Shown: positions 1 through 63,974 of the stretch, piece by piece
How positions within the stretch are numbered: the first letter of the stretch is position 1
How the letters are laid out: every line of letters begins with the position of its first letter
NCBI GenBank assembly: GCA_964496205.1
Contig: CAZBXV010000005.1
Span: 1 to 63,974 of the forward strand
Reading direction: 5' to 3'
Source of the DNA: an uncultured Acidimicrobiia bacterium
GTDB taxonomy: Bacteria; Actinomycetota; Acidimicrobiia; Spongiisociales; UBA4744
Length of the DNA: 63,974 nucleotides
Program-made: the position numbers and the translations under genes
The notes under the pieces: model-generated
The model's database searches: none
Told to the model about the DNA's origin: nothing
What the model saw: only the letters and a program-made list of their open reading frames with translations

Positions 1-2012
1 CGGATGTCGCCACCGGCCTCCGAGATCTGCTCGGTGACATCGCGCATCATCCTTGGCCTGTCGAGGGCTTCTATCTGCACCCATACCGAGAACCGCCCAA
101 CTCGATCAGGAGCCCAGCTGACGTCGATCATTCGCTCCTCACCCAACGCGGCGATGTTGGTGCAGTCGGACCGGTGGACGGAGACGCCTCTTCCAACGGT
201 GACGAACCCCACAATGTCGTCACCAGGGACCGGGGCGCAACACCGTGCGATGCGCACCCACACGTCGTCGAGCCCTTCAACGATGATTCCAACCCCACCG
301 TCACTCCTCGGTCGGATCGGCGGAAGTTCCAGAGGGGCGGGTTCGACTGCTTCTTCTTCCTCGGGCCGTGCGAGCCTCACCAGCCGAGCAACCACCGTTG
401 ACCCCGCAACTGCCCCTTCACCGACCGCAATGAACAGGGAGTCGAGGTCCTTTTGGTTCATGCGGCCTGCAACTTCCTTGAGGAGTTCGTCACGACGGTT
501 GGAGTGGAGGCCAAGTCCCTCCTTTCGGAGAAGGGCCAGGATGGTGTCGCGACCCTCCACGAGGGCAGCGTCGCGTCGTTCCTTTCCGAACCACTGGCGG
601 ATTTTCGCCCGCGCTCGTGACGTTCGCACGAACGACAGCCAGTCCCTGCTCGGGCCGGCGTCCTGCGCTTTCGAGGTGACGATCTCGGCAATGTCGCCCG
701 ATTCGAGTCTCGTGTCCAACGGAACGAGCCGATTGTTGACTTTCGCTCCGATACAACGGTGCCCTACCTCGGTGTGGACACTGTATGCGAAGTCGACGGG
801 CGTGGCTCCTCGGGGAAGCGTCTTCACGTCACCCTTCGGAGTGAGGATGAACACCTCGTCCTGATAGAGATCGAGCTTGAGGCCCGCGAGGAACTCTGTC
901 GGATCCTCGTACTCATCCTGCAGGAAACGCATATCGGCGATCCACGGCAGGGAGTCCGCAGACGTTCCCTCCTTGTATCTCCAGTGCGCAGCGATGCCGA
1001 ACTCGGCGCGGTTGTGCATTTCCCTGGTCCTGATCTGCACTTCGAGGGGTCCGCCGTTCGGACCGATCACGGTCGTGTGGAGGCTCTGGTAGAGGTTGAA
1101 CTTGGGCATCGCGATGTAGTCCTTGAACCGTCCGTGGACGGGGGGCCAATTCGCATGGACGATCCCAAGCACGGCGTAGCAGTCGCGCACATCATGGACG
1201 ATGACACGAATGCCGAGGAGGTCATGGATGTTCTCAAACGGCAGACCGGTGTTGACCATCTTGCGATAGATCGAGTACTGGTGCTTGGGTCGCCCCGAGA
1301 CCTCGGCATCGATATGCGCCCCATCAAGCAGCTCTCCAACGCGGGCGACCACATCCTTCAGGTACGCCTCACGCATCGGGGCCCGCTGCTCGATGAGGGC
1401 GTTGATTTCTGCGTTGCGACGGGGGTAGAGAATCGCGAAGCAACGATCTTCCATCTCGTGTTTGATCTCCTGCACGCCGAGTCGATGGGCGAGCGGCGCA
1501 TACACCTCGAGGCTCTCTCGCGCGATTCGCTGCTGTTTCTCCTCCGGGAACGGCCAGATCGTTCGGAGGTTGTGCAGACGGTCCGCGAGCTTGATGAGGA
1601 GCACTCGAACGTCCTTTGCGAGGGCGACGACGAGCTTGCGGATGGTGGCCGCCTGCGCCTCCTCCCTCGAACCGAACTTGATGAGGTCCAGCTTGGTCAC
1701 GCCGTCGATGAGCGCCGCAACACTGTTGCCGAAGACCTCTGTCACTTGTTCAAGTGTCAGGTCGGTGTCTTCCACCGTGTCGTGGAGAAGCGCTGCGCAC
1801 AACGTTTCGACGTCGAGCCCATAGTCGGCAAGGATCTCGGTGACGGCGACCGGATGCGTGATGTAGGGGTCCCCCGTCTGGCGCATCTGTCCTTGGTGGC
1901 GATCCCTGGCCAGCTCGAATGCGTCGTTGAGGATCGACGTGTCGGCGTCGGGATGGTGGGCGCGAAACGAGGCAATGACTCGATCCATGCCCTCCTGCGC
2001 GAGGTCAGCCAT
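1..2012 (-). CDS. relA: RelA/SpoT-family (p)ppGpp synthetase/hydrolase. About 670 N-terminal codons are present; the C-terminus runs off the left edge.
   Basis: Absent from the ORF track because it has no in-window stop. My own reverse-strand reading gives ATG at 2012-2010 (MADLAQEG...). The HD motif LLHDTVEDT is the reverse complement of 1764-1790 and is in frame with 2012. The ACT-like end ...RPRMMRDVTEQISEAGGDI lies at 3-62. No competing minus-strand ORF is listed in this phase. Sits in relA-apt-secF-secD synteny. Confidence 0.9.
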   Translation of the reverse strand, partial: MADLAQEGMDRVIASFRAHHPDADTSILNDAFELARDRHQGQMRQTGDPYITHPVAVTEILADYGLDVETLCAALLHDTVEDTDLTLEQVTEVFGNSVAALIDGVTKLDLIKFGSREEAQAATIRKLVVALAKDVRVLLIKLADRLHNLRTIWPFPEEKQQRIARESLEVYAPLAHRLGVQEIKHEMEDRCFAILYPRRNAEINALIEQRAPMREAYLKDVVARVGELLDGAHIDAEVSGRPKHQYSIYRKMVNTGLPFENIHDLLGIRVIVHDVRDCYAVLGIVHANWPPVHGRFKDYIAMPKFNLYQSLHTTVIGPNGGPLEVQIRTREMHNRAEFGIAAHWRYKEGTSADSLPWIADMRFLQDEYEDPTEFLAGLKLDLYQDEVFILTPKGDVKTLPRGATPVDFAYSVHTEVGHRCIGAKVNNRLVPLDTRLESGDIAEIVTSKAQDAGPSRDWLSFVRTSRARAKIRQWFGKERRDAALVEGRDTILALLRKEGLGLHSNRRDELLKEVAGRMNQKDLDSLFIAVGEGAVAGSTVVARLVRLARPEEEEAVEPAPLELPPIRPRSDGGVGIIVEGLDDVWVRIARCCAPVPGDDIVGFVTVGRGVSVHRSDCTNIAALGEERMIDVSWAPDRVGRFSVWVQIEALDRPRMMRDVTEQISEAGGDI

Positions 2013-2529
2013 ATGTCACGAGCGCATGCACCTCGGTGCCATTGAGCGCATCCCGACCGTTGAGAAACGCAAGCTCGATGAAGACTGCGACACCCATCAC
2101 GTGACCGCCGAGGCGCTCAACGAGACGAACTGCTGCGGCCGCGGTTCCACCGGTTGCGAGCACATCATCGACGATCAGCACATTGTCGCCTGGGCGCAGG
2201 GCGTCCTTGTGTATCTCGAGCGCGTCCGTCCCGTACTCCAGTTCGTACGTCTCCCGTACGACTTCAGAAGGCAGCTTGCCTGGCTTGCGGATCGGGATGA
2301 ACCCCGCGCCAAGCTGTTCGGCCACGGGAGTAGCGAGAATGAAGCCCCGCGCTTCGATACCGGCAACCTTGGCCACGGACGCGGATTCATACGGTCGACA
2401 CAATTCGTCCACGAGTGAGGCGAACGCGCCTGGGTTGGCAAGGACGGGAGTGATGTCTTTGAAGACCACGCCAGGCTTGGGGAAGTCAGGGACATCGCGA
2501 ACCAGTGCTTTGAAGTCAGGGGTATTCAC
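2005..2529 (-). CDS. apt: adenine phosphoribosyltransferase
   Basis: 174 aa. PRPP-binding motif VLIVDDVLATGGTA. N-terminus FKDITPVL is typical of Apt. 8-nt overlap with the relA start. Confidence 0.92.
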   Translation of the reverse strand: MNTPDFKALVRDVPDFPKPGVVFKDITPVLANPGAFASLVDELCRPYESASVAKVAGIEARGFILATPVAEQLGAGFIPIRKPGKLPSEVVRETYELEYGTDALEIHKDALRPGDNVLIVDDVLATGGTAAAAVRLVERLGGHVMGVAVFIELAFLNGRDALNGTEVHALVTYG

Positions 2530-2547
2530 CTGACGATTGTAACCCGT

Positions 2548-3606
2548 TCAGCGCTTCCGGCCCTTCTTGGGTGGCCGAGGAGTTGCGCCGCTCTTGCGGC
2601 TGGGTGACTGTCTGCTGACCTTTGCCGTGGGCTTCTCGGCAGTCTCCTTTGCATCGCCTCGGCTCCGCTCGCGGCGCCGCCGGACTCGTGCCCACTCGTC
2701 CTCGTATTCTTTCCAACTCGCGAGGATCGGTGACGCGACGGCGATCGACGAATACGTGCCTGCCGCAATACCGACGAACAACGCGAGAGCGAAGTCGCGC
2801 AGTGTCTGGGCGCCCAACAGGAAGGAACCGACGAACAGGAGGCTTCCTACCGGCAGAAGGCTGGTGAGCGACGTGTTGATCGAACGCATCAGCACCTGGT
2901 TCATCGACCGGTTGACAAGTTCGGTAATCGTCATCCGTTCGGTGTTCAGCTCTTCGACGTTCTCCTTGACTTTGTCGAACACCACGACCGTGTCATACAG
3001 CGAGTACCCAAGAATCGTGAGCACGCCGATCACGGTCGCCGGCGTTACCTCGAAGCGGGTGATCGCGTACACCCCGAACGTGATGATCAGGTCATGGAAC
3101 AGCGCAGTGATGCCTGCCACGGCCATCTTCCACTCGAGGCGCCACCACATGAACAACACAACCGCCGCCAGGAAGACGATCAGTGCGGTGACTGCCCGCT
3201 TGGTGATCTCGGCACCGAAGGTCGGGCCAACCTGATTGAGGGAGATCTCATTCACGGCGCTCCCCGTCACATCCGCCACGGTCTGCTGGAACGTCTCCGA
3301 CTCACTGCTCGAGAGGGCCCCGACCTGCACACGTAGGTCAGCTCCACCGGCGAGCTCCTGGATTTTCGCATCACCAAGGCCGAGCTTCTCGAGAGCGCTT
3401 CGCATCTCTGCAACGCTTGCGTTGTTCGGATTGGGTGCCTCGACGGCAACCCCACCCTTGAAGTCCAAGCTCAGGTTCAGACCGAAGATGGTGATGACGA
3501 GAACCGACACGATCACCAATGTCAACGAGATCATCAGCCAGGTGCGCTTTGCTCCGACGAAGTCGAACGACGTCTCGCCCCTGTACAGGCGTGTGATGAG
3601 ATTCAT
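2548..3606 (-). CDS. secF: protein translocase subunit SecF, with a basic Arg/Lys-rich C-terminal tail
   Basis: 352 aa, multi-TM. SecF-like LNLSLDFKGG and FGVYAI motifs. ATGA overlap with the secD stop. Confidence 0.93.
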   Translation of the reverse strand: MNLITRLYRGETSFDFVGAKRTWLMISLTLVIVSVLVITIFGLNLSLDFKGGVAVEAPNPNNASVAEMRSALEKLGLGDAKIQELAGGADLRVQVGALSSSESETFQQTVADVTGSAVNEISLNQVGPTFGAEITKRAVTALIVFLAAVVLFMWWRLEWKMAVAGITALFHDLIITFGVYAITRFEVTPATVIGVLTILGYSLYDTVVVFDKVKENVEELNTERMTITELVNRSMNQVLMRSINTSLTSLLPVGSLLFVGSFLLGAQTLRDFALALFVGIAAGTYSSIAVASPILASWKEYEDEWARVRRRRERSRGDAKETAEKPTAKVSRQSPSRKSGATPRPPKKGRKR

Positions 3607-5201
3607 GATGCCTCCTGCACGCCGCCTGCCGCGGCCCTGATGCTGAATCGGCCTCCCTCACCGAGGTTCCCGTGGGCAATCAGGCTCACGGCGTTCCTCG
3701 TGAAGAAGTAGGCCACGAGGATGTCGAGGAAGGTGGCGATACCGAGCGTGAGAGCGAACCCCTTCACCGGGCCGACCGCCAGCAGCCATAGGAGAACGGC
3801 AGCGAGAATCGACACAGTATCTGCCGTCAAGATCGTATGAAACGCTCGCGAGAAACCCTCATCGACGGCGGCCCGCATGGTGCGACCGCGGTGCAGCTCC
3901 TCCTTGATCCGTTCATAGAAGACGATATAGGAGTCCGCGGTGATACCCACCGACACTACGATGCCCGTAACACCCGCGAGCGTCAGGGTGAGCCCTGCGG
4001 TCTTGCCCAGCAGGCCCAGCACGATCAGCATCAACGATCCGAAGATCGTCAGGCCCACGATGGTCACAGCCCCGAGGGACCGGTAGTAGAGCATCATGTA
4101 GATCGCGACCAGGAACAACCCTGCCAAACCGGCGATGAGGCCGGATCGCAACGAGTCCGAGCCGAGTGTCGCCGACACGCTTTGAACCTGGTCCTGGACG
4201 AAGCTCACCGGCAGCGATCCGTAGCGGAGCACAACGGAAAGATCCTGTGCCTGCTGCTGCTGATTCGTCCCGGTACCCATTGTGATCACGGCATTCCCAC
4301 CTGCAATGCCGGTGTTCGCGTCCACGTTTGCGGAGACCTGAGGTGCCGAAATCACTTTGCCGTCGAGCACGATCGCGATTTGGCGCTGTGCAGTGCCAAC
4401 TGGGAACTGGGCTGCGTTCCTGGTGAGGTCCTGGAACTTGCGAGCTCCGTCGTCATTGAGTTTCAGGTCGACCTGCCACTGTCCGGTGGTCTGGCTGAAC
4501 GTTGCGAGAGCGGACGTGATATCCCCGCCCGTCAGCGGGTCCACGGTGCCGTCGACGGGGTTCCCGCTCCCATCACCGACACACGTGATGTAGGCCGAAT
4601 CCGTCTTGCAGAGCGTTCCCACTTCATAGCCGGCCGTGAGCGAACCGTCGTCTGCATACTCCGGTAGCCATGAGGCCAACAACTCGGGGGTGTCCTTGAT
4701 TGTGAATCCGGTCGAGGGGTCTACGCCCGCCGGAAGGCTCGTCGTCGTGGTCGCTTCGGTCGTCGAGGTGGTGTCACCGGTAGTCGTTGTACTGTCACCG
4801 GTAGTCGTCGTTGTCGCCGAGGTTGTCGTTGTCGTGTCGAAGATCGGGCTTTGGAACGACGAAGAGAGGACAGGACGGAATGAGAGGACACCCGTTTGCC
4901 CGATGGCCTCCAGTGCCCGTTCACGGTCGGTCACACCGGGGAGCTGCACCAGAACCCCGTTGCTTCCCGTGATCGAAATCTCCGGTTCCTGCACGCCGAA
5001 CGCCTCGATGCGTCCGCGCATGATCTCCACTGCTTTCGCGAGAACGTCCGGATCGGTGCCTTCCGGCGCGCGGAGAATGACGGAAGTGCCACCCTTGAGA
5101 TCGAGTCCGAGTTCGGGTGTCGAGTGCGTCGCGAGGATCGCCGCCACCCCCCCATACGCGAGGAGCGCGACAATGATCAGGGTGATGATCCGTCGTGGCA
5201 T
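3603..5201 (-). CDS. secD: protein translocase subunit SecD, with a Thr-rich insertion in the periplasmic domain
   Basis: 532 aa. LGLDLKGG motif and RND-like C-terminal TM bundle. Lies directly downstream of yajC. Confidence 0.93.
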   Translation of the reverse strand: MPRRIITLIIVALLAYGGVAAILATHSTPELGLDLKGGTSVILRAPEGTDPDVLAKAVEIMRGRIEAFGVQEPEISITGSNGVLVQLPGVTDRERALEAIGQTGVLSFRPVLSSSFQSPIFDTTTTTSATTTTTGDSTTTTGDTTSTTEATTTTSLPAGVDPSTGFTIKDTPELLASWLPEYADDGSLTAGYEVGTLCKTDSAYITCVGDGSGNPVDGTVDPLTGGDITSALATFSQTTGQWQVDLKLNDDGARKFQDLTRNAAQFPVGTAQRQIAIVLDGKVISAPQVSANVDANTGIAGGNAVITMGTGTNQQQQAQDLSVVLRYGSLPVSFVQDQVQSVSATLGSDSLRSGLIAGLAGLFLVAIYMMLYYRSLGAVTIVGLTIFGSLMLIVLGLLGKTAGLTLTLAGVTGIVVSVGITADSYIVFYERIKEELHRGRTMRAAVDEGFSRAFHTILTADTVSILAAVLLWLLAVGPVKGFALTLGIATFLDILVAYFFTRNAVSLIAHGNLGEGGRFSIRAAAGGVQEAS

Positions 5202-5203
5202 GG

Positions 5204-5488
5204 TCAGCTCTCCCGTTTCCCGGCGATCGCCCGCCGGGACACCCGCATGCGCCCTTCTTCGAGTCCGATGACGACGGTGTCCTCGTCGAGGGATATCACC
5301 AGCCCGTATACCCCGCCGTACGTTTGTACCTTGTCACCAATCTCGAGACTCGCAGCAAGCTCCTGTTGCTGCTTCTGGCGAGTTCGCTGTGGTCTGACCA
5401 TCAAGAAGTAGAACGCTGCGATCAACAGCGCAAGGAAGATCAGTGTTGGCCAGGCACTCCCGGTCGTTTCTGCTGTTTGGGCAAGCAC
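5204..5488 (-). CDS. yajC: preprotein translocase subunit YajC
   Basis: 94 aa with a single TM. YFLMVRPQRTRQKQ and GDKVQTYGGVYG motifs. Position tgt-yajC-secD. Confidence 0.87.
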   Translation of the reverse strand: MLAQTAETTGSAWPTLIFLALLIAAFYFLMVRPQRTRQKQQQELAASLEIGDKVQTYGGVYGLVISLDEDTVVIGLEEGRMRVSRRAIAGKRES

Positions 5489-5542
5489 GCAGTACCTTCT
5501 TCGTGTGAGTGGAGGCTCACGCGTAGCGAGCCGGCGGTCATG

Positions 5543-6652
5543 CTAGCGACTCAGAGAATTCTCCGAAACTCTCCGCTTCATCACGGTTTCCCGAAACGTT
5601 TCGAAGGCTCCCTCCTCGATCGCGGCACGAACCCGTTTCATGAGATTCACCGTGTAGGTCAAGTTGTGCAACGTAACCAGTCGGAGGCCAGTTGGTTCGT
5701 TTGTCCGAAAGAGGTGTCTGATGTACCCCTGGCTGTACCCCCTGCACGTCGCACACGAGCAGGTTTCATCGAGCGGGGCGTTCGAGACGGTGAACTCGGC
5801 CCTCCGGATGCTGTAGTCGCCGGTTGGTGTCAGCACTTTGCCATGTCGGGCCAGCCGCGTCGGCCACACGCAATCGAACAGGTCCACACCGCGGGCGATG
5901 GCGGCGAGCATGCCTTCGGTGTCGCCCAGCCCCATGGTGTATCGAACTCGGTCTGTAGGAAGCTCCGCGACAACGGTCTCAATGGCACGATCCCGATCCT
6001 CGGGTGCCTCCCCCACCGACAGTCCGCCTATTCCGAATCCATCGAAACCGATCTCAGCCGTTCGAAGGGCGCTCTCCCTTCGTAGGTCCTGATCGATCCC
6101 GCCCTGAACGATCCCGAACACGGCTTGATCATCCCGTGTCCGGGCCTTCGCCGCACGGGCCCCCCACCTGAGGGTTCTCATCATCGCCCCCTCTACCTGT
6201 GCACGGGGGCTCGGCAGACCGACCAGTACATCGAGCACCATCGCGACATCGGATCCGAGGTTCTCCTGCACGGACACGGCCCGTTCAGGCGTGAGTTCGA
6301 CTCTGGACCCGTCGTACGAGGATCGGAAGGCCACTCCTTCTTCGGTGACTCTGGACTCCAACGAGAACACCTGATACCCGCCGGAATCCGTAAGGATCGG
6401 CTTGGGCCAATTCATGAACGCGTGGAGCCCACCCAGATCCCGCACCACCTCGTCGCCAGGACGAAGCATCAGATGATAGGTATTCGCCAACACCATCTGG
6501 GCCCCGACACCTGCAAGATCCTCGCCATCGACTGTCTTGACGGTTCCGCGCGTCCCAACCGGCATGAACGCGGGCGTCCGCACCTGCCCATGTGCCAGCG
6601 ACATGACACCGGTGCGAGCGGCGCCATCTCGAGAGCTGATCTCGAATCTCAT
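5543..6652 (-). CDS. tgt: queuine tRNA-ribosyltransferase
   Basis: 369 aa. ARTG...TPAFMPVGT, LTDSGGYQVFSL, and the Zn site CxCxxC (CSCATCRGYS). Confidence 0.93.
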   Translation of the reverse strand: MRFEISSRDGAARTGVMSLAHGQVRTPAFMPVGTRGTVKTVDGEDLAGVGAQMVLANTYHLMLRPGDEVVRDLGGLHAFMNWPKPILTDSGGYQVFSLESRVTEEGVAFRSSYDGSRVELTPERAVSVQENLGSDVAMVLDVLVGLPSPRAQVEGAMMRTLRWGARAAKARTRDDQAVFGIVQGGIDQDLRRESALRTAEIGFDGFGIGGLSVGEAPEDRDRAIETVVAELPTDRVRYTMGLGDTEGMLAAIARGVDLFDCVWPTRLARHGKVLTPTGDYSIRRAEFTVSNAPLDETCSCATCRGYSQGYIRHLFRTNEPTGLRLVTLHNLTYTVNLMKRVRAAIEEGAFETFRETVMKRRVSENSLSR

Positions 6653-7659
6653 GCACGCTCCACATACATCGCGTCCCCGAACGAGAGGAAACGGTAGCCT
6701 CGTGCCAGCGCAGTCTCATACGCCTCTCTCCAACGGTTCCCCATGAAGGCGGCGATCATCACGACGAGCGTTGAACGAGGCACGTGGAAGTTCGTGACTA
6801 TCGCGTCCACGGCCTGGAACCTATGGCCGGGGGCGATGAACAGGTCCGTTCTGCCTGGTCCTGTCGTCAATCCCCCCCTCGACGCAGACGATTCGAGGGC
6901 CCGCACCACGGTCGTGCCGATCGCAACGATTCTCCCGCCTGCCTCGCGGGTGGACACATACGCTTCGGCTGTGTCCGGCGGAATGTCGAATGTCTCGGTG
7001 TGCATTCGATGGTCTTCGATGGCGTCAACCGCGATCGGCCTGAACGTGTCGAGCCCAACGTGAAGATCGACTCCCGTCACTCGAATTCCCCGCTCTCGCA
7101 ATCGCGCGAGGACGCCTGTGCTGACATGCAGGCCGGCAGTGGGCGCGGCGGCAGACCCGATTCGGTCGGCGAACACGGTCTGGTAGTCAGATGGGTCCGC
7201 CAAAGGCGCGGTGATGTACGGGGGAAGCGGCACCTCTCCGAGCCTGGCGACCGCACCTTCCACATCGTCGGCTTCGAACCGAAGTGTTGTGCGACCCTCC
7301 ACGGGATCCGCCTCCACCGTTGCTTCCATATCACCGAACTGGAGCTCCTGACCTGCGTGGACCCGGCGGGACGGCCGGATCAGCGCGGTCCACGCACCGT
7401 CGGTCTCCTCGGAGAGCAACAGCACCTCGACGGCGCCTCCGGTGCCCTTCTTCGATCCTCGAAGACGTGCTGCACGAACCTTCGTGGTATTCAAGACGAC
7501 GAGGTCACGCGGTTCGAGCATCCTCGGCAGGTCGCGAAACGCCCTGTTCTCGAGCGTTCTGCAGTCGAGAAGGCGTGCAGCGTCACGAGGCGACACAGGG
7601 CGTTGCGCAATGGCGCGTGCCGGCAGTTCATAGTCGAAGTCGTCAGTGCGCAAAGTCAA
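6649..7659 (-). CDS. queA: S-adenosylmethionine:tRNA ribosyltransferase-isomerase
   Basis: 336 aa. DFDYELP N-terminus and [10 protein letters not shown] motif. TTG start overlaps the ruvB stop (TTGA). Confidence 0.9.
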
Positions 7660-8669
7660 TCGATGAAGAGCTGCTGGTGATGCGGAGGTTCCAAACCGAG
7701 GTGGCGGAACGCCGCCGGCGTTGCCACTCGTCCCCTCGGGGTACGCTTCAGAAGGCCCCTGGTGAGGAGGAATGGCTCGTATGCCTCCTCCACCGTCTCC
7801 GCCTCCTCGCCCACCACGATGGCCAGTGTCGACAACCCGACAGGACCCCCATTGAAGGTTTCGACGATGGCCCGCAGAATATCGACATCGACCCTGTCCA
7901 ACCCGAGCTCGTCCACTTCGAAGACCCGGAGCGCTTCATCGGCGGTTGTGGCGTCGACGATCCCTCCTGCCCTGGCAATCGCGTAGTCCCTCACCCGGGC
8001 GAGAAGACGGTTGGCGATGCGAGGCGTTCCGCGCGACCGCATCGCCACGATCATCGCCCCTTCGTCATCGGTTTCCACTCCCATGATGCCCGCCGAGCGT
8101 GAGACGATCTCGGCCAGCTCGTCATCCGTGTAGAACTCCAGCTTGTCGACGATTCCGAATCTGTCCCTCAGAGGGGCCGTCACTTTGCCCTTGCGTGTCG
8201 TGGCTCCAACCAGTGTGAAACGTGGCAGCTCGAGGCGGATCGACTGAGCAGATGGCCCCTTCCCGAGAACGATGTCGAGGCGGAAGTCCTCCATCGCCGG
8301 ATACAGCACTTCCTCGACTGCCCGGGGAAGCCGGTGGATCTCGTCGATAAACAGCACCTCACCTTCCTCGAGGTTGGTGACGATTGATGCGACATCGCCC
8401 GGTCGCTCCAATGCGGGGCCCGATGTCACTCTGATGCGGGCACCGAGTTCGGTAGCGATAATGCCGGCGAGGGTCGTCTTGCCCAGGCCAGGGGGGCCCG
8501 ACAGCAACACGTGGTCGAGCGGGTGTGCGAGCTGCCGTGCTGCATCGAGACTGATCCTCAGACGCTCCTTGACGTTTCCCTGACCAATGAACTCGTCGAG
8601 CCGCGACGGACGCAGGGTGTCGTCGCTGTCGCCGGGGAGCCGTTCGGACGTGAGAAGGTCTTCTCTCAT
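7656..8669 (-). CDS. ruvB: Holliday junction branch migration helicase RuvB
   Basis: 337 aa. Walker [12 protein letters not shown]; FIDEIHRL. Confidence 0.95.
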
Positions 8670-9235
8670 TGTCTCCCCAGTTGTTGAAGGGCCAGGCGTA
8701 GACCTTGTTCCACTCCCAGTTCGTCGGGAAGGGCGGCCACCACTTCGCTGACTTCGGCGGTGGCGTACCCCAGTCCTTCGAGCGCTTCGCGGATCTGGGC
8801 CCGGGTGCCCGAACCGACCACATCGGCCTCCGCCCCCGCCAACCGTGGCCGCAGCTCGAGAACGAGCTTCTGGGCACTGCGCGTTCCAATGCCGGGAACG
8901 ACCGTCAGGGCTGCGGCGTCCTCGGCGACGACAGCCCTCCGAATCTCTTCAGTGCCGAGCGTGCCCATCATTGCCATGGCGAGCTTCGGTCCGACGCCCG
9001 AGGCGGCGAGGAGAAGTCGAAACACGTCCCGGTCTCTCCGATCAACGAAGCCATACAGGTCGAGGGCATCTTCCCTCACATGCAGATGGGTGTGCAGGAG
9101 CACATCGGACCCGCTCGGGCCGACGTCCTGAACGGCCTTTGGAGTCACTCTGACCTCGAATCCGACGCCACCGACAGACAGAACGATCCGATCCGTATCG
9201 ATCGTCTCCACCTTTCCCTGCAGAGCGCCGATCAC
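8666..9235 (-). CDS. ruvA: Holliday junction DNA-binding protein RuvA
   Basis: The track ORF starts at 9274. I prefer GTG at 9235 (VIGALQGKV, the canonical RuvA N-terminus), which forms a GTGA overlap with the ruvC stop. Confidence 0.9.
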
Positions 9236-9708
9236 CGGACTCTCCTCCGAAGGGCCTCCTGCTGGAGGTGACACATCGCGATCGCAAGGGCATCGGCGGC
9301 ATCAGGGGGGGTTGGTGGTTTCGGAAGCCCCATTCGAATCGCGACCATCCGCTGGACTTGTTCCTTCGGTGCGTTTCCATACCCGGCTACCGCGGCCTTG
9401 ACACTTGACGGGGTGTATTCGACAACGGGAATACCATGTTCGGCTGCCGCGATCATCGCTGCTCCGGATGCTCGAAGGACCGACGCGGCCGTGTGGAGGT
9501 TCCTGTTCACGAAGACCTGTTCGATCGCCATGACCTCGGGTCCGAACTCCGAGATCACCCCCGAGATATCCCGCCTGATCTCGAGGAGCCGGACGGGAAT
9601 CGGGTCCTCGCGGTGCGTCCGAACCACTCCCAAGGCTTCGACGCTCGCATCACCGACGACCGCGTAGCCGGTCGTCGTGAGGCCGGGATCGATTCCGAGA
9701 ACGAACAT
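9232..9708 (-). CDS. ruvC: crossover junction endodeoxyribonuclease RuvC
   Basis: 158 aa. MFVLGIDPGLTTTGYAV N-terminus. Confidence 0.92.
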   Translation of the reverse strand: MFVLGIDPGLTTTGYAVVGDASVEALGVVRTHREDPIPVRLLEIRRDISGVISEFGPEVMAIEQVFVNRNLHTAASVLRASGAAMIAAAEHGIPVVEYTPSSVKAAVAGYGNAPKEQVQRMVAIRMGLPKPPTPPDAADALAIAMCHLQQEALRRRVR

Positions 9709-9751
9709 ATGTACGGGAGTGTAACCGTGGTCGCCGACAGCCTCGCGGCTA

Positions 9752-10495
9752 TCAGTCCATCAGCTCAGCCATGACCTCATCGGGGATATCGAAGTTCGAG
9801 AAGACTTCTTGAACGTCGTCGAGATCCTCGAGGGCCTCCACCAGTCGAAGTACCTTGGACGCGTTCGATCGGTCCAACGGAACCACCGACTTGGGTAGCT
9901 GAGTCACTTCGGCACTCTCCACGTCGGTGGCAACGGAGCCGACCGCTTCCCGCACAGCACTGAACACTCCAGGTTCGGTGACGACTTCGAACGATTCGTC
10001 CGAAGGACGCACATCTTCGGCTCCGGCATCAAGCGCGGCGAGCATGATGTCGTCTTCGTCGCCCTTGACCACGAGGTAGCCCTTCTGCTCGAACAGATAC
10101 GCCACCGAACCCGGCTCACCCAGGTTTCCGCCGTTTCGTGAGAAGGTGGAGCGGACATCGGATGCGGCCCGATTGCGGTTGTCCGTCAAGATCTGGAGCA
10201 GGAGCGCAACGCCGCCTGGCCCGTAGCCCTCGTACCAGAACTCCTCGTAGTTGACACCTTCCACCTCACCGGTGCCCCGCTTGATCGCACGATCGATGTT
10301 GTCGTTCGGAACGGACGCCGCCTTCGCCTTGTCGATCGCGTGAGAGAGCGTCGCATTGCCGGTTGGGTCCCCCCCGCCTTCCCTGGCCGCGACCTCGATC
10401 GCTTTCACGAGTTTGGCAAACAGCTTGCCACGTTGCGCGTCCTTGGCACCCTTCTTGTGCTTGATCGTGGACCATTTGGAATGTCCAGACATCAC
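9752..10495 (-). CDS. yebC: YebC/PmpR-family DNA-binding transcriptional regulator
   Basis: 247 aa. [24 protein letters not shown] signature. Confidence 0.92.
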
Positions 10496-11064
10496 CCTGC
10501 TCCCATGAGGTTCAACGCCATCCTATGCACTCTGGTATCCGCCGTCAGTTCCGGATGGAACGAGGCGGCCACGATCGAACCTTCCCTCACGAGCACCGGG
10601 TGACCTTCCACTTCTGCCATCACCTGAACCTTCGCCCCAACCCGCTCCACCCACGGTCCCCGGATGAACACGGCATGAAACGGATCATCGAGTCCCTCGA
10701 TTCGAAGGTTCGATTCAAAGGAGTCGTTCTGGCGCCCAAACGCGTTCCGTCGGACCGTGATGTCGAGGACACCGAGCTGCAACTGAGAACCCTCGGAGAC
10801 GCCTGCTGCGAGAAAGATCATCCCTGCACATGTGCCGAAGGTCGGCACGCCTGCCGCAATCGTTTCGCGAAGGGGTTCGACCATCCCGAAACGTTCCGCG
10901 AGACGAGCCATCGTGGTCGACTCGCCCCCCGGCAATACCAAACCATCCAGACCCTCGAGATCTGTAGGCACGCGGACCTCGCGTGTAGAGGCGCCAAGGG
11001 CATCGAGAATGCGCGCGTGTTCTCTCACATCGCCCTGAAGGGCGACAATCCCGATGTCTCCCAC
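10492..11064 (-). CDS. pdxT: pyridoxal 5'-phosphate synthase glutaminase subunit PdxT
   Basis: 190 aa. GVLALQG-like start; GTCAG nucleophile elbow; FHPE. Confidence 0.92.
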
Positions 11065-11066
11065 GC

Positions 11067-11948
11067 CTACCAGCCTCGCGTCTGAAGCATCTCCGCGTCG
11101 GAGAGCTGTGACATCTCGATGCCGGGCATAGGCTCGCCCAGTCCTCGTGAGACCTTCGCGAGCATCTCCGGATCCTGGAAGAACGTCACTGCATCCACGA
11201 TGGCTCTCGCCCTCGGCGCGGGATCTTCACTCTTGAAGATGCCTGATCCAACGAAGACGCCTTCACACCCCAGCTGCATCATGAGTGCGGCGTCCGACGG
11301 CGTGGCAATACCTCCGGCGGCGAAGTTGACGACGGGAAGCTTTCCCGTTTCGGCCACCTCTCGCACGAGTGTCACCGGCGCTCCGAGTGCCTTCGCAGCG
11401 GCTGCCAGCTCCTCGGGGCCTAGCGTCGTGAGCGCCCGCAATTCCCTGTTCACCGTCCGCATGTGCCGCACTGCCTCGACGATGTTGCCTGTCCCGGCCT
11501 CACCCTTCGTGCGAATCATCGCGGCACCTTCACCAATGCGCCGGAGTGCTTCGCCCAGGTTGCGTGCGCCACACACGAACGGCGTGGTGAACTGCCACTT
11601 GTCGATGTGATGCTCCTCGTCGGCAGGGGTAAGCACCTCACTTTCGTCGATGTAGTCCACGCCAAGTGCCTGGAGCACCTGTGCCTCGACGAAATGGCCG
11701 ATTCGGGCTTTCGCCATGACGGGGATGCTCACCGAGCTCATGATCTCTTCGACCTTGGTAGGATCCGCCATTCTCGCGACCCCACCTTCCTTGCGGATGT
11801 CGGCAGGGACACGTTCCAATGCCATGACTGCGACTGCGCCCGCTTCCTCTGCGATCATTGCCTGTTCGGCATCGACGACGTCCATGATGACCCCGCCCTT
11901 GAGCATTTCCGCGAGGCCCCGCTTGACCAGGTCTGTCCCACGTTCCAC
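11067..11948 (-). CDS. pdxS: pyridoxal 5'-phosphate synthase lyase subunit PdxS
   Basis: The track ORF (to 12140) overlaps the upstream gene. GTG at 11948 is preceded by AAGGAGG (reverse complement of 11953-11960) and gives a 293-aa product. LKGGVIMDV and [13 protein letters not shown] motifs. Confidence 0.93.
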
Positions 11949-11961
11949 GTTCGTATCCTCC

Positions 11962-13017
11962 TTACCCCTCAATTCTACCGGCGGTCCGATCGATGGCTCG
12001 TCGGTAGACGGACAACCAGGTCTCGAAGACCATCGACCAGTCGAACGTTCCCGCCCGTGCGCGTGACTCTTCTCCCATCCGACTGCTTTCCGCAGGATCT
12101 TCGAGGAGTCCGACCAGCGCATCGGCCAGGCGGCTCCCATCCCCCACCGGGACGTGAATCGCCGCTCCGCCGGCGACCGCTAGGAACGCGGGAAGGTCGC
12201 TCGCCACGACGGCGCATCCAGCGGCCATTCCCTCGATGAGTGTGATGCCGAAGCTCTCCCCGCCTGTGTTGGGGGCGCAGTAGATGCCCGAACCCGACAA
12301 CACCTCACGCTTTCGATCGTCGTCGACGGCCCCCTCGAAGCGCACCCCGGGGATGGTGACACTCCTCCGGGGCCCAACGGCCACCAGCTCCGCATCTGGG
12401 ACCGAGGCACGAACCTTCGTCCAGGCGGCCAGCAGCACATCCAGACCTTTGCGAGGATCATCCCTCCCAACGAACGCGACCTGCCGGCCGTTCCGAGGAA
12501 CGTTGGGGAATCCGACGACGTCAACGGCATTTGGTACAACCTCCACGTTCGGTGCGAACCCCCGGACCGCCGCCGCCGCGTCCTCGCTTGCCGCCGTGAG
12601 AACACCCATCTTGTCGATCAGCTTTCCAAGGAGAGGACCTCCATGTCTGTAGATCCTTCGAACGATCTGACCGGGCTCTGCGTGGAACGTTCCGACGGTC
12701 GGCTGATCCCCACCGATCCATGCCGCCGGTCCGACCACCGGGAGAAGCGGTTCGTGAACGTGTACGACGTCTGCTCCGTGGATGGCTTCCTTCACACGCT
12801 GGATCGAGAATGGATCGAGACACACGGGCGCAGTGGCATCGTTCGCTTCGATGGCGGTCGCGTTCCCTACCGAGATCCAGCTCCCATCGGACTCGCCCGG
12901 CCCAACCAGCACAGCATCATGCCCGTTGTCACGCAGATGCCGGGTGAGTCCCCGCGCCTGGTCCTGTACGCCACCATGCCGGTCCAGCGCATAGGGACTG
13001 ACGATTGCCACCTTCAC
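11962..13017 (-). CDS. pimA: GT4-family glycosyltransferase, PimA-like phosphatidylinositol mannosyltransferase
   Basis: VKVAIVSPY...HGGVQ N-terminus and [14 protein letters not shown] (E-x7-E region). GTG at 13017 overlaps the stop of the upstream acyltransferase (GTGA). ATG at 13062 is the alternative start. Operon context pgsA-acyltransferase-pimA matches mycobacteria. Confidence 0.8.
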
Positions 13018-13880
13018 CTGGATCTCCTGTCGGATGGCCAGTTCGGTTGTACGATGTGCCACTGGGTCGGCGCCCGCCGGATCAGTTCTTCGAGGGCCCG
13101 GGCGATTTGCTCCGTTCCCTCAACGAGGTTCTCCTCAGGTGTTCCCGACGTCGGCATCTCGACCGCTTTCTCGACGACGAGGACGTGTCCTCTCCCCTTC
13201 TTGAAATAGGCGGCGACCGGAAACACCGGCACGTCGTGCCGGATTCCGAGCGTTGCCGCACCAGCCGGCATAGTGGTTCGCTCCCCGAAGAAGTCCACTT
13301 CGACTCCCCCACGGCTGACGTTGCGATCCATGACCAGTGCAACCGCTGCTCCTCGATCGAGCGCTTCTCCCAACCTCGCGATAATCCGGGGTTCGTTCGC
13401 CAGCACAACGTCGATACCGAGCTGGCGACGGATGTCGATGAACCAGTCGACGACATCGTTGTCGGGAAGAGCCTCAGCGACGGCGATCAACTCCAGCCCG
13501 AGATCGTGGGCGACCGTGCCGGCGACCTCCCAATTGCCGATGTGGGGAAGCGCGAAGATCATGCCCGTGCCGGCGTCTCGCGCTGCCTCCGCCCGCCACA
13601 CTCCATCGCGCTCGATTGCATCGAGGATCCCTGGAACTCGATGAGGACGCACCCAGAATGCCTCGGCCCAGTACCTCCCGTACGCCGCAAACGCCTGCTT
13701 TGCGGCATCCTCTACTTCGTGTTCGGACCCCATGACTCGGGACATGTGCCGAATCACCATCTGGCGACGCCATCCGCCGCGCCGGTAGGCCTGCCGACCG
13801 CCCAGCTCACCCACTCTGCGCATGACCGCCTCCGGAAGCCACCCTCCAACGGCGATGCCGAGCTTGTAGAAAGTGTTCAC
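13014..13880 (-). CDS. lysophospholipid/lauroyl (HtrB/PatA-like) acyltransferase
   Basis: The track ORF of 484 aa is over-extended through pgsA. GTG at 13880 overlaps the pgsA stop (GTGA) and gives 288 aa. The LPHIGNWE motif (HX4D/E-type acyltransferase box) is present. Confidence 0.75.
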   Translation of the reverse strand: MNTFYKLGIAVGGWLPEAVMRRVGELGGRQAYRRGGWRRQMVIRHMSRVMGSEHEVEDAAKQAFAAYGRYWAEAFWVRPHRVPGILDAIERDGVWRAEAARDAGTGMIFALPHIGNWEVAGTVAHDLGLELIAVAEALPDNDVVDWFIDIRRQLGIDVVLANEPRIIARLGEALDRGAAVALVMDRNVSRGGVEVDFFGERTTMPAGAATLGIRHDVPVFPVAAYFKKGRGHVLVVEKAVEMPTSGTPEENLVEGTEQIARALEELIRRAPTQWHIVQPNWPSDRRSR

Positions 13881-14512
13881 TCGCCGAGTCGTTTCCAGCC
13901 GATTCGGAAGCGCTGCGCGACCGTGAACCACACCAGAACCACCATCACCCACAGCATCGGTCCTACCAGACCGAAGATGAGCCCTGCACCGAACAGAATC
14001 AACCGCTCTGCTCTTCCCATCAAACCGCCTCGCCCGTCTGAGCCCCCGGCTTCGACCTTGGCTCTCAGATACGGGATGAGCAGCGACCCTCCCAGAGAGA
14101 CGGCCCCAAGGCCAACCCAGAGCGGAGTGTGGGCAACCGCCGCCATCAGACCGGCCCACATGGCGGTCTCCTCCACCCTGTCTGTCACCGAGTCGAGCAA
14201 TGCTCCCCGTGCAGAAGCAGTTCCCCGGGCCCTCGCGACCGCGCCGTCGAGCGCGTCGATCGCGGAACCCACCAGAACGACCCCAGCTCCGAGCGCCAGC
14301 CGGCCCGTCCCTATCATCGCGGCCCCGGCGACCGCAACGGCCAGTCCGAAGATGGTCACGTGCCACGCCCGAACACCGACGCGAGCGAGCCCCTTTCCGA
14401 TCGGCGCAAGCAGGAGGTTTGCTCTCGAACGAGCCTTCATCTCGATCATGGGTGCTGCAACGTACCACATGACCATCAACCCGACCCCGGCGGACCCTCC
14501 GGTCGCCACCAC
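13877..14512 (-). CDS. pgsA: CDP-alcohol phosphatidyltransferase (phosphatidylinositol-phosphate synthase-like)
   Basis: 211 aa, multi-TM. The motif DALDGAVARARGTASARGALLDSVTDR matches D-G-x2-A-R-x8-G-x3-D-x3-D. The true start may be internal (MIEMKARSR, about 14449). Confidence 0.8.
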   Translation of the reverse strand: MVATGGSAGVGLMVMWYVAAPMIEMKARSRANLLLAPIGKGLARVGVRAWHVTIFGLAVAVAGAAMIGTGRLALGAGVVLVGSAIDALDGAVARARGTASARGALLDSVTDRVEETAMWAGLMAAVAHTPLWVGLGAVSLGGSLLIPYLRAKVEAGGSDGRGGLMGRAERLILFGAGLIFGLVGPMLWVMVVLVWFTVAQRFRIGWKRLGE

Positions 14513-14542
14513 TAGAATCGTCGCAAAACGTCAGGAGGTCAT

Positions 14543-16588
14543 GTGGTCCCGGAGAACATCAGGAACGTCGTCTTGGTTGGACACGGCGGGAGCGGCAAGA
14601 CCTCCCTGGCAGAAGCGCTGCTCTTCACCGCCGGCCAGACAACACGACTCGGCAACACTGGAGACGGCAACACCGTCACAGATTTCGAGCCCGAGGAGAT
14701 CGAACGAGAGTTGTCCCTCGGGCTTTCCACTGCGTCGATTCCGTGGGGAAAGACCAGGATCACGATCATCGACACTCCCGGGTATGCAGACTTCGTGGGT
14801 GAGGCACGTTCGGCCCTCCGGGCCGCCGACCTCGCCGTGTTCGTGGTATCGGGAGTGGACGGTGTCGAGGTGCAGACCGAAGCGCTCTGGCAGTTCGCCG
14901 GAGACGAGGGACTTCCGAGGCTTATCTTCGTCAACAAGCTCGACCGCGAGCGTGCATCCTATCAATCGACACTCGCACAACTGAGGGATGCCTTCGGCAA
15001 GGGCGTTGCCCCCGTACAGGCCCCTATCGGCTCCGAATCCGACCTATCCGGTCTCGTTCGAATCGTCTCCAACACCGCAGTCGAGTACTCCGGCGGCAAT
15101 CCGAAGGGAAGGCCGGGCACCGCACCCGAGTCGATGACGGATGTTCTGTCCGAAATGCACACCGCGCTCGTGGAGTCGGTCGTGGAGACCAGCGATGAGC
15201 TGCTCGAAGCCTATTTCGAAGGTGTGGAACCGGACAGAGCCACGATCGTGGAGGTCACCCGTCAAGGAATCCTCACGGGAGAGATCCAGCCGGTGTTGTG
15301 CGGGTCCGCAACCCAGCTCATCGGCATCGACACTCTGGCCGAGTTCATCGCCGAATTCGGGCCCAACCCGCTGGAACGTGCTCCTGTGCCGCTCGCCGAT
15401 GGCGGCACGTTGCCGCTCGACGGAGGCCCGGTCGCCTACGTATTCAAGACGACATCGGACCCCTACGTCGGTCGTATCTCCCTGATGCGGGTCTTCTCCG
15501 GGACCATCCACGCCGACGACGTCCTGGAATCCTCGGCAGGCGAGAAAGTTCGCGTCCACAACCTGTTCTCGATGCAGGGCAAGGAACACAACGACATCTC
15601 CGATCTGGTGGCCGGCGACATCGCCGCGGTTGCGAAGGTCGAGAACCTCAGGCCCGGCGACACCCTTCATGCAGCCGGATCATCCGTCACGATCGCACCG
15701 GTGGCCATGCCGAAACCCGTGATGAGCGTGGTCGTCTCACCCCACTCCTCCCAGGACGAGGAAAAGCTGTCGACGGCACTGTCTCGCATCACCGAGGAAG
15801 ACCCGACGCTCGAGGTCGAGCGACGCGCGGAAACCAAGGAAACGGTTCTCTCGGGTCTCGGAGACACACATTTGGATGTAGCCGTCGCCCGCCTCGCAAG
15901 GAAGTTCGGGGTCGAGGTGGAGACATCGATTCCGACGGTTCCCTATCGCGAGACCATTGGCGCAACCACCCAGGCGGAGGGCAAGCACAAGAAGCAGAGC
16001 GGCGGTCGGGGCCAGTACGGCGTGGCGTTCGTTCGGTTCGAACCGCTTCCCCGAGGATCCGGGTACGAGTTCGTCGACGAGATCAAGGGGGGCTCAATCC
16101 CACGCCAGTACATCCCTGCTGTCGACAAGGGGGTCCAGGAGGGCCTCGGACGAGGCATTCTCGCCGGCTACCCGGTAACCGACGTTCGTGCGGTCGTCTA
16201 CGACGGGAAGTACCACTCGGTCGATTCCGACGAACTGTCTTTCCGCATGGCCGGAATCATGGCCGTGAGAACTGCATCGCCGAATCTGCGTCCGACGCTT
16301 CTCGAACCGATCGTGAAGGCTCGCATCGTCGTCCCCGAGGACTACATGGGCGACGTCATCGGAGACCTCAATTCCAAGCGCGGCCGAATTCTCGGCATGG
16401 ACACCGATGGGAAGTACCGAATCGTCACCGCCGAGGTTCCTTTGGCGGAAATGCAGAGATACGCCATCGATCTCCGGTCGATGACGGGTGGACGGGGTAG
16501 TTTTGAAATGGAGTTCGATCACTACGAGGAGGTTCCCAGGCAGGAGGCCCAGAAGGTCATCGCTGCGGCTCAGGAAGAAGAGGCGTAG
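14543..16588 (+). CDS. elongation factor G paralogue (EF-G2-like translational GTPase)
   Basis: 681 aa. G1 GHGGSGKT, G3 DTPGYADF, G4 NKLD. EF-G domains IV/V present (SGGRGQYG). AGGAGG lies 6 nt upstream of the GTG start. Confidence 0.9.
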   Translation: MVPENIRNVVLVGHGGSGKTSLAEALLFTAGQTTRLGNTGDGNTVTDFEPEEIERELSLGLSTASIPWGKTRITIIDTPGYADFVGEARSALRAADLAVFVVSGVDGVEVQTEALWQFAGDEGLPRLIFVNKLDRERASYQSTLAQLRDAFGKGVAPVQAPIGSESDLSGLVRIVSNTAVEYSGGNPKGRPGTAPESMTDVLSEMHTALVESVVETSDELLEAYFEGVEPDRATIVEVTRQGILTGEIQPVLCGSATQLIGIDTLAEFIAEFGPNPLERAPVPLADGGTLPLDGGPVAYVFKTTSDPYVGRISLMRVFSGTIHADDVLESSAGEKVRVHNLFSMQGKEHNDISDLVAGDIAAVAKVENLRPGDTLHAAGSSVTIAPVAMPKPVMSVVVSPHSSQDEEKLSTALSRITEEDPTLEVERRAETKETVLSGLGDTHLDVAVARLARKFGVEVETSIPTVPYRETIGATTQAEGKHKKQSGGRGQYGVAFVRFEPLPRGSGYEFVDEIKGGSIPRQYIPAVDKGVQEGLGRGILAGYPVTDVRAVVYDGKYHSVDSDELSFRMAGIMAVRTASPNLRPTLLEPIVKARIVVPEDYMGDVIGDLNSKRGRILGMDTDGKYRIVTAEVPLAEMQRYAIDLRSMTGGRGSFEMEFDHYEEVPRQEAQKVIAAAQEEEA

Positions 16589-16656
16589 CGGGGAGGGAAC
16601 GAATCAGCGGGGGCGTGCCCCTCGGGCATGTCCTCGGGACAGCCCAAGGAGGCACG

Positions 16657-17955
16657 ATGGCACTCAAGGAAGCGCTAGAGCGGAAGATCGACGAGTGGAG
16701 GCCCCGAACAACGAGGCTCCTCAAGCAGTTCGGGGACGTCAAGGTCTCGGATGTCACGATCGCTCAGGCGATCGGAGGCGCCCGGGGTGTCCGCTGCCTT
16801 GTCACCGACATCTCGTATCTGGATCCGAATGAGGGAATCAGATTCCGAGGCCACACCATCCCCGAGACCTTGGCGATGCTGCCGAAGGTCCCTGGCAAGG
16901 AGATGCCCTACGTGGAAGGGCATATCTACCTCCTGCTCACCGGTGAGGTACCGACCGAATCCGAGGTCGAGGACCTCGTCGAGGATCTGAAGCGGCGCAG
17001 GGGTGTCCCCGGGTACGTCTTCGACATGCTTCGCTCGATGCCCCGCGACACACACCCGATGACCATGTTCTCCGCCGGTATCCTCGCGATGCAGCGGGAG
17101 TCCGAGTACGTGAAGGCCTACAACGCTGGACTCGGCAAGATGGACCACTGGCAGCCGACACTCGACGACGCCCTCAATCTCTGGGCAAGGCTGCCCGAGC
17201 TGGGTGCGTTCATCTATCGCCTCAAGTACAAGGGCGACACGCCGATCGCGTCCGATCCATCACTCGATCTCGGCGGCAATTTCGCGCACATGATGGGAAT
17301 CGATGACCCGTACGACGACGTTGCTCGCCTGTACTTCATCCTTCACTCCGACCACGAGAGCGGCAACGTCTCGGCCCACGCCGGGCATCTCGTGGCCAGT
17401 GCCTTGTCGGATGTCTACTACGCGGCCTCCGCAATGATCAACGGTCTCGCCGGCCCGCTTCACGGACTCGCGAACCAGGAGGTCTTGAGGTGGATCCAGG
17501 GCGTCATGGATCAGATGGGTGGCGAAGTCCCTACGGAAGAGAAGATGAAGGAATTCGTCTGGGACACGCTCAACTCCGGCCAGGTCATACCCGGTTTTGG
17601 ACATGCGGTGCTCCGCAAGACCGATCCTCGGTACGCCGAGCAGAGGAACTTCTGCCTGAAGCACCTGCCCGACGATCCGATCTTCAAGTACGTGGACGTT
17701 CTGTACAAGGTCGTTCCGCCGATCTTGGAGGAGCAGGGCAAGGCGAAGAACCCGTGGCCGAACGTCGATGCCCAGTCCGGTGTCATCCAGTGGCACTACG
17801 GCCTGCAGGAGTACGACTTCTACACGGTGTTGTTCGGCATCGGTCGTGCGCTCGGCGTCATGTCCAACGTCGTGTGGGACAGGGCGCTCGGCTACCCGAT
17901 CGAGCGACCCAAGTCGCTCACCACGGCAATGCTCGAGGACATCGCAGGAGCGTAG
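16657..17955 (+). CDS. citrate synthase
   Basis: GLAGPLHGLANQEV, HSDHE and GFGHAVLRKTDPR motifs. ATG at 16657 is preceded by AAGGAGG. The track start at 16615 is a likely over-extension. Confidence 0.9.
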   Translation: MALKEALERKIDEWRPRTTRLLKQFGDVKVSDVTIAQAIGGARGVRCLVTDISYLDPNEGIRFRGHTIPETLAMLPKVPGKEMPYVEGHIYLLLTGEVPTESEVEDLVEDLKRRRGVPGYVFDMLRSMPRDTHPMTMFSAGILAMQRESEYVKAYNAGLGKMDHWQPTLDDALNLWARLPELGAFIYRLKYKGDTPIASDPSLDLGGNFAHMMGIDDPYDDVARLYFILHSDHESGNVSAHAGHLVASALSDVYYAASAMINGLAGPLHGLANQEVLRWIQGVMDQMGGEVPTEEKMKEFVWDTLNSGQVIPGFGHAVLRKTDPRYAEQRNFCLKHLPDDPIFKYVDVLYKVVPPILEEQGKAKNPWPNVDAQSGVIQWHYGLQEYDFYTVLFGIGRALGVMSNVVWDRALGYPIERPKSLTTAMLEDIAGA

Positions 17956-17967
17956 AAAGGATCGAGA

Positions 17968-18005
17968 GAAGGGGGTGGGTTCCGACGTCGGAACCCACCC
18001 CCTTC
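17968..18005. terminator. 38-nt perfect palindrome between convergent genes; candidate bidirectional terminator hairpin
   Basis: GAAGGGGGTGGGTTCCGACGTCGGAACCCACCCCCTTC, read directly from the sequence. Lies between the citrate synthase stop and the MMPL stop. No clear U-tract. Confidence 0.55.
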
Positions 18006-18080
18006 CTCATGAGCATCTCGTTCTCGAGTCCGGTTGCTCGACAGCGCTCCGGGCAGCGCTCACTCTCGATCCGAGTTCGT

Positions 18081-20636
18081 CTACTCCTTGTCCAGCAGTC
18101 CGTGAGCCGCGAGGCGTTCCCTGTCGAAGGTGGTTGTGTGGCGTTTGCGATGCCACGAGTCCCACAGGGCGAGCATCGACGGTAACACCAGCACCGACGC
18201 GACGAGCGCCGCTCCGAGCGCAAACACGGTCACCTCGCCCATTTGCTGCATCGGCTTGAGGGAGGACGTCATCAAGATACCGAAGCCCGCCATCGTCGTG
18301 AACGCAGAGCCTGCAAGGGCCGCTCCCGTGTGACGGGCCGTCGATCGGATCGCTTCCTCCTGATCCTCGTAGCGAATCCGGTCCTCTTCGAACCGGTGCG
18401 TCACGTGGATGGTGAACGGGACTCCGATGCCGATCGCCATCGCCGACAACGTTGCCGTGACCGGATTGAAGGAAATGCCGAACAGGGCCATCATCCCGAA
18501 CGTCCACAGTACGACCAGCGCCACCGGCAGAATGGTGATCACACCGAGGAACGGCCGCCGCGTCTCGACCCAGAAGTTACCGATCAGCAGCAGCATTGCG
18601 ACGACGATCGCGACGAACAGCGAACGGATCTGTGAGTTCGACAGGCTCTCGACGATCACCGACGAAATGATGTTCGTCGATGTAGGCGTTGCGGTCAGAC
18701 CGGCATCGGTCACCGACGTGAAGTCTCCCCTCAGGTTGGCGAGCAGGTCGCTTGCCCGCTCCTCACCGCCGGAGGTGGAGATGATGAACTGGGCCGCCGT
18801 ATAGGCGCCGTCACTGTCCTGATGGAGTACCCGGCCTGCGTCCTCCGGTGCTGCAGCCAGAGCCGCATCGTAGATCGCGCCCACGTCCGCAGTTGACGAG
18901 ATCGTGAGGTCCTGTTGCAGTCCTGCCGCGCCTGCAGTCTGAAGGAATGTCTGGTCACCAGATTGCGCAAGTGTGGCGATGACGCTCAGAGGGGATTCAG
19001 CCGCCGCATTCCCACCGTAGGTCACCACGTCGGGCGTGTCGGCCAGGTCGTTCGACGCCGTCACCATCGCGTCGTACGCCGCCGGTGTTGCAACATCACC
19101 CTTGATCAACACGTTCGTTTGCTCGCCAAACCCGCCTGAGAACTCCCTGTCCAGCGTCTGGAACGCGGCAACCGCCGGAGAATCGGACGGAAGGAAGTCG
19201 GTCAAGCTGAACGTCGTCTTGAGCTGGCTCAGCCCGTACGCGCCCAGTCCGCCGAGGACAAGGGCGACAACCAGTGTGATGACTGGTACCCGCTCGGCCA
19301 GGACAGCGGTGCGGGCTGCGATGCGGGGAAGGGCGCGCTCGCCGCTGGCAGCCGCGAACATCTCCGAATGAAGACGGCCTCCCTCCTCGGCTCGCCGGTC
19401 GAGGAGAAGCCGGATCGCTGGAAGCAGGGTGAGCATGAGGACGAACGCGGCGAGGATCCCGACCGCTGTGAGAATGCCAAAGTCCTTCAGCCCAGGGATC
19501 GGTGAGATCAGGTTCGTGAGGAATCCGACCGCCGTCGTGATGGTGGCGAGGATGAGTGCTACACCGACGGTGCTGATCGCACGGGTTGTCGCCGAACTGA
19601 CGCTTCTCCCGAGTCCGATCTCTTCGCGGTAGCGGCCCGTGAGGTGGATGGCGTAGTCGACGCCCAGGCCGATCAGCAGAATGGGCACGATCTGAGTGAT
19701 CTCGTTGAGGTTCCCGATGATCCCGAGGTAATCGGGTCCCAGCAGGACACCCAGACCCTGCATCCAGACGATTGCAGTCATGATCACGAGGAGCGTCATC
19801 GCAACGTCTGCCGCCGAGCGTCGCACACTGCTCCAGCGTGAACGCCCGCCGCGTGGACGCACCCAGTAGACGTAGCTCAGGATCAGCAAAATGATCAGGA
19901 ACGCGCTGATGAACAGACGAGCGACCTCTTTGGAGAAGTCGAATTCGCCTCCGAACAGCAGGAGGGTGCTGAACGCTTGCACCTTGATCGCATCACTCGA
20001 GTACTGCTCGGCAGCATTGGCGGCCGCCTGCTCGACGTCGATGATTCCGGTCATCCCGTTCTGAATGGACGAAGTGTCGAGGAACACGACGACCAGGCCG
20101 GCCGGAGCCGTCGCCTCGTCCAGGTTCGCGTTCGACGATACGAGCGCCTTCAAGTAGTCGGCCTGCGCGGCCGGAGCCTGAGACATCACCAGCTTGTAGA
20201 ACTGGTGAACCTGGTCATCCGTGAGGCCGTCCAAGGGAATCCCTTGCATGTTGGCCGCCTGGATGACCCCTCCCAGGTACGACACGATGCCGGCCCTATC
20301 GGACCGATCGGAGATGTGCTGACCGGCAGCGCTGGCCCGGATGGCCTTGTCGATGGACTGGACCGTCGCAACGCCGTCTGCGCTGATCACGTCTTCGCCC
20401 GACAGGATGATCTGCATCACCTGCTCGTTGCCACCGGTCGAAAACAGCTGCTCGATCTCGTTGGAGGCCTGGATCTCGGGAGTGTTCGGAGCGAAGCCCT
20501 CCTGACCGCTGGTCACAACTGCCTTGGAGGCGAAGAAGCCAAGTACTGCGGTTACCAGTATGACGGCGCCGACCGTCCACCATGGAAAACGGCGAACGAC
20601 GGCGGAGATTGCACCAACGAAAGGCTTCACGAACAC
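18081..20636 (-). CDS. MMPL/RND-superfamily membrane transporter
   Basis: 851 aa. Two 6-TM bundles, each followed by a large soluble loop. GVDYAIHL and GIGVPFTIHV motifs. Confidence 0.85.
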   Translation of the reverse strand: MFVKPFVGAISAVVRRFPWWTVGAVILVTAVLGFFASKAVVTSGQEGFAPNTPEIQASNEIEQLFSTGGNEQVMQIILSGEDVISADGVATVQSIDKAIRASAAGQHISDRSDRAGIVSYLGGVIQAANMQGIPLDGLTDDQVHQFYKLVMSQAPAAQADYLKALVSSNANLDEATAPAGLVVVFLDTSSIQNGMTGIIDVEQAAANAAEQYSSDAIKVQAFSTLLLFGGEFDFSKEVARLFISAFLIILLILSYVYWVRPRGGRSRWSSVRRSAADVAMTLLVIMTAIVWMQGLGVLLGPDYLGIIGNLNEITQIVPILLIGLGVDYAIHLTGRYREEIGLGRSVSSATTRAISTVGVALILATITTAVGFLTNLISPIPGLKDFGILTAVGILAAFVLMLTLLPAIRLLLDRRAEEGGRLHSEMFAAASGERALPRIAARTAVLAERVPVITLVVALVLGGLGAYGLSQLKTTFSLTDFLPSDSPAVAAFQTLDREFSGGFGEQTNVLIKGDVATPAAYDAMVTASNDLADTPDVVTYGGNAAAESPLSVIATLAQSGDQTFLQTAGAAGLQQDLTISSTADVGAIYDAALAAAPEDAGRVLHQDSDGAYTAAQFIISTSGGEERASDLLANLRGDFTSVTDAGLTATPTSTNIISSVIVESLSNSQIRSLFVAIVVAMLLLIGNFWVETRRPFLGVITILPVALVVLWTFGMMALFGISFNPVTATLSAMAIGIGVPFTIHVTHRFEEDRIRYEDQEEAIRSTARHTGAALAGSAFTTMAGFGILMTSSLKPMQQMGEVTVFALGAALVASVLVLPSMLALWDSWHRKRHTTTFDRERLAAHGLLDKE

Positions 20637-20688
20637 TCCCTCTCAGTGAGGTCAGAATATGTGCTTGCTGGAGGTAGCAGAAATCCCG

Positions 20689-22614
20689 CTACCTGGGCGG
20701 CTGCGCGGCCGACTCCAGCCGGCTCACCGCTTCCTCCAACGGTACTCCCCGGTCTTCGTGATCCGCGTCATATCGCCTGTACCCGACCGTGTCTGCGGCT
20801 TCGTCACGATCACCAACCACCAGCACCACGGGCACCTTGAGCGAGAGCGCTCTTCGGATCTTCTCCCCCACGGTTTCACTCGTCGAATCGATTTCCACTC
20901 TCACCCCTACGACACCAATCGCGTCCGCGACCTTCTGCGCATAGGGAAGATGACGGTCAGCGACCGGCACGATGGTCGCCTGGACCGGTGCCAGCCACAT
21001 GGGGAACGCTCCTGCGTGATGCTCGACCAGGATCCCGAAGAATCGTTCGACCGAACCGAACAACGCCCGGTGGATCATGACGGGTCGTTCTCGCCGGTTC
21101 TCGGGACTCGTGTACTCGATCTGGAATCGGTCAGGGTTGTTGAAGTCGACCTGAATGGTGGAGAGCTGCCACTTCCGTCCAATGGCGTCTTTGATGTGGA
21201 CATCGATCTTCGGCCCGTAGAACGCGCCCTCGCCCTCAGCGACCTTGTAGTCGAGGCCGGCCACTTCGAGCGATCGTGCGAGGGCCGCCGTCGCGATGTC
21301 CCAGAGCTCGACCTCTCCAACGTACTTCTCCGGGCGCGTCGACAGCTCTGCCTCGAACTCTTCAAAGCCGAAATCCCTCAGGACCATGAGGACGAAGTCG
21401 AGAAGGTTCTGCAGCTCATCGCCGATCTGATCGAGCGTGCAGAAAATGTGACTGTCGTCCTGGGTGAAGCCGCGTGCTCGCAGGAGTCCGTGAACGACTC
21501 CCGAACGCTCGTACCGGTAGACCGTGCCCAACTCGAAGAGTCGCAACGGCAGTTCCCTGTACGAGTGGCTCCGACTCTTGAAGATCAGGATGTGGAATGG
21601 GCAGTTCATCGGTTTGAGGATGTAGTCATCCCCGTGATCGAGTTCCATCGCCGGATACATGTTGTCGGCGTAGTAGCCCAGGTGTCCTGAGATCTCCCAC
21701 AGCTTGGCCTTGGCGACATGAGGGCTCGCCACGATCTCGTAGTCGTGGGCCAGATGCACGCGTCTCGAGTAGTCCTCGATCACCGTTCTCATGAGCCCGC
21801 CCCGCGGATGCCACACCGCGAGTCCTGAGCCGAGTTCCGGTGGGAACGAGAAGAGGTCGAGCTCCGTACCCAGCTTCCGGTGATCTCGTCGCTCCGCCTC
21901 TTCGAGTCGCGTCAGGTAGGCGTCGAGAGCTTTCTGGTCCTCCCACGCCGTTCCGTAGATCCTCTGAAGCTGTGGGCGATGCTCGTCCCCTCGCCAGTAT
22001 GCCCCTGCCGTTCGCAGCAGTTTGAACGCCTTGAGCGTGCCCGTGGATGGCACGTGAGGGCCGCGACAGAGGTCTACGAACTCGTCGTTGCGGTAGACCG
22101 ATATCACCGTGCCGACTTCCGACTCGTCCACAGACTCGATGATCTCGCTCTTGAATGGCTGATCCGCGAAGACCTTCAGCGCGTCCTGCTCGGACAGCTC
22201 CTCGCGCACAAACGGCTGATCTTCGGCGACGATGTCCCACATCCTCGCTTCGATCGTCTCGATGTCATCAGGGGTGAACGGGCGGCCGATGTCGAAGTCG
22301 TAATAGAAGCCATCCTCGATCGCAGGGCCGATCGCGAACCTCGCTCCCTCGAAGATCGAGAGAACGGCCTGTGCCATTACGTGTGCCGTCGAGTGGCGCA
22401 GCACATCCCGACCATCGTCGGTCGCCGCCGTCACGATTTCGATCTTGCCGCCATGATCGAGTGGGCGCTTCAGGTCGATGGGAGTTCCGTCAAGCTTGGC
22501 CGCGACCGCAGCGGCGGCGAGTCGCTTTCCGAGGTCGGTAGCTATCTCCAAGCTCGTGATGCCTTCGGGATAGGTCCGTTGGGAGTTGTCGGGAAACTCG
22601 ATGCTGATCGTCAC
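20689..22614 (-). CDS. thrS: threonine--tRNA ligase
   Basis: Class II motifs, HRALFGSVERF, and a TGS-domain N-terminus. I prefer GTG at 22614 (VTISIEFPDNSQRTYPEGI, with AAGAAGG 5 nt upstream) over the track start at 22809. Confidence 0.92.
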   Translation of the reverse strand: MTISIEFPDNSQRTYPEGITSLEIATDLGKRLAAAAVAAKLDGTPIDLKRPLDHGGKIEIVTAATDDGRDVLRHSTAHVMAQAVLSIFEGARFAIGPAIEDGFYYDFDIGRPFTPDDIETIEARMWDIVAEDQPFVREELSEQDALKVFADQPFKSEIIESVDESEVGTVISVYRNDEFVDLCRGPHVPSTGTLKAFKLLRTAGAYWRGDEHRPQLQRIYGTAWEDQKALDAYLTRLEEAERRDHRKLGTELDLFSFPPELGSGLAVWHPRGGLMRTVIEDYSRRVHLAHDYEIVASPHVAKAKLWEISGHLGYYADNMYPAMELDHGDDYILKPMNCPFHILIFKSRSHSYRELPLRLFELGTVYRYERSGVVHGLLRARGFTQDDSHIFCTLDQIGDELQNLLDFVLMVLRDFGFEEFEAELSTRPEKYVGEVELWDIATAALARSLEVAGLDYKVAEGEGAFYGPKIDVHIKDAIGRKWQLSTIQVDFNNPDRFQIEYTSPENRRERPVMIHRALFGSVERFFGILVEHHAGAFPMWLAPVQATIVPVADRHLPYAQKVADAIGVVGVRVEIDSTSETVGEKIRRALSLKVPVVLVVGDRDEAADTVGYRRYDADHEDRGVPLEEAVSRLESAAQPPR

Positions 22615-22690
22615 GCCAACCTTCTTGATGTCGTCTGGTGTAGCGTAAACGAGACCGTTGGGATCACCGACCGCAAAAAAGGGAGTGCGC

Positions 22691-23512
22691 ATGCGGCCGA
22701 GAGACATCGCGAGCCATCTGAGTGCCGGTGGCAGAGTCAATTCACTGTCGTCGGGCACCAATGACGTGTTCCGTATCTTTGCCATCGATGGCACAACATC
22801 GATTCTCAAGGTGTATGGATCATCGTCCTACCAACGACGTGAGCGACGTGCTCTGGAAGCACTGCATGGTGTACCGGGTTTGCCGACCGTCATCGAGTGG
22901 GGTGCGACCGACGAAACGGACTGGGTGCGCCTCGTCGATGCAGGCAGATGGAACCTGCGATCACTCCCCGGCGACACTCGGTCCGCGGCCCTGGCCGGCT
23001 CTCTCCTGCGGACGCTCCACGAGGCCGACTCGTCCCGTCTCTCGAACCTGGAACAAGGGATAGGGGCCGAGTGGATGCAGATGGCACTCAGCGGCAACTT
23101 CTCCCGCCTGGAGCGCTACCGGGGGAAGCTCGGGATTCCGTCGTCGATCTTCGATCGCGCGGTGGACCTCGCCTTCCCACCCACCACCGTTCCCCGGGCC
23201 GCTCACACCAGGCCGGGTCCGTCGGCGTTCGTCATCGACGACGCCGGGCAGGTGACCCTGACGGGTTGGATAAGGGCGACCCTCGCACCACCCGAGTGGG
23301 ACCACTCCTATGCCCTCTGGCTTCTCTCGTCATTCGAAGGCTCCCGGGACGCCTTCTCCGCAGGGTACGAGGCAACGATGGACGACGACGTCCAGAGAAT
23401 GTGGACGATCTTCCACATCACCGCGTTTCTTCTTCGTGCAGTCGAGCGGCGAGACGGAGGGCATGATGACCTCCGTCCGTTCGTCGACCAACTCACTCGC
23501 GCCGTCGGGTAG
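22691..23512 (+). CDS. aminoglycoside-phosphotransferase/choline-kinase-fold protein; substrate unknown
   Basis: GTNDVFRI...ILKVYG nucleotide-binding lobe and ERRALEAL are typical of the APH fold. ATG at 22691 has AAGGGAG 5 nt upstream. Confidence 0.55.
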   Translation: MRPRDIASHLSAGGRVNSLSSGTNDVFRIFAIDGTTSILKVYGSSSYQRRERRALEALHGVPGLPTVIEWGATDETDWVRLVDAGRWNLRSLPGDTRSAALAGSLLRTLHEADSSRLSNLEQGIGAEWMQMALSGNFSRLERYRGKLGIPSSIFDRAVDLAFPPTTVPRAAHTRPGPSAFVIDDAGQVTLTGWIRATLAPPEWDHSYALWLLSSFEGSRDAFSAGYEATMDDDVQRMWTIFHITAFLLRAVERRDGGHDDLRPFVDQLTRAVG

Positions 23513-23590
23513 TCCTCCGGCCCCCTGAGAACGCGAAATCCTTCCTTCCTGACCCGTTCTCTCATACACTCGGGGTGAGAGGAGAACAGC

Positions 23591-23806
23591 GTGGTTCCAC
23601 TGTTGATCGCAGCAGCACTCATCACAGCACTCGTCGTGATTGCCGGGAACAGATTCCGTGCTACTACGGACGAGTTCCCCCACCGATCCTGGGGAGCGAC
23701 GTACCGCCCGGCCACCGAACTTCCTTGCCCCTGGTGCGGCGGCGAGACGGATGAGGCGGACGCCTCCTGCCCCAGCTGCCACCGTATGTTCGGCGCCACT
23801 GTCTGA
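23591..23806 (+). CDS. small membrane-anchored zinc-ribbon protein (hypothetical)
   Basis: 71 aa. N-terminal TM (VPLLIAAALITALVVIAG) plus CPWCGG...CPSCH (CxxC-x12-CxxC). GAGAGGAG precedes the GTG start. Confidence 0.45.
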   Translation: MVPLLIAAALITALVVIAGNRFRATTDEFPHRSWGATYRPATELPCPWCGGETDEADASCPSCHRMFGATV

Positions 23807-23825
23807 CCTTCTGTAACCTGCTTTC

Positions 23826-24770
23826 GTGAGCAGAGTCGGCCTGATCCTCGGGGGTGGCGGAGTCACCGGCGCCTCCTATCACCTTGCTGCGTTGCTTGCC
23901 TTGGAAATGGCAACCGGCTGGGACGTTGCATCCAGCGATGTTGTCGTTGGCACATCCGCTGGCGCATTTGCCGCAGCGATCGTCCGATCAGGTGGTGTCT
24001 CCCTCGACGCGATCGCCGAACCAGGAGATAGCGAAGAAGACGTCGAAGCGCGGATCCGATCGTGGGTGTACAAGAAGAAGCCTCTCAACGGCGTCGGCCG
24101 CTGGCTCCGCCATGGGATCATCCCGAGCTTGCGGCATCCTGGTGTCACTTCCCTGCTTGGGGCACCAGGTCGCTTCGACCCGTCCGGTATTGGTGACTGG
24201 GTTGCGGCACAGGCGCCCTCTGTAGCCGACTCCTGGCCAGACCGACCGACCGTCGTCGTCGCCTACAACCTCGAAGATCGCAGGAGAACGGCGTTCGGAA
24301 CGGTCGACGCTCCAGACGTTGCACTCCGCGACGCCGTGTCCGCATCGTCCGCCGTTCCTGTCGTGTTCGCTCCCCATCTGATCAAGAACAGGAGCTACGT
24401 CGATGGGGGTGTCTTCTCAGGCACCAACGCCGATCTCGTACTCGGGAGTCCGGAACCCCTGGATCTTCTGCTCATCCTGGCACCGATGGCCGCCGAAACC
24501 CAGCGGACCGGCGCACATTTCTATGAGTCGGTCTTCGACAGAGTGGGCCGATCTGCCCTCCATGACGAACTCGAAGTCGTGGCGACCGAGTGGCCCGACA
24601 TCGAGACACTCGTGCTGCGCCCCAGCCCGATGGTGCTCAGCGCCATGCGACCCAACCCGATGGACCCGAGCCGGGCGGTGCCAACGTTTGTACGGACACT
24701 GGCCTCGTTGCGCTCACGCCTCGCCCGACCGGAGGTGTGGTCCGTCCTCGAGCGTCACCTCGTTGCCTGA
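23826..24770 (+). CDS. patatin-like phospholipase
   Basis: Oxyanion GGGGVTG, nucleophile GTSAG (GxSxG), catalytic YVDGG (DGG). Confidence 0.85.
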   Translation: MSRVGLILGGGGVTGASYHLAALLALEMATGWDVASSDVVVGTSAGAFAAAIVRSGGVSLDAIAEPGDSEEDVEARIRSWVYKKKPLNGVGRWLRHGIIPSLRHPGVTSLLGAPGRFDPSGIGDWVAAQAPSVADSWPDRPTVVVAYNLEDRRRTAFGTVDAPDVALRDAVSASSAVPVVFAPHLIKNRSYVDGGVFSGTNADLVLGSPEPLDLLLILAPMAAETQRTGAHFYESVFDRVGRSALHDELEVVATEWPDIETLVLRPSPMVLSAMRPNPMDPSRAVPTFVRTLASLRSRLARPEVWSVLERHLVA

Positions 24771-25744
24771 TCGAGTTTGCTCAGCCACACGGACCGCTCG
24801 GATTCAGCCACAAACGAGGCGTTCAGTGATGTCCGCGCCATCGCCGCGAGATCCGCTTTCGAGAGATCCAGTGCGTTCGCAACGGCAAGGTAGTTGTCGG
24901 CGACATACCCACCGAAGTAGGCCGGGTCGTCCGAGTTGATCGTGACTGCGACACCGGCATCGTACAGACGCTTCAGATTGTGCATCGAGAGATCCTCAAA
25001 GACCCTCAGCTTCACATTGGAAAGCGGACACATGGTCAGTGGGATTCCCTCCGCAACCACACGCTCGAGGAGCGCGTGGTCCTCTTCGAGTCGCACACCA
25101 TGGTCGATTCGCTCTGCGTGGAGGAGATCGAGTGCCTGCTCGATGTACTCAGGCGGACCCTCCTCCCCGGCGTGGGCAACGACATGAAGACCCTCTGCGC
25201 GGGCACGGGCAAACACGTCTTGAAACAGCGATGGTGGGCGCCCTATCTCGGACGAATCGAGACCGAGACCGATGATCTTGGACCGATGACGGAGACCCGC
25301 CTCGAGGGTCTCCATCGCGGCCTCCGGGGTGAGATGCCGCAGGATCGACAGGATCAAGGCGGCCGACACCCCGATATCCGCCGCCTCCTGTGTGGCACGG
25401 TAGAGCCCGTTCACGACGACATCGAAAGGCACCCCACGATCCGTATGCGTCTGGGGATCGAAGAAGAGCTCCGCGCGCCGGACGCCGTCCGACGCGGCAC
25501 GAGTGAGGTAGGCCCACGCGAGTTCGTAGAAATCCTGTTCGGTCAACAGAACGGCAGCGCCCTTGTAGTAGATGTCCAGGAAGGACTGGAGGTTGCTGAA
25601 GGCATACGCGGCACGTATCTCCTCTACGGTGGGCACCGGCACATCGTTGCGATTGCCCAGCGTGACCATCAATTCGGGTTCGAGCGTGCCTTCGATGTGA
25701 ACGTGCAGTTCCGCTTTCGGCAGGCCACGAACGAACGCTTCCAT
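24755..25744 (-). CDS. adenosine-deaminase-fold enzyme, adenine deaminase (ADE) subtype likely
   Basis: 329 aa. PKAELHVHIEGTL, HAGE, SDDPAYFGGY. The 3' end overlaps the convergent patatin gene by 16 nt. Confidence 0.82.
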   Translation of the reverse strand: MEAFVRGLPKAELHVHIEGTLEPELMVTLGNRNDVPVPTVEEIRAAYAFSNLQSFLDIYYKGAAVLLTEQDFYELAWAYLTRAASDGVRRAELFFDPQTHTDRGVPFDVVVNGLYRATQEAADIGVSAALILSILRHLTPEAAMETLEAGLRHRSKIIGLGLDSSEIGRPPSLFQDVFARARAEGLHVVAHAGEEGPPEYIEQALDLLHAERIDHGVRLEEDHALLERVVAEGIPLTMCPLSNVKLRVFEDLSMHNLKRLYDAGVAVTINSDDPAYFGGYVADNYLAVANALDLSKADLAAMARTSLNASFVAESERSVWLSKLDQATR

Positions 25745-25807
25745 CCCGTACTCTCCTCGACGGTGTTTAGCGGTGAATCCTACTCGTGGTAGGTAGCATC
25801 AGCTGCA

Positions 25808-27148
25808 ATGAGTAGCCTTCTGATCACCCACGCCACGTTGCTCGTCACGATGGATGAACACCGCAGAGAGATTCCTGACGGCGGGCTCTTCGCACGAGAT
25901 GGTTGGATCGAGCACGTCGGGCCGACGGCGGATCTGCCACGCACCGCCGACAGCGTGCTGGATCTTCGAGACCACGTTGTCATACCTGGTCTGGTCAACA
26001 CCCACCATCACCTGTACCAGACGCTGACGAGGGCGTACGCCCAGGACTCGGAGCTCTTCGACTGGCTGACCACCCTCTACCCGGTCTGGGCGAGGATGAC
26101 GCCGACGGACGTGAACGTATCCGCCCGCCTCGGACTCACCGAGCTCGCAATGGCCGGGTGTACCACTTCGTCCGATCATCTCTATCTGTTTCCCAACGGA
26201 TCCCATCTCGATGACGAGATCGAGGCCGCCGCGCAGGTCGGTGTCCGGTTTCACGCAGCCCGGGGGTCGATGAGCCTCGGGGAGAGCGACGGTGGGCTCC
26301 CACCCGACTCTGTGGTGGAGAACGAGGAGGAGATCCTCCGCGACACGCAACGCGTAATCGAGGAGTTCCACGATCCCGAACCCGGTTCCATGCTGCGAGT
26401 CGTCGTCGCTCCCTGTTCTCCTTTTTCGGTCACGCCCCATCTGATGCGCGAGTGTGCCCGTCTCGCCCGGGAGTATGGGGTGACCCTGCACACGCACCTC
26501 GCCGAAACCGTCGACGAGGAGTCCTTCTGCATCGAACGCTTCGGCTTGCCGCCACTGGCCTACGCCGAGAGCGTCGAGTGGCTTGGCCCCGACGTATGGT
26601 TCGCACACGCGGTGCACATGGGCCAGGCGCAGATAGCCACCATGGCAGAGACCAAGACGGGCGCTGCACACTGCCCTGCATCCAACATGCGCCTCGGATC
26701 GGGCATCGCTCCCATCGCGGAGTATCTCGACTCGGGCGTTCGTGTCGGACTGGGCGTCGATGGGTCTGCTTCCAACGACGGTAACGACCTCCTCGGTGAA
26801 GCTCGGCTGGCTCTCCTCCTTGCCCGCGTCCGCCGCCGCAACATGCTCCCGGTTCGAACGGCCCTGGAGCTCGCCACGCTTGGCGGCGCGAAAGTGCTCG
26901 GCAGGACCGACATCGGTTCGCTCGCACCCGGAAAAGCAGCCGACTTCGCCGCCTTCGATCTGCGACAGATCGAGTATGCCGGCGCCCAGCACGATCCGGC
27001 CGCGGCGCTCCTCCTTTGTGCAACCACCCGCGCCTCCCACACGTACGTCCATGGAAGTCCGGTGGTGACCGAGGGCCGTCCGGTCAACGTGGAGCTGGAA
27101 CCTCTGATCGACGAGCACAACAAGGCGGCCCGCCAACTTCTCAACTAG
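25808..27148 (+). CDS. amidohydrolase, 8-oxoguanine deaminase-like
   Basis: 446 aa. PGLVNTHHHLYQTLTR, LYPVWARMTP, APCSPFSVTP, HTHLAET, GLGVDGSASND. These closely recall the Pseudomonas 8-oxoguanine deaminase as I remember it. Confidence 0.8.
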   Translation: MSSLLITHATLLVTMDEHRREIPDGGLFARDGWIEHVGPTADLPRTADSVLDLRDHVVIPGLVNTHHHLYQTLTRAYAQDSELFDWLTTLYPVWARMTPTDVNVSARLGLTELAMAGCTTSSDHLYLFPNGSHLDDEIEAAAQVGVRFHAARGSMSLGESDGGLPPDSVVENEEEILRDTQRVIEEFHDPEPGSMLRVVVAPCSPFSVTPHLMRECARLAREYGVTLHTHLAETVDEESFCIERFGLPPLAYAESVEWLGPDVWFAHAVHMGQAQIATMAETKTGAAHCPASNMRLGSGIAPIAEYLDSGVRVGLGVDGSASNDGNDLLGEARLALLLARVRRRNMLPVRTALELATLGGAKVLGRTDIGSLAPGKAADFAAFDLRQIEYAGAQHDPAAALLLCATTRASHTYVHGSPVVTEGRPVNVELEPLIDEHNKAARQLLN

Positions 27149-27166
27149 GCGCCCGGGGGAGCGAAG

Positions 27167-29377
27167 CTACCCGAAGTCCGCGATGTCTTCAGGGTGGATA
27201 GGCAGCCGTGTCACCGGCCTGCCAGTTGCGGCCCTCACAGCGGCGGCGATAGCGGGTCCCGAGGAGATCGACGGCAATTCCGAGAATCCCTTGGCTCCGA
27301 ACGGTCCCCATGAACTTGGCTGCTCGACGATGACCGCTTCGACCGGCGGCATGTCCTCGATCGTTGGAAGCAGGTAGTCCGTGAAGGTCGGGTTCTTGAT
27401 GACGCCGTCTGCCAGGATCACCTCTTCGAGGAGGGCCATCCCGAATCCTTGGGCGATCCCTCCCTCGATCTGCCCGATCACCTGCGCTGGGTTGAGCGCT
27501 TTGCCAACGTCTTGCGCGGTGTCGATCCGGACGACTCGTACGAGTCCCAGAACGGGGTCGACATCCACGACCGCTCGATGTGCGGCTACGCAGAAATCGA
27601 CGTGGACATCGCCCTGCCCGTTCTCGTCGGGTGGCGCGGTCGGGGCGTGGCGGTATCTCACCTCACCGATGATGGGTCCGTCGGCGCACACCTCTTCCCA
27701 CCCGGCAACCAGTTGGTCCCCCTTCCAAATCCCTTCGTCATCCATGGCGTCGCCGTCCGTGAGTTCCAGCGCTCTCTCCCTTGCCCGCCTCGCGGCCTGC
27801 TCGACGGCTCCCCCGGCCATCTGGGTTTGCCGGGACGCCGATGAGGAACCGGCCGAGCCGATCGTTGAGGTGTCATCCCATACGACCTCGACCCGTTCCA
27901 TGGTCAGGACGGTACGCGCTATCTGGACGAGAATCGTCACCATGCCTTGTCCGACTTCGGCTGCAGCCGTGTGTATCTCGGCGCCGTCCGAGGTCAGCTC
28001 GACACGTGCATCCGCGTAGTCGTCGAATGCTTCGGAGAACATCAGATTCTTGAGCGCAACGGCGTACCCGATCCCGCGAACGACCGCTTGGCGCGGTGTC
28101 GTCAGACCGGTACCTCCGGGAAGCCGGTCGGTGTGATCGTCGGGCAGCGGGATCGCCATGACCGATCGGATCACTTCCTCCACAGGCAGTGCGTCTTCGA
28201 TTCGCTGTCCGGTGGTTGCGAGCCGGTCGCCCGGAGCAATCGCATTCTTGAGCCTCAGCTCCAGTGGATCCATGCCGAGGGCTGTCGCCAAACGGTCCAT
28301 CTGCGCCTCGTGCGCAAAGCACACCTGGTTGGCCCCGAACCCGCGCATGGCCCCCGTCGGCGGGTTGTTGGTTCGGACGGCGAATCCGTCAACGAACACG
28401 TTCGGGCACCGGTATGGTCCGGCGGCGAAGTACACGGCGTTGGCAATCACTGCTTCCGATGTGTGTGCGTAGGCACCCCCATCCAGGATCAGCTTCGCAT
28501 CGACTCGAACGAGGTTCCCTTCGCTGTCGGCCTCGTGCCGGTACCACATGTGGGCGCTGTGTCGCTTGACGTGCCCGACGAAACTCTCTCCTCGCCCGTA
28601 CACCATCTTCACGGGTCGCTCGGTACGGAGTGCGAGCATGCAGAGGTGTGTATGGAGGCTCAGGTCCTCTCTGGAGCCGAACGCTCCTCCCAGGCCTGTC
28701 GGGTGAACACGGACCTGCTCGGGTTCGAGTGCGAGACACCGAACGAGTTGCTCTTGATCGACGTGAATCCACTGCGACGGCGGGTACAGGTCGACTCCCC
28801 CATCACCATCGGGAATCGCGAGCCCGGCCTCTGTTCCAAGGGGAGCCTGATCTATGTTCGGCGTCTCGTAGTAGCCCTCGACGACGACTGAGCCGTGGAC
28901 GTCCGGATCACCCCTACGGATCTTGAGATCACGAAACACCTCACCCGATTCCGCCGCCGTCTCCAGGTTCGTCGCCGCGGAAAGTTGCTCCAGTTCGACG
29001 ACGATAGCGTCGGCCGCGGCACGCGCCTGATCGCGTGTCTCGGCCGCGACGAGTGCGACCGCCTCACCCCAGTATCTGATCTCCCCGTCTGAGAGGACCG
29101 GCTGGTCCTGGACGATCTGGCCCTGGTACTTGAATCCGGGAACGTCGTCTTGAGTGAGCACGGCTGCCACTCCGGGCATGGCAAGGGCCGGAGCAATATC
29201 GATCGACACGATCCTGGCATGCGGCACGTACGCCCGGCGCGTCGCGCCCCACAGCATTCCTTTTGCATGGAGATCGCCGACGTAGGCGAACTCACCCGAG
29301 ACCTTCGCTGCTCCATCGGGCCTGCGGACCGATTCACCGACCACCCCGTTCACACGCCGTCGGGTCGAGATCGTCAT
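27167..29377 (-). CDS. xanthine dehydrogenase-family molybdopterin-binding large subunit (system 1)
   Basis: ATG at 29377 (MTISTRRRVNGVVGESV) overlaps the stop of the FeS subunit (ATGA). GGAFGSRED and GAMRGFGANQ motifs. C-terminal GFSELP retains the catalytic Glu. Confidence 0.9.
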   Translation of the reverse strand: MTISTRRRVNGVVGESVRRPDGAAKVSGEFAYVGDLHAKGMLWGATRRAYVPHARIVSIDIAPALAMPGVAAVLTQDDVPGFKYQGQIVQDQPVLSDGEIRYWGEAVALVAAETRDQARAAADAIVVELEQLSAATNLETAAESGEVFRDLKIRRGDPDVHGSVVVEGYYETPNIDQAPLGTEAGLAIPDGDGGVDLYPPSQWIHVDQEQLVRCLALEPEQVRVHPTGLGGAFGSREDLSLHTHLCMLALRTERPVKMVYGRGESFVGHVKRHSAHMWYRHEADSEGNLVRVDAKLILDGGAYAHTSEAVIANAVYFAAGPYRCPNVFVDGFAVRTNNPPTGAMRGFGANQVCFAHEAQMDRLATALGMDPLELRLKNAIAPGDRLATTGQRIEDALPVEEVIRSVMAIPLPDDHTDRLPGGTGLTTPRQAVVRGIGYAVALKNLMFSEAFDDYADARVELTSDGAEIHTAAAEVGQGMVTILVQIARTVLTMERVEVVWDDTSTIGSAGSSSASRQTQMAGGAVEQAARRARERALELTDGDAMDDEGIWKGDQLVAGWEEVCADGPIIGEVRYRHAPTAPPDENGQGDVHVDFCVAAHRAVVDVDPVLGLVRVVRIDTAQDVGKALNPAQVIGQIEGGIAQGFGMALLEEVILADGVIKNPTFTDYLLPTIEDMPPVEAVIVEQPSSWGPFGAKGFSELPSISSGPAIAAAVRAATGRPVTRLPIHPEDIADFG

Positions 29378-29817
29378 TGGACTCTCCTGATCGCCCGGAT
29401 GATCGACCCGTACCCGGTGCAGCGACAGAGATTCCCCGCAAGGGCAACACGGATCTCTTCCTCGGTCGGGTGCGGGTTCTGTTCGAGGAGGTGAGTTGCA
29501 GCAACGACGAAACCGGGAGTGCAGTACCCGCACTGTGCAGCGGCCTCATCGAGGAAGGCCTCCTGGAGTGGGGAGTTCCCGCCGTCCGGCGTCAGCCCTT
29601 CGACGGTGACAACGTCTGCGCCGTCGGCGTCAGCGGCCATGATCATGCAGGAGCAGACCGGCTGCCCATCCATCAGGACGGTGCAGGAACCGCACTCGCC
29701 CTGCTCGCAGGCATCCTTGCTCCCGAACAACCCGAGATCCTCTCTCAACACCCTGAGAAGGCTCTGACTGCCGTCCACGATGACGTCGGTGGCGGTGCCG
29801 TTCAGCCTGAATCTCAT
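29374..29817 (-). CDS. (2Fe-2S)-binding small subunit (system 1)
   Basis: 147 aa. CEQGECGSCTV, CGYCTPG, NLCRCTGY. Confidence 0.93.
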   Translation of the reverse strand: MRFRLNGTATDVIVDGSQSLLRVLREDLGLFGSKDACEQGECGSCTVLMDGQPVCSCMIMAADADGADVVTVEGLTPDGGNSPLQEAFLDEAAAQCGYCTPGFVVAATHLLEQNPHPTEEEIRVALAGNLCRCTGYGSIIRAIRRVQ

Positions 29818-30605
29818 AGGATGCGCTCCAGTGTTCGGCGGGCGATGACACCTGCTGCGTGCCTGCGATACCGCTCGGTCGAACGATGATCGGTGATTGG
29901 TGAGACCTCCTGCGACACGAGACGCTGGAACTCGTCCAACGCTGCCGGGCTCGGATATTTCTCGGCCGAGATCATCGCTTCGGCGCCACGGGCCCGAACC
30001 ACGGTGGGCGCCACCGACCCCAGCGCCACCGTCGTGTGCCCGTCATCGAATCTCACGACACATGCCGAAGCAATGGATATCACCATGGCGGAACGAACGC
30101 CGACCTTCGAGAATCCTTGGCGGCTCGGCATGTCTTCCGGCAGTTCGACTCCGACAACGAGCTCTCCCGGTTTCAGCGCCGTGCGTTTCACTCCGAGGAA
30201 GAAATCGTCCCACCGAAGCTTCCTCATACCATCTGCACCGCGTGTGACGATGGTCGCGTCGACAGCGGCAAGGAACGGCAACGCGTCACCAGCGGGGCTC
30301 GCTGTGCCGATGTTCCCTCCGATCGTCGCGGCGTTTCGGATCTGTGGTGAGCCAACCGTCCGCGCCGCTTCGGCCAGTCCCGCCCACGCAACATGCTCGA
30401 GTCTCGCGTGAGTGACCCCCGAGCCTATCCAGCGGCTGTTCAGCCCCTTCAATTCATCGATCCGCCGCAGCGCAACGACACTCGAGGGGTTGGCGAGACC
30501 GAAGTTGACCTGCACCATCAGGTCTGTGCCTCCCGCAAGACACACCGCGCCGCCCTGAAGGGCGGCCACGGCATCGTCGATCGTCGTTGGAAGCTCGATG
30601 TGCAC
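29814..30605 (-). CDS. FAD-binding (CoxM/XdhB-type) medium subunit (system 1)
   Basis: 263 aa. LAGGTDLMVQ and ATIGGNIG motifs. Confidence 0.9.
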   Translation of the reverse strand: MHIELPTTIDDAVAALQGGAVCLAGGTDLMVQVNFGLANPSSVVALRRIDELKGLNSRWIGSGVTHARLEHVAWAGLAEAARTVGSPQIRNAATIGGNIGTASPAGDALPFLAAVDATIVTRGADGMRKLRWDDFFLGVKRTALKPGELVVGVELPEDMPSRQGFSKVGVRSAMVISIASACVVRFDDGHTTVALGSVAPTVVRARGAEAMISAEKYPSPAALDEFQRLVSQEVSPITDHRSTERYRRHAAGVIARRTLERIL

Positions 30606-30719
30606 GTCGATCCAAATCTAGCGGTCCGCCACCCAAATGACAGCCGGGCCCCTGCGGATCACGACGCCCCTGGCGGCGGCTCGCAGACGCACCACTAGCG
30701 CCGCGCCCAGGATGCCCGA

Positions 30720-31400
30720 GTGTATGGTCCTGTTATGGACATCGAAACGGTCCTCGCGGCGAGTGAAGATGCGCTTCGGCAACCCGGCCGCGTCGATCTC
30801 GGTTCGCTCGGGTTTTGGAGGACCGTTGCTGTCTTGAAGCGAGATCCCCAACTCGCCCTCCGGTACGGCGAACGTGTCGAGCGCATCGACGACGAAGCGT
30901 TCCTGAGATGGGCTCGATTCGTGCTCCCCCTCTGGCTCGGTGTGACAGGGATGCTCGTTGCATCGATCGCTGGACTCTTCGTCGTGTCGCTGGGGTACTT
31001 CACGGCGGCGCCATGGAACGGCATCTGGATCCTCGTTGGGACAGGAATCCTGCTCGGGTCCACACATACCCTCGCACATGTCGCCGTCGGCGGTGCGGTT
31101 GGCATTCGCTTCACGCACTGGTTTATTGCCGATAGACCCCAGCCGGGTGTGAAGATCGGCTACGCCAGCTATCTGGCCACACCGCCCAGAGCCCGAGCCT
31201 GGATGCATGCTTCGGGTGCGATCATGACGAAGCTCGTCCCGCTGCTCAACCTCGGTGCGGCCTGGGGGGCGGGTGCCCCGGGATGGACCGTCTGGCTTCT
31301 GATCATTCTGGAACTCGTGATGATCGCCACCGACGTCCTCTTCTCGACGAAGAACTCGGATTGGAAGAAGTTCAAGCGAGAGATGAGATACGTTTCGTGA
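30720..31400 (+). CDS. hypothetical polytopic membrane protein
   Basis: At least 4 hydrophobic segments and codon third-position GC bias on this strand. The opposite-strand 289-aa ORF is Arg/Pro-rich junk. The start may be ATG at 30735. Confidence 0.5.
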   Translation: MYGPVMDIETVLAASEDALRQPGRVDLGSLGFWRTVAVLKRDPQLALRYGERVERIDDEAFLRWARFVLPLWLGVTGMLVASIAGLFVVSLGYFTAAPWNGIWILVGTGILLGSTHTLAHVAVGGAVGIRFTHWFIADRPQPGVKIGYASYLATPPRARAWMHASGAIMTKLVPLLNLGAAWGAGAPGWTVWLLIILELVMIATDVLFSTKNSDWKKFKREMRYVS

Positions 31401-31486
31401 CAGGTCCCCAAGCGTGTTCACCGGATCCCAGCATCGGTATTTCCACCGCTTCACCCTCTTACTGACGACTGGGAGCGCAGTTCCCA

Positions 31487-32482
31487 CTACACCACCAGAA
31501 CTGCGGCTCCCGCGACCCTTCCCTCACGCAGGTCCAGCAGCGCCTCGTTTGCGCGTTCGAGCGGATACGTTTGGACGAGCGTCGTGACGGGAATGTCCGC
31601 TGCGAGTTGCAGGAACTCCCGTGCATCGGCCTTGGTGAAGTTGGCGACGCTCCGGATCTGCCGCTCCAGCCACAGGTGGCGATAGTCGAACGCGGGGATC
31701 TCGTCGAGGTGGATCGCGTTGATCGCGACAATCCCGCCCCGGTCCAGCGCTTTCAAAGCGCTCACCGCAACCGACCCGACGGGTGCGAACGTGACCGCCG
31801 CATCCAGGCGAACCGGTGGCTCGTCATCGTATGCTCCTGCCCAGACCGCACCCATGTCCAGGGCGCGACGACGCTCTACCTCGGATCGGCTCGCCACGTA
31901 CACCTCGCACCCCCAGTGTCGAGCAACTTGAAGGGAGAGCAGCGCCGATGCACCGAAGCCGTAGAGGCCGAGCTTCCCGCCGGGCTGGATCCCGGACACT
32001 CTCAGAGACCGGTACCCGATCACCCCACCACACAGCAGAGGAGCGACCTCTACATCTCCGACGCCGCCAGGGAGCCGGAATGCGAATTGGGCATCGACCA
32101 CTGCACGTTCGGCATATCCGCCATCTCGGTCCCAGCCTGTGAACACGGCGGATTCACAGAGATTCTCGCGGCCCGATCTACAGAATCCGCACTCCCCGCA
32201 GCTGCCGCCGATCCAGCCAACCCCGACACGGTCGCCAACTGTCCAACCGGACACTCCGTCACCGACCTCGGCAACGATCCCAACGATCTGATGTCCCGGT
32301 GTGACGGGGTGACGATGCTGTTCGATGTCCCCTTCTACCTCCTGGAGGTCCGTCCGGCACACACCGCATGCCGCAACGTCCATCAACAGCTGGCCGGGAC
32401 CAAGTGACGGCTCATCGGCTTCCTCGAGTCGGAGCGGCCGCTCATCGACTGGTCGTGGCTCGTGAAGACGCTGGGCTTTCAT
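31487..32482 (-). CDS. zinc-dependent alcohol dehydrogenase (MDR family)
   Basis: 331 aa. CGVCRTD, GHQIVG, structural-Zn CGECGFCRSGRENLC. Confidence 0.88.
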   Translation of the reverse strand: MKAQRLHEPRPVDERPLRLEEADEPSLGPGQLLMDVAACGVCRTDLQEVEGDIEQHRHPVTPGHQIVGIVAEVGDGVSGWTVGDRVGVGWIGGSCGECGFCRSGRENLCESAVFTGWDRDGGYAERAVVDAQFAFRLPGGVGDVEVAPLLCGGVIGYRSLRVSGIQPGGKLGLYGFGASALLSLQVARHWGCEVYVASRSEVERRRALDMGAVWAGAYDDEPPVRLDAAVTFAPVGSVAVSALKALDRGGIVAINAIHLDEIPAFDYRHLWLERQIRSVANFTKADAREFLQLAADIPVTTLVQTYPLERANEALLDLREGRVAGAAVLVV

Positions 32483-32613
32483 GGATCAGAGGCTAGCGAC
32501 AAGCCCCACAGCCCGGTGCAAGCACCCCTCAGGCTGTCGCCTGTCGCCACTCCGAAACAACTTTGCGGCAGGATGCCACGCGCCCGGGCCCGAGTCGGTA
32601 GGCTTGCGCAGAC

Positions 32614-33741
32614 GTGGAGGGTAGGAATCGCACCAGCTTGAGGCTTCTCTCCATCGCGGGAGGCCTGCTACCGGTCGCCGCCGTCGTCGGCGCGCTGCTG
32701 ATCGGCGCGGTGATGCTCCTGGTGCTCGGAGCAGACCCGATCAAGGGTTTCTCCGCACTCATCGAGGGCTCGTTCGGATCGCTGAAAGCCCTCTCAGATA
32801 CGGCATCCAAGGCAGTCCCACTGCTGCTCGTCGGTGTCGGGATCACCATCGCGTTCAGAGCGAACGTCATCAACATTGGCGGAGAGGGGCAGATCGTCCT
32901 CGGAGCCATGTTCGGCACAGGCACGGCCCTCCTGTTTCCGCACCTCCCAGGCTGGTTGCTGCTTCCCCTCGTGATGATCGCTGGGTTCGCGGGCGGTGCG
33001 CTGTGGGGCGCGATTCCGGGCGCGTTGAAGGCGTACTTCAGTGTCAACGAGATCCTGTCCACGATCATGCTCAACATCGTGGCCGTCCAGATCATGAACT
33101 TCTTCCTTCAGGGACCCTGGATGGATCCCGCAGAGGTTGAAAAGGGCAGTCGAATCCCCCAGACGGCACGACTCCCTCAACAAGCCGACCTCCCTCTCCT
33201 CCTGAAGAACACGCGCCTCAACATCGGGTTGGTCATCGCGGTCGTCGCAGCCATTCTCGTCTACATCTTCCTGTGGCGCATGACCGAAGGGTTCCGGATC
33301 AGGGCTGTGGGATTCAACCCGTTCGCGTCCCGCTACGCGGGAATGCAGGTCAACAACCGCATCGTGCTCGCCTTGACCCTGTCGGGTGCGCTCTGCGGCC
33401 TCGCCGGGGCAATCCTCGTGTTCGGCAGCGAGTCGCATCGGTTCGTCACCGACGGCTCGGCAACCGGCTTCACGGGAAGTGCAGGCTTCAACGGAATCGT
33501 CGCCGCGCTCTTCGGCGGCCTCCATCCAATCGGCACCATTCCGGCTTCGGTGCTTTTCGGAGCGCTGCTGGTGGGAGCCAACAAACTCCAGCGCGTCGTC
33601 CAGGTTCCTTCCGCGCTGATCATCGCGTTGAACGGCCTCGTCGTCGTTTTCGTCGTCAGTTCGGCAATCTGGAAGCGGCGCCTCGATCGCCGCATTCAGC
33701 TCTCGGCAAGCCGCGCCAATGATCCCGGAGGCGGCCCATGA
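32614..33741 (+). CDS. ABC transporter permease (BMP/nucleoside-type, YufP-like)
   Basis: 375 aa, about 10 TM. NIGGEGQ motif. Operon with a BMP-family binding protein. Confidence 0.87.
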   Translation: MEGRNRTSLRLLSIAGGLLPVAAVVGALLIGAVMLLVLGADPIKGFSALIEGSFGSLKALSDTASKAVPLLLVGVGITIAFRANVINIGGEGQIVLGAMFGTGTALLFPHLPGWLLLPLVMIAGFAGGALWGAIPGALKAYFSVNEILSTIMLNIVAVQIMNFFLQGPWMDPAEVEKGSRIPQTARLPQQADLPLLLKNTRLNIGLVIAVVAAILVYIFLWRMTEGFRIRAVGFNPFASRYAGMQVNNRIVLALTLSGALCGLAGAILVFGSESHRFVTDGSATGFTGSAGFNGIVAALFGGLHPIGTIPASVLFGALLVGANKLQRVVQVPSALIIALNGLVVVFVVSSAIWKRRLDRRIQLSASRANDPGGGP

Positions 33742-34670
33742 GCGAGTTCTTCAAGATCGCGGCGCTCGTCACCACGGCGAGCACGGGAATTCGGTACGCG
33801 ACCTCATACCTCTACGCGGCCATCGGTGAGACGTTCGGGCAGCGCAGCGGCGTACTCAACCTTGGTGTCGACGGCATCATGCTCCTCGGGGCGTTCGGCG
33901 CCTACTACACGACACGGCAGACCGGAAACCTCTGGTTGGCAATGCTCGTCGCCGCCGTGATCGGACTCATCATGGGGCTGGCAATGGCATTCGTGAGTGT
34001 GACCCTCCAGGCGGAACAGGGCATCAGCGGCATCGGCTTCTATCTCTTCGGGCTCGGGATGAGCGATCTGCTCTTCCAGAAGCTCGTCGGGACACCCCTC
34101 CCGATCCCCGGCTTCTCACAGATCCGCATCCCGTGGCTGAGCGAACTCCCGGTCGTGGGACAGTTGCTGTTTTCCCACAGCATCATCGTGTATGGCGCCT
34201 TTCTGCTGGTCCCGATCACCACATACGTACTGAACCGAACCACGATTGGTTTGAAGATCCGATCGGCGGGGGAGAACCCGGCTGCCGCCGACACGCTCGG
34301 CGTGTCGATCGCCAGAGTCCGCTACGGGACAGTCATGTTCGGCAGCATGCTCGCGGGTATCGGAGGTGCCGCCCTGACCACCGAGCTGCGGATCTTTCAG
34401 TCGAACCTGACGGCAGGCCAGGGTTTCATCGCGGTGGCGCTCGTCTACTTCGGTGCCTGGCGCCCCGTCGGCGTGATGTACGGGGCGCTTCTCTACGGCC
34501 TCGTGGCCTCGACCGTCCTCCAGTTGAAGACGCTCGGAGTGATTCCGCGGTCCGTCTCGGACCTCGCGACGATGCTCCCGGCGGTCATCACGATTCTCGC
34601 ACTTGTCGTCGCCGTTCAGCGGGAACGCCAACCGGCGGCGCTGACGAAACCGTACCAACGAGGGGGCTAG
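33738..34670 (+). CDS. ABC transporter permease (BMP/nucleoside-type, YufQ-like)
   Basis: 310 aa. ATGA overlap with the upstream permease. NLGVDGIM motif. Confidence 0.87.
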   Translation: MSEFFKIAALVTTASTGIRYATSYLYAAIGETFGQRSGVLNLGVDGIMLLGAFGAYYTTRQTGNLWLAMLVAAVIGLIMGLAMAFVSVTLQAEQGISGIGFYLFGLGMSDLLFQKLVGTPLPIPGFSQIRIPWLSELPVVGQLLFSHSIIVYGAFLLVPITTYVLNRTTIGLKIRSAGENPAAADTLGVSIARVRYGTVMFGSMLAGIGGAALTTELRIFQSNLTAGQGFIAVALVYFGAWRPVGVMYGALLYGLVASTVLQLKTLGVIPRSVSDLATMLPAVITILALVVAVQRERQPAALTKPYQRGG

Positions 34671-34693
34671 CCCCCGGGAAGGAAACACCGAGG

Positions 34694-35740
34694 ATGAAAC
34701 GACTATCAGTCATTCTGGTGCTGGTGTTCGCGCTGGTCGCGGCCGCGTGCGCCAGTGGCACCAGCTCAACAACAACTACGGCGTCGACAGCCACGACCGA
34801 GGGAACCACGCAGGCCGCTGCCGAACCGTTCAAGATCGCGATGATCGCTCCTAGCGCCATCAACGACCTTGCGTTCACGCAGAGCATGTACGACGCGCTG
34901 CTGGCCATTCAGACCGAAATGGGTGGCGAGTCGGCGGTCCAGATCGACTACACGGACAACGCCTTCGTCGTCGACGACGCCGCGGCAGCCGTCCGTGACT
35001 ACGCCGATCAGGGCTACGACCTCGTGATCGCTCACGGTTCGCAGTACGGCTCCTCGCTCCAGGAGATCGCACCCGACTATCCGAACACGTCCTTCGCGTG
35101 GGGCACCGCCGGCGACACGTTCGGCCTCTCGAACGTCTTCGCCTATGAGGCCGCATCCGAGGAAGGCGGATACGTCGAAGGTGTGATGGCTGCCGCACTG
35201 TCCAAGTCCGGAGTGCTCGGTGTCATCGGACCGATCGAGGTTGGAGATGCGAAGCGGTACGTGGACGGCTTCGTCGCCGGAGCCACTGCCCAGAACCCGG
35301 CGATCGATATCAAGGTCAACTACACCGGATCGTTCAGTGACGTCGCGCTCGCCGCTGCCGCGGCGACGACCGAAATCGGTCAGGGCGCCGACGTCTTGAC
35401 GGGCAGCGCCCAGATGGTGACGGGCGCCGTGGGTGTCGCTCAGCAGGACGGCGTCCTGTGGTTCGGCACGCAGGCCGACCAGGCTCAGCTGGCCCCGGAC
35501 ATCGTCGTCGCCTCCCAGGTCTACGAGTGGCAGGTCGTCGTCGACCAGATCATCTCGCTGATCAAGGGCGGGACGTTGGGTGGCCAGTCGTTCGTGATTG
35601 ATCTCGCCAACGGCGGTGAAACGATTGCGTACAACCCGGGCTACTCGCTGTCTGAAGACACGAAGGCACTGGCCGAGAAGACGATCGCAGGCATCATCGA
35701 TGGTTCGATCGAGCCGCCTCGTCCGGCAGCCAGTTCCTAG
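34694..35740 (+). CDS. BMP-family (PnrA-like) substrate-binding lipoprotein with a Thr-rich linker
   Basis: ATG at 34694 (MKRLSVILVLVFALVAAAC lipobox). The track ORF from 34133 is an over-extension. IAMIAPSAINDLAFTQS motif. Confidence 0.88.
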   Translation: MKRLSVILVLVFALVAAACASGTSSTTTTASTATTEGTTQAAAEPFKIAMIAPSAINDLAFTQSMYDALLAIQTEMGGESAVQIDYTDNAFVVDDAAAAVRDYADQGYDLVIAHGSQYGSSLQEIAPDYPNTSFAWGTAGDTFGLSNVFAYEAASEEGGYVEGVMAAALSKSGVLGVIGPIEVGDAKRYVDGFVAGATAQNPAIDIKVNYTGSFSDVALAAAAATTEIGQGADVLTGSAQMVTGAVGVAQQDGVLWFGTQADQAQLAPDIVVASQVYEWQVVVDQIISLIKGGTLGGQSFVIDLANGGETIAYNPGYSLSEDTKALAEKTIAGIIDGSIEPPRPAASS

Positions 35741-35753
35741 AAGGAGCGACACG

Positions 35754-37322
35754 ATGCATCCCCAGGGCACCGACCCGAGCGCCGGCATCGATTTGGAGAT
35801 GCGCGGCATCGTCAAACGGTTCCCTGGGGTGCTCGCCAACGACCACGTCGACTTCGACGTGCGCCGCGGGGAGGTGCACACCCTGCTCGGTGAGAACGGC
35901 GCCGGCAAGTCGACGTTGATGAAGATCCTCTACGGTCTGCACCAACCCGATGAGGGCCAGATCCTCATCGACGACGAGCAGGTGCATATCTCGTCCCCCG
36001 CCGATGCCATCCGTCACGGCATCGGCATGATCCATCAGCATTTCATGCTCGTGGAGACCATCACGGTTGCAGAGAACGTCGCGCTCGGACTCAAGTCGAG
36101 TCGTGGTCCGCTCATGGATCTCGACGTCGTCTCCGCTCGGATCGAGGAGCTCTCCTCGGCATACGGAATCAAAGTCGATCCGGCCGCCTACGTCTGGCAG
36201 CTCTCGGTCGGCGAGCAACAACGGGTCGAGATCATCAAAGCCCTCTATCGCAACGTTTCGCTCCTTGCGCTCGACGAGCCGACAGCGGTTCTCACGCCTC
36301 AAGAGGTGGACGACCTCTTCGTCACCCTGCGACGGATGGCATCGGAGGGACATCCGCTGATCTTCATCTCGCACAAGCTTCATGAGGTCCTCGACATCTC
36401 CGATCGCATCACGGTGCTCCGCAACGGCCGCAAGATCGGCACCGTCCCCAAGGAAGGAGCGACCAAATCGAGCCTCGCGTCGATGATGGTCGGCCGTGAA
36501 ATCGCGCTCGAACGCTCGCACGACGCCGTCCAGATCGGCGAGCCGGGGCTCCAGGTAAGGGGTCTGCATGCCTTGAACGACCGCGGGCTCCCGGCCCTCG
36601 ATGGGGTCGACCTGGAGGTTCGGGCAGGAGAGATTCTCGCCATCGCGGGCGTCTCAGGCAACGGCCAGCGGGAACTCGCCCAGGTGATTGCCGGGTTGCG
36701 GCAGGCCACCGAGGGGACGGTCCTGTTGAACGGCGTCGATGTCACCGCTTGGAAGATCAAGGATCGACGCAACGCCGGACTCGCCTACATCCCGGAGAAG
36801 CGGATGCGGGACGGCGTCATTCAGCAGTTCACCATCGCAGAGAACCTCCTGCTCCACGAGTACGACAAGGCGCCCTTTGCTCGGCGGGGCTTCATCAACT
36901 TCTCGGCCGTGGAGAAGCACTCCGAGGAGCTGATCCAGAGCTTCAAGGTCAAGACGCCGTCTCAGAAGACGCTGATGTCGACGTTGTCCGGCGGCAACAT
37001 CCAGAAGGCGATCCTGGCGCGTGAACTGTCGGGGAACCCGAAGGTGCTCATCGCTGCACAACCGACACGAGGTGTTGATATCGGAGCAACCGAGTACATC
37101 CATCAGCGTCTGCTCGATCAGCGGATGATCCACAACAAGCTCCTCGATCAGCGCAAGGCGGGAACTGCCACCCTTCTCATCTCGGAGGATCTCGACGAGA
37201 TCCTGATGCTCGCCGACCGCATCGCGGTCATCTATGAAGGCCGCATCATGGGCATTGTCGAGCGTGCTGATGCCACAGTCGAACAGCTCGGCCTCATGAT
37301 GGCCGGCGTCACAGACGACTGA
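35754..37322 (+). CDS. ABC transporter ATP-binding protein, duplicated ATPase
   Basis: ATG at 35754 with AAGGAG upstream. Two cassettes: Walker A GENGAGKS plus signature LSVGEQQR, and in the second cassette GVSGNGQ plus signature LSGGNIQK. Confidence 0.9.
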
Positions 37323-37345
37323 GGTTCGGAGCCAAGCGTTCGCCG

Positions 37346-40300
37346 TCAGCCGTTCGCTCTCGGCACGTGTGGCATCGACTCCGTGAGTCCGTTCATGATG
37401 GTGACCATGGTGGCTGCCGGTTCAAGGAGAACGCTTGCGCCGTCCTCACCCGACGCGTCCAGGACCGCAAGAGAGTCGGGGTCCAGGTGCACCTCTCCCC
37501 TGGGACTCCTGTAGCTCAGGGCGCCGTTCATTTCGACGCGATGGGTCTCTCCGCCGAATCGGCCCTCCATCGCGTCGTCGAACAGCATGAACGCGTTGTC
37601 CGACTGGGACAGGAAGTCCTCGCGATTCAGGTACAACCGTGGCTTGTCCCGGTACGGTTCTCCCGCGGTCGGACAGAACGTCACACAGTTCCCGCATTCG
37701 TTGCAGAAGTCGGTGAGCACGGCGATCTGGTATCCCTGATCGACGGCGAACGGTACGGCATCGGCGATCTCGTATGAATCGGCACCAAATCGAACGGCGG
37801 TCAACTCGAAGGACACAGGCTCCATGGCGTACGTCATCAAAGCCATGTTCGGGCAGACACCGACGCAGATCGAGCAGTACAGGTCGCAGTCGAGGCACCG
37901 TGACGCCTCCTTCTGAGCCTCCTCAACCGTGTATGCATGGGTGCCCATCCGGAAGTTCTTTCGTTCTTCCAGCGGGACATGCGTCACCGGGACCCGGTAG
38001 TCGCGGTGCGCCTTGCGTACCAGGACATCGGCCACCGAGAACACTGGCAGATTGCGCGGGGCCGGCGGCACCGTTGTTCCTTCTCGAGCAAGAATCGTCG
38101 TTGCTGCCGTCTTCGCATCGCCGGCCGCTTTCACGATCGATGCCGGACCCGGCGCTGCCACGTCGCCTGCCGCAAACACGCCCGGGATCGATGTTTCCAT
38201 CGTCGCCGAATCGACGTCGAGGTAGCCGCTTCTGGTCAACGCCGGCATCTCCTCGTCGAAGAAATCGATGAGGGCATGCTGGCTGATCGCCAGGATCATC
38301 GTGTCGAAGGGGATCTCGAACTCGGAACCCTCGATCATGTATGGGATCTTCCTGCCCGAGCGGTCCCTGTCACCCCGATACTCGTTGCGGACACACACGA
38401 GACCCGCGAGCGCGCCGCTTTCGACGTGAAGCTCGATCGGTGTCGTGAGCTCCTCCACGGCGATGCCTTCCTCCAGCAGCAGGTGGACCTCTTCTCGGTC
38501 GGCGGGCATCTGATCGATAGTGCGTCGGTACACGACCGTCACGTCGTCGGCGCCAAGGCGCCATGACGTCCTTGCGCAGTCCATCGCTGTGTCACCGGCT
38601 CCGATTACGGCAACTCTCGACCCGATCTCTACAGGGTGTCCTTCCCGTGCAGCCCTCAGAAAGTGGAGAGCGTCCATGACCCCGTCGGCGTCCTCTCCTT
38701 CGAGGCCGAGACGTTTGCCGATCTGCGCCCCTGCCGCGACGATCACGTAGCGGTATCCCTGCTTGCGGAGCTGGGATACCGTGAAGTCACGTCCGGCGAC
38801 CTGCCCGAACCTCGTCTCGACACCGAGGTCGTCGACTACACGCATGTCCTTGTCGATGTGCTCCTGCGGCAAGCGGTATTCGGGTATCGCCCCGGCCACC
38901 ATTCCGCCCGGATAGGGGTGCTGTTCGAACATCGTCACCGCGAAGCCTTCGGCAGCCAGCAGCTCGGCCGCCGACATGCCGGCAGGGCCTGCACCGATGA
39001 TCGCTACCTTCACCTCCCTGGAAGCTTTCTGCTCCGGGCGAGGAGGCTCGGTCTCGAGTGTCATGACAAACCGCTTCATATCCCTGATTGCCAGCGGCTC
39101 GTCGTAGTGGGTTCGAATGCATGTCTGCTCGCACAGGTGATCACACACCTGTCCGAGGATCGTCGGGATCGGATTGTCCTGCCGTGTCACGTCGACGGCC
39201 CGTCCCCAGTCCCCTTCCCGAACCGCTCTCATGTACTCGGGAACCCGCTGGTTCACCGGACACTCGTCTTCGCAAGGGGCGGCGATGCAGTCGAACAGAT
39301 CGAGCGGCCGGACTGTCTTGGAACGGCTTCGGAGGAACGACCCCTTCTTCAGATCCCACGACGCTCGTACCTCATCCGCATAGCGGTTCAGGTTCTCGCC
39401 TGAGGAGGTGCGTACCAGATCCTCGCCAATCCCCCCTCCTGCCGCGGCAGTACGAACGATGAACTCGTCACGGTTCGAGGCGCCGGCATGGTCGAACGCA
39501 TCGTTCGTCGTTTCGAAGTACTGGAGCATGCGCATGTATCCACCGGACTTGAGCAGGTCGGAGCACACGGTGATCGTGCTCATCCCGGCAGCGAGAAGCC
39601 ATGGAACGTTGAACGCGTCGGCGCCGCCGGCGAACGACATAAGCAGTTCTCCGTCGAACTCGTGGTTCAGTTTGTTGGCAACGTTCGTTGTGATCGCGTG
39701 CAGTGCCCTGCCCGACATGTACATGGTTGGGTCCGTGAACACATCCCTGAAGTTGAGCACTTCAAGTGTGTTGGTGAGCTTCACACCGAACGTGAGACCC
39801 TCCCGATCTCCGATGGCTTTGAGCCTGCGCAGCATCGGAACAGCGTCCTCGTATCGCAGATCATGGCCGAAGGCCTCGTCTGGAACCGGAACGTCCACGT
39901 ACCCGAGGTCCTCGAGGATCGTACGAACCCCCTCAGGACCCAAGAGGGTCGGGTTGAGTTTGACGCTCGTATGGAGGTGGCGTTCCTCCATCAGATACTG
40001 GCTGATCATTTCGATCTCGTCCGGGGGGCAGCCATGCATCGTCGACAGGGTGATGGTGTCCGACATCATGTTCGGGATATCGATATCCCGAACATCCGGG
40101 TAGTCCTCGGCCACGATGTCGACGATCTCGGAAAGGCGGTCGGATCCGTCTCGCATCGAGTCGAGGTACCACTGGACATTCGGCTGATGGATGCCTGCGT
40201 AGTCGTATCCGACGCTCATGTTGAAGATGAGACCAGGACCCTCGCCGGGAAAGCCGAGCTTCTTGTGCAGGGCGTGTATCAGGACCCACGCACGGAGGTA

Positions 40301-40669
40301 CTCCTCGAAGGACTCATGGACCTTGAGCTCCTGTGACCATTCGACGTTGTAGCCTTCGTCCTGGCAGTCGATGCACGGTTTGGGGACGTCCAGCTCGTCG
40401 AGTGTTTGGACCGTCTTCAGCTCGATGAATCTCGCGCCGTGCAGCCACGCGACGATGATGTTCTGCGCCATCTGCGTGTGGGGGCCGGCCGCAACGCCGA
40501 ACGGAGTGTCGATCGTCTGTCCGTACACCGACGTCTTGAACCTGTCATCTGGACTCGGAACGAAGAACGCCGAACGCGGAAACCCGAAGACCGTGTCCTC
40601 GGCATCCAGCTCAGAGAACACCCAGTGGCTCAGCGCACGGGCACTGATCGGATGAAAACGGTCGGACAT
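37346..40669 (-). CDS. ygfK: YgfK-like multidomain flavo-iron-sulfur oxidoreductase (DPD/DHODH-like barrel + GltD-like FAD/NAD(P) module + 2x[4Fe-4S] ferredoxin)
   Basis: ATG at 40669 (MSDRFHPI) with GAGGAG upstream gives 1107 aa. The N-terminus FGVAAGPHTQMAQNIIVAWLHGARFIELKTVQ...KPCID matches my recollection of E. coli YgfK. VAIIGAGPAGMSAA, VAVIGAGDTAMDCA, CLDCDLYCSICVGVCP, CNECGNCVTFCP. Confidence 0.83.
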   Translation of the reverse strand: MSDRFHPISARALSHWVFSELDAEDTVFGFPRSAFFVPSPDDRFKTSVYGQTIDTPFGVAAGPHTQMAQNIIVAWLHGARFIELKTVQTLDELDVPKPCIDCQDEGYNVEWSQELKVHESFEEYLRAWVLIHALHKKLGFPGEGPGLIFNMSVGYDYAGIHQPNVQWYLDSMRDGSDRLSEIVDIVAEDYPDVRDIDIPNMMSDTITLSTMHGCPPDEIEMISQYLMEERHLHTSVKLNPTLLGPEGVRTILEDLGYVDVPVPDEAFGHDLRYEDAVPMLRRLKAIGDREGLTFGVKLTNTLEVLNFRDVFTDPTMYMSGRALHAITTNVANKLNHEFDGELLMSFAGGADAFNVPWLLAAGMSTITVCSDLLKSGGYMRMLQYFETTNDAFDHAGASNRDEFIVRTAAAGGGIGEDLVRTSSGENLNRYADEVRASWDLKKGSFLRSRSKTVRPLDLFDCIAAPCEDECPVNQRVPEYMRAVREGDWGRAVDVTRQDNPIPTILGQVCDHLCEQTCIRTHYDEPLAIRDMKRFVMTLETEPPRPEQKASREVKVAIIGAGPAGMSAAELLAAEGFAVTMFEQHPYPGGMVAGAIPEYRLPQEHIDKDMRVVDDLGVETRFGQVAGRDFTVSQLRKQGYRYVIVAAGAQIGKRLGLEGEDADGVMDALHFLRAAREGHPVEIGSRVAVIGAGDTAMDCARTSWRLGADDVTVVYRRTIDQMPADREEVHLLLEEGIAVEELTTPIELHVESGALAGLVCVRNEYRGDRDRSGRKIPYMIEGSEFEIPFDTMILAISQHALIDFFDEEMPALTRSGYLDVDSATMETSIPGVFAAGDVAAPGPASIVKAAGDAKTAATTILAREGTTVPPAPRNLPVFSVADVLVRKAHRDYRVPVTHVPLEERKNFRMGTHAYTVEEAQKEASRCLDCDLYCSICVGVCPNMALMTYAMEPVSFELTAVRFGADSYEIADAVPFAVDQGYQIAVLTDFCNECGNCVTFCPTAGEPYRDKPRLYLNREDFLSQSDNAFMLFDDAMEGRFGGETHRVEMNGALSYRSPRGEVHLDPDSLAVLDASGEDGASVLLEPAATMVTIMNGLTESMPHVPRANG

Positions 40670-40682
40670 GCTCACACTCCTC

Positions 40683-41705
40683 TCACAGGCGGGCGTGAAG
40701 GCGTTTGGCCTGCTCACGCGCCTTCGCCCTGATCTCCTCTGCATCGACTTTGGTCGGACGTCCATTCTCGTAGACGACCTCACCCCCGACGGCGACTTCC
40801 AGCGGCCGCACACCCGGCGTGAACGCAAGATGCCATGGATCCATCGGCTCGTAGGACCAGGTCACTTCGTCCTCGAGCGCCTCGGGAGCGATGCGCCACC
40901 CCTCCTCTAGCCACCCCCATGCCGTCTCCGGAGACGCCGTCACGTCGACGGAGCGCTGCATCACGTACGCGAGGCGGAACGACTCGATCATGGCAGCGCC
41001 GATCCCGTCGGTACCGAGTGCGACCGGGTTCGGGAAACGTGCGGGATTCGCATATCCGACCGCGTTGTTGAGGTTCGATCGTGGGTTGTGCACGATCGTG
41101 CCAGGCAGGCCGTGATCGGTCGGCAAGTGCACCGCGTGGATCAGCAGCCAGTCATCGACCGCCAGGCCTTCCAGTTTCGCAACTGCGTCGGAATCGGCAT
41201 CTCCTTCGGCGACGTGCACATGCACCCCGACTCCGAGGTCTGCGGCGAGCCCTGCTGCCGCGTCCAAGCTCTCGTCGGTGCATGTGAAGGCGGCATGAAT
41301 GCCGACGAGGCCCTTGCCGCCCGCCTTGATGAACCGCTCGTTCTCGGCGAGCCCTCTGACTGCACCCTCGTGTCCATGCCGATCCGTGATTCCGTACGCG
41401 CAAAGAACCCTCACTCCGACTTCGGCGCATGCCTCGGCGATCACCGACAAGCTGCCTTCGATGGCGTTTGGCGACTCGTTGTGATCGACGATCACGGTCG
41501 TGCCCTGCTCCAACGCCTCGAGTGCACCGAGCTTGGCCGACCACTCCAGCATTTCGAGATCGAGCGCAGTATCGAGACGCCACCAGACCTGTTCGAGAAT
41601 CTCGAGGAAGCTCGTTGGTGTCTTTGGGGGTGCAGGCATGCCCCGTGCAAGGGTCGAGTACAGATGGTGGTGTGCGCACACCAACCCCGGGGTGGTCGAT
41701 GACAT
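40683..41705 (-). CDS. ssnA: SsnA-like amidohydrolase lacking the usual N-terminal beta-sandwich segment
   Basis: ATG at 41705 with AGGAGG 6 nt upstream gives 340 aa. PGLVCAHHHLYSTLARGM and WWRLD motifs, HVHVAE, LGTDG. The track extension to 41825 overlaps the 3' end of the upstream gene. Confidence 0.8.
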   Translation of the reverse strand: MSSTTPGLVCAHHHLYSTLARGMPAPPKTPTSFLEILEQVWWRLDTALDLEMLEWSAKLGALEALEQGTTVIVDHNESPNAIEGSLSVIAEACAEVGVRVLCAYGITDRHGHEGAVRGLAENERFIKAGGKGLVGIHAAFTCTDESLDAAAGLAADLGVGVHVHVAEGDADSDAVAKLEGLAVDDWLLIHAVHLPTDHGLPGTIVHNPRSNLNNAVGYANPARFPNPVALGTDGIGAAMIESFRLAYVMQRSVDVTASPETAWGWLEEGWRIAPEALEDEVTWSYEPMDPWHLAFTPGVRPLEVAVGGEVVYENGRPTKVDAEEIRAKAREQAKRLHARL

Positions 41706-41724
41706 AGAGCCTCCTGGTTTCACG

Positions 41725-44271
41725 CTACTCGGTGGCCGCCAGCGGCAAGGACGTCCTCCATACTCCGTCTCGATCGTGCATGGCGGCGGCAACCGCCGGA
41801 GCGGTCGGCACCAGACCGATCTCACCCACTCCCTTCACTCCGTATGGAGCGTCGGGCTGTGGAACCTCGATGATGATGACCTCGACGTCCGGCATATCCT
41901 TTGCCCGCAGAATTCCAAGGCTGCGGAACGTCATGTTGGTGGGTCGCCCCGTCTCGTCGGTCGGGAAGTCTTCGGAGAGGGCATAGCCGAGGCCCATGTG
42001 AACGGCGCCTTCGATCTGACCTTCGACCAGCGTGGGATTCACCGCCTTGCCGACGTCGTGGGCGGCGACAACGCGTTCGATAACGCCGGTCTCCCTGTCC
42101 ATGATGACGACTTGGGCCGCGTAGCCGAACGCCGAATGGATGATGGGATGCTCCACCCCCGACTCCAGTGAACTGGTCCAATCCACGACATACTGGCCAT
42201 GGTGATCGACTCCAACAGTCCTCCCGGCGGCGATCGCATTCCGACACGCATCCTGAACCGCACCCGCTCCGAGCAACGTCCCCCTGGATCCGGTGGTCTG
42301 GCCGTCTCCCAGTTCTCTCGTGGTGTCCACGACAACCCGTATCTTCGATGTCGGCACCCCAAGTTCCTCCGACGCGACCTGCTGGGCAACCGTGTGGACA
42401 CCCTGACCCATCTCGGTCCAGCAATGTCGTACCTCGACCGAGCCATCCTCCTCGAATCGCACGACGGCCCTCGAGACCTCCTTGTAGCCGTTGCCCAGTC
42501 CGGTGTTCTTGAGGGCGAGGCCGAGCCCAACCGCCTTACCGGCTGCCTTGGCCTCCTCATAGACAGGCCGGACAGCGTCCAGACTCTCCTGAGCTCCGCG
42601 ACACCCATCGTCCATAATCTGGCCCGGTCCCCACTCAACACCCGGTTTGATCACGTTCCGGTTCCTGATCTCCCAGCCGGAGATTCCCACCTTCTCGGCA
42701 AGCCGGTCGAGGGTTCCTTCCATTCCAAACTGGGCCTGGTTTGCCCCGAATCCTCGGAAGGCACCGCATACCGGATTGTTGGTGCGCACGGCGATCGACT
42801 CGACGTCGACATTCGGAATCGCGTACGGACCGGTGGCATGACCAGCAGCACGTTCCAGCACCTTCATGCCGACCGAAGCGTAAGGGCCGGAATCCCCAAT
42901 CATCCTCGCCTTGACCGCGGTCAGGTGGCCCTCCTCGTCGCATCCGACCCAGTACTCGAGATGAATCGGATGGCGCTTGGCATGCATGAGCAGCGACTGC
43001 TCGCGAGTCAGGGTGCACTTGACCGGTCGCTGCAGGAGCCATGCCGCCATTGCGGTCTGACCCTGATTCGACATGTCTTCCTTGCCGCCGAACGCTCCCC
43101 CGTTTGAAACCAGTTCGACGGTGACCGAGTCCTTCGGGACCGCGAGCAGCGCGGCGATTTGATCCCGGTCGTCCCACACACCCTGTCCGCCTGAGTACAC
43201 ATGCAGCATCCCGTCGTCGAGGGGTACCGCGAGGGTCGACTCAGGCTCCAGGAAGGCGTGCTCGACGCGCTGTGTATCGAACACCTCATGCACTCTGTGG
43301 GCGCTTTCGGAGAGCGCCGTGTCTACGTCACCGCGCGCATACGCGGAGCGAGAGAGAACGTTGCCGTCGAGACCCCACACGGCACTCTCGTCAGACACAA
43401 GCGCTGCTTGGGCGTCAGTAAAAGGTGGTAGGGGTTCACACTCGACATCGATCAGCATTGCGGCCTCGCGGGCCGTCTCGCGGTCTTCGGCAACCACGAT
43501 CGCCAGCACGTCGCCCAGATAGGAGGTTCGGCCACCTTCGGGGATGAAGACGGGCCAGTCCTTGTCGATCAGCCCCACTCGGTTGGTTCCTGGAACATCG
43601 CTACCCGTGAATACGGCCACGACACCCTCGGTCGCCTCGGCTTTGCCGGTATCGATGCGGATCACATCGGCGCGGGCATGGTCTGCGAGGCGCAGCGCTG
43701 CATGAAGCATCCCGGGCACCCGCAGATCGTCCACGTACCCTCGTGTTCCAAGAGCCAGTTCGCGTGCCTCATACTTGACACCTCGAGATCCCACACCGCC
43801 GGGCGCATCCAAGGTGAGATCGTCACCGTGGGCGACAGCTTCGACGGCATCGAAGATCTTCACGTATCCAGTGCACCGGCACAGGTTTCCACCGAGGTGT
43901 CGGCGCAGGTCGTCACGGGTGAGGTCAGGCCCCTTCTTGTCGATGAGGGCCTTTGAACGCATGATGATCCCCGGTGTACAAAAACCACACTGTGTGGCAC
44001 CGTGCGCGGCGAACGCGTCTGCGAACCGATCACGTTCGATCTCCTCGAGACCCTCGAGCGTGACGACGGCAGTCCCCTCTGCCTTTTCGAGCGGCATCTG
44101 GCAGGCAACTCGCGCTTTTCCGTCGACGATGACCGTGCACGCTCCACACTGACCAGACGGAGAACATCCGTCTTTAGGAGAAGTGACATCGAGCTCTTCT
44201 CTCAGTGCCGCCAGGAGGTGAGGATGACTGTCGTCTACCTCGACCAGGGCACCGTTGAGCTCGAATTCCAT
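41725..44271 (-). CDS. xdhD: fused [2Fe-2S]x2 + molybdopterin-binding hydroxylase, XdhD-like (system 2)
   Basis: ATG at 44271 (MEFELNGALVEV) gives 848 aa. N-terminal CSPSGQCGACTV, CGFCTPG, NLCRCTGY. Then Moco-domain motifs GGAFGGKED, GAFRGFGANQ, GVGEIG. Confidence 0.88.
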   Translation of the reverse strand: MEFELNGALVEVDDSHPHLLAALREELDVTSPKDGCSPSGQCGACTVIVDGKARVACQMPLEKAEGTAVVTLEGLEEIERDRFADAFAAHGATQCGFCTPGIIMRSKALIDKKGPDLTRDDLRRHLGGNLCRCTGYVKIFDAVEAVAHGDDLTLDAPGGVGSRGVKYEARELALGTRGYVDDLRVPGMLHAALRLADHARADVIRIDTGKAEATEGVVAVFTGSDVPGTNRVGLIDKDWPVFIPEGGRTSYLGDVLAIVVAEDRETAREAAMLIDVECEPLPPFTDAQAALVSDESAVWGLDGNVLSRSAYARGDVDTALSESAHRVHEVFDTQRVEHAFLEPESTLAVPLDDGMLHVYSGGQGVWDDRDQIAALLAVPKDSVTVELVSNGGAFGGKEDMSNQGQTAMAAWLLQRPVKCTLTREQSLLMHAKRHPIHLEYWVGCDEEGHLTAVKARMIGDSGPYASVGMKVLERAAGHATGPYAIPNVDVESIAVRTNNPVCGAFRGFGANQAQFGMEGTLDRLAEKVGISGWEIRNRNVIKPGVEWGPGQIMDDGCRGAQESLDAVRPVYEEAKAAGKAVGLGLALKNTGLGNGYKEVSRAVVRFEEDGSVEVRHCWTEMGQGVHTVAQQVASEELGVPTSKIRVVVDTTRELGDGQTTGSRGTLLGAGAVQDACRNAIAAGRTVGVDHHGQYVVDWTSSLESGVEHPIIHSAFGYAAQVVIMDRETGVIERVVAAHDVGKAVNPTLVEGQIEGAVHMGLGYALSEDFPTDETGRPTNMTFRSLGILRAKDMPDVEVIIIEVPQPDAPYGVKGVGEIGLVPTAPAVAAAMHDRDGVWRTSLPLAATE

Positions 44272-44330
44272 CGGCCCTACCTTACGCGGCCTTGCGCCGT
44301 TGTGCTCCCCATGACGCCCGTTACCAATCG

Positions 44331-44342
44331 TCACATATGTGA
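44331..44342. promoter_or_regulatory. perfect 12-bp palindrome TCACATATGTGA in a divergent control region; candidate operator
   Basis: Read directly from the sequence. AT-rich core in a GC-rich intergenic region, 60 nt upstream of the xdhD-like start and 95 nt upstream of the system-3 operon start. Confidence 0.35.
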
Positions 44343-44436
44343 ATGATCAGCCGCGTTGCGAAGCGGTTTCGGTCGATCACTTCCGAACCTCCCTTCGGCT
44401 TCGTAGGCCTTTGCCGACGGCTAGCATCAATCGAGG

Positions 44437-45261
44437 ATGATCACCGACTACCTGCACCCGACATCTGCGGAAGTGGCATTCTCCACACTCACCTCGTTGG
44501 GCTCGAGGGCGCGCCTGGTCGGGGGAGGTACCGACCTGTCTCTCCATCCGCCGGCGGACGTCGATACGCTCATCGATCTCTCCACCGCCGGTCTCGGAGG
44601 GATCGATCGCGATGGTGGAGGGATCACCATCGGTGCAACCACCACACTCACCGAGATGCTCGAGTATCGACCTCTCGGAGACGTGTGGTCCGGTGTCGTT
44701 CACACCATGCTCGCGAGAGTGGCATCACCACTCCACCGAAACGCAGCATCGATCGGTGGGCACCTTGCGAGGGGACGTCTTTCCGACGTCATTCCCGTCA
44801 TGCTGGCACTTGACGCAGCCGTTCGGTTCTTCGATGGCTCACCCCAGCAGATGCCTCTCGTCGAGTTCTACGCGACGCGCCGAAACCGCAAGCCACTCGT
44901 AGTGACGAGCGTTCGCATTCCCTCGGACGGCGGGCGTGCTGCTTTCCGCAAGTTCGCCCGCACCACGTACGACCTCGCGATTCTCAACGTCGCGTGCGCG
45001 GCCCGATTCAAAGGTGACATCGTCACCTCGGCACGCATCGTGGTCGGCGAGCGCCCGAGTCTCGCGGTGCCCCTCACCCACGCCGCCGGGCTTCTCGTTG
45101 GTGAAATACTCACCAAAGAGTCGATCGCACACGCCGCGACGGTGGCGTCCGACACGATCGAAGTCCGAAGTGACCCGAGGGGAAGTGCCGAGTACCGGCG
45201 TCATCTCACAGAGGTCCTCGTGCGGCGGTGTCTCACAGAAATCCAGGAAGGACAGTCGTGA
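44437..45261 (+). CDS. FAD-binding medium subunit (system 3)
   Basis: 274 aa. LVGGGTDL and ASIGGHLA motifs. Confidence 0.9.
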   Translation: MITDYLHPTSAEVAFSTLTSLGSRARLVGGGTDLSLHPPADVDTLIDLSTAGLGGIDRDGGGITIGATTTLTEMLEYRPLGDVWSGVVHTMLARVASPLHRNAASIGGHLARGRLSDVIPVMLALDAAVRFFDGSPQQMPLVEFYATRRNRKPLVVTSVRIPSDGGRAAFRKFARTTYDLAILNVACAARFKGDIVTSARIVVGERPSLAVPLTHAAGLLVGEILTKESIAHAATVASDTIEVRSDPRGSAEYRRHLTEVLVRRCLTEIQEGQS

Positions 45262-45725
45262 ATCTCACCGTCAACGGCGCAGCGTTCGAGATAGACGTAT
45301 CCCCGTCAGAGAGCCTCCTCGATCTTCTCCGTTCGCTGGGTTTCAAAGGCGTCAAGAACGGCTGCGACAACGGAGACTGCGGTGCCTGTGCGGTCCTGAT
45401 CGATGGCAGGGCCATCACCTCGTGTGACTACCCGGCCGCAGCAGCGAACGGGAAGGACATCATCACCGTGGAGGGGCTCGCCAAAGACGGTGAACTCCAC
45501 CCGATCCAGGCCGCGTTCCTCGACACCGGCGGCGTCCAGTGTGGGTTCTGCACCCCAGGCATGATGCTGGCTGCACTCGATCTTCTCACGCGGGTCCCCG
45601 ATCCATCGGACGATCAGATCCGGGAGGCCCTCAGAGGCAATCTCTGTCGTTGTACCGGCTACGTGAAGCCGGTCGAAGCAGTCAGAACCGCCGCCGCCCG
45701 GATGAGGAAGGTCACTCATGGCTGA
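45258..45725 (+). CDS. (2Fe-2S)-binding small subunit (system 3)
   Basis: GTG at 45258 overlaps the upstream stop (GTGA). CDNGDCGACAV, CGFCTPG, NLCRCTGY. Confidence 0.9.
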   Translation: MNLTVNGAAFEIDVSPSESLLDLLRSLGFKGVKNGCDNGDCGACAVLIDGRAITSCDYPAAAANGKDIITVEGLAKDGELHPIQAAFLDTGGVQCGFCTPGMMLAALDLLTRVPDPSDDQIREALRGNLCRCTGYVKPVEAVRTAAARMRKVTHG

Positions 45726-48021
45726 TCTCTTTCACGTCGTCGGTCACAGCGAACGGCGAGTGGACGGTCATGCACTCGTGACCGGCAAACCGGTCTTCGC
45801 AGGCGACTTGGAGCTGCCCGGCATGTTGCACATTTCTGTGCTCGGATCTCCCCACGCCCATGCACGAATCACGTCGATCGTGACCGAACGTGCCGAAGCA
45901 CTCGAAGGCGTGGCCCTGGTCCTCACACACCTCAACACACCGGACGTCCGATACACAACGGCCGGCCAAGGCCACCCTGAGCCGTCACCGTACGACAATC
46001 GGATGTTCGATCAGAAGGTTCGTTTCGTCGGCGACCGTGTCGCCGCCGTGGCCGCCGTATCCAAGGAGATCGCCGACAAGGCACTCGAACTCATTGACGT
46101 CGAATACGACCCGCTGCCTCCCGTCTTCTCGATCGACGATGCGCTCGCCGAAGGGGCACCCGTCATCCACGATGAACAAGACGCATCCGGCATCTGGGAT
46201 GCCGCACACAACATCGCGGGGGTGGTCGAAGCAAATGTGGGCGACGTCGACGCCGCACTCGAGTCCGCGTTCGCCTCGGTCGAGTTCACCGGGGAAGCCC
46301 AGTACGCCCAGCACGTGCCCCTCGAAACGCACGTGTCCGTCGCGTACATGGACGACAATGACCGGCTCGTCCTCTACACCAGCACTCAAGTGCCTTTTCA
46401 CGTGCGCCGCATCATGGCGAAAGTGCTCGGGATACCGGCCCGGCGAATCCACGTCATCAAGCCGCGAATCGGCGGAGGATTCGGCGTCAAGCAGGAGGTC
46501 CTGATCGAAGATCTGGTCGGCCTCGTGACATTGCGTACCGGCCTCCCGAGCCGTCTCGAGTACACACGCGCCGAAGAGTTCTATGCATCCCGGACACGCC
46601 ACCCCATGCGCGTGAAGGTTCGCCTCGGCACTGATGCCGACGGAACGATCCAGGCGGTGGACATGGATGCGCTCGAAAACACCGGGGCATACGGGGCACA
46701 CAACCTCACGGTGGTCTCAAACGCCGGCTCGAAGACGCTCCCGATGTACAACAAGGCTCCGAACGTTCGTTTCACCGCCAAGGGCATCTATACGAATCTG
46801 CCTGTCGGCGGGGCCTATCGGGGGTATGGCGGCACCCAGGGAGTGTTCGCGTTGGAAGTCGCGATGGACATCCTTGCCGAGAAGCTCGGCGTTGACGCGC
46901 TCGAGTTGCGACGTCGCAATCACATCCGAACCGGTGAGACCAGCCCGATCTTCGAAGAACTGGGGGAAGGGCGCAAGGGCGTCCCACAGACGATCGGAAG
47001 TTGCGGCCTGGATCAGTGCATCGACATTGGCGCAACGAAAATCGGGTGGGCCGAGAAACGTGGGCGCCGACTCAAGAACGGCCCATGGGTGCATGGCGTC
47101 GGCATGTCCATTCACATGCAGGGCTCCGGCATCCCCGCGATAGACATGGCTGCGGCCACCATCAAGATGAACGATGACGGTTCGTTCAACCTCCTCGTCG
47201 GAGCGACAGACATCGGCACGGGTTCCGATACGGTCCTTGGGCAGATCGCGGCCGAGGCGCTGGGCGTCGCCCTCGACGAGATCATCGTCCTCTCCTCCGA
47301 CACAGACGTCACTCCGTTCGATGTGGGCGCTTACGCGTCGTCGACGACCTACGTGTCGGGCTCCGCAGTGCTGAGAGCGGCCGAAGACGTCAAGGTTCAG
47401 ATCCTGGGAGTCGCTGCGGCAATGCTTCGGACCGATGCCGGCGACCTCCATCTCGATGCCGGCAAGGTCGTTGCGCAAGATGGTCGGAGTGTCACTCTTG
47501 CCGATGTCGCCCTGCGATCGCTCTACGGCGTCGATCAGTTCCAGATCGGTGCAACGGCGTCCTTCGTCGGCGATGTCTCTCCCCCGCCGTTCCTGGCGTC
47601 GTTCGCCGAGGTCGCCATCGACACGGAGACGGGCCAGTTGAAGATCGTCAATTACGTCGGCGTGTTCGATTGCGGGACCGCCGTGAATCCTCGGCTCGCG
47701 GAAGGCCAGGCTGAGGGTGCGCTGGCCAATGGCATCGGCTACGCGCTCATGGAAGAGATGCGGTTCGACAAGTACGGGCGGATGCGCAACCCCGATTTGG
47801 GTCGGTACAAGATTCCTGCGGCAACCGATATGCCTCCTCTCGATGTCGTTCTGGTCGACACGTACGAGGAGACGGGCCCGATGGGTGCGAAATCGATCGC
47901 AGAAATCGGCATCAATGCCCCCATCCCAACTCTGGCGAATGCCATCTATGACGCAGTCGGTGTTCGCTTGGCAGATCCTCCATTCACGTCGGAGAAAATC
48001 TGGCGCGCCATGCAGGGCTGA
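45718..48021 (+). CDS. xanthine dehydrogenase-family molybdopterin-binding large subunit, XdhA-like (system 3)
   Basis: 767 aa. YTSTQVPFHVRR, KPRIGGGFGVKQE, GAYRGYGGTQ, SIAEIG. Confidence 0.92.
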   Translation: MADLFHVVGHSERRVDGHALVTGKPVFAGDLELPGMLHISVLGSPHAHARITSIVTERAEALEGVALVLTHLNTPDVRYTTAGQGHPEPSPYDNRMFDQKVRFVGDRVAAVAAVSKEIADKALELIDVEYDPLPPVFSIDDALAEGAPVIHDEQDASGIWDAAHNIAGVVEANVGDVDAALESAFASVEFTGEAQYAQHVPLETHVSVAYMDDNDRLVLYTSTQVPFHVRRIMAKVLGIPARRIHVIKPRIGGGFGVKQEVLIEDLVGLVTLRTGLPSRLEYTRAEEFYASRTRHPMRVKVRLGTDADGTIQAVDMDALENTGAYGAHNLTVVSNAGSKTLPMYNKAPNVRFTAKGIYTNLPVGGAYRGYGGTQGVFALEVAMDILAEKLGVDALELRRRNHIRTGETSPIFEELGEGRKGVPQTIGSCGLDQCIDIGATKIGWAEKRGRRLKNGPWVHGVGMSIHMQGSGIPAIDMAAATIKMNDDGSFNLLVGATDIGTGSDTVLGQIAAEALGVALDEIIVLSSDTDVTPFDVGAYASSTTYVSGSAVLRAAEDVKVQILGVAAAMLRTDAGDLHLDAGKVVAQDGRSVTLADVALRSLYGVDQFQIGATASFVGDVSPPPFLASFAEVAIDTETGQLKIVNYVGVFDCGTAVNPRLAEGQAEGALANGIGYALMEEMRFDKYGRMRNPDLGRYKIPAATDMPPLDVVLVDTYEETGPMGAKSIAEIGINAPIPTLANAIYDAVGVRLADPPFTSEKIWRAMQG

Positions 48022-48024
48022 AGC

Positions 48025-49566
48025 TCACTCCCCCATCAGCTTGCGCACCATTTCCACCTTCATCTCCCACAGGTTGTCGGTGAGGGACACGTGGTACACA
48101 TGCGGATTGATGAGCCGCCGGACACCCGGGTCCAGCCGCTCCAGATCAGCGATTCTCCGCCGCCGCAACTCATCGATGGGAGGTGACGGTTCGACACGCC
48201 TGCCCTCTTTCATCACCGCAACAGGAAGCGTCTCGATCTCTGACACCGCCCCCTCGGGCAGACGGCGCATCGACGTGGGGATCACCGGATGGTGCAGCGT
48301 GATCGGCTTCCCAGGCTCAATCGACTCGTCCGCCCTGCCGAGAACGTCTGCAGTTGCTGTGCCTCTGGCGTCGTAGACGCGCCACACCTGTTTTCTGCCT
48401 GGATTCGGGATCTTCGCCTGAGACTCCGACACTTTGATCGCAGGATTCCACCCGGATGCCTCCTCGATCGCGACCAGCTTGTAGACACCATCGAGAGACG
48501 CATCACCCTGCGAAGTGATCAGACGGGTTCCTACCCCGTACACCAAGCGACCGATCAGATGGTCGGGATCCACCCGATAGCTGGGCGCCTCGGACCTGAT
48601 CTGGGACACGATCTGCCAAATGGCCAGCTCATCGAGGTTTGACGAGAGCACGATCGATGTTTCGGCGAAGCCCGCGTCGTCGAGCATTCGAGCCGCCTGA
48701 ATAGCGAGATAGGCCAGGTCTCCGGAATCGAGTCGGATGCCGACCGGCTCGTGCCCCGACCGACGCAGCTCTTCGAACACGGTGATTGCGTTGGGAACGC
48801 CGCTCTCGATCGTGTCGATGGTGTCGACGAGCAGCAGGCAGTCATCGGGAAACACGTCGGCGTAGGCTCGAAACGCGTCGAGTTCCGTCTCCCCCTTTGC
48901 AAGGAAGAGCTGGATCAACGAGTGGGCATGCGTCCCTTTCGAAGGGACACCAACACCGAGTGACGTCCCAACATTCGAGCTGAAGTGGGCACCCCCCACG
49001 AGCGCTGCCCGAGTCCCTGCGTTGGTGCCTCGCTCGGGACCTCTGCGCATGCCGAACTCCAGGATCGGCCGGCCGAGCGCTGCTTCATGAACCCGGGAAG
49101 CCTTCGTGGCGATCAGCGTCGGATAGTTGAGATGGTTGAGCAGGGACGTCTCGAGGATCTGCGCGATGAGGAGCGGTCCGACGACCACGGCCAACGGGAC
49201 ATTCGGGTGCACGATCCGGCCTTCTGGAATCGCCGTCATGTCGATCGCTGAGAAGTCGCCGTTTTGACGGAGCCACTGGAGGAAGTCCGGGGCGAACATC
49301 GGGTCCCCCGAAGCGCTGCGCAGCGTGCCGAGTTGCTCGATGTCTGTGTCGGTCACGTGCGTCGTCTCCATCCAATCCAGCAGCCAGTCGAGGCCGGCTC
49401 CGACCGCGTAGCCGGCTTGATGTTTGCCATAGTCGGGGTAGGAGCGGAAGTAGTAGTCGAACTCGGCGGGTTGCTCGTGCACCCCGAGGCGGAAGTAGAC
49501 CTGGGCCATCGTGAGTTGGTACAGGTCGGTGAACAAGAACCCTTCAGCAAGCGATGCCTCGTACAT
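48025..49566 (-). CDS. pncB: nicotinate phosphoribosyltransferase
   Basis: 513 aa. [16 protein letters not shown]-terminus; GTHAHS; RLDSGDL. Confidence 0.9.
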
Positions 49567-49724
49567 GGAGACGATGGTACCGGGCTCCGCCCTCCAGTCC
49601 TCAGTCGTCGGTTCTCAGTCCTCGGTGACTGCGAACCCCAGTCCGTGGGACAGTCTGTCGGGCTCACACGCCACGAGATCGGACTGCACGACATCGACTC
49701 GCCGGGTCCCTGTACGCTCACCCC

Positions 49725-50075
49725 ATGGTTGCCTGCGACACGATGATCTTCTTCACGCCACGAATGCGGGAGCTCGCAGACTTCTATCGAGTCGGATTGG
49801 ATCTTCCGCCGGCGATTCCTCATGGCGATGCCCATCTGGGCTTCCGTCTCGACAATCTCTACCTGGGTTTCGACCAGGTGGACGACCACTCAACACCGTC
49901 CGGGGTCGCGGGAGTCACGCCGTGGTTCGCTGTCCCGGATTTGGACGCAGCGTTCGAGAGGTTCGTCGATGCGGGCGCGACAGTTCGCTACCCACCCACA
50001 CTCAAGGCTATGGGCGACATTCTTGCCTCCCTCGAGGATCTCGACGGAAACGTGTTTGGCCTGGTCGAACGCTGA
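49725..50075 (+). CDS. VOC/glyoxalase-family protein
   Basis: 116 aa. FYRVGLDL...HLGF and DLDGNVFGLVE, typical paired beta-alpha-beta-beta-beta modules. Confidence 0.7.
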   Translation: MVACDTMIFFTPRMRELADFYRVGLDLPPAIPHGDAHLGFRLDNLYLGFDQVDDHSTPSGVAGVTPWFAVPDLDAAFERFVDAGATVRYPPTLKAMGDILASLEDLDGNVFGLVER

Positions 50076-50103
50076 CGGGGCACCCCATGGAGGGGCGCCC
50101 CGT
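50075..50103. terminator. GC-rich hairpin between convergent genes
   Basis: ACGGGGCACCCC-ATGGA-GGGGCGCCCCGT (7+4 bp stem with one mismatch). Starts at the last base of the VOC stop codon. Confidence 0.5.
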
Positions 50104-50131
50104 GTGTCTTCCTGGAGGGAAGGATTGTTCG

Positions 50132-50554
50132 CTACTTCACTGGTACCAGCGGACACTCCAGGAAGCTTGGGTTGCTGTCATCGACCGTCAGGTTGCCGGC
50201 CGCAACCTCCTTCATCAGCTGGGCGTAGGAGGTGATGAGGGTTGCCTCGGCTCCGTCATTCCACGCAGCCGTCACCTCGTACCACCGACCGCCGTTGTAG
50301 GCCGGATTGCCGGGACCGGCTTCGGCCACCGCGAGCTGGTCCTCGACTCCGTTGGTGATCTTGACGAGGGTGTCGAACGACTGGAGATTGTGATCGTTGG
50401 GTGCGGGAAGGTCGGCGACCTTCCGCGAGTTGTATGCCTGTCCGTCGGCGTAGATACCGGGCTGGAAGCTGAACTTGCCGGGCAGCGCAAACGCAGGAAC
50501 CGCCATAGCGAAGAGCATCGCAAGGACGAGACCCACAACGGCAATACGGCGCAT
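50132..50554 (-). CDS. secreted hypothetical protein
   Basis: 140 aa. Signal peptide MRRIAVVGLVLAMLFAMAVPAFA. No family recognised. Confidence 0.55.
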   Translation of the reverse strand: MRRIAVVGLVLAMLFAMAVPAFALPGKFSFQPGIYADGQAYNSRKVADLPAPNDHNLQSFDTLVKITNGVEDQLAVAEAGPGNPAYNGGRWYEVTAAWNDGAEATLITSYAQLMKEVAAGNLTVDDSNPSFLECPLVPVK

Positions 50555-50695
50555 GATTGTCTCCTTTCACCGGAACATCCGGTCTTCCATCACGATGTCA
50601 GGTGGATCTCTCATCAGAGCAACGGAGTAGTGAACATTCACGAAACCCACGCCTCCCGGCTTTCGCAGCCTCTTTCGTCCTCGTACGATGCGCAC

Positions 50696-51373
50696 ATGGA
50701 TCGAGTACTGGTCGTCGACGACGAGCCGATGGTGCGAGAAGTAGTGACGGAGTACCTCGAACGCGAGGGTTTCGCTGTCGAGACTGCGCAGGACGGAGTA
50801 GCGGCACTCACGGCTCTCACCAATCGCCCGCCCGATCTGCTCGTGCTCGATGTCATGCTCCCCCATCGGGATGGTTTCTCCGTTCTCCAGGAGGTTCGCC
50901 GCACATCGACAATCCCGGTGATCCTTCTGACCGCCAGAGGAGATGAAGCCGACCGGGTCGTTGGACTTGAGCTCGGCGCCGACGACTACGTGGTCAAGCC
51001 GTTCTCTCCTCGGGAACTCGCAGCCCGCGTTCGGTCAGTGCTCCGTCGAAGCCGCCCCGTTCCCGTCAATGAGACCCTGTCATTCGATGACCTCGTGATT
51101 GATCGCCGATCTCGGGAAGTCCGCGTCGACGGCCGCGTCGTCGAGTTGACGCCAAAGGAGTTCGACCTGTTGGAGTTCCTGGCCTCACACGACCGACAGG
51201 TGTTCTCCCGGGGCCAGCTGCTGCAACAAGTGTGGGAGTCATCGGCCGACTGGCAGGACCCTGCGACGGTCACCGTTCATGTGGGTCGCCTCAGAACGAA
51301 ACTGGAAGCCGATCCGTCGTCCCCCCGATGGATCGTGACGGTGTGGGGCGTCGGCTACCGGTTCGAGCCATGA
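50696..51373 (+). CDS. OmpR-family response regulator
   Basis: ATG at 50696 (MDRVLVVDDEP) within the 620-aa track ORF. DVMLPHRDG. Winged-helix end TVWGVGYRFEP. Confidence 0.92.
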   Translation: MDRVLVVDDEPMVREVVTEYLEREGFAVETAQDGVAALTALTNRPPDLLVLDVMLPHRDGFSVLQEVRRTSTIPVILLTARGDEADRVVGLELGADDYVVKPFSPRELAARVRSVLRRSRPVPVNETLSFDDLVIDRRSREVRVDGRVVELTPKEFDLLEFLASHDRQVFSRGQLLQQVWESSADWQDPATVTVHVGRLRTKLEADPSSPRWIVTVWGVGYRFEP

Positions 51374-52557
51374 GATTCGCCGGCCTACTCCTGGGAGCCG
51401 CCATCGTTGCATACGGGGTCGTCGAAATCTGGATGAGGCCGGGACCGCACGACAGACTCGTGTTCGCGGTGCTCTTCTTCGCCATCGCCGTGGTGACAGG
51501 CGTGGTCGGACTCGTGCTTCGGGGCATCGTCGCGCGTGCCCGTTCCCTCTCCACAACCATGTTCGTCGTTGCCGTGGGCGCGCTGTTGGTTGTCGCCGCA
51601 GCCGTTGTCGCTGCCGGTCGTCTGATGTTCTTGTCGGGACACGACCTGCAGCTGACACTCATCGTCCTCGGTTTTGGAGTGGTTCTCGGAGCCGTCCTCG
51701 CCGGCGCGGCGGCTGATCGACTCGGCCGGGATCTTCACACGCTGGGAGCCACCGCGGACAAGGTTGCCGGCGGCGACCTGTCCGTACGCACCGGGTTGGA
51801 GCGCCCCGATGAGGTCGGAGCCGTGGCTCGTGCGATCGACTCGATGGTCGAGCGTCTCGATGCAGCAGAGTCAGAACGGCGCAGCATTGAAACGTCCCGC
51901 AGGACGTTCATCGCAGCAATCGGACACGATCTACGCACCCCACTCACATCGGCCACGGCCGCCATCGAAGCCCTCCAGGATGGCGTCGCGCCCGAACCCG
52001 ATCGCTATCTCGCTTCGGTTGCGAGCGATCTGACCATCCTGAGCGGCCTCGTCGAAGACCTGTTCTTGCTGTCGAAGATCGAGGCCGACCAGCTGGATCT
52101 CCACATGGAGCCTGTCGACCTGACCGATCTCGCCGACGCGACGATCGAGGCGATGACACCGCTCGCCAGATACCGCCATGTCACGCTGAACCTCGACGCG
52201 AAGACACACGTGCGTGTGTTCGGAGGGGAACTGGAGCTGGCCCGCGTGTTCAGGAATCTGATCGACAACGCAATCAGACACTCGCCTGACGACACGACCG
52301 TCACTGTTCGCGTCGACGGTGACCCCTCGGCAGTCACCGTCACGGTCAACGACGAGGGCCCCGGCTTCCCTTTGGACATCGACGTGTTCGAGAGCTTCAC
52401 CCGCGGCGATCGGGCCAGGGCCCGAGACACCGGCGGCGCCGGGCTCGGCTTGGCGATCGCCAGAGGAATCGTGCAAGCGCACGGAGGCGCCACCTGGATC
52501 GAACCCGGCCCGGGTGGCGCCATTGCATTTCGCCTTCCGCTCGCTCCTCCGCCGTGA
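51370..52557 (+). CDS. sensor histidine kinase (2 TM + HAMP + HisKA + HATPase)
   Basis: ATG at 51370 overlaps the response regulator stop (ATGA). H-box IGHDLRTPLTS. N-box and G-box DNAIRHS, GGAGLGLAIA. Confidence 0.9.
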   Translation: MRFAGLLLGAAIVAYGVVEIWMRPGPHDRLVFAVLFFAIAVVTGVVGLVLRGIVARARSLSTTMFVVAVGALLVVAAAVVAAGRLMFLSGHDLQLTLIVLGFGVVLGAVLAGAAADRLGRDLHTLGATADKVAGGDLSVRTGLERPDEVGAVARAIDSMVERLDAAESERRSIETSRRTFIAAIGHDLRTPLTSATAAIEALQDGVAPEPDRYLASVASDLTILSGLVEDLFLLSKIEADQLDLHMEPVDLTDLADATIEAMTPLARYRHVTLNLDAKTHVRVFGGELELARVFRNLIDNAIRHSPDDTTVTVRVDGDPSAVTVTVNDEGPGFPLDIDVFESFTRGDRARARDTGGAGLGLAIARGIVQAHGGATWIEPGPGGAIAFRLPLAPPP

Positions 52558-52575
52558 CTAAGGCGCGGCGTTCGG

Positions 52576-53205
52576 TCAGGTTTTCGGTTCGGCGCGCCAG
52601 GGAACTCCGAGCTTCGGAAGCAAGAAACGGTCCAGCCCGATCCATCCTGCGTTGCGCCATGCCAGGAAAACGAGTCCCGAAACGAGGATCATCGCCGGGT
52701 TGACGCCGGCGCTTCCCGCAAACGCATAGGAGAAGTTGAGTGTCGCTCCGAACAGGGCAGCGACGCCCGTGAATGCACCGAGGATGAGTGCCACACCGAC
52801 AAGGAACTCCCCAAGGGGAATGATGTAGCCGAGGAAGGTGTGGCCCGATGACGCCACCCAGTGGAGGAAGTCGACGTACCAGCCGTACGCAACCGATGGG
52901 TGTGGACCTGCGGCGTTCTTGATCGCACCTTCGGCGAACCCCGCGATGTTCTGACCCACAGCGACGGCCACTTCCTTGCCGTCCTGGAGGACGGTCCCGG
53001 ACCGGATCCATCCGATGTTCGCGTCACCGGTAAGAGCGAAACCCTTCCCCGGGACGATGTTGCCTCCGAACACCTTGCCCCACCCCGACTGGAACCACTC
53101 CCACCCGAGCCAGAGTCGGACGATGAGCCAGAACCAAGCGGTGGTCGTAGAACCGAAGAGCCACCGAGAAACGCGTGGTTCTTCGATCTGCACGGTTTGT
53201 GCCAT
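52576..53205 (-). CDS. DoxX/DoxD-family membrane protein
   Basis: ATG at 53205 (MAQTVQIEE) with AAAGGAA upstream. WFWLIVRLWLGWEWFQSGWGK and 4 TM segments. Confidence 0.62.
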   Translation of the reverse strand: MAQTVQIEEPRVSRWLFGSTTTAWFWLIVRLWLGWEWFQSGWGKVFGGNIVPGKGFALTGDANIGWIRSGTVLQDGKEVAVAVGQNIAGFAEGAIKNAAGPHPSVAYGWYVDFLHWVASSGHTFLGYIIPLGEFLVGVALILGAFTGVAALFGATLNFSYAFAGSAGVNPAMILVSGLVFLAWRNAGWIGLDRFLLPKLGVPWRAEPKT

Positions 53206-53294
53206 GACCGTTCCTTTCTGCGTTGAACCGTCCAATGCTATCCCACCCAGAGAGCCACCGGAAAATGTGGAAACACCCGGCCGCGACAGGACGG

Positions 53295-53723
53295 TCAACC
53301 GCCCTGAAGCGTCGTGGTGAGCCCGCTTTCGAGGGCGGTTTTCTCGGCGTCGCTGAGCCGCGCCTCGGGATGGAGCAATCGGTACTGGAGCGGTGGCATG
53401 TCGCCTCTGCGAATTGCTTCGGCCACGTCACGGATCCTTCGAGTCGCCGTCCAGTCGGAAAAGTTCAGCCTGCGTCGTCCTTCATCGACATCGTGCTGGA
53501 TCAGCCATGAGAACGGTGCGATATTGGAGTACCAGTGCCACACGGTCTCGTCGCTGTGGCAGTCGAAACACGCACGCACCGCGAGAGCCCTGGTTTAGGG
53601 TGAGTTCCACGCAGGCTCCGCTACGACGGCAGGGTTGGTGTGATTCCTGCCATACGGAACCAGCTGGATAAGCACGAACACCACGGCGAGCACGCCCAAG
53701 GCGAGCAGAATCCGACGTCGCAA
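53295..53723 (-). pseudogene. haem-binding-domain (CxxCH) membrane-anchored protein interrupted by one in-frame TAA
   Basis: My own reverse-strand translation. TTG at 53723 (GAGGAG upstream) gives [45 protein letters not shown] at 53597-53595 follows, then TRALAV, then the track ORF (M)RACFDCHSDETVWHWYSNIAPFSWL... All of this is in the same frame. Confidence 0.7.
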
Positions 53724-53901
53724 CTGTTCTCCTCATGAGGGGCGCGCAGTGTACCGATTGGTGCGCGCCCGACGCGACGCGCACCCGGGACTAAGAAGAC
53801 GGAGAATCGGCCCCACGACCATTTCGCACACAATCGGGAACCGATTCGGCCCTCGAGACCAATACATGTGTGGGCGAGACATCAACCGGGGAACAGCCGC
53901 C

Positions 53902-53943
53902 CGCGATGTGGGACACGAAACCAGGGTCGTGTCCCACATCGCG
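53902..53943. repeat. perfect 17-bp inverted repeat with an 8-nt loop; function unknown
   Basis: CGCGATGTGGGACACGA-aaccaggg-TCGTGTCCCACATCGCG, read directly. Lies in the 273-nt non-coding gap upstream of the truncated ndh. Confidence 0.6.
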
Positions 53944-53996
53944 TGAGGAGTCTCCCTGGTGGCAAGGGCTGAGGGTCGGAACGGTAGATTCAGATC

Positions 53997-54779
53997 GTGG
54001 ACTCGGCTCGGCCTCGTGTGGTGATCATCGGTGGGGGTCCAACGGGCGCCGAACTCGCCGGCGCCCTCGCAGAGCTCGCTCGTCACACACTCGTCGACGA
54101 GTTCCGACGCTCCAACACCCACGACGCTCGTATCCTGCTCGTTGAGGGGTCCGACCGCATCCTGTCGACGTATCCGGCCGGTCTCTCCAGGAAGGCCCAG
54201 CGGCAGCTGGAACGGCTTGGCGTGGAGGTCTCGACCGGATCCTTCGTGACAGAGATCGATGGAAAAGGTGTCACTGTGGGAGGCGTCCGCGTCGGCGCGA
54301 GAACGGTCCTGTGGGCCGCAGGTGTCAAAGCCTCACCGTTGGGCACGCTGCTCGGTGCACCACTAGATCGGGGCGGCCGGGTGATCGTCGAATCGGATCT
54401 GACGGTTCCGGGACATCCGGAGGTGTTCGTCGTCGGGGATCTCGCCGCCCTCGAAGGTGTGCCGGGGGTTGCCCCCGCAGCAATCCAAATGGGGAGGCAC
54501 GCAGCTGCGATGATCGACGCCTCGATCAACGGTCGAGGTCGCCGGGCGTTTCACTACTTCGATCGAGGATCGATGGCGACACTGGGCCGACGGTCCGCTA
54601 TTGCACAGATCCGTGGGCTACGCCTGAGTGGCTTTCCCGCCTGGGCCGCGTGGCTGACGATCCATATCTTCTTCTTGATCGGCTTCCGGAACCGAGCCAT
54701 CGTCCTCTTCGAGTGGGCTCGCTCCTACTTCACCTACAGCAGAGGGGCACGACTGATCCTGCTGGATCGGGAAGGTTGA
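53997..54779 (+). pseudogene. ndh: type II NADH:quinone oxidoreductase (NDH-2) lacking the N-terminal FAD-binding Rossmann domain
   Basis: The 260-aa ORF starts about 10 aa before the second dinucleotide motif (VVIIGGGPTGAELAG). It aligns with the C-terminal ~290 aa of mycobacterial Ndh as I recall it (VFVVGD...EGVPGVA, FHYFDRGSMATLGR, membrane helices). An in-frame TAG lies 9 nt upstream. No N-terminal remnant appears in any frame. Confidence 0.6.
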
Positions 54780-54797
54780 CAGGAGGTCGATCTCCCG

Positions 54798-54844
54798 TTC
54801 TTGTCAATCTCAGCCCCGCTGAGCGGGATCACGATTGACAAGAA
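54798..54844. promoter_or_regulatory. nested inverted repeat (12-bp outer arms, inner 5-bp hairpin); a terminator for ndh or a PadR operator
   Basis: TTCTTGTCAATC-N23-GATTGACAAGAA, with CCCGC-TGA-GCGGG inside. Read directly. Confidence 0.45.
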
Positions 54845-54864
54845 GGACAAGAAGTACGAACCGA

Positions 54865-54895
54865 GCGACAGACACCTTGTGCTGCTATGTATAAT
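54865..54895 (+). promoter_or_regulatory. candidate sigma70-type promoter for the padR operon
   Basis: GCGACA (54865-70), a 19-nt spacer, then TATAAT (54890-95). This is followed by GGAGGG and GTG at 54920. It is a conspicuously AT-rich patch in a GC-rich genome. Confidence 0.35.
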
Positions 54896-54919
54896 GGTCT
54901 GAGGTATAGAGGAGGGTTC

Positions 54920-55270
54920 GTGCGGATAGCGAAGGATCTGGTTGCCGCTTCCTCGACGCCGATCGTGTTGGCGATCCTGTCCGAAGGCGAGAGCTACGGC
55001 TACGCGATTCTCAAGCGAGTGCGTCTGCTCTCCGACGGTGAGATGGAGTGGACCGACGGGATGCTGTATCCGCTTCTGCACCGTCTCGTCAGGCTGGGTC
55101 TGGTGAATGCAGTGTGGCGTGTTCCGGAGGGCCGACGCCGCCGCTACTACTCGCTGACCGACAGGGGCCGAACGGCGCTGGCCGATCATCGCAGGCAGTG
55201 GCGTCTCGTCAACGCAGTCATGCAAGGCACGTGGAGTGAGATGCGTGCGATCGCAGCGGCGGGCGCATGA
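54920..55270 (+). CDS. PadR-family transcriptional regulator
   Basis: ILAILSEGESYGYAILKRV...GMLYPLLHRLVRLGLV...RRYYSLTDRG. GTG at 54920 is preferred over the track start at 54887, which sits on the TATAAT box. Confidence 0.88.
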   Translation: MRIAKDLVAASSTPIVLAILSEGESYGYAILKRVRLLSDGEMEWTDGMLYPLLHRLVRLGLVNAVWRVPEGRRRRYYSLTDRGRTALADHRRQWRLVNAVMQGTWSEMRAIAAAGA

Positions 55271-56598
55271 TGGACATCGAAACCCGCATTTCGGAATGGC
55301 GGAGTCACCTGCTTTCCCGGGCCTCGATCACCGAATCCGACGCCGACGAACTGGAAGTCCACCTCCGGGACCAGGTAGAGACACTCACCTCGGCCGGTCT
55401 GCATGACGACGAGGCGTTTCTGGTCGCCGTGAAGCGGCTCGGGGCTGTCGATGCACTCACGAGTGAGTTTGCCCGCGAACACTCCGAGCGCCTCTGGAAG
55501 CAACTCATCACAGGCCCCGATGAGGCGACGTCGAGTGACCTCCCGGTGATGCTCGCATGTGCGGTGGCGGCGGCCATCGCCGTGCAGATCCCCCGTCTCG
55601 TCACCTCCGGGAATCTCGATGTGATGTGGAGCTTCTATCTTCGCAACGCAGCCCTGATCGTCCTGGTCTGGCTTGCCGGCTACTTCGTCTGGAAGCGGCA
55701 CGTGACGCCAAGGCGGCTCGTCGTGCCGGTCATCGTGTTCGTCGCGAGCGCCGTCTTCGCCAACGTCTACCCGTATGTCCGGTTCGGTTCGACGGAGATT
55801 CTGACCGGCACCCATCTTCTGGTGCTCCTGTGGTTCACCGTCGGGTTCGTGTACGTGGGAGGCAAGTGGCGATCAGGACGGATGGACTTCGTTCGCTTCA
55901 CGGGTGAGTGGTTCATCTATTACGTTCTCATCGCCCTCGGGGGTGGTGTGCTCGTCGGACTGACCCAAGGCGTGTTCTGGGCGATCGGGATTTCGGCCGA
56001 CACGCTCCTGTCCAACTGGGCGCTGCCGTGTGGCGCGGCCGGGGCGATCCTGGTCGCAGCCTGGCTGGTCGAGGCGAAACAGGGCGTGATCGAGAACATG
56101 GCGCCCGTGCTGACCAACGTGTTCACTCCCCTGTTTGCTGCCATGTTCATCGCATCGATAGCTGCGATGGTGTGGACGGGGCACGGCATTGATCAGAACA
56201 GGGAGGTGCTCATCCTGTTCGATGCCCTCCTCGTGGTGGTGCTCGGACTGCTGCTCTACTCGATCTCGGCGCACGATCCGCTCTCGAAGGCTGGTTTGAC
56301 GGATGTGATCCAGTTCGTGCTGATTGTCAGCGCGCTCTTCGTCGACGTGCTTGCACTCGCTGCGATCCTCTCTCGAATCACCAACATGGGCTTCACCGCC
56401 AACCGAACCGCCGGCCTGGGACTGAATCTGGTGCTACTCGTGAACTTGGGGTGGTCGGCGTGGTTGTCGTTGGGCTTTCTTCGGGGGCGGCGGCCATTCG
56501 CCGATCTCGAACGCTGGCAGACCGGCTATCTGCCGGTGTTCGCCGCCTGGGCGGCGGTGGTCGCGATCGTCTTTCCTCCAGTGTTCGGCTTCGCGTAA
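55267..56598 (+). CDS. polytopic membrane protein coupled to PadR (helical N-terminal cytoplasmic domain + about 10 TM, DUF4153-like)
   Basis: 443 aa. ATGA overlap with the padR stop. The N-terminal SEWRSHLLSR...DELEVHLRDQVE is typical of PadR-partner proteins. Confidence 0.6.
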   Translation: MMDIETRISEWRSHLLSRASITESDADELEVHLRDQVETLTSAGLHDDEAFLVAVKRLGAVDALTSEFAREHSERLWKQLITGPDEATSSDLPVMLACAVAAAIAVQIPRLVTSGNLDVMWSFYLRNAALIVLVWLAGYFVWKRHVTPRRLVVPVIVFVASAVFANVYPYVRFGSTEILTGTHLLVLLWFTVGFVYVGGKWRSGRMDFVRFTGEWFIYYVLIALGGGVLVGLTQGVFWAIGISADTLLSNWALPCGAAGAILVAAWLVEAKQGVIENMAPVLTNVFTPLFAAMFIASIAAMVWTGHGIDQNREVLILFDALLVVVLGLLLYSISAHDPLSKAGLTDVIQFVLIVSALFVDVLALAAILSRITNMGFTANRTAGLGLNLVLLVNLGWSAWLSLGFLRGRRPFADLERWQTGYLPVFAAWAAVVAIVFPPVFGFA

Positions 56599-56664
56599 GA
56601 CGCGAACGGATCCAAGACGCTGAGGCCGGCCTTCTACCCCCGCCGGATCACGACACTTCGAGCC

Positions 56665-57480
56665 TCATCGATCCGCCGCCAAACGCCCCGACTTGCGCAG
56701 ACGGCGTTCGAGTTCCTCCCAGTCGGGCCCGAGGTCGGAGACAGGAAGCCCTGAGGCAATCCTGTGCCAGAACTCGACTTGAGGGTTCCACCCGGCTCGC
56801 CGGGCTTCGGCGATCTCCGAAGCTGCCGACACCAGATCTCCTTCGAACAGCCGGTTGAGTCCGGTCCCAAGTCTCCGGTAGGCGTTGTGCAGCCCGAGCA
56901 GCCTGGCAAGCTCGGCCAGTGGGTCGGTGTGATCGTCGACACGCAGATCCGTCCCGGCGCCGGCACCGCGATCGGATACCACCAGAAGCGCCGCAGACTG
57001 GCGTCCCCGGAGATCCCCACCGTGTTCTTGCCCTGCGGTCAGCGCCTCCACCAGCCGTGTCGTGAACGACCCGGCGCCGGCACGATAGGCTGTCGCCATG
57101 GCTGCGGCCGTCCCTTGGCGCTCCAGCAGATTGCCCATCACAAGCAGCCCGTCTCCGCAGATCTGCTCTGAGTGAGGAATACATCCCGTCCCCGTGTGCG
57201 CCGCTGTCGCACCGTCTCGATCGATCGCTCCCACCTGGCGCAGGTCTCGCTGCGGATCCTCTGCGAGCGCCGCCTCGAGCGCCGACCCCACCGGGGTCCC
57301 TGCTGCCAGTAGGTCCAGTACGAGGGGCCCGTAGGAGGGCTGCGTGAGAGCTTGCGTAGCCACCGCACCGACCCCCGGCCGCGCCCATGACACGCTTGCC
57401 CCTACAGCGAGATAGCGCGAAGCAACAGCGACACCCACGTCGCCGGTGGTCGCGTCCTTCGCGAGGATCGTGTATGTCAC
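56665..57480 (-). CDS. DUF1028-family (Ntn-hydrolase-fold) protein
   Basis: (M)TYTILAKDATTGDVGVAVASRYLAVGASVSWARPGVGAVATQALTQPSYG matches the DUF1028 N-terminal signature. GTG at 57480 places Thr at position 2. The track start is 57489. Confidence 0.72.
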   Translation of the reverse strand: MTYTILAKDATTGDVGVAVASRYLAVGASVSWARPGVGAVATQALTQPSYGPLVLDLLAAGTPVGSALEAALAEDPQRDLRQVGAIDRDGATAAHTGTGCIPHSEQICGDGLLVMGNLLERQGTAAAMATAYRAGAGSFTTRLVEALTAGQEHGGDLRGRQSAALLVVSDRGAGAGTDLRVDDHTDPLAELARLLGLHNAYRRLGTGLNRLFEGDLVSAASEIAEARRAGWNPQVEFWHRIASGLPVSDLGPDWEELERRLRKSGRLAADR

Positions 57481-57555
57481 CGCGCGCACGCTAGCGCACC
57501 GGCCTTGATCTCGACGCTCATGAGCTCATGGACACGACCGAATCGCGATCACTAA

Positions 57556-57573
57556 AGTGAACTTCGGTTCACT
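57556..57573. promoter_or_regulatory. palindrome AGTGAAC-TTCG-GTTCACT; candidate operator
   Basis: Perfect 7-bp arms, flanked by a direct repeat of TCACTAAA. Lies in the 116-nt divergent region, 24 nt upstream of the cupin-XRE regulator start. Confidence 0.45.
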
Positions 57574-57596
57574 AAACCGAAACGGGAAGGCAGCCT

Positions 57597-58190
57597 GTGG
57601 TCATCGAGCACCCCCACGAGATGGTGCAAGCCCAGGTGGCCGACCTCGGCCAGCGCCTCAGAGAAGCTCGACGGGGCCGATTCACGGTCAAGGAACTGGC
57701 ATCGGCCGCAGGAGTCAGCAGCGGACTCATCAGCGAGATCGAAAACGGTCAGGGCAACCCGTCGTTTCGTTCTTTGTATCGCATAAGCCAGGCGCTTGGA
57801 CTGCGTGTTGGAGACTTGTTATCCCCTCAATCCGAGCAGCAGCACACGGCTGCAGAGGTGGTCCGCCGTGACCAGCGAAAGCTTCTACGACTTGGGGAGA
57901 ACGGTCTGACGTGGCAGCTGCTCACGCCGAATCTACAAGGACGGCTCGAGGTGCTGAGGACCTCCATCCCGCCTGGCTTCACCAACGAGGAGGCACCCTT
58001 TCAACATGAGGGTGAGGAGTGTGTGCTTCTGCTCACCGGCACTCAGCTGCACGTGACCGTCGCAGGTGAACTGTTCACCCTGGAGGAGGGCGACGCCATC
58101 ACGTACGACTCGAGACACGTTCACTGGTGGAGCAATCCCACCGAGACCGCCGCGTCTGTCGTCGGGGTAGTGACACCACCAAGTTTCTAG
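57597..58190 (+). CDS. XRE-family HTH regulator with a C-terminal cupin domain
   Basis: LGQRLREARRGRFTVKELASAAGVSSGLISEIENGQGNPS (HTH_3). C-terminal cupin region with GEECVLLL...GDAITYDS. Confidence 0.87.
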   Translation: MVIEHPHEMVQAQVADLGQRLREARRGRFTVKELASAAGVSSGLISEIENGQGNPSFRSLYRISQALGLRVGDLLSPQSEQQHTAAEVVRRDQRKLLRLGENGLTWQLLTPNLQGRLEVLRTSIPPGFTNEEAPFQHEGEECVLLLTGTQLHVTVAGELFTLEEGDAITYDSRHVHWWSNPTETAASVVGVVTPPSF

Positions 58191-58233
58191 CCGACAGGGA
58201 GAACAAGAAGGAGAAGGAAAGAAGGAGGAGAGG

Positions 58234-59853
58234 ATGAGACAACGAGGAACCCAATGGAGGGTCCTGATCCTGCTGCTCGCGCTTGCTCTCATGGCGGGTG
58301 CGTGCGGCACGGGTGGAAGCGTCGATATCACGACAACGACAGCGGCCGCGACCACAACGACCGCGCCGGCGACCGAAACCACGAGTGGAGCAACCACAAC
58401 AACCGCCTCGGGCAGCACAGGGGACATCGTTCTCGTTGCGGCCCAAGGCGCCGAGCCTGACACGCTCGATCCCCACATGACCAGTTCCTATGCCAGCTTC
58501 CAGGTGCTCGAGAACGTGTACGACACCCTGGTTCAGCCGGCGGCGGATCTCTCCATGGAGCCGGCCTTGGCAGAGAGCTGGGACATCAGCGACGACAACC
58601 TGACCTGGACCTTCCACCTCCGGCAAGGGGTGAAATTCCAGAACGGTCGAGACCTCGTTGCAGACGATGTGGTGTACAGCTTCAACCGGGTCATCAATGA
58701 GGGCCTCAACGGCTGGCGCTTCGCTGCGGTCGATACCATCACCGCGCCGGACGACTCAACCGTTGTGATCACCCTGACCCAGCCAAGCCCCAACCTGCTC
58801 GTGTCGATCGGGGGATTCAAGGGCATGGCGATCATCCCGAAGGAGATCGTGGACGATGGTTCGATCGCGACGAATCCGGTCGGAACCGGTCCGTTCCGTT
58901 TCGTTTCGCAGTCCCCTGATCAGGGCATCGTGCTCGAGAAGAACCCGGACTACTGGCGGGCCGACGAAGGGCTTCCCAAGCTCGACGGTATCCGCTTCGT
59001 CCAGATCCCGGACGCCGGAACCAAACTGACTGCGCTTCAGACAGGCGAAGTGCAGTGGATCGATTCGGTACCACCGCAGAACGTCGACTCCTTGTCGGCC
59101 GCTGACGGCATCACGGTCGGCAGGGTTCCGGGCGGCGACTACCACTACTTCGCTCTGAACGAGAACCGGCAACCATTCGATGATGTCCGTGTGCGTCAGG
59201 CGCTGGCGAATGCGATCAACCGTCCCGAAATCGCGGAAGCAGCCCAGTTCGGCGCCGCGACCCCGAACGAGACGGCCATCCCGGCTTCGAACAAGGCCTG
59301 GTACTTCGACTATGCGCCTTTCGCAACTGCTGACACGGCAACGGCACAGTCGTTGCTCGATGCAGCCGGTGTGTCTGATCTCAGCATCGAGTTCATGGTG
59401 ACGAGCGACTTCCCAGAAACGGTGACACAGGCCCAGGTCATCGCTGCCGAACTGGCTGCGATCGGTGTAACCGTCACGATCTCGGATGTCGATTTCAACA
59501 CCTGGCTCGATCGTGAGGCGAACGGCGATTTCGACGCCTTCATGCTGAGCTGGGTCGGCAACATCGATCCGGACGACTTCTACTACGCCCAGCACCACAC
59601 GGACGGCAACTTCAACTTCCAGGGGTACTCCAACGCGGAGGTCGATTCCCTACTGGATCAGGCGAGGATTGAAACCGACCAGGCGGCCCGCAAGGCGTTG
59701 TATGACCAGGCGGCGAAGATCATCGTCGACGAAGCGTCATACACCTACCTGTACAACCCTGACAACATCAACGCCTGGCGCGATGAGGTCGTCGGGTACA
59801 TGACGAGAGGCGACAAGGCCGTTCGCTTTGTCGAGACCTCGCTCAACCAGTAG
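58234..59853 (+). CDS. ABC substrate-binding lipoprotein, family 5 (peptide/nickel/opine type) with a Thr-rich linker
   Basis: 539 aa. Lipobox LMAGAC. WTFHLRQGVKFQNG and NPDYW motifs. Confidence 0.9.
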   Translation: MRQRGTQWRVLILLLALALMAGACGTGGSVDITTTTAAATTTTAPATETTSGATTTTASGSTGDIVLVAAQGAEPDTLDPHMTSSYASFQVLENVYDTLVQPAADLSMEPALAESWDISDDNLTWTFHLRQGVKFQNGRDLVADDVVYSFNRVINEGLNGWRFAAVDTITAPDDSTVVITLTQPSPNLLVSIGGFKGMAIIPKEIVDDGSIATNPVGTGPFRFVSQSPDQGIVLEKNPDYWRADEGLPKLDGIRFVQIPDAGTKLTALQTGEVQWIDSVPPQNVDSLSAADGITVGRVPGGDYHYFALNENRQPFDDVRVRQALANAINRPEIAEAAQFGAATPNETAIPASNKAWYFDYAPFATADTATAQSLLDAAGVSDLSIEFMVTSDFPETVTQAQVIAAELAAIGVTVTISDVDFNTWLDREANGDFDAFMLSWVGNIDPDDFYYAQHHTDGNFNFQGYSNAEVDSLLDQARIETDQAARKALYDQAAKIIVDEASYTYLYNPDNINAWRDEVVGYMTRGDKAVRFVETSLNQ

Positions 59854-59910
59854 GCGAATGCATCGGTGGGACCCGGAATCGGGCCCCACCGATGTTCTCC
59901 GGGAGGGAGA

Positions 59911-60855
59911 ATGACCGGATTCCTGGCGCGACGCATCCTGCAGATGCTCCTTGCACTGCTGGGCGTCAGCATTGTCGTGTTCGCCTTGATCCACCTCGTG
60001 CCGGGTGATCCCGTGCGGGTCGCGCTCGGAACCCGGTTCGATCAGGAGCTCTACGACACGCTGCGCCACCGGGTCGGGCTCGACAAGCCTCTCATCGAGC
60101 AGTATTTCTCGTGGCTCAGCCACGCCCTGACGGGCGATCTCGGCGTCAGCTTCCGTAACGGCCAGCCGGTCACCACGCTCATTGTTCAACGGCTCCCCGC
60201 GACGGTGACGCTGGCGCTTGCAGCGCTGTTCATAGCCCTCGTGGTCGCCCTACCGGCAGGCATCATCTCCGCCATACGGTCGGGCAGCCCCCTCGACTAT
60301 GCGGTGACTGCCGCCAGCCAGGTTGGGGTTTCGATGCCGGACTTTTGGGCGGGCGTCATGTACATCCTCCTGTTTGCCCTCACCCTTGGCTGGTTGCCGT
60401 CGTCCGGCTATGTGTCGTTCCTGGAGAGCCCAGTGGAATGGCTGCGCCATCTGTTGCTGCCTGCGCTCACCGTCGGTCTCATTTCCGGCTCGATCATCAC
60501 CCGCTTCGTCCGATCGTCGGTGTTGGAGGCACTCAACCAGGACTACGTTCGCACTGCCCGAGCCAAGGGCCTCTCTGAGTGGCAGATCGTCCGCGCACAC
60601 GTTCTCCCCAACGCCTGGATTCCGATCGTGACCGTCGTGGGACTCCAGCTCGGTTTCCTCCTAGGCGGCGTGGTCGTGACCGAGTTCGTCTTCGCCTGGC
60701 CGGGGCTGGGTCGACTCGCCCTGCTCGCGGTGAAGGATCGCGACTACACGGTGCTCCAGGGGGCGGTCCTCTACATCGCATTCATGTTCTTGACGATCAA
60801 CCTCATTGTCGATGTCATCTATGCCCGTCTCGACCCGCGGGTGCGTGTCTCATGA
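59911..60855 (+). CDS. ABC permease (DppB/OppB-type)
   Basis: ATG at 59911 (MTGFLARRILQML...HLVPGDP) with GGGAGGGAG upstream. Confidence 0.9.
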   Translation: MTGFLARRILQMLLALLGVSIVVFALIHLVPGDPVRVALGTRFDQELYDTLRHRVGLDKPLIEQYFSWLSHALTGDLGVSFRNGQPVTTLIVQRLPATVTLALAALFIALVVALPAGIISAIRSGSPLDYAVTAASQVGVSMPDFWAGVMYILLFALTLGWLPSSGYVSFLESPVEWLRHLLLPALTVGLISGSIITRFVRSSVLEALNQDYVRTARAKGLSEWQIVRAHVLPNAWIPIVTVVGLQLGFLLGGVVVTEFVFAWPGLGRLALLAVKDRDYTVLQGAVLYIAFMFLTINLIVDVIYARLDPRVRVS

Positions 60856-61754
60856 CCTCGGATACCGACCGTCTGGCAACCAAGCCCGCTTCTCAGGGTC
60901 GTGAGATCCTTCGGGCGCTGCTCTCGAACAAGCTCGCGGTCGTCGGTCTGGTCGTACTGGGGCTTCTCATCTTCGTCGGCATCTTCGGCAAGGCGATCGC
61001 CCCTTACGGAGTGAACGACATCGACATCCCCAACCGTCTGAGCGGCCCCACCGCGCTGCATTGGTTCGGAACCGACAATCTAGGCCGCGACACCTTCAGC
61101 CGTGTTCTCGTTGCTGCGAGGGTGTCTCTCCAGGTGGGGTTCATCGCCGTCGGGTTCGCCCTCGTCGTCGGAGTCCCGATCGGCCTTATCGCCGGGTACT
61201 ACCGGGGCGGCGTCGACTCGACCCTCATGCGGCTGATGGACATTCTGTTCTCGTTCCCGGCGATTCTCCTGGCGATCGCCATCCTGGCTGTGCTCGGTCC
61301 CAACATCACCAACGCGATGATCGCCATCGGGATCGTCTACACGCCAATCTTCGCGAGGATCACGAGAGGCAGCGTGCTGGTGGTCTCGGAGGAGGTGTAT
61401 GTCAGGGCAGCCCGTTCCCTGGGCGCCACGAACCGGCGCATTCTCTTCCGGCACATCCTGCCCAATGTGGCAGCACCGATCATCGTTCAGACGACGCTGT
61501 CACTCGCCTTCGCAATACTGTCGGAAGCGGCCCTTTCGTTTCTCGGGCTCGGGGTACAGCCACCCAACCCGGCATGGGGTCGGATGCTCGCCGACGGCCG
61601 CGAGTACTTCCAGCAGGACCCATGGATGGGCGTCTTCCCCGGTCTCGCCATCCTCGTGACCGTTATGGCCTTCAATTTCGTTGGTGACGGCCTACGCGAC
61701 GCTCTGGATCCCAAACAGAAGTCCGTCATCGAATCGCGGGGACAGTCCGCATGA
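60852..61754 (+). CDS. ABC permease (DppC/OppC-type)
   Basis: ATG at 60852 overlaps the upstream stop (ATGA). HWFGTDNLGRD and EAALSFLGLG motifs. Confidence 0.9.
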   Translation: MTSDTDRLATKPASQGREILRALLSNKLAVVGLVVLGLLIFVGIFGKAIAPYGVNDIDIPNRLSGPTALHWFGTDNLGRDTFSRVLVAARVSLQVGFIAVGFALVVGVPIGLIAGYYRGGVDSTLMRLMDILFSFPAILLAIAILAVLGPNITNAMIAIGIVYTPIFARITRGSVLVVSEEVYVRAARSLGATNRRILFRHILPNVAAPIIVQTTLSLAFAILSEAALSFLGLGVQPPNPAWGRMLADGREYFQQDPWMGVFPGLAILVTVMAFNFVGDGLRDALDPKQKSVIESRGQSA

Positions 61755-62737
61755 GCGAGCCGGTCCTCACCATCCGGGACCTCGCCGTCCGTTTCGGTAC
61801 GAAACGCGGGATCGCCGAAGTCGTCAACGGAATCTCGTACGATCTCCACGCCGGTGAGACACTGGCCATCGTCGGCGAATCGGGCTCAGGGAAGAGCGTC
61901 GGCGTGCTCGCCATCATGGGACTGCTCGCCCAACCCCCCGCTGCCGTTTCCGGTTCGGTTCGCTACCGGGGCAACGAGTTGCTCACAATGACCCCGAAGG
62001 AGCTCCGAACCATTCGCGGGAAGGGTCTCGCGATGATCTTCCAGGACCCCATGACGTCTCTCAACCCGGTACGGACCGTCGGATACCAGATCACCGAGCC
62101 CATGACACTCCACCTCGACCTCGACCCCGATAGCGCCCACGACCGCGCTGTCGAATTGCTCGACTTGGTCGGAATACCCTCGCCCGCGGCTCGGTATGAC
62201 GAGTACCCGCACCAGCTCTCCGGCGGGATGCGCCAAAGGGTGATGATCGCCATGGCGCTCGCGTGCAACCCGGACGTTCTCATCGCTGACGAGGCAACCA
62301 CCGCTCTCGACGTCACCACGCAGGCCCAAATCACGGAACTCGTGGCCGATCTGCAAGACAAGATCGGGATGGCCGTGATCTGGATCACTCACGATCTCGG
62401 CGTCGTCGCCAGCATCGCCGACAGGGTTCACGTCATGTACGGAGGACGCTTCATGGAGGAGGCGCTGGTGGACGACCTCTATGCGTCTCCGCGCCACCCC
62501 TACACCGAGGGTCTGCTCGGGTCGCTGCCGATGCCGGGAGCCGAACGCCCCGACAAGCTCATGACGATCGCCGGTCTGCCACCTGACCCGGTCGCGATGC
62601 CGGCCGGCTGCCCGTTCGCCCCGCGTTGTCGCTACACCGATCACGATCGCTGCAGTCGAGAGGTTCCGGGTTTGGATTCGCTTGGCGCCAATCACGAGGC
62701 AGCTTGCTTCTACCCACTGGTACCGGCTCATGAGTGA
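61751..62737 (+). CDS. ABC ATP-binding protein (DppD/OppD-type)
   Basis: [16 protein letters not shown], and the C-terminal oligopeptide-type Cys motif CPFAPRC. Confidence 0.92.
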
Positions 62738-63731
62738 CTTCCTGCTCGAAGTCCGGGATCTCCAGGTCCACTTCCCGGTATACGACACAGGGGTGATCCG
62801 CCACCATGTCAACGACGTCAAAGCCGTTGACGGCGTCAGTTTCAAGGTGCAGCGAGGCGAGACACTCGGCCTCGTCGGCGAGTCCGGATGCGGCAAGACG
62901 ACCACCGGCTTGGCGCTCCTCCGGCTGATCGATCCGACCGGTGGCGAGGTCTGGTTCGACGGCGCCGAGATGAGTGCCCTCTCCCCGGGCGAGTTGCGTG
63001 CAATGCGAAAGCGTATGGCGATGATCTTCCAGGACCCCTACGCATCACTCGATCCTCGCATGTCGATCGGCAAGATCGTCGCCGAACCATTGGCGATCCA
63101 TGGTCTCATCAAGAGGGGGCGCCAGCGCGACAACCGTGTCGGTGAGCTCTTGGAGATGGTCGGTTTGAGTCCCGACTACCGCAATCGCTATCCCCACGAG
63201 TTCTCAGGAGGCCAGCGACAGCGGGTTGGGATCGCACGTGCCCTCGCCACGGAGCCAGACTTCGTGGTGTGCGACGAGCCGATCGCCGCACTCGACGTCT
63301 CGATCCAGGCGGGTGTGATGAACCTCCTGGAAGACCTGCAACGGGACCTCGGACTCACCTATCTTTTCATCGCCCACGACCTCTCTGCTGTTCAGCATTT
63401 CAGCGATCAGATCGCGGTCATGTACCTGGGCCGCATCGTCGAGGTCGCCGACCGAGTCGGGCTCTACGAACAACCGATGCACCCATACACAGAAGCACTG
63501 CTCTCAGCGGTGCCCATTCCGAACCCGGCCGTCGAACGTGGGCGAACACGAATCATCCTCGAGGGTGACGTACCTAGCCCAATCGATCCGCCGTCAGGGT
63601 GCAACTTCCACCCACGTTGTCCGAAGGCGTTCGAATCATGTCCAGCGCGTGACCCGGCACTGTTCGAGATCGGCGATCACCAGGTTGCGTGCCTTCTCTA
63701 CGAGGACGACCGCAGTCGATCGGCTGGTTGA
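62730..63731 (+). CDS. ABC ATP-binding protein (DppF/OppF-type)
   Basis: ATG at 62730 ([15 protein letters not shown]) with an 8-nt overlap. [24 protein letters not shown]. Confidence 0.92.
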
Positions 63732-63755
63732 AAGAGTGGGCGGGCCACCGCGGAT

Positions 63756-63786
63756 ATGAACGGGTCGGCCACCCTTCGGGGGCCGG
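63756..63786 (+). terminator. candidate intrinsic terminator after the ABC operon
   Basis: CGGCC-ACCC-TTCG-GGGG-CC-GGCCG followed by TTTGTT. The stem is imperfect. Confidence 0.35.
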
Positions 63787-63974
63787 CCGTTTGTTCCTCA
63801 GTGAGGCAGGGCCTGGCGACCGTGGAGTGTTCGGCCGCCCAGCCCATGGATCTAGGTGTTCGAGATATCCCCGACACGCCACGACAGATCACCGCCGATG
63901 CCACGTACTGATCCTCCCCTCCGAAGAGGATGAACAGCCCCATGAGCAGGGCAATGCCGCCGACGATGCCGAGC

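Follow-up and report, generated by a model that had tools for sequence, protein, structure and literature searches.

A 25-kb gene cluster in an uncultured, apparently oxygen-respiring actinobacterium probably encodes the upper half of a purine-catabolic pathway ending in reductive (2,8-dioxopurine) uric acid breakdown. This reductive route was first described in 2025, in gut anaerobes (10.1101/2025.05.19.654654, 10.1101/2025.04.24.650524). The cluster lies in a window of 63,974 nucleotides, the whole stretch of DNA analyzed here, from an Acidimicrobiia metagenome-assembled genome that is 92% complete, the basis of all genome-wide absence statements below. Genes in the window were called by Pfam and NCBIfam scans, which recovered every element listed in the original prediction: three complete xanthine dehydrogenase (XDH)-family systems (designated H1 to H3), ygfK, ssnA, two purine deaminases, a BMP-type ABC importer, and pncB. 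All reading frames of the cluster are intact, and the large subunits of H1, H2, and H3 are the only ones of the XDH family in the genome. Direct observations are the assignment of proteins to families, the order of the genes and how far it is conserved, and the lack of matches across the genome; functions, substrates, and reaction directions are predicted from sequence and gene context. The features are as follows (bit scores vs cut-offs).

24755-25744, minus strand: adenosine-deaminase-family deaminase (PF00962, E=2e-88; NF006850, 500 bits vs 419)
25808-27148, plus strand: 8-oxoguanine deaminase family (NF006055, 671 bits vs 532)
27167-30605, minus strand: H1, whole, three-subunit Mo hydroxylase
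27167-29377, minus strand: H1 L, Moco subunit (TIGR03196 [pucD], 744 bits vs 783.65)
29374-29817, minus strand: H1 S, 2Fe-2S subunit
29814-30605, minus strand: H1 M, FAD subunit
30720-31400, plus strand: polytopic membrane protein, 226 aa, no family, several hydrophobic helices in the translation
31487-32482, minus strand: Zn-dependent alcohol-dehydrogenase family, Zn-ADH (TIGR02822, 388 bits vs 283.5)
32614-37322, plus strand: BMP/PnrA-type ABC importer, whole (PF02653 twice, PF02608, PF00005 in two matched stretches)
32614-33741, plus strand: importer permease 1 (PF02653)
33738-34670, plus strand: importer permease 2 (PF02653)
34694-35740, plus strand: importer lipoprotein binding protein (PF02608)
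35754-37322, plus strand: importer double ATPase (PF00005)
37346-40669, minus strand: YgfK, Fe-S flavoprotein, predicted 2,8-dioxopurine reductase (TIGR03315, 929 bits vs 835)
40683-41705, minus strand: SsnA-like amidohydrolase, 340 aa, predicted ring opener of reduced 2,8-dioxopurine
41725-44271, minus strand: H2, fused S-L (2Fe-2S/Moco) without its own FAD subunit (TIGR03311, 858 bits vs 830)
44437-48021, plus strand: H3, whole, split XdhD/YgfM-like hydroxylase
44437-45261, plus strand: H3 M, FAD subunit
45228-45725, plus strand: H3 S, 2Fe-2S subunit
45718-48021, plus strand: H3 L, Moco subunit
48025-49566, minus strand: nicotinate phosphoribosyltransferase, pncB (NF006695, 564 bits vs 469)

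The pathway would begin with import by the BMP/PnrA-type transporter, whose substrates are presumably nucleosides, and the two deaminases would channel adenine- and guanine-type compounds toward hypoxanthine, xanthine, and urate. A BMP-type transporter is likewise present in the cluster of L030, an abundant environmental Actinomycetota locus. The left-end gene does encode a deaminase as originally predicted, but of the adenosine-deaminase family rather than the adenine type; it presumably converts adenosine to inosine, with adenine as a possible alternative substrate. The 8-oxoguanine-deaminase-type enzyme was correctly identified, and its strand is corrected here to plus. It is predicted to form urate from 8-oxoguanine and is also the sole guanine-deaminase-like gene of the genome, giving the single tblastn match to E. 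coli GuaD; this deaminase adjoins the module in L014, L019, and L030 as well. Two further genes went unmentioned in the original prediction, the Zn-ADH and the 226-aa membrane ORF. The former comes directly after the carbamoyltransferase/kinase/PLP operon in the relative L004. The latter has no Pfam or NCBIfam match, and a 289-aa minus-strand ORF overlapping it looks spurious.

Hypoxanthine and xanthine would then be oxidized to urate by H1, probably a PucD-like xanthine dehydrogenase of PucCDE type, with the expected M-S-L order on the minus strand. Its L subunit falls close below the pucD equivalog cut-off, the next best model reaching 438 bits, and scores on the pucE and pucC models likewise stay under threshold. 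In an alignment, H1 keeps XOR Glu802, Phe914, Phe1009, and Glu1261, with Ser at XOR position 1078, and an ortholog 54% identical is found in the L030 cluster. The three-subunit layout is identical to that of B. subtilis PucABCDE, and L scores far better on the pucD model than on any other. In contrast to the B. subtilis system, H1 has no PucA (XdhC-type) partner, the sole PucB/MocA-type gene is an unlinked MocA-like one on contig C7, and the downstream uricase pathway (PucLM) is absent.

As originally reported, the cluster holds no XdhC, MocA, uricase, or allantoin gene, and profile and tblastn searches extend the lack of a classical oxidative urate pathway from the window to the whole genome. 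Uricase, HIU hydrolase, and OHCU decarboxylase have no match genome-wide, with control genomes positive and with FAD-type HpxO and membrane PuuD outside the search. Likewise, AllA, AllC, AllD, and AllE find no match in the genome by tblastn, and AllB matches only a dihydroorotase-like gene (allantoicase PF03561 was outside the search). In E. coli, isoxanthine is formed from urate by XdhD-YgfM and converted by YgfK and SsnA to ureidomethylhydantoin (10.1101/2025.05.19.654654); C. sporogenes DOPDH catalyzes the same first step, urate to 2,8-dioxopurine (10.1101/2025.04.24.650524). A corresponding sequence here would start with an XDH-family enzyme that works in reverse and reduces urate at C6, giving 2,8-dioxopurine; ring reduction by YgfK and hydrolysis by the short SsnA would follow.

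YgfK shares 36% identity with its E. coli counterpart over the full length (1-991). SsnA is 33% identical to the E. coli protein, lacks the N-terminal ~55 residues, and is ~100 residues shorter (340 vs 442 aa); it scores below the family cut-offs (TIGR03314 and NF005540, 253 and 240 bits vs 444 and 455) and retains the HxH, HxHxAE, HN-RSN, and GTDG motifs. That the ygfK/ssnA module substitutes for the classical urate route, as first suggested, is likely, matching the function shown for E. coli and C. sporogenes (10.1101/2025.05.19.654654, 10.1101/2025.04.24.650524). A shortened SsnA would also suit a decaying or partly nonfunctional remnant, as would the failure to find XdhC, YqeB, YqeC, and MOSC and the separation of the lower module from the upper. 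Such decay is extremely improbable, given intact reading frames throughout, a 340-aa SsnA form conserved in 13 related loci (73-90% identity) with its catalytic motifs intact, H2 orthologs (≥69% identity) in 19 of the 25 related genomes searched and very common in metagenomes, and the retention by each XdhC-negative relative of 3 to 5 XDH-family large-subunit genes.

Two enzymes, H2 and H3, are candidates for the reduction of urate itself. H2 covers positions 2-844 of 848 of TIGR03311, a model named "selenium-dependent xanthine dehydrogenase" by NCBI, with the fused 2Fe-2S and Moco architecture and a score above the curated cut-off. As described in the original prediction, it is followed by ssnA and ygfK; the three genes are closely spaced in a single operon, 19 and 13 nt apart. 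This triad is conserved in at least nine related loci. The H2-ssnA pair also recurs, accompanied by YgfK or by a luciferase-like reductase, and H2 is the partner that stays with the short SsnA across relatives. No H2 is found in the sequence examined of L013, L014, and L019, which have a fused XdhD-like gene and yqeB/yqeC beside ygfK (L014 and L019 also ygfM). By alignment, H2 keeps XOR Glu802, Arg880, Phe914, and Glu1261 and has Thr in place of Ala1078. DOPDH, for which an A1078T/S change has been reported, is functional only anaerobically (10.1101/2025.04.24.650524). H2, a fused protein without FAD whose gene immediately precedes ssnA-ygfK, is a candidate urate/2,8-dioxopurine oxidoreductase.

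H3, with M-S-L order on the plus strand as predicted, is divergent from the H2-ssnA-ygfK operon. Its L subunit shares 42% identity (535 bits) with E. coli XdhD and 35% with XdhA, its "GEG" motif aligns with XdhD Glu606, where XdhA has a gap, and the XdhD model TIGR03313 gives 682 bits vs 1102, on the Moco part only. In a large-subunit tree with few reference sequences and without a CODH or AOR outgroup, H3 clades with XdhD and fused XdhD-like proteins (support 98/97), XdhA falling outside, and H1 and H2 form sister clades apart from the XdhD clade. H3 is a candidate second urate reductase, an XdhD/YgfM homolog that would be coupled to NAD(P)H through its FAD subunit. An XdhD/DOPDH-type Mo hydroxylase is encoded with ssnA and ygfK, with H2 upstream of ssnA and H3 in the XdhD clade, and its activity is predicted. 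The catalytic-Glu contexts noted earlier (KGFSELP, KGVGEIG, and KSIAEIG) align with XOR Glu1261. For each of the three large subunits the best-scoring model is other than a CO-dehydrogenase or aldehyde-oxidoreductase one; such an assignment for two of the three was named at the outset as one that would speak against a purine cluster.

The tree also accommodates a scheme in which only H3 reduces urate and H1 and H2 are oxidative, with a division of labor like that between purine hydroxylase and xanthine dehydrogenase in purinolytic clostridia. H2 might, for example, form xanthine from hypoxanthine and H1 urate from xanthine, or the roles might be swapped, which is near the sequential oxidation first proposed. 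The TIGR03311 assignment of H2 and its full XOR substrate-binding set would fit this scheme, as would the separation of H1 and H2 from the XdhD clade and the grouping with H3 of E. coli XdhD, the sole reference compared with shown urate-reductase activity. However, ssnA-ygfK is coupled directly to H2, not H3, and L030-type clusters have no H3-type gene, so that the substrate of the SsnA pathway must come from H2 or H1 there. The Thr of H2 at XOR 1078 also fits the DOPDH change, but H1 has Ser at that position. We regard reduction by H3 alone as unlikely, if a serious contender, and retain both H2 and H3 as candidates. Rather than all three enzymes hydroxylating successive ring positions, one of the options originally envisaged, at least one most probably works in reverse, removing the urate 6-hydroxyl to give 2,8-dioxopurine. 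Nicotinate, also suggested as a substrate, finds no support, with pncB convergent and H3 grouping with XdhD.

The 25 kb holds only the upper half of the pathway. A lower module lies outside the window, split over contig ends (C41:30-2754 and C32:20183-23852). It combines two carbamoyltransferases (CT1 and CT2) with a carbamate kinase (CK) and two PLP enzymes of fold type II; a regulator of the GntR/HutC type and a neighboring glutamate dehydrogenase also belong to it. In relatives, CT1 and CT2 are linked to ssnA-ygfK: L016 has a single co-directional row, CT1-CT2-CK-PLP409-PLP489-ssnA-ygfK, and the module sits beside the cluster in L002, L003, L004, and L009. ATCase-like CT1 and OTC/YgeW-like CT2 (about 172-175 bits on YgeW models vs cut-offs of 453-500) would remove two ureido groups by phosphorolysis, and the carbamate kinase, 49% identical to YqeA (L004 ortholog, NF009007, 376 bits vs 266), would turn carbamoyl phosphate into ATP. 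The PLP enzymes of the linked module, one ThrC-like and one CysK-like and both below canonical pathway family cut-offs, may take the place of YgeX in converting diaminopropionate to pyruvate and ammonia. Canonical YgeY peptidase and YgeX diaminopropionate ammonia-lyase give only weak matches in the genome (tblastn, 24% identity). For the hydantoinase HyuA (IPR011778), E. coli HyuA and AllB match by tblastn only a pyrB-linked dihydroorotase-like gene on C23, and an Amidohydro_1 census of the genome yields no further candidate. Because HyuA, YgeY, and YgeX are unmatched, the step from ureidomethylhydantoin to diureidopropionate is without an assigned enzyme; the sole candidate would be an unlinked ATP-dependent HyuA/HyuB-like pair on C26.

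Cofactor maturation for these hydroxylases is unexplained. The TIGR03311 family is described as occurring in genomes with the labile-selenium cofactor markers YqeB and YqeC. In this genome, neither YqeB nor YqeC is detected with E. coli or Acidimicrobiia queries or with PF02625, XdhC and MOSC likewise give no match, and PF02625 has no match in the other four genomes of the genus. Contig C21 carries SelD, whose gene has an in-frame TGA. Published urate-reducing enzymes require SelD and YqeB/YqeC (10.1101/2025.05.19.654654, 10.1101/2025.04.24.650524).

The original claim of no regulator holds inside the cluster, where Pfam/NCBIfam scans find none, but not for the pathway, since the conserved GntR/HutC gene is located in the lower module on C41. 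The cluster is flanked at 50696-52557 by an OmpR-type response regulator with a histidine kinase and at 54887-55270 by a PadR gene; the visible regions upstream of pncB in L002, L004, and L006 have no match to regulator or kinase queries. As for pncB, said to close the cluster, the gene is present, convergent with H3, but it is not obviously a pathway member and is probably a neighbor outside the pathway. In the closest loci reaching that side (L002, L004, L005, and L006), pncB again adjoins H3, an arrangement not seen in more distant ones.

Several observations count against the pathway reading: the short, below-cut-off SsnA, the low CT2 score, the missing YqeB, YqeC, and XdhC despite SelD, the lack of matches for HyuA, YgeY, and YgeX, and the three haem-copper oxidase genes of the genome, set against an anaerobic pathway. 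Much of this, together with the low-scoring PLP enzymes, the adjoining pncB, and the former annotation of ygfK for selenate, would agree with H2-ssnA-ygfK acting on selenate or on another N-heterocycle (a pyrimidine, pterin, nicotinate-type compound, or other oxopurine) in a cluster of separate nucleobase functions. We consider this very unlikely. YgfK exceeds its equivalog cut-off, purine deaminases and a PucD-like XDH are its neighbors, and the genome shows no alternative means of urate disposal among the families searched; moreover, a diureidopropionate/diaminopropionate route needs carbamoyltransferases, a carbamate kinase, and PLP lyase-type enzymes, as found, and pncB is convergent and adjacent in the closest relatives only. 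A coherent purine-catabolic unit is supported.

Read as a reductive urate pathway, the cluster can be compared with known systems. The E. coli ygeW-ygfT cluster contains xdhD-ygfM, ygfK, ssnA, hyuA, ygeW, ygeY, ygeX, yqeA, yqeB, yqeC, and mocA (Li et al., 10.1101/2025.05.19.654654). Shared with it are YgfK, an SsnA homolog, an XdhD-clade enzyme with the Glu606 motif and its own FAD subunit, a YqeA-like carbamate kinase, and a second XDH (XdhABC-like or PucCDE-like) and guanine-type deaminase nearby. Here, however, the XdhD counterpart is split into S and L genes, an extra TIGR03311-type fused hydroxylase occupies the expected xdhD place, SsnA is shorter, two ordinary-looking carbamoyltransferases replace YgeW, and an ABC importer replaces the nucleobase:H+ symporter. 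HyuA, YgeY, YgeX, YqeB, YqeC, and the sigma-54 regulator YgeV are absent, the lower genes are at a separate locus, and the host has aerobic respiration genes. [quoted passage not shown] It resembles the present one in an FAD-less fused FeS-Moco hydroxylase encoded with ssnA and ygfK, in the residue at XOR 1078 (Thr in H2, and A1078T/S as reported for DOPDH), and in SelD. It differs in that this genome lacks the YqeB and YqeC common to all strains with that pathway, in that DOPDH is active only under anaerobic conditions, and in its downstream enzymes. An F420/luciferase-type variant of the SsnA cluster was noted for Chloroflexota by Li et al. (10.1101/2025.05.19.654654). L030 is of this kind, with H1-like XDH, an H2 ortholog (72%), short SsnA (70%), an 8-oxoguanine-deaminase-like gene, and the BMP importer. 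In place of the YgfK used in the window it has a Bac_luciferase reductase, and its lower genes are hydrolytic (AllC-like M20 enzyme, CN-hydrolase) rather than phosphorolytic. Together, these comparisons suggest that the known reductive uric acid pathway occurs as a variant in free-living Acidimicrobiia, with standard parts missing or replaced.

Pfam and NCBIfam scans recovered every element of the purine cluster listed in the original prediction, including three xanthine-dehydrogenase-family molybdenum hydroxylases (H1 to H3; M, S, and L denote the FAD, 2Fe-2S, and Moco subunits). Gene start sites were refined from translations. The genome assembly comprises 2.19 Mb in 107 contigs (92% complete, 0.8% contaminated), of which contig C5 makes up the entire window, and all absences reported here are bounded by the 8% gap.

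Genes of the cluster
24755-25744, minus strand: add (Pfam/NCBIfam)
25808-27148, plus strand: 8-oxoguanine deaminase (Pfam/NCBIfam)
30605 down to 27167, minus strand: H1 M/S/L (Pfam/NCBIfam)
30720-31400, plus strand: 226-aa membrane ORF
31487-32482, minus strand: Zn-ADH
32614-37322, plus strand: BMP ABC importer (Pfam/NCBIfam)
44271 down to 37346, minus strand: H2-ssnA-ygfK (Pfam/NCBIfam)
44437-48021, plus strand: H3 M/S/L (Pfam/NCBIfam)
48025-49566, minus strand: pncB (Pfam/NCBIfam)

The left edge is marked by thrS (20689-22809) and a patatin-like phospholipase gene unrelated to purine chemistry (23826-24770, plus strand), the latter convergent with the deaminase gene and overlapping its 3' end by 16 nt. 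A 289-aa ORF (30618-31487, minus strand) was rejected as an operon gene for its implausible composition and lack of a family, and the 226-aa membrane ORF on the opposite strand is preferred. Comparison of YgfK loci across public genomes puts the window among uncultured Acidimicrobiia. Four metagenome-assembled loci (L002 to L005) encode YgfK proteins 79 to 80% identical to that of the cluster; farther relatives (56 to 65%) are labeled Acidimicrobiia, Acidobacteriota, and, in one case, Kiloniellales.

A missing classical urate pathway had been taken as consistent with a role for ygfK and ssnA. This proposal is supported genome-wide, within 92% completeness, since uricase, OHCU decarboxylase, HIU hydrolase, AllA, AllC, AllD, and AllE have no match in the genome (control genomes were positive for the first three). 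The searches covered these families, as distinct from urate oxidases of the FAD or membrane type and from allantoicase (PF03561). The AllB query matches only a pyrB-linked dihydroorotase-like gene.

The 2,8-dioxopurine pathway, in which urate is reduced, was elucidated in 2025 and presented as an anaerobic, selenium-dependent, host-associated trait (10.1101/2025.05.19.654654, 10.1101/2025.04.24.650524). The E. coli route starts with the NADH-dependent reduction of urate to 2,8-dioxopurine by XdhD-YgfM; YgfK and SsnA convert this to ureidomethylhydantoin, and HyuA, YgeW (with YqeA), YgeY, and YgeX complete the route to pyruvate (10.1101/2025.05.19.654654). The first step in C. sporogenes is carried out by DOPDH, a fused, FAD-less, selenium-dependent enzyme, and SelD, YqeB, and YqeC occur in all strains with the pathway (10.1101/2025.04.24.650524). 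Li et al. already noted SsnA in Actinomycetota and Chloroflexota, as well as an F420-type reductase variant (10.1101/2025.05.19.654654). We assign the cluster as a whole to this reductive pathway with reasonable confidence, and the roles of individual enzymes with less.

YgfK scores 929 bits against an equivalog cutoff of 835 and is 36% identical to its E. coli counterpart. SsnA is short and scores under the SsnA family cutoffs; its gene begins nine residues ahead of the HxH motif, and, relative to E. coli SsnA, ~55 N-terminal residues and some loops are missing from the protein, with metal and catalytic motifs intact. The same 340-aa form is present in 13 of 13 related loci (73 to 90% identity), and its shared start rules out a frameshift or pseudogene. 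Short SsnA is a conserved, trimmed form.

Whole-genome tblastn queries with XdhA and XdhD of E. coli found only the H1, H2, and H3 large subunits. The three catalytic glutamate motifs originally proposed all align with XOR Glu1261. By HMM score, no large subunit fits best to a CO dehydrogenase or aldehyde oxidoreductase model, the non-purine families considered in the original prediction. Solved structures fail to separate the three, each being ~30% identical to 4-HBCR, AOR, NDH, or XOR. On the B. subtilis-type pucD model, H1 L reaches 744 bits (cutoff, 783.65; runner-up model, 438); it retains XOR Glu802, Phe914, Phe1009, and Glu1261, and H1 is read as a xanthine dehydrogenase. H2, which has no FAD subunit, scores 858 bits on TIGR03311 (cutoff, 830) and retains XOR Glu802, Arg880, Phe914, and Glu1261, with Thr at position 1078. 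H3 L shares 42% identity with E. coli XdhD, against 35% with XdhA, and its GEG motif aligns with XdhD Glu606, a residue singled out by Li et al. and missing from XdhA (10.1101/2025.05.19.654654). In a maximum-likelihood tree of 23 sequences (sparsely anchored, with long branches to the E. coli proteins and neither a CODH nor an AOR outgroup), H3 forms one clade with XdhD and the fused XdhD-like proteins of loci L014 and L019 (support, 98/97), with XdhA outside, and H1 and H2 are sisters. The tree supports an XdhD affinity of H3, short of a full classification.

These affinities would fit an alternative in which only H3 reduces urate and both H1 and H2 work oxidatively. Gene context bears on the place of H2. 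H2, ssnA, and ygfK form a tightly packed operon (gaps of 19 and 13 nt), and the triad is found again in at least nine loci. A total of 105 contigs carry an H2 ortholog of 72% identity; in the three such loci examined (L030 to L032), it comes after an H1-like XDH and ahead of a short SsnA (70% identical) and a luciferase-family reductase replacing YgfK, with no H3. The partners of ssnA-ygfK in L013, L014, and L019 are instead yqeB/yqeC and a fused XdhD-like gene, joined by ygfM in L014 and L019, and H2 was not found in their available sequence. Thus, an H2-type or an XdhD-type enzyme each appears able to accompany SsnA alone, and the genus studied here carries both the TIGR03311 type (H2) and the XdhD type (H3). 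On this comparative evidence, H2 and H3 are both candidate urate reductases, and we regard an oxidative H2 as unlikely, though of appreciable probability.

Loci L030 to L032 (ENA metagenome contigs, 4139-22196) represent an environmental Actinomycetota variant of the cluster that is very abundant and has the gene order H1-like XDH, AllC-like M20 amidohydrolase, CN-hydrolase, H2 ortholog, short SsnA, luciferase-family reductase, 8-oxoguanine-deaminase-like gene, BMP ABC importer, and PALP enzyme. Two distant Acidimicrobiia loci have a formate-tetrahydrofolate ligase gene (L010:3991-5928 and L012:12841-14778) in the vicinity of H2-ssnA-ygfK, which may be mere shared neighborhood; the ortholog here is on another contig (C11:52532-54460).

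No transcription factor is encoded between 24755 and 49566, as originally predicted. The region just downstream of the cluster contains a PadR gene and genes for an OmpR-type response regulator and an accompanying histidine kinase; regulator and kinase queries had no match in the visible regions upstream of pncB in L002, L004, and L006. The H2/H3 divergent region contains a perfect palindrome, TCACATATGTGA (44331-44342). Nothing marks it as an operator, since the genome has a single copy and the same intergenic region of five relatives (L002, L004, L005, L006, and L017) lacks it. A separate element, GCTAGCATC, lies ~15 nt upstream of the H3 M start; it is conserved in L002, L004, and L005, less exactly in L017, and not in L006. 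In three distant loci (L014:5516-8914; tandem pair, L019:2112-8914), the genes immediately before ssnA-ygfK encode proteins of ~1130 aa with zinc-ribbon, adenylate cyclase, and AAA_16 domains, which may regulate the module there; a 41%-identical homologue is encoded here at C49:9642-13016. In L014 and L019, the 1132-aa ORFs that precede ssnA were considered as ATP-dependent hydantoinases but turned out to be such adenylate cyclase/AAA regulators.

Turning to the lower pathway, no convincing match to HyuA, YgeY, YgeX, YqeB, or YqeC of E. coli is present in the genome. Relatives instead share a conserved module of two carbamoyltransferases (CT1 and CT2), a carbamate kinase (CK), and two fold-type-II PLP enzymes (PLP409 and PLP489). 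CT1 is ATCase-like, PLP409 is ThrC-like, and PLP489 is CysK-like; CT2 is about equally like OTC, N-acetylornithine carbamoyltransferase, putrescine carbamoyltransferase, and YgeW, scoring under every cutoff. The module forms a single co-directional row, CT1-CT2-CK-PLP409-PLP489-ssnA-ygfK, in L016, lies beside the cluster in L002, L003, and L004, and follows ygfK in L009. In the genome studied here, it is split over two contig ends.

Lower-pathway module and neighboring genes
C41:30-926, minus strand: CT1 (runs off contig start)
C41:1011-1742, plus strand: GntR/HutC regulator
C41:1777-2754, plus strand: CT2
C41:2818-4164: NADP-glutamate dehydrogenase
C32:22902-23852, minus strand: CK (begins 70 nt from contig end)
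C32:~21664-22905, minus strand: PLP409
C32:20183-21643, minus strand: PLP489

Because the gene order is as in L009, with CT1 and CK at the respective contig ends, C41 and C32 most likely adjoin. The GntR gene holds the same position in L009 and L016.

As citrulline's lower homologue, albizziin could lose its 3-ureido group to phosphorolysis by the OTC-like enzyme, and since 2,3-diureidopropionate is similar to carbamoyl-aspartate, its 2-ureido group could be removed by the ATCase-like one. Both phosphorolyses would yield two carbamoyl phosphates per urate, and the PLP enzymes, of the fold type of YgeX, would turn diaminopropionate into pyruvate. Of hydantoinase-type enzymes, the genome yielded only an ATP-dependent hydantoinase/oxoprolinase-type pair (C26:2158-5825), caprolactamase alpha/beta-like and unlinked to purine genes. 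This pair, or an unexpected activity of SsnA or the deaminase-like amidohydrolase, are the only candidates for hydantoin ring opening; an amidohydrolase on C11 proved to be Xaa-Pro-dipeptidase-like instead.

PF02625 (XdhC/CoxI, including YqeB) is missing from this genome, four other genomes of the genus, and three further relatives (G005, G008, and G011). Each of these eight (this genome, G001 to G005, G008, and G011) carries an H2 ortholog and three to five XDH-family large-subunit genes, and the family is present in all 18 remaining relatives (26 genomes searched). The genus-wide pattern makes the XdhC absence robust to the 8% assembly gap. YqeC was not found in the genome, nor was a MOSC-type sulfurase as an XdhC replacement; a MocA/YgfJ-like cytidylyltransferase on C7 scores 145 bits, under the cutoff of 186. 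SelD (C21:16504-17433, locus L022) has one in-frame TGA and is therefore probably a selenocysteine protein, which would imply selenocysteine-decoding machinery. Three haem-copper oxidase subunit I genes, together with an NDH-2 fragment within the window, point to aerobic respiration, judging from gene content. This gene set contrasts with the strictly anaerobic setting of the described pathway.

Taken jointly, these features suggest a tentative reading, in which we place well under even confidence, that free-living, O2-respiration-capable Acidimicrobiia degrade urate without uricase by a re-engineered reductive pathway. Its molybdenum enzymes would be independent of both the YqeB/YqeC selenium-cofactor system and XdhC-type chaperones. 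Its two urate reductases would use different electron donors, H3 being NAD(P)H-linked and the FAD-subunit-less H2 perhaps fed by YgfK. ATCase-like and OTC-like enzymes would phosphorolyse both ureido groups, giving two ATP per urate versus one in E. coli, and the hydantoin ring would be opened by an as yet unrecognized enzyme. Full-text literature searches returned no account of an aerobe that combines two carbamoyltransferases, two PLP enzymes, a short SsnA, and two candidate urate reductases and lacks YqeB/YqeC/XdhC.

The core of hydroxylase, SsnA, and YgfK is now seen in an uncultured soil and sediment actinobacterial lineage with haem-copper oxidases and without uricase. The variant poses the testable question of whether two carbamoyltransferases double the ATP yield, and selenium-independent, oxygen-tolerant enzyme versions would interest developers of urate-degrading probiotics. 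Soil and marine metagenomes very commonly contain H2 orthologs, and this abundance of close homologues suggests that purine nitrogen recycling outside guts may often take the reductive route. If the joint reading is true, this route would act as a major sink for purines in the environment, beyond gut anaerobes.

Follow-up and report, generated by a model that had tools for sequence, protein, structure and literature searches.

A three-gene operon in the genome of an uncultured Acidimicrobiia bacterium probably specifies the upper module of the pathway that degrades uric acid reductively via 2,8-dioxopurine, as judged from the families to which its predicted products belong. The locus represents a variant of this known pathway: its ring-opening enzyme is trimmed, and there is no gene nearby for HyuA, the usual next enzyme. 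Every step of the reductive urate chemistry was reconstituted in vitro in 2025 (Li et al., bioRxiv 10.1101/2025.05.19.654654; Liu et al., bioRxiv 10.1101/2025.04.24.650524), and the "unresolved chemistry" to which a first-pass annotation of this DNA had assigned the operon is therefore outdated. Since the operon would correspond to the upper half of this published pathway, its genes can now be annotated with confidence.

Results

The window, i.e. the whole stretch of DNA that was analysed, comprises 63,974 nucleotides (GCA_964496205.1 CAZBXV010000005.1:1-63974), and its relevant features are collected in Table 1. The three genes of the operon are co-directional, lie 19 and 13 nt apart (the first spacer contains AGGAGG, the second GAGAGGAG) and have an SD each; coordinates and lengths were re-read and are the same as in the first-pass annotation. 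An independent pipeline made identical 848- and 340-aa gene calls on other contigs with the identical protein, and the catalytic residues are intact in the products of all three genes. Just 5' of the gene 1 start, the stretch GCGTAAGGT(A/G)(G/T)GG(C/G)CGATG is kept in loci L002-L004.

Some kind of confirmed match was obtained in about 500 species-representative genomes, and the comparisons below refer to the best 80 species-representative loci (75-90% identity to the window protein), hereafter the related loci. Their hosts are uncultured Acidimicrobiia and Chloroflexota that live freely in soils and sediments. The gene order is kept in most of these loci: ygfK follows ssnA in 60 of the 66 loci with sufficient flank, ssnA follows xdhAC in 44 of 70, and xdhAC, ssnA and ygfK stand together in 36 of 60. 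This conservation is beyond chance, and homology suggests that the three genes form one co-transcribed operon. Counts from a promoter and terminator consensus scan of the 37-45 kb region were at chance level.

Table 1. Features of the operon and of its surroundings in the window.
Feature	Coordinates	Strand	Details
Gene 1, fused FeS-Mo enzyme	44271..41725	-	ATG to TAG, 848 aa
Gene 2, short SsnA-type amidohydrolase	41705..40683	-	ATG to TGA, 340 aa
Gene 3, YgfK	40669..37346	-	ATG to TGA, 1107 aa
Divergent intergenic region, gene 1 / XdhD-like operon	44272..44436	.	165 nt
FAD-binding subunit (YgfM/XdhB-like)	44437..45261	+	274 aa; Pfam FAD_binding_5, CO_deh_flav_C; weak NCBIfam XdhB, TIGR03312
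[2Fe-2S] subunit	45258..45725	+	155 aa; NCBIfam XdhC/PucE-type matches; 4-nt overlap with FAD gene
Mo-binding subunit, XdhD lineage	45718..48021	+	767 aa; identity to E. coli XdhD
BMP/PnrA-family ABC transporter (two permeases, binding protein, double ATPase)	32614..37322	+	Convergent on ygfK, 23-nt gap
PucCDE-like three-subunit xanthine dehydrogenase (FAD, FeS, Mo)	27167..30605	-	TIGR03196 pucD 744 bits, cut-off 784
8-oxoguanine deaminase (8-oxoguanine to urate)	25808..27148	+	NF006055 671 bits, cut-off 532
Adenosine deaminase	24755..25744	-	NF006850 500 bits, cut-off 419

Gene 3 scored 930 bits against TIGR03315 (YgfK; cut-off 835), residues 2-1034 aligning with positions 1-968 of the 1012 in the model, and it shares 36% identity with E. 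coli YgfK from end to end. These matches identify its product as a bona fide YgfK: the first-pass annotation had conceded that this assignment would fall if the N-terminal region failed to match, and that region is included in the alignment. The predicted protein consists of an N-terminal YgfK-specific domain, a GltD/DPD-type module with 2x[4Fe-4S] and FAD/NAD(P)H, and a C-terminal di-cluster ferredoxin. Accordingly, Pfam found Pyr_redox_2, a C-terminal Fer4 and Fer4_20, the last being the GltD/DPD Cys cluster already described as GltD-like, and residues 437-929 match NfnB, GltD and DPD structures in a phmmer search of the PDB. All four motifs quoted previously were located (GVAAGPHTQ at 58, FIELKTVQ at 81, IIGAGPAG at 557 and VIGAGDTA at 688). 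The Cys clusters lie at 461-517, 925-939 and 989-999; of the two CxxCxxCxxxCP motifs that had been reported, one is canonical (residue 989) but the other reads CxxCxxxCxxCxxxCP (925-940). Before residue 437, Pfam and PDB phmmer gave no match. The profile of this N-terminal domain met DHODH structures in the PDB at sub-threshold level only (E ~0.1), hhalign of the YgfK N-domain profile against E. coli PreA detected no similarity, and a single-sequence AF2 model of the YgfK N-terminal 410 aa had a pLDDT of 35, too low to use. The DPD/DHODH-like barrel named in the first-pass annotation found no sequence confirmation in these comparisons; the case for an FMN-binding DHODH/DPD-like substrate domain comes from structural modelling of E. 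coli YgfK (Li et al. 2025, bioRxiv 10.1101/2025.05.19.654654). We propose that gene 3 encodes an NAD(P)H:2,8-dioxopurine oxidoreductase (DOPOR).

Gene 2 contains the Pfam domain Amidohydro_1, and its top NCBIfam matches are the SsnA models, with profile positions 58-340 covered and scores under both cut-offs (TIGR03314, 241 bits vs 455.5; NF005540, 254 vs 444). Identity to E. coli SsnA is 32%, in an alignment that starts at E. coli residue 56. Compared with the usual SsnA, it lacks 57 residues at the N-terminus as well as four internal segments, and part of the usual accessory domain (N-terminal strands) is missing. The metal ligands HxH, H137, H162/H164, H190 and D233, together with E167, are kept, as is the SsnA-specific WWRLD motif (vs the SsnA of E. 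coli, E. faecalis and Collinsella). The protein is SsnA-like, as labelled earlier, but an atypical short form. Its AF2 model (pTM 0.83) resembles TrzN/deaminase-type amidohydrolases that are 400-490 aa long. Scoring covered more than 7,000 homologues, and among the 120 matches listed nearly all are 340 aa long and 76-90% identical; because of this common length and of the intact catalytic residues, we rejected the reading of gene 2 as a truncated pseudogene. Across MAGs of Acidimicrobiia and Chloroflexota, the short SsnA forms a family that is strongly conserved. Its proposed role is the hydrolytic opening of the six-membered ring of reduced 2,8-dioxopurine.

Gene 1 had been described as an 848-aa fusion of two [2Fe-2S] motifs to a Moco domain, and Pfam agrees (Fer2, Fer2_2, a/b-hammerhead, MoCoBD_1 and MoCoBD_2). 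The accompanying "xdhD-like" label has to be abandoned: the score against TIGR03313 (XdhD) is 201 bits, far under the cut-off of 1102, vs 858 bits against TIGR03311 ("selenium-dependent XDH"; cut-off 830), with residues 2-847 aligned to positions 2-844 of 848. Identity to E. coli XdhD is 25%, and the XdhD-specific Glu606 loop is lacking. These comparisons place gene 1 outside the XdhD family and in the TIGR03311 / Firmicute 'XdhAC' lineage. With the E. faecalis 'selenium-dependent xanthine dehydrogenase' it shares 41.7% identity across 99% of its length, and with the Collinsella enzyme 39%; the three proteins form a clade at 42-53% identity. The E. faecalis member carries a xanthine dehydrogenase annotation and was originally described as such; a literature search on TIGR03311 found no papers. 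The E. faecalis gene sits within a canonical ssnA-ygfK-hydA-dpaL-ygeY-ygeW-arcC...selD-yqeC-yqeB cluster; gene 1 lies directly upstream of ssnA, and E. faecalis and Collinsella show the linkage to ssnA/ygfK as well. At the active site, the equivalents GGKE, FRGFG and GEIG are kept, and MoCoBD_1 begins at residue 306 of 848, matching the Mo domains of C. sporogenes DOPDH (307-839). Gene 1 is proposed to encode a urate 6-dehydroxylase (2,8-dioxopurine dehydrogenase, DOPDH), with a selenium dependence suggested by homology to the characterised enzymes.

A second molybdenum enzyme is encoded divergently from gene 1. Its 767-aa Mo subunit is closer to E. coli XdhD (42% identity, 573 bits) than to XdhA (35%, 428 bits); its TIGR03313 score of 682 bits lies under the cut-off of 1102, this being a split protein. 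The Glu606 loop is present (window E417, 'LGEGR'); XdhA, gene 1 and the PucD-like enzyme all lack it. The length of the [2Fe-2S] subunit was taken from the gene call on identical contigs. On these identities the 44437-48021 operon is the true XdhD/YgfM equivalent, and since it adjoins the gene 1 operon, both known urate-dehydroxylase lineages would be present at this locus. The XdhD-like operon lies near the core operon in only about 10 related loci. The intergenic region between the two operons presumably holds two promoters. No inverted repeats were found in it, and an Rfam scan of the whole window, this region included, matched no family, hence no purine, xanthine or NMT1 riboswitch.

All identifiable neighbours are purine enzymes or a transporter. 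The BMP/PnrA-family transporter, which in about 15 related loci also lies beside the core operon, is likely to serve nucleoside/purine uptake. In the PucCDE-like enzyme, the FeS and FAD subunits were matched as well as the Mo subunit, and it likely forms urate from hypoxanthine/xanthine. The 8-oxoguanine-deaminase-like gene noted before is real, but it lies 10.2 kb from ygfK on the side of lower coordinates, which is transcriptionally downstream of the operon, not upstream. A nicotinate phosphoribosyltransferase gene adjoins the cluster. Neither a uricase nor an allantoinase was found among the ORFs scanned across the window, and the missing N-terminal half of an NDH-2-like ORF was sought in other frames and not found.

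For the later pathway genes and the Se-cofactor genes, tblastn searches of the 64-kb window gave no match; the queries, taken from E. coli and E. faecalis, were hyuA/hydA, ygeW, ygeX, ygeY, yqeA/arcC, yqeB, yqeC, selD, mocA, sclA and yedF. Among the 80 related loci, hyuA is found in none, ygeY in one, a CN-hydrolase gene in 4, a diaminopropionate ammonia-lyase gene in 5 (334 bits, cut-off 276; 5-6 when counted as ygeX), and an OTC/YgeW-like carbamoyltransferase with carbamate kinase in about 15-20 (the former in about 20, the latter in about 15). yqeC/yqeB lie directly 3' of ygfK in about 10 of the 80; selD is encoded in none of the related 20-kb loci.

Discussion

The published biochemistry provides a framework for the operon. 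XdhD-YgfM with NADH converts urate to 2,8-dioxopurine, Glu606 of XdhD being proposed to orient urate for 6-dehydroxylation (Li et al. 2025, bioRxiv 10.1101/2025.05.19.654654); C. sporogenes XdhAC (DOPDH) carries out the same conversion and requires SelD (Liu et al. 2025, bioRxiv 10.1101/2025.04.24.650524); and YgfK with SsnA plus NAD(P)H yields ureidomethyl-hydantoin (bioRxiv 10.1101/2025.05.19.654654, 10.1101/2025.04.24.650524). The uricase-independent, reductive opening of the urate ring envisaged in the first-pass annotation is what this biochemistry describes for the orthologues, and the parallel drawn there with the reductive pyrimidine route also holds in its light. The domain logic was right in its sequence of Mo enzyme, C=C reductase and cyclic amidohydrolase, but the Mo step is a 6-dehydroxylation, not a hydroxylation.

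By homology to the E. coli, C. sporogenes and E. faecalis enzymes (32-42% identity), from which we infer both substrates and reaction direction, the gene 1 enzyme would run a xanthine-oxidase-type reaction in reverse, stripping urate of its 6-oxo group and so yielding 2,8-dioxopurine. In YgfK, electrons would pass from NAD(P)H to FAD and along the [4Fe-4S] chain to a flavin site, where the pyrimidine ring of 2,8-dioxopurine would be reduced (dearomatised). The short SsnA would hydrolyse the unstable reduced purine, opening the six-membered ring to leave a ureido-substituted hydantoin, and this hydrolysis would draw the unfavourable reduction forward. Urate could be supplied by the neighbours, namely the ABC transporter, adenosine deaminase, 8-oxoguanine deaminase and the PucCDE-like xanthine dehydrogenase. 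The FAD-containing XdhD/YgfM-type enzyme is a second candidate urate dehydroxylase.

The presence of two candidates raises an alternative, in which the divergent, NAD(P)H-linked XdhD/YgfM-type enzyme is the urate 6-dehydroxylase and gene 1 an oxidative selenium-dependent purine/xanthine hydroxylase feeding the pathway, for example by converting hypoxanthine/xanthine to urate, or 2-/8-hydroxypurines directly to 2,8-dioxopurine. The divergent Mo subunit is indeed 42% identical to E. coli XdhD with the Glu606 loop kept, gene 1 retains the classical xanthine-oxidase triad (Glu802, Arg880 and Glu1261 equivalents) and its family bears the name 'xanthine dehydrogenase'. We nevertheless consider such an exchange of roles unlikely: (i), it is gene 1 and not the XdhD-like enzyme that shares an operon with ssnA and ygfK; (ii), xdhAC-ssnA recurs in 44/70 related loci vs a nearby XdhD-like operon in only about 10; (iii), the TIGR03311 enzyme is the sole annotated Mo enzyme in the stretch examined of the E. 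faecalis and Collinsella clusters; (iv), C. sporogenes XdhAC, of the same architecture, was shown to be a dehydroxylase and, (v), xanthine oxidation is already covered by the separate PucCDE-like enzyme.

It is less probable still that the same logic is applied to another N-heterocycle, such as a pyrimidine or a pterin, or else a nicotinate-type compound or a different oxidised purine, with the short SsnA marking a changed substrate. The trimming of SsnA and its scores under the family cut-offs, the systematic absence of HyuA from the window and the 80 loci, the adjoining nicotinate phosphoribosyltransferase gene and a host ecology unlike that of gut uricolytic bacteria could all be read in this way. 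However, YgfK and gene 1 exceed the equivalog cut-offs of uricolytic families, the identifiable neighbours point to purines, genes for carbamoyltransferase, carbamate kinase and diaminopropionate ammonia-lyase, known from the urate pathway, occur in relatives, and gene 2 keeps the SsnA-specific motifs. The historical annotation of YgfK/XdhD as 'putative selenate reductase subunit', a label retained in NCBIfam and RefSeq product names, has next to no chance of being correct here: selenate is neither needed by nor stimulates YgfK, an NADPH:2,8-dioxopurine oxidoreductase (Liu et al., bioRxiv 10.1101/2025.04.24.650524), and the link to selenium is accounted for by the Se-dependent Mo cofactor. Published enzymology contradicts this annotation, and we rejected it.

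The reductive urate pathway has so far been described in anaerobes only, as a gut, Bacillota-enriched trait; reductive urate degradation by the operon described here would widen its host range to uncultured Acidimicrobiia and Chloroflexota from soil and sediment. Current surveys probably under-count the pathway, since the 340-aa SsnA escapes both the curated models and survey coverage filters: the published survey required at least 80% coverage and 4/7 genes, and the loci found here would fail. The lack of HyuA raises the question of which enzyme opens the hydantoin ring, and the XdhD-type and XdhAC-type enzymes side by side that of why two urate dehydroxylase lineages are kept. It is tempting, if rather doubtful, to go further and suppose that soil and sediment Acidimicrobiia and Chloroflexota possess a distinct, streamlined reductive urate pathway, with a compact xdhAC-ssnA-ygfK set and no HyuA-type hydantoinase. 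In such a pathway, the short SsnA may dock on YgfK and capture the unstable reduced purine, and CN-hydrolase, OTC-like carbamoyltransferase or 480-500-aa fold-type-II PLP enzymes might provide the second ring opening and the ureido cleavage. If this were true, the 'anaerobic gut' pathway would occur widely in the environment as a route of uricase-independent purine nitrogen recycling, possibly in microoxic habitats.

Comparison with known systems

The E. coli ygfK-ssnA-ygfM-xdhD cluster shares with the window an orthologous YgfK, an SsnA-type hydrolase gene adjoining ygfK, a Mo subunit of the XdhD lineage that carries the Glu606 loop and has a FAD subunit beside it, and a purine-gene-rich region. 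It differs in that the Mo enzyme of the window operon belongs to another lineage (TIGR03311, 25% to XdhD), the window's XdhD equivalent consists of three separate polypeptides and is encoded divergently, the window SsnA has 340 aa vs 442 aa, and hyuA, ygeW, ygeX, ygeY, yqeA, yqeB and yqeC are not nearby. The Firmicute/Coriobacteriia XdhAC clusters (C. sporogenes, E. faecalis, Collinsella) have the fused FeS-Mo architecture of gene 1 at the same size and no FAD subunit within the operon; relatives of the window also share yqeB/yqeC after ygfK, as expected of a Se-dependent Mo enzyme. In contrast, the window has the order xdhAC-ssnA-ygfK where they have ssnA-ygfK-...-xdh, a short SsnA and no linked hydantoinase gene, and the hosts are free-living Acidimicrobiia/Chloroflexota and not gut anaerobes.

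The reductive pyrimidine pathway (PydA/DPD then PydB/dihydropyrimidinase) resembles the proposed route in its NAD(P)H/FAD/[4Fe-4S] reduction of a uracil-like ring followed by amidohydrolase-superfamily hydrolysis, and in the match of YgfK residues 437-929 to DPD, GltD and NfnB structures. However, the substrate here would be a purine needing prior dehydroxylation, the YgfK substrate domain is N-terminal and not recognisably PF01180, and SsnA falls within the deaminase/chlorohydrolase branch and not within that of dihydropyrimidinase. A Chloroflexota variant was reported in which a luciferase-like (putative F420-dependent) enzyme is encoded beside SsnA and YgfK is lacking (Li et al. 2025, bioRxiv 10.1101/2025.05.19.654654). 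The window has XdhAC in place of the luciferase-like gene, but the same short SsnA (77-79% identical) occurs with a PF00296 gene immediately upstream in Chloroflexota loci and, contrary to the published report that it is lacking, the Chloroflexota loci found here retain a YgfK-like gene downstream.

Results

The operon and its gene families

Three long open reading frames are arranged head-to-tail on the minus strand, the first and second separated by a 19-nt spacer with AGGAGG and the second and third by a 13-nt spacer with GAGAGGAG. The first-pass annotation had described three co-directional genes with these spacers; the coordinates agree, and an independent gene caller again predicted products of 848 and 340 aa on three further metagenomic contigs encoding an identical gene 2 protein. 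By homology, the three genes would be co-transcribed. The domain content read from the sequence was borne out by Pfam: Fer2, Fer2_2, a/b hammerhead, MoCoBD_1 and MoCoBD_2 in gene 1, Amidohydro_1 in gene 2, and Fer4_20, Pyr_redox_2 and a C-terminal Fer4 in gene 3.

Coordinates of the operon and of other features in the window
Feature	Position	Strand	Remarks
PucCDE-like enzyme	27167-30605		
289-aa ORF	30618-31487	-	head of PucCDE-like operon
Zn-dependent alcohol dehydrogenase-family gene	31487-32482	-	head of PucCDE-like operon
Gene 3 (ygfK)	40669..37346	-	1107 aa
Gene 2 (short ssnA)	41705..40683	-	340 aa
Gene 1 (xdhAC)	44271..41725	-	ATG to TAG, 848 aa; start as in the first-pass annotation
Conserved stretch before gene 1 ATG	44272-44300	-	
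FAD subunit, XdhD-like operon	44437-45261	+	165 nt from gene 1, divergent
[2Fe-2S] subunit, XdhD-like operon	45258-45725	+	divergent from gene 1
Mo subunit, XdhD-like operon	45718-48021	+	767 aa
Nicotinate phosphoribosyltransferase	48025-49566	-	abuts XdhD-like operon
260-aa NADH dehydrogenase-like ORF	53997-54779	+	
PadR-family regulator, then 443-aa protein	54887-56598	+	'permease prefix' domain in the 443-aa protein
DUF1028 protein	56665-57489	-	beside the PadR/443-aa pair

Gene 3 scored 930 bits against TIGR03315 (cut-off 835) over residues 2-1034 and is 36% identical to E. coli K-12 YgfK over its full length; by profile, it is assigned as a YgfK equivalog. The proposed YgfK type was thus upheld, the counter-case of a plain GltD or DPD protein lacking the YgfK N-terminus failing because the match begins at residue 2. 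All four motifs quoted for this protein were located, but of the two C-terminal CxxCxxCxxxCP clusters only one is canonical. Of the four-part architecture, the Cys cluster and Rossmann motifs were confirmed; the DPD/DHODH-like barrel stays putative, as Pfam, structure-database and profile comparisons recognised no domain in the first 437 residues. Gene 1 is not xdhD-like, as had been supposed: it scored 201 bits against the XdhD model TIGR03313 (cut-off 1102), is only 25% identical to E. coli XdhD, and reached 858 bits against TIGR03311 ('selenium-dependent xanthine dehydrogenase'), above the equivalog cut-off of 830. Its best tblastn match among plasmids is the E. faecalis 'selenium-dependent xanthine dehydrogenase' (41.7% identity, 99% of length), whose surroundings, ssnA-ygfK-hydA-dpaL-ygeY-ygeW-arcC ... 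xdh-mocA-sclA-selD-yedF-yqeC-yqeB, are a textbook uricolytic cluster; the second, from Collinsella, lies in the context ssnA-ygfK-4Fe4S-xdh.

Immediately before the gene 1 ATG, a stretch reading GCGTAAGGT(A/G)(G/T)GG(C/G)CGATG is kept in the close relatives L002-L004, the remaining intergenic region being unconserved. It is probably the ribosome-binding region, with a regulatory element as a minor option. An Rfam scan of the whole window found no riboswitch, promoter and terminator matches between 37 and 45 kb did not rise above chance, and the 165-nt divergent intergenic region holds no operator-like repeat. A 122-aa HTH_22-domain regulator lies 5' of xdhAC in ten related loci (L008, L013, L018, L020, L024, L031, L038, L049, L057 and L077), in most of them between an ABC transporter and xdhAC; no equivalent is present in the window, where no gene stood out as a local regulator of the operon.

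A short SsnA subfamily

The SsnA models are the best NCBIfam matches of gene 2, at about half the needed score (254 vs 444 and 241 vs 455.5 bits), and only profile positions 58-340 are covered. Identity to E. coli SsnA is 32%, the alignment starting at E. coli residue 56. Compared with the E. coli, E. faecalis and Collinsella proteins, gene 2 lacks the N-terminal 57 residues, where full-length SsnA has the first strands of its accessory beta domain, and four internal segments; it retains HxH, H137, H162/H164, E167, H190, D233 and the SsnA-specific WWRLD. The earlier label of SsnA-type amidohydrolase holds for best models, metal ligands and signature but not for the curated cut-offs. Because its function is predicted to be SsnA-like while its scores fall short of these thresholds, gene 2 is classed as a subfamily of short proteins within the SsnA clade.

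Database matches to gene 2 number more than 7,000, and among the 120 listed nearly all are 340 aa long and 76-90% identical, many being named as Acidimicrobiia. Over 37 members, 136 of the 340 positions (~40%) are invariant. A truncation artefact is ruled out by these homologues and invariant positions. In a library clustered at 50% identity, short forms (306-357 aa) are confined to a few clusters, and full-length relatives (400-450 aa) are up to 44-51% identical to gene 2. The AF2 model (pLDDT 76, pTM 0.83) resembles TrzN, AtzA and deaminase-type amidohydrolases (TM ~0.7-0.8), all of 400-490 aa. Between the Acidimicrobiia and Chloroflexota loci (L002-L081 vs the window), SsnA is 76-79% identical, XdhAC ~50% and YgfK ~57%; such SsnA conservation across phyla suggests unusually strong constraint, for instance from protein-protein contacts, or a horizontal transfer of its own.

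The purine island

The region from 24.7 to 48 kb is a purine island with adenosine deaminase, 8-oxoguanine deaminase, a PucCDE-like xanthine dehydrogenase, a BMP-type ABC transporter, the operon and the XdhD-like enzyme. The 8-oxoguanine-deaminase-like gene noticed earlier was confirmed by its model score (671 bits, cut-off 532). Among the ORFs scanned in the 64-kb window there was no uricase, allantoinase, hyuA, ygeW/X/Y, yqeA/B/C or selD.

The window encodes three Mo hydroxylases: gene 1, the divergent XdhD-like enzyme and the PucCDE-like enzyme, which is likely xanthine dehydrogenase proper (pucD model, 744 bits; cut-off 784). The PucCDE-like operon is headed by an ORF without Pfam or NCBIfam matches and an alcohol dehydrogenase-family gene (TIGR02822, 388 bits). 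The XdhD-like Mo subunit is 42% identical to E. coli XdhD vs 35% to XdhA. In an alignment of seven Mo subunits, gene 1 groups with the E. faecalis and Collinsella proteins (clade A, 42-53% identity), and the XdhD-like subunit with E. coli XdhD (clade B, 43%). Both lineages with experimentally shown urate dehydroxylation are thus present side by side.

The nicotinate phosphoribosyltransferase gene is also adjacent to the XdhD-like operon in L002-L004. Nicotinate is a substrate of some Se-dependent Mo enzymes; the adjacency is probably coincidental. Further along, the 260-aa ORF corresponds to a type II NADH dehydrogenase / pyridine-nucleotide disulfide oxidoreductase in its C-terminal half alone (Pyr_redox_2 positions 144-291, NDH2_C), with no N-terminal half in any nearby frame; it may be the remains of a gene or reflect an assembly fault. 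The PadR, 443-aa and DUF1028 genes are unrelated to the uricolytic operon.

Related loci

A single scan of GTDB species representatives identified a relative in 503 genomes. The best 80 loci, 75-90% identical, come from soils, sands, sediments and hydrothermal sites; judged by record title, their hosts are ~35 Acidimicrobiia, 27 Chloroflexota (Limnocylindrales included), 7 other Actinomycetota MAGs, 8 unclassified genomes and 3 with other labels, possibly mis-binned. ssnA is followed by ygfK in 60 of 66 related loci and preceded by xdhAC in 44 of 70, and all three are present in 36 of 60. Near the core, these 80 loci carry the Se-cofactor markers yqeC and yqeB (~10), an OTC/YgeW-like carbamoyltransferase (~20), a carbamate kinase ~50% identical to YqeA (~15), diaminopropionate ammonia-lyase (5-6; 334 bits, cut-off 276), YgeY (1), a CN-hydrolase (4) and a BMP ABC transporter (~15), as well as guanine, 8-oxoguanine and adenosine deaminases. 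Through such neighbours the module is connected with the published pathway. Neither the window nor any of the 80 loci contains HyuA/HydA, even with a threshold of E 1e-5. L002-L005, the four closest relatives, are organised like the window; in L003 the ABC transporter is followed by a carbamoyltransferase gene, and in L004 ygfK is followed by carbamoyltransferase and carbamate kinase genes.

In L076-L079 (~6.4-7.4 kb), a carbon-nitrogen hydrolase (PF00795, beta-ureidopropionase / N-carbamoyl-amino-acid amidohydrolase type) directly 5' of xdhAC could cleave the ureido group in place of YgeY or UacY. Fold-type-II PLP enzymes of 480-500 aa, in two families, lie near the core (L026 4141-5589, minus strand; L060 14296-15795, minus strand; 10-11 more loci each); with weak threonine dehydratase / cysteine synthase matches, and in loci without recognisable YgeX, they may offer another way of processing diaminopropionate. 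In the Chloroflexota loci L011, L016, L051, L065 and L068 (~8.8-14.6 kb), xdhAC is replaced by a luciferase-like PF00296 gene directly 5' of the short ssnA on the opposite strand, and the YgfK-like ORF after ssnA is intact in L068 (1189 aa) and split into shorter ORFs elsewhere. Li et al. describe Chloroflexota clusters without YgfK (10.1101/2025.05.19.654654), possibly owing to model thresholds.

Discussion

The chemistry, considered unresolved in the first-pass annotation, was solved in two 2025 preprints (Li et al., 10.1101/2025.05.19.654654; Liu et al., 10.1101/2025.04.24.650524), whose E. coli and C. sporogenes enzymology bears out its idea of a DPD-like reductive opening of the urate ring. 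With NADH, E. coli XdhD-YgfM converts urate to 2,8-dioxopurine, which YgfK and SsnA with NAD(P)H convert to ureidomethyl-hydantoin, with 5-ureido-dihydrouracil as minor product; neither YgfK nor SsnA alone has detectable activity on 2,8-dioxopurine, and Li et al. suggest that the unfavourable reduction must be coupled to SsnA hydrolysis. The later steps, to pyruvate, are carried out by HyuA, YgeW or UacY, YgeY and YgeX (10.1101/2025.05.19.654654). In C. sporogenes, the fused FeS-Mo XdhAC is a SelD-dependent 2,8-dioxopurine dehydrogenase (Liu et al., 10.1101/2025.04.24.650524); its Mo domains span 307-839, against a start at 306 in the 848-aa gene 1.

We consider it probable that the three genes act likewise. 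Gene 1, as a Se-dependent Mo enzyme, would convert urate to 2,8-dioxopurine, YgfK would reduce the purine with NAD(P)H as donor, the electrons running via FAD and [4Fe-4S] clusters to a flavin, and the short SsnA would open the six-membered ring. Family membership, residues, gene order and linkage are observed directly; what is transferred by homology are the substrates, the Se dependence and the direction in which the first reaction runs. The roles of the Mo enzymes might be swapped, the XdhD-like trio performing the urate step: the XdhD loop bearing Glu606, for which Li et al. propose a urate-orienting role (10.1101/2025.05.19.654654), is found only in clade B of the seven-subunit alignment (E417 in the window), and gene 1 retains the equivalents of the classical Glu802, Arg880 and Glu1261. 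We nevertheless regard this swap as improbable and attribute the first step to gene 1, since this Mo enzyme lies inside the operon; its linkage recurs in the related loci, vs an XdhD-like operon near only ~10. That the module acts on another heterocycle seems more doubtful still, given the neighbour genes that connect it to urate breakdown. A selenate reductase we scarcely credit; selenate was neither needed nor stimulatory for the C. sporogenes YgfK, an NADPH:2,8-dioxopurine oxidoreductase (10.1101/2025.04.24.650524).

Judging by title and abstract, no paper found to mention 2,8-dioxopurine or isoxanthine appears to place the pathway in these environmental lineages. Loci of this type were probably missed by the published MAG survey, since it demanded at least 80% coverage and 4/7 genes (Liu et al., 10.1101/2025.04.24.650524). 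Li et al. mention SsnA nodes from Actinomycetota and Chloroflexota, as well as a luciferase-like neighbour in the latter (10.1101/2025.05.19.654654); as this neighbour recurs in our Chloroflexota loci, part of the diversity is possibly already in their network. The module type is already known, a variant of the pathway published in 2025 that is distinguished by its short SsnA subfamily, by the presence of both urate-dehydroxylase lineages together, by the lack of a linked hydantoinase gene and by its free-living Acidimicrobiia and Chloroflexota hosts.
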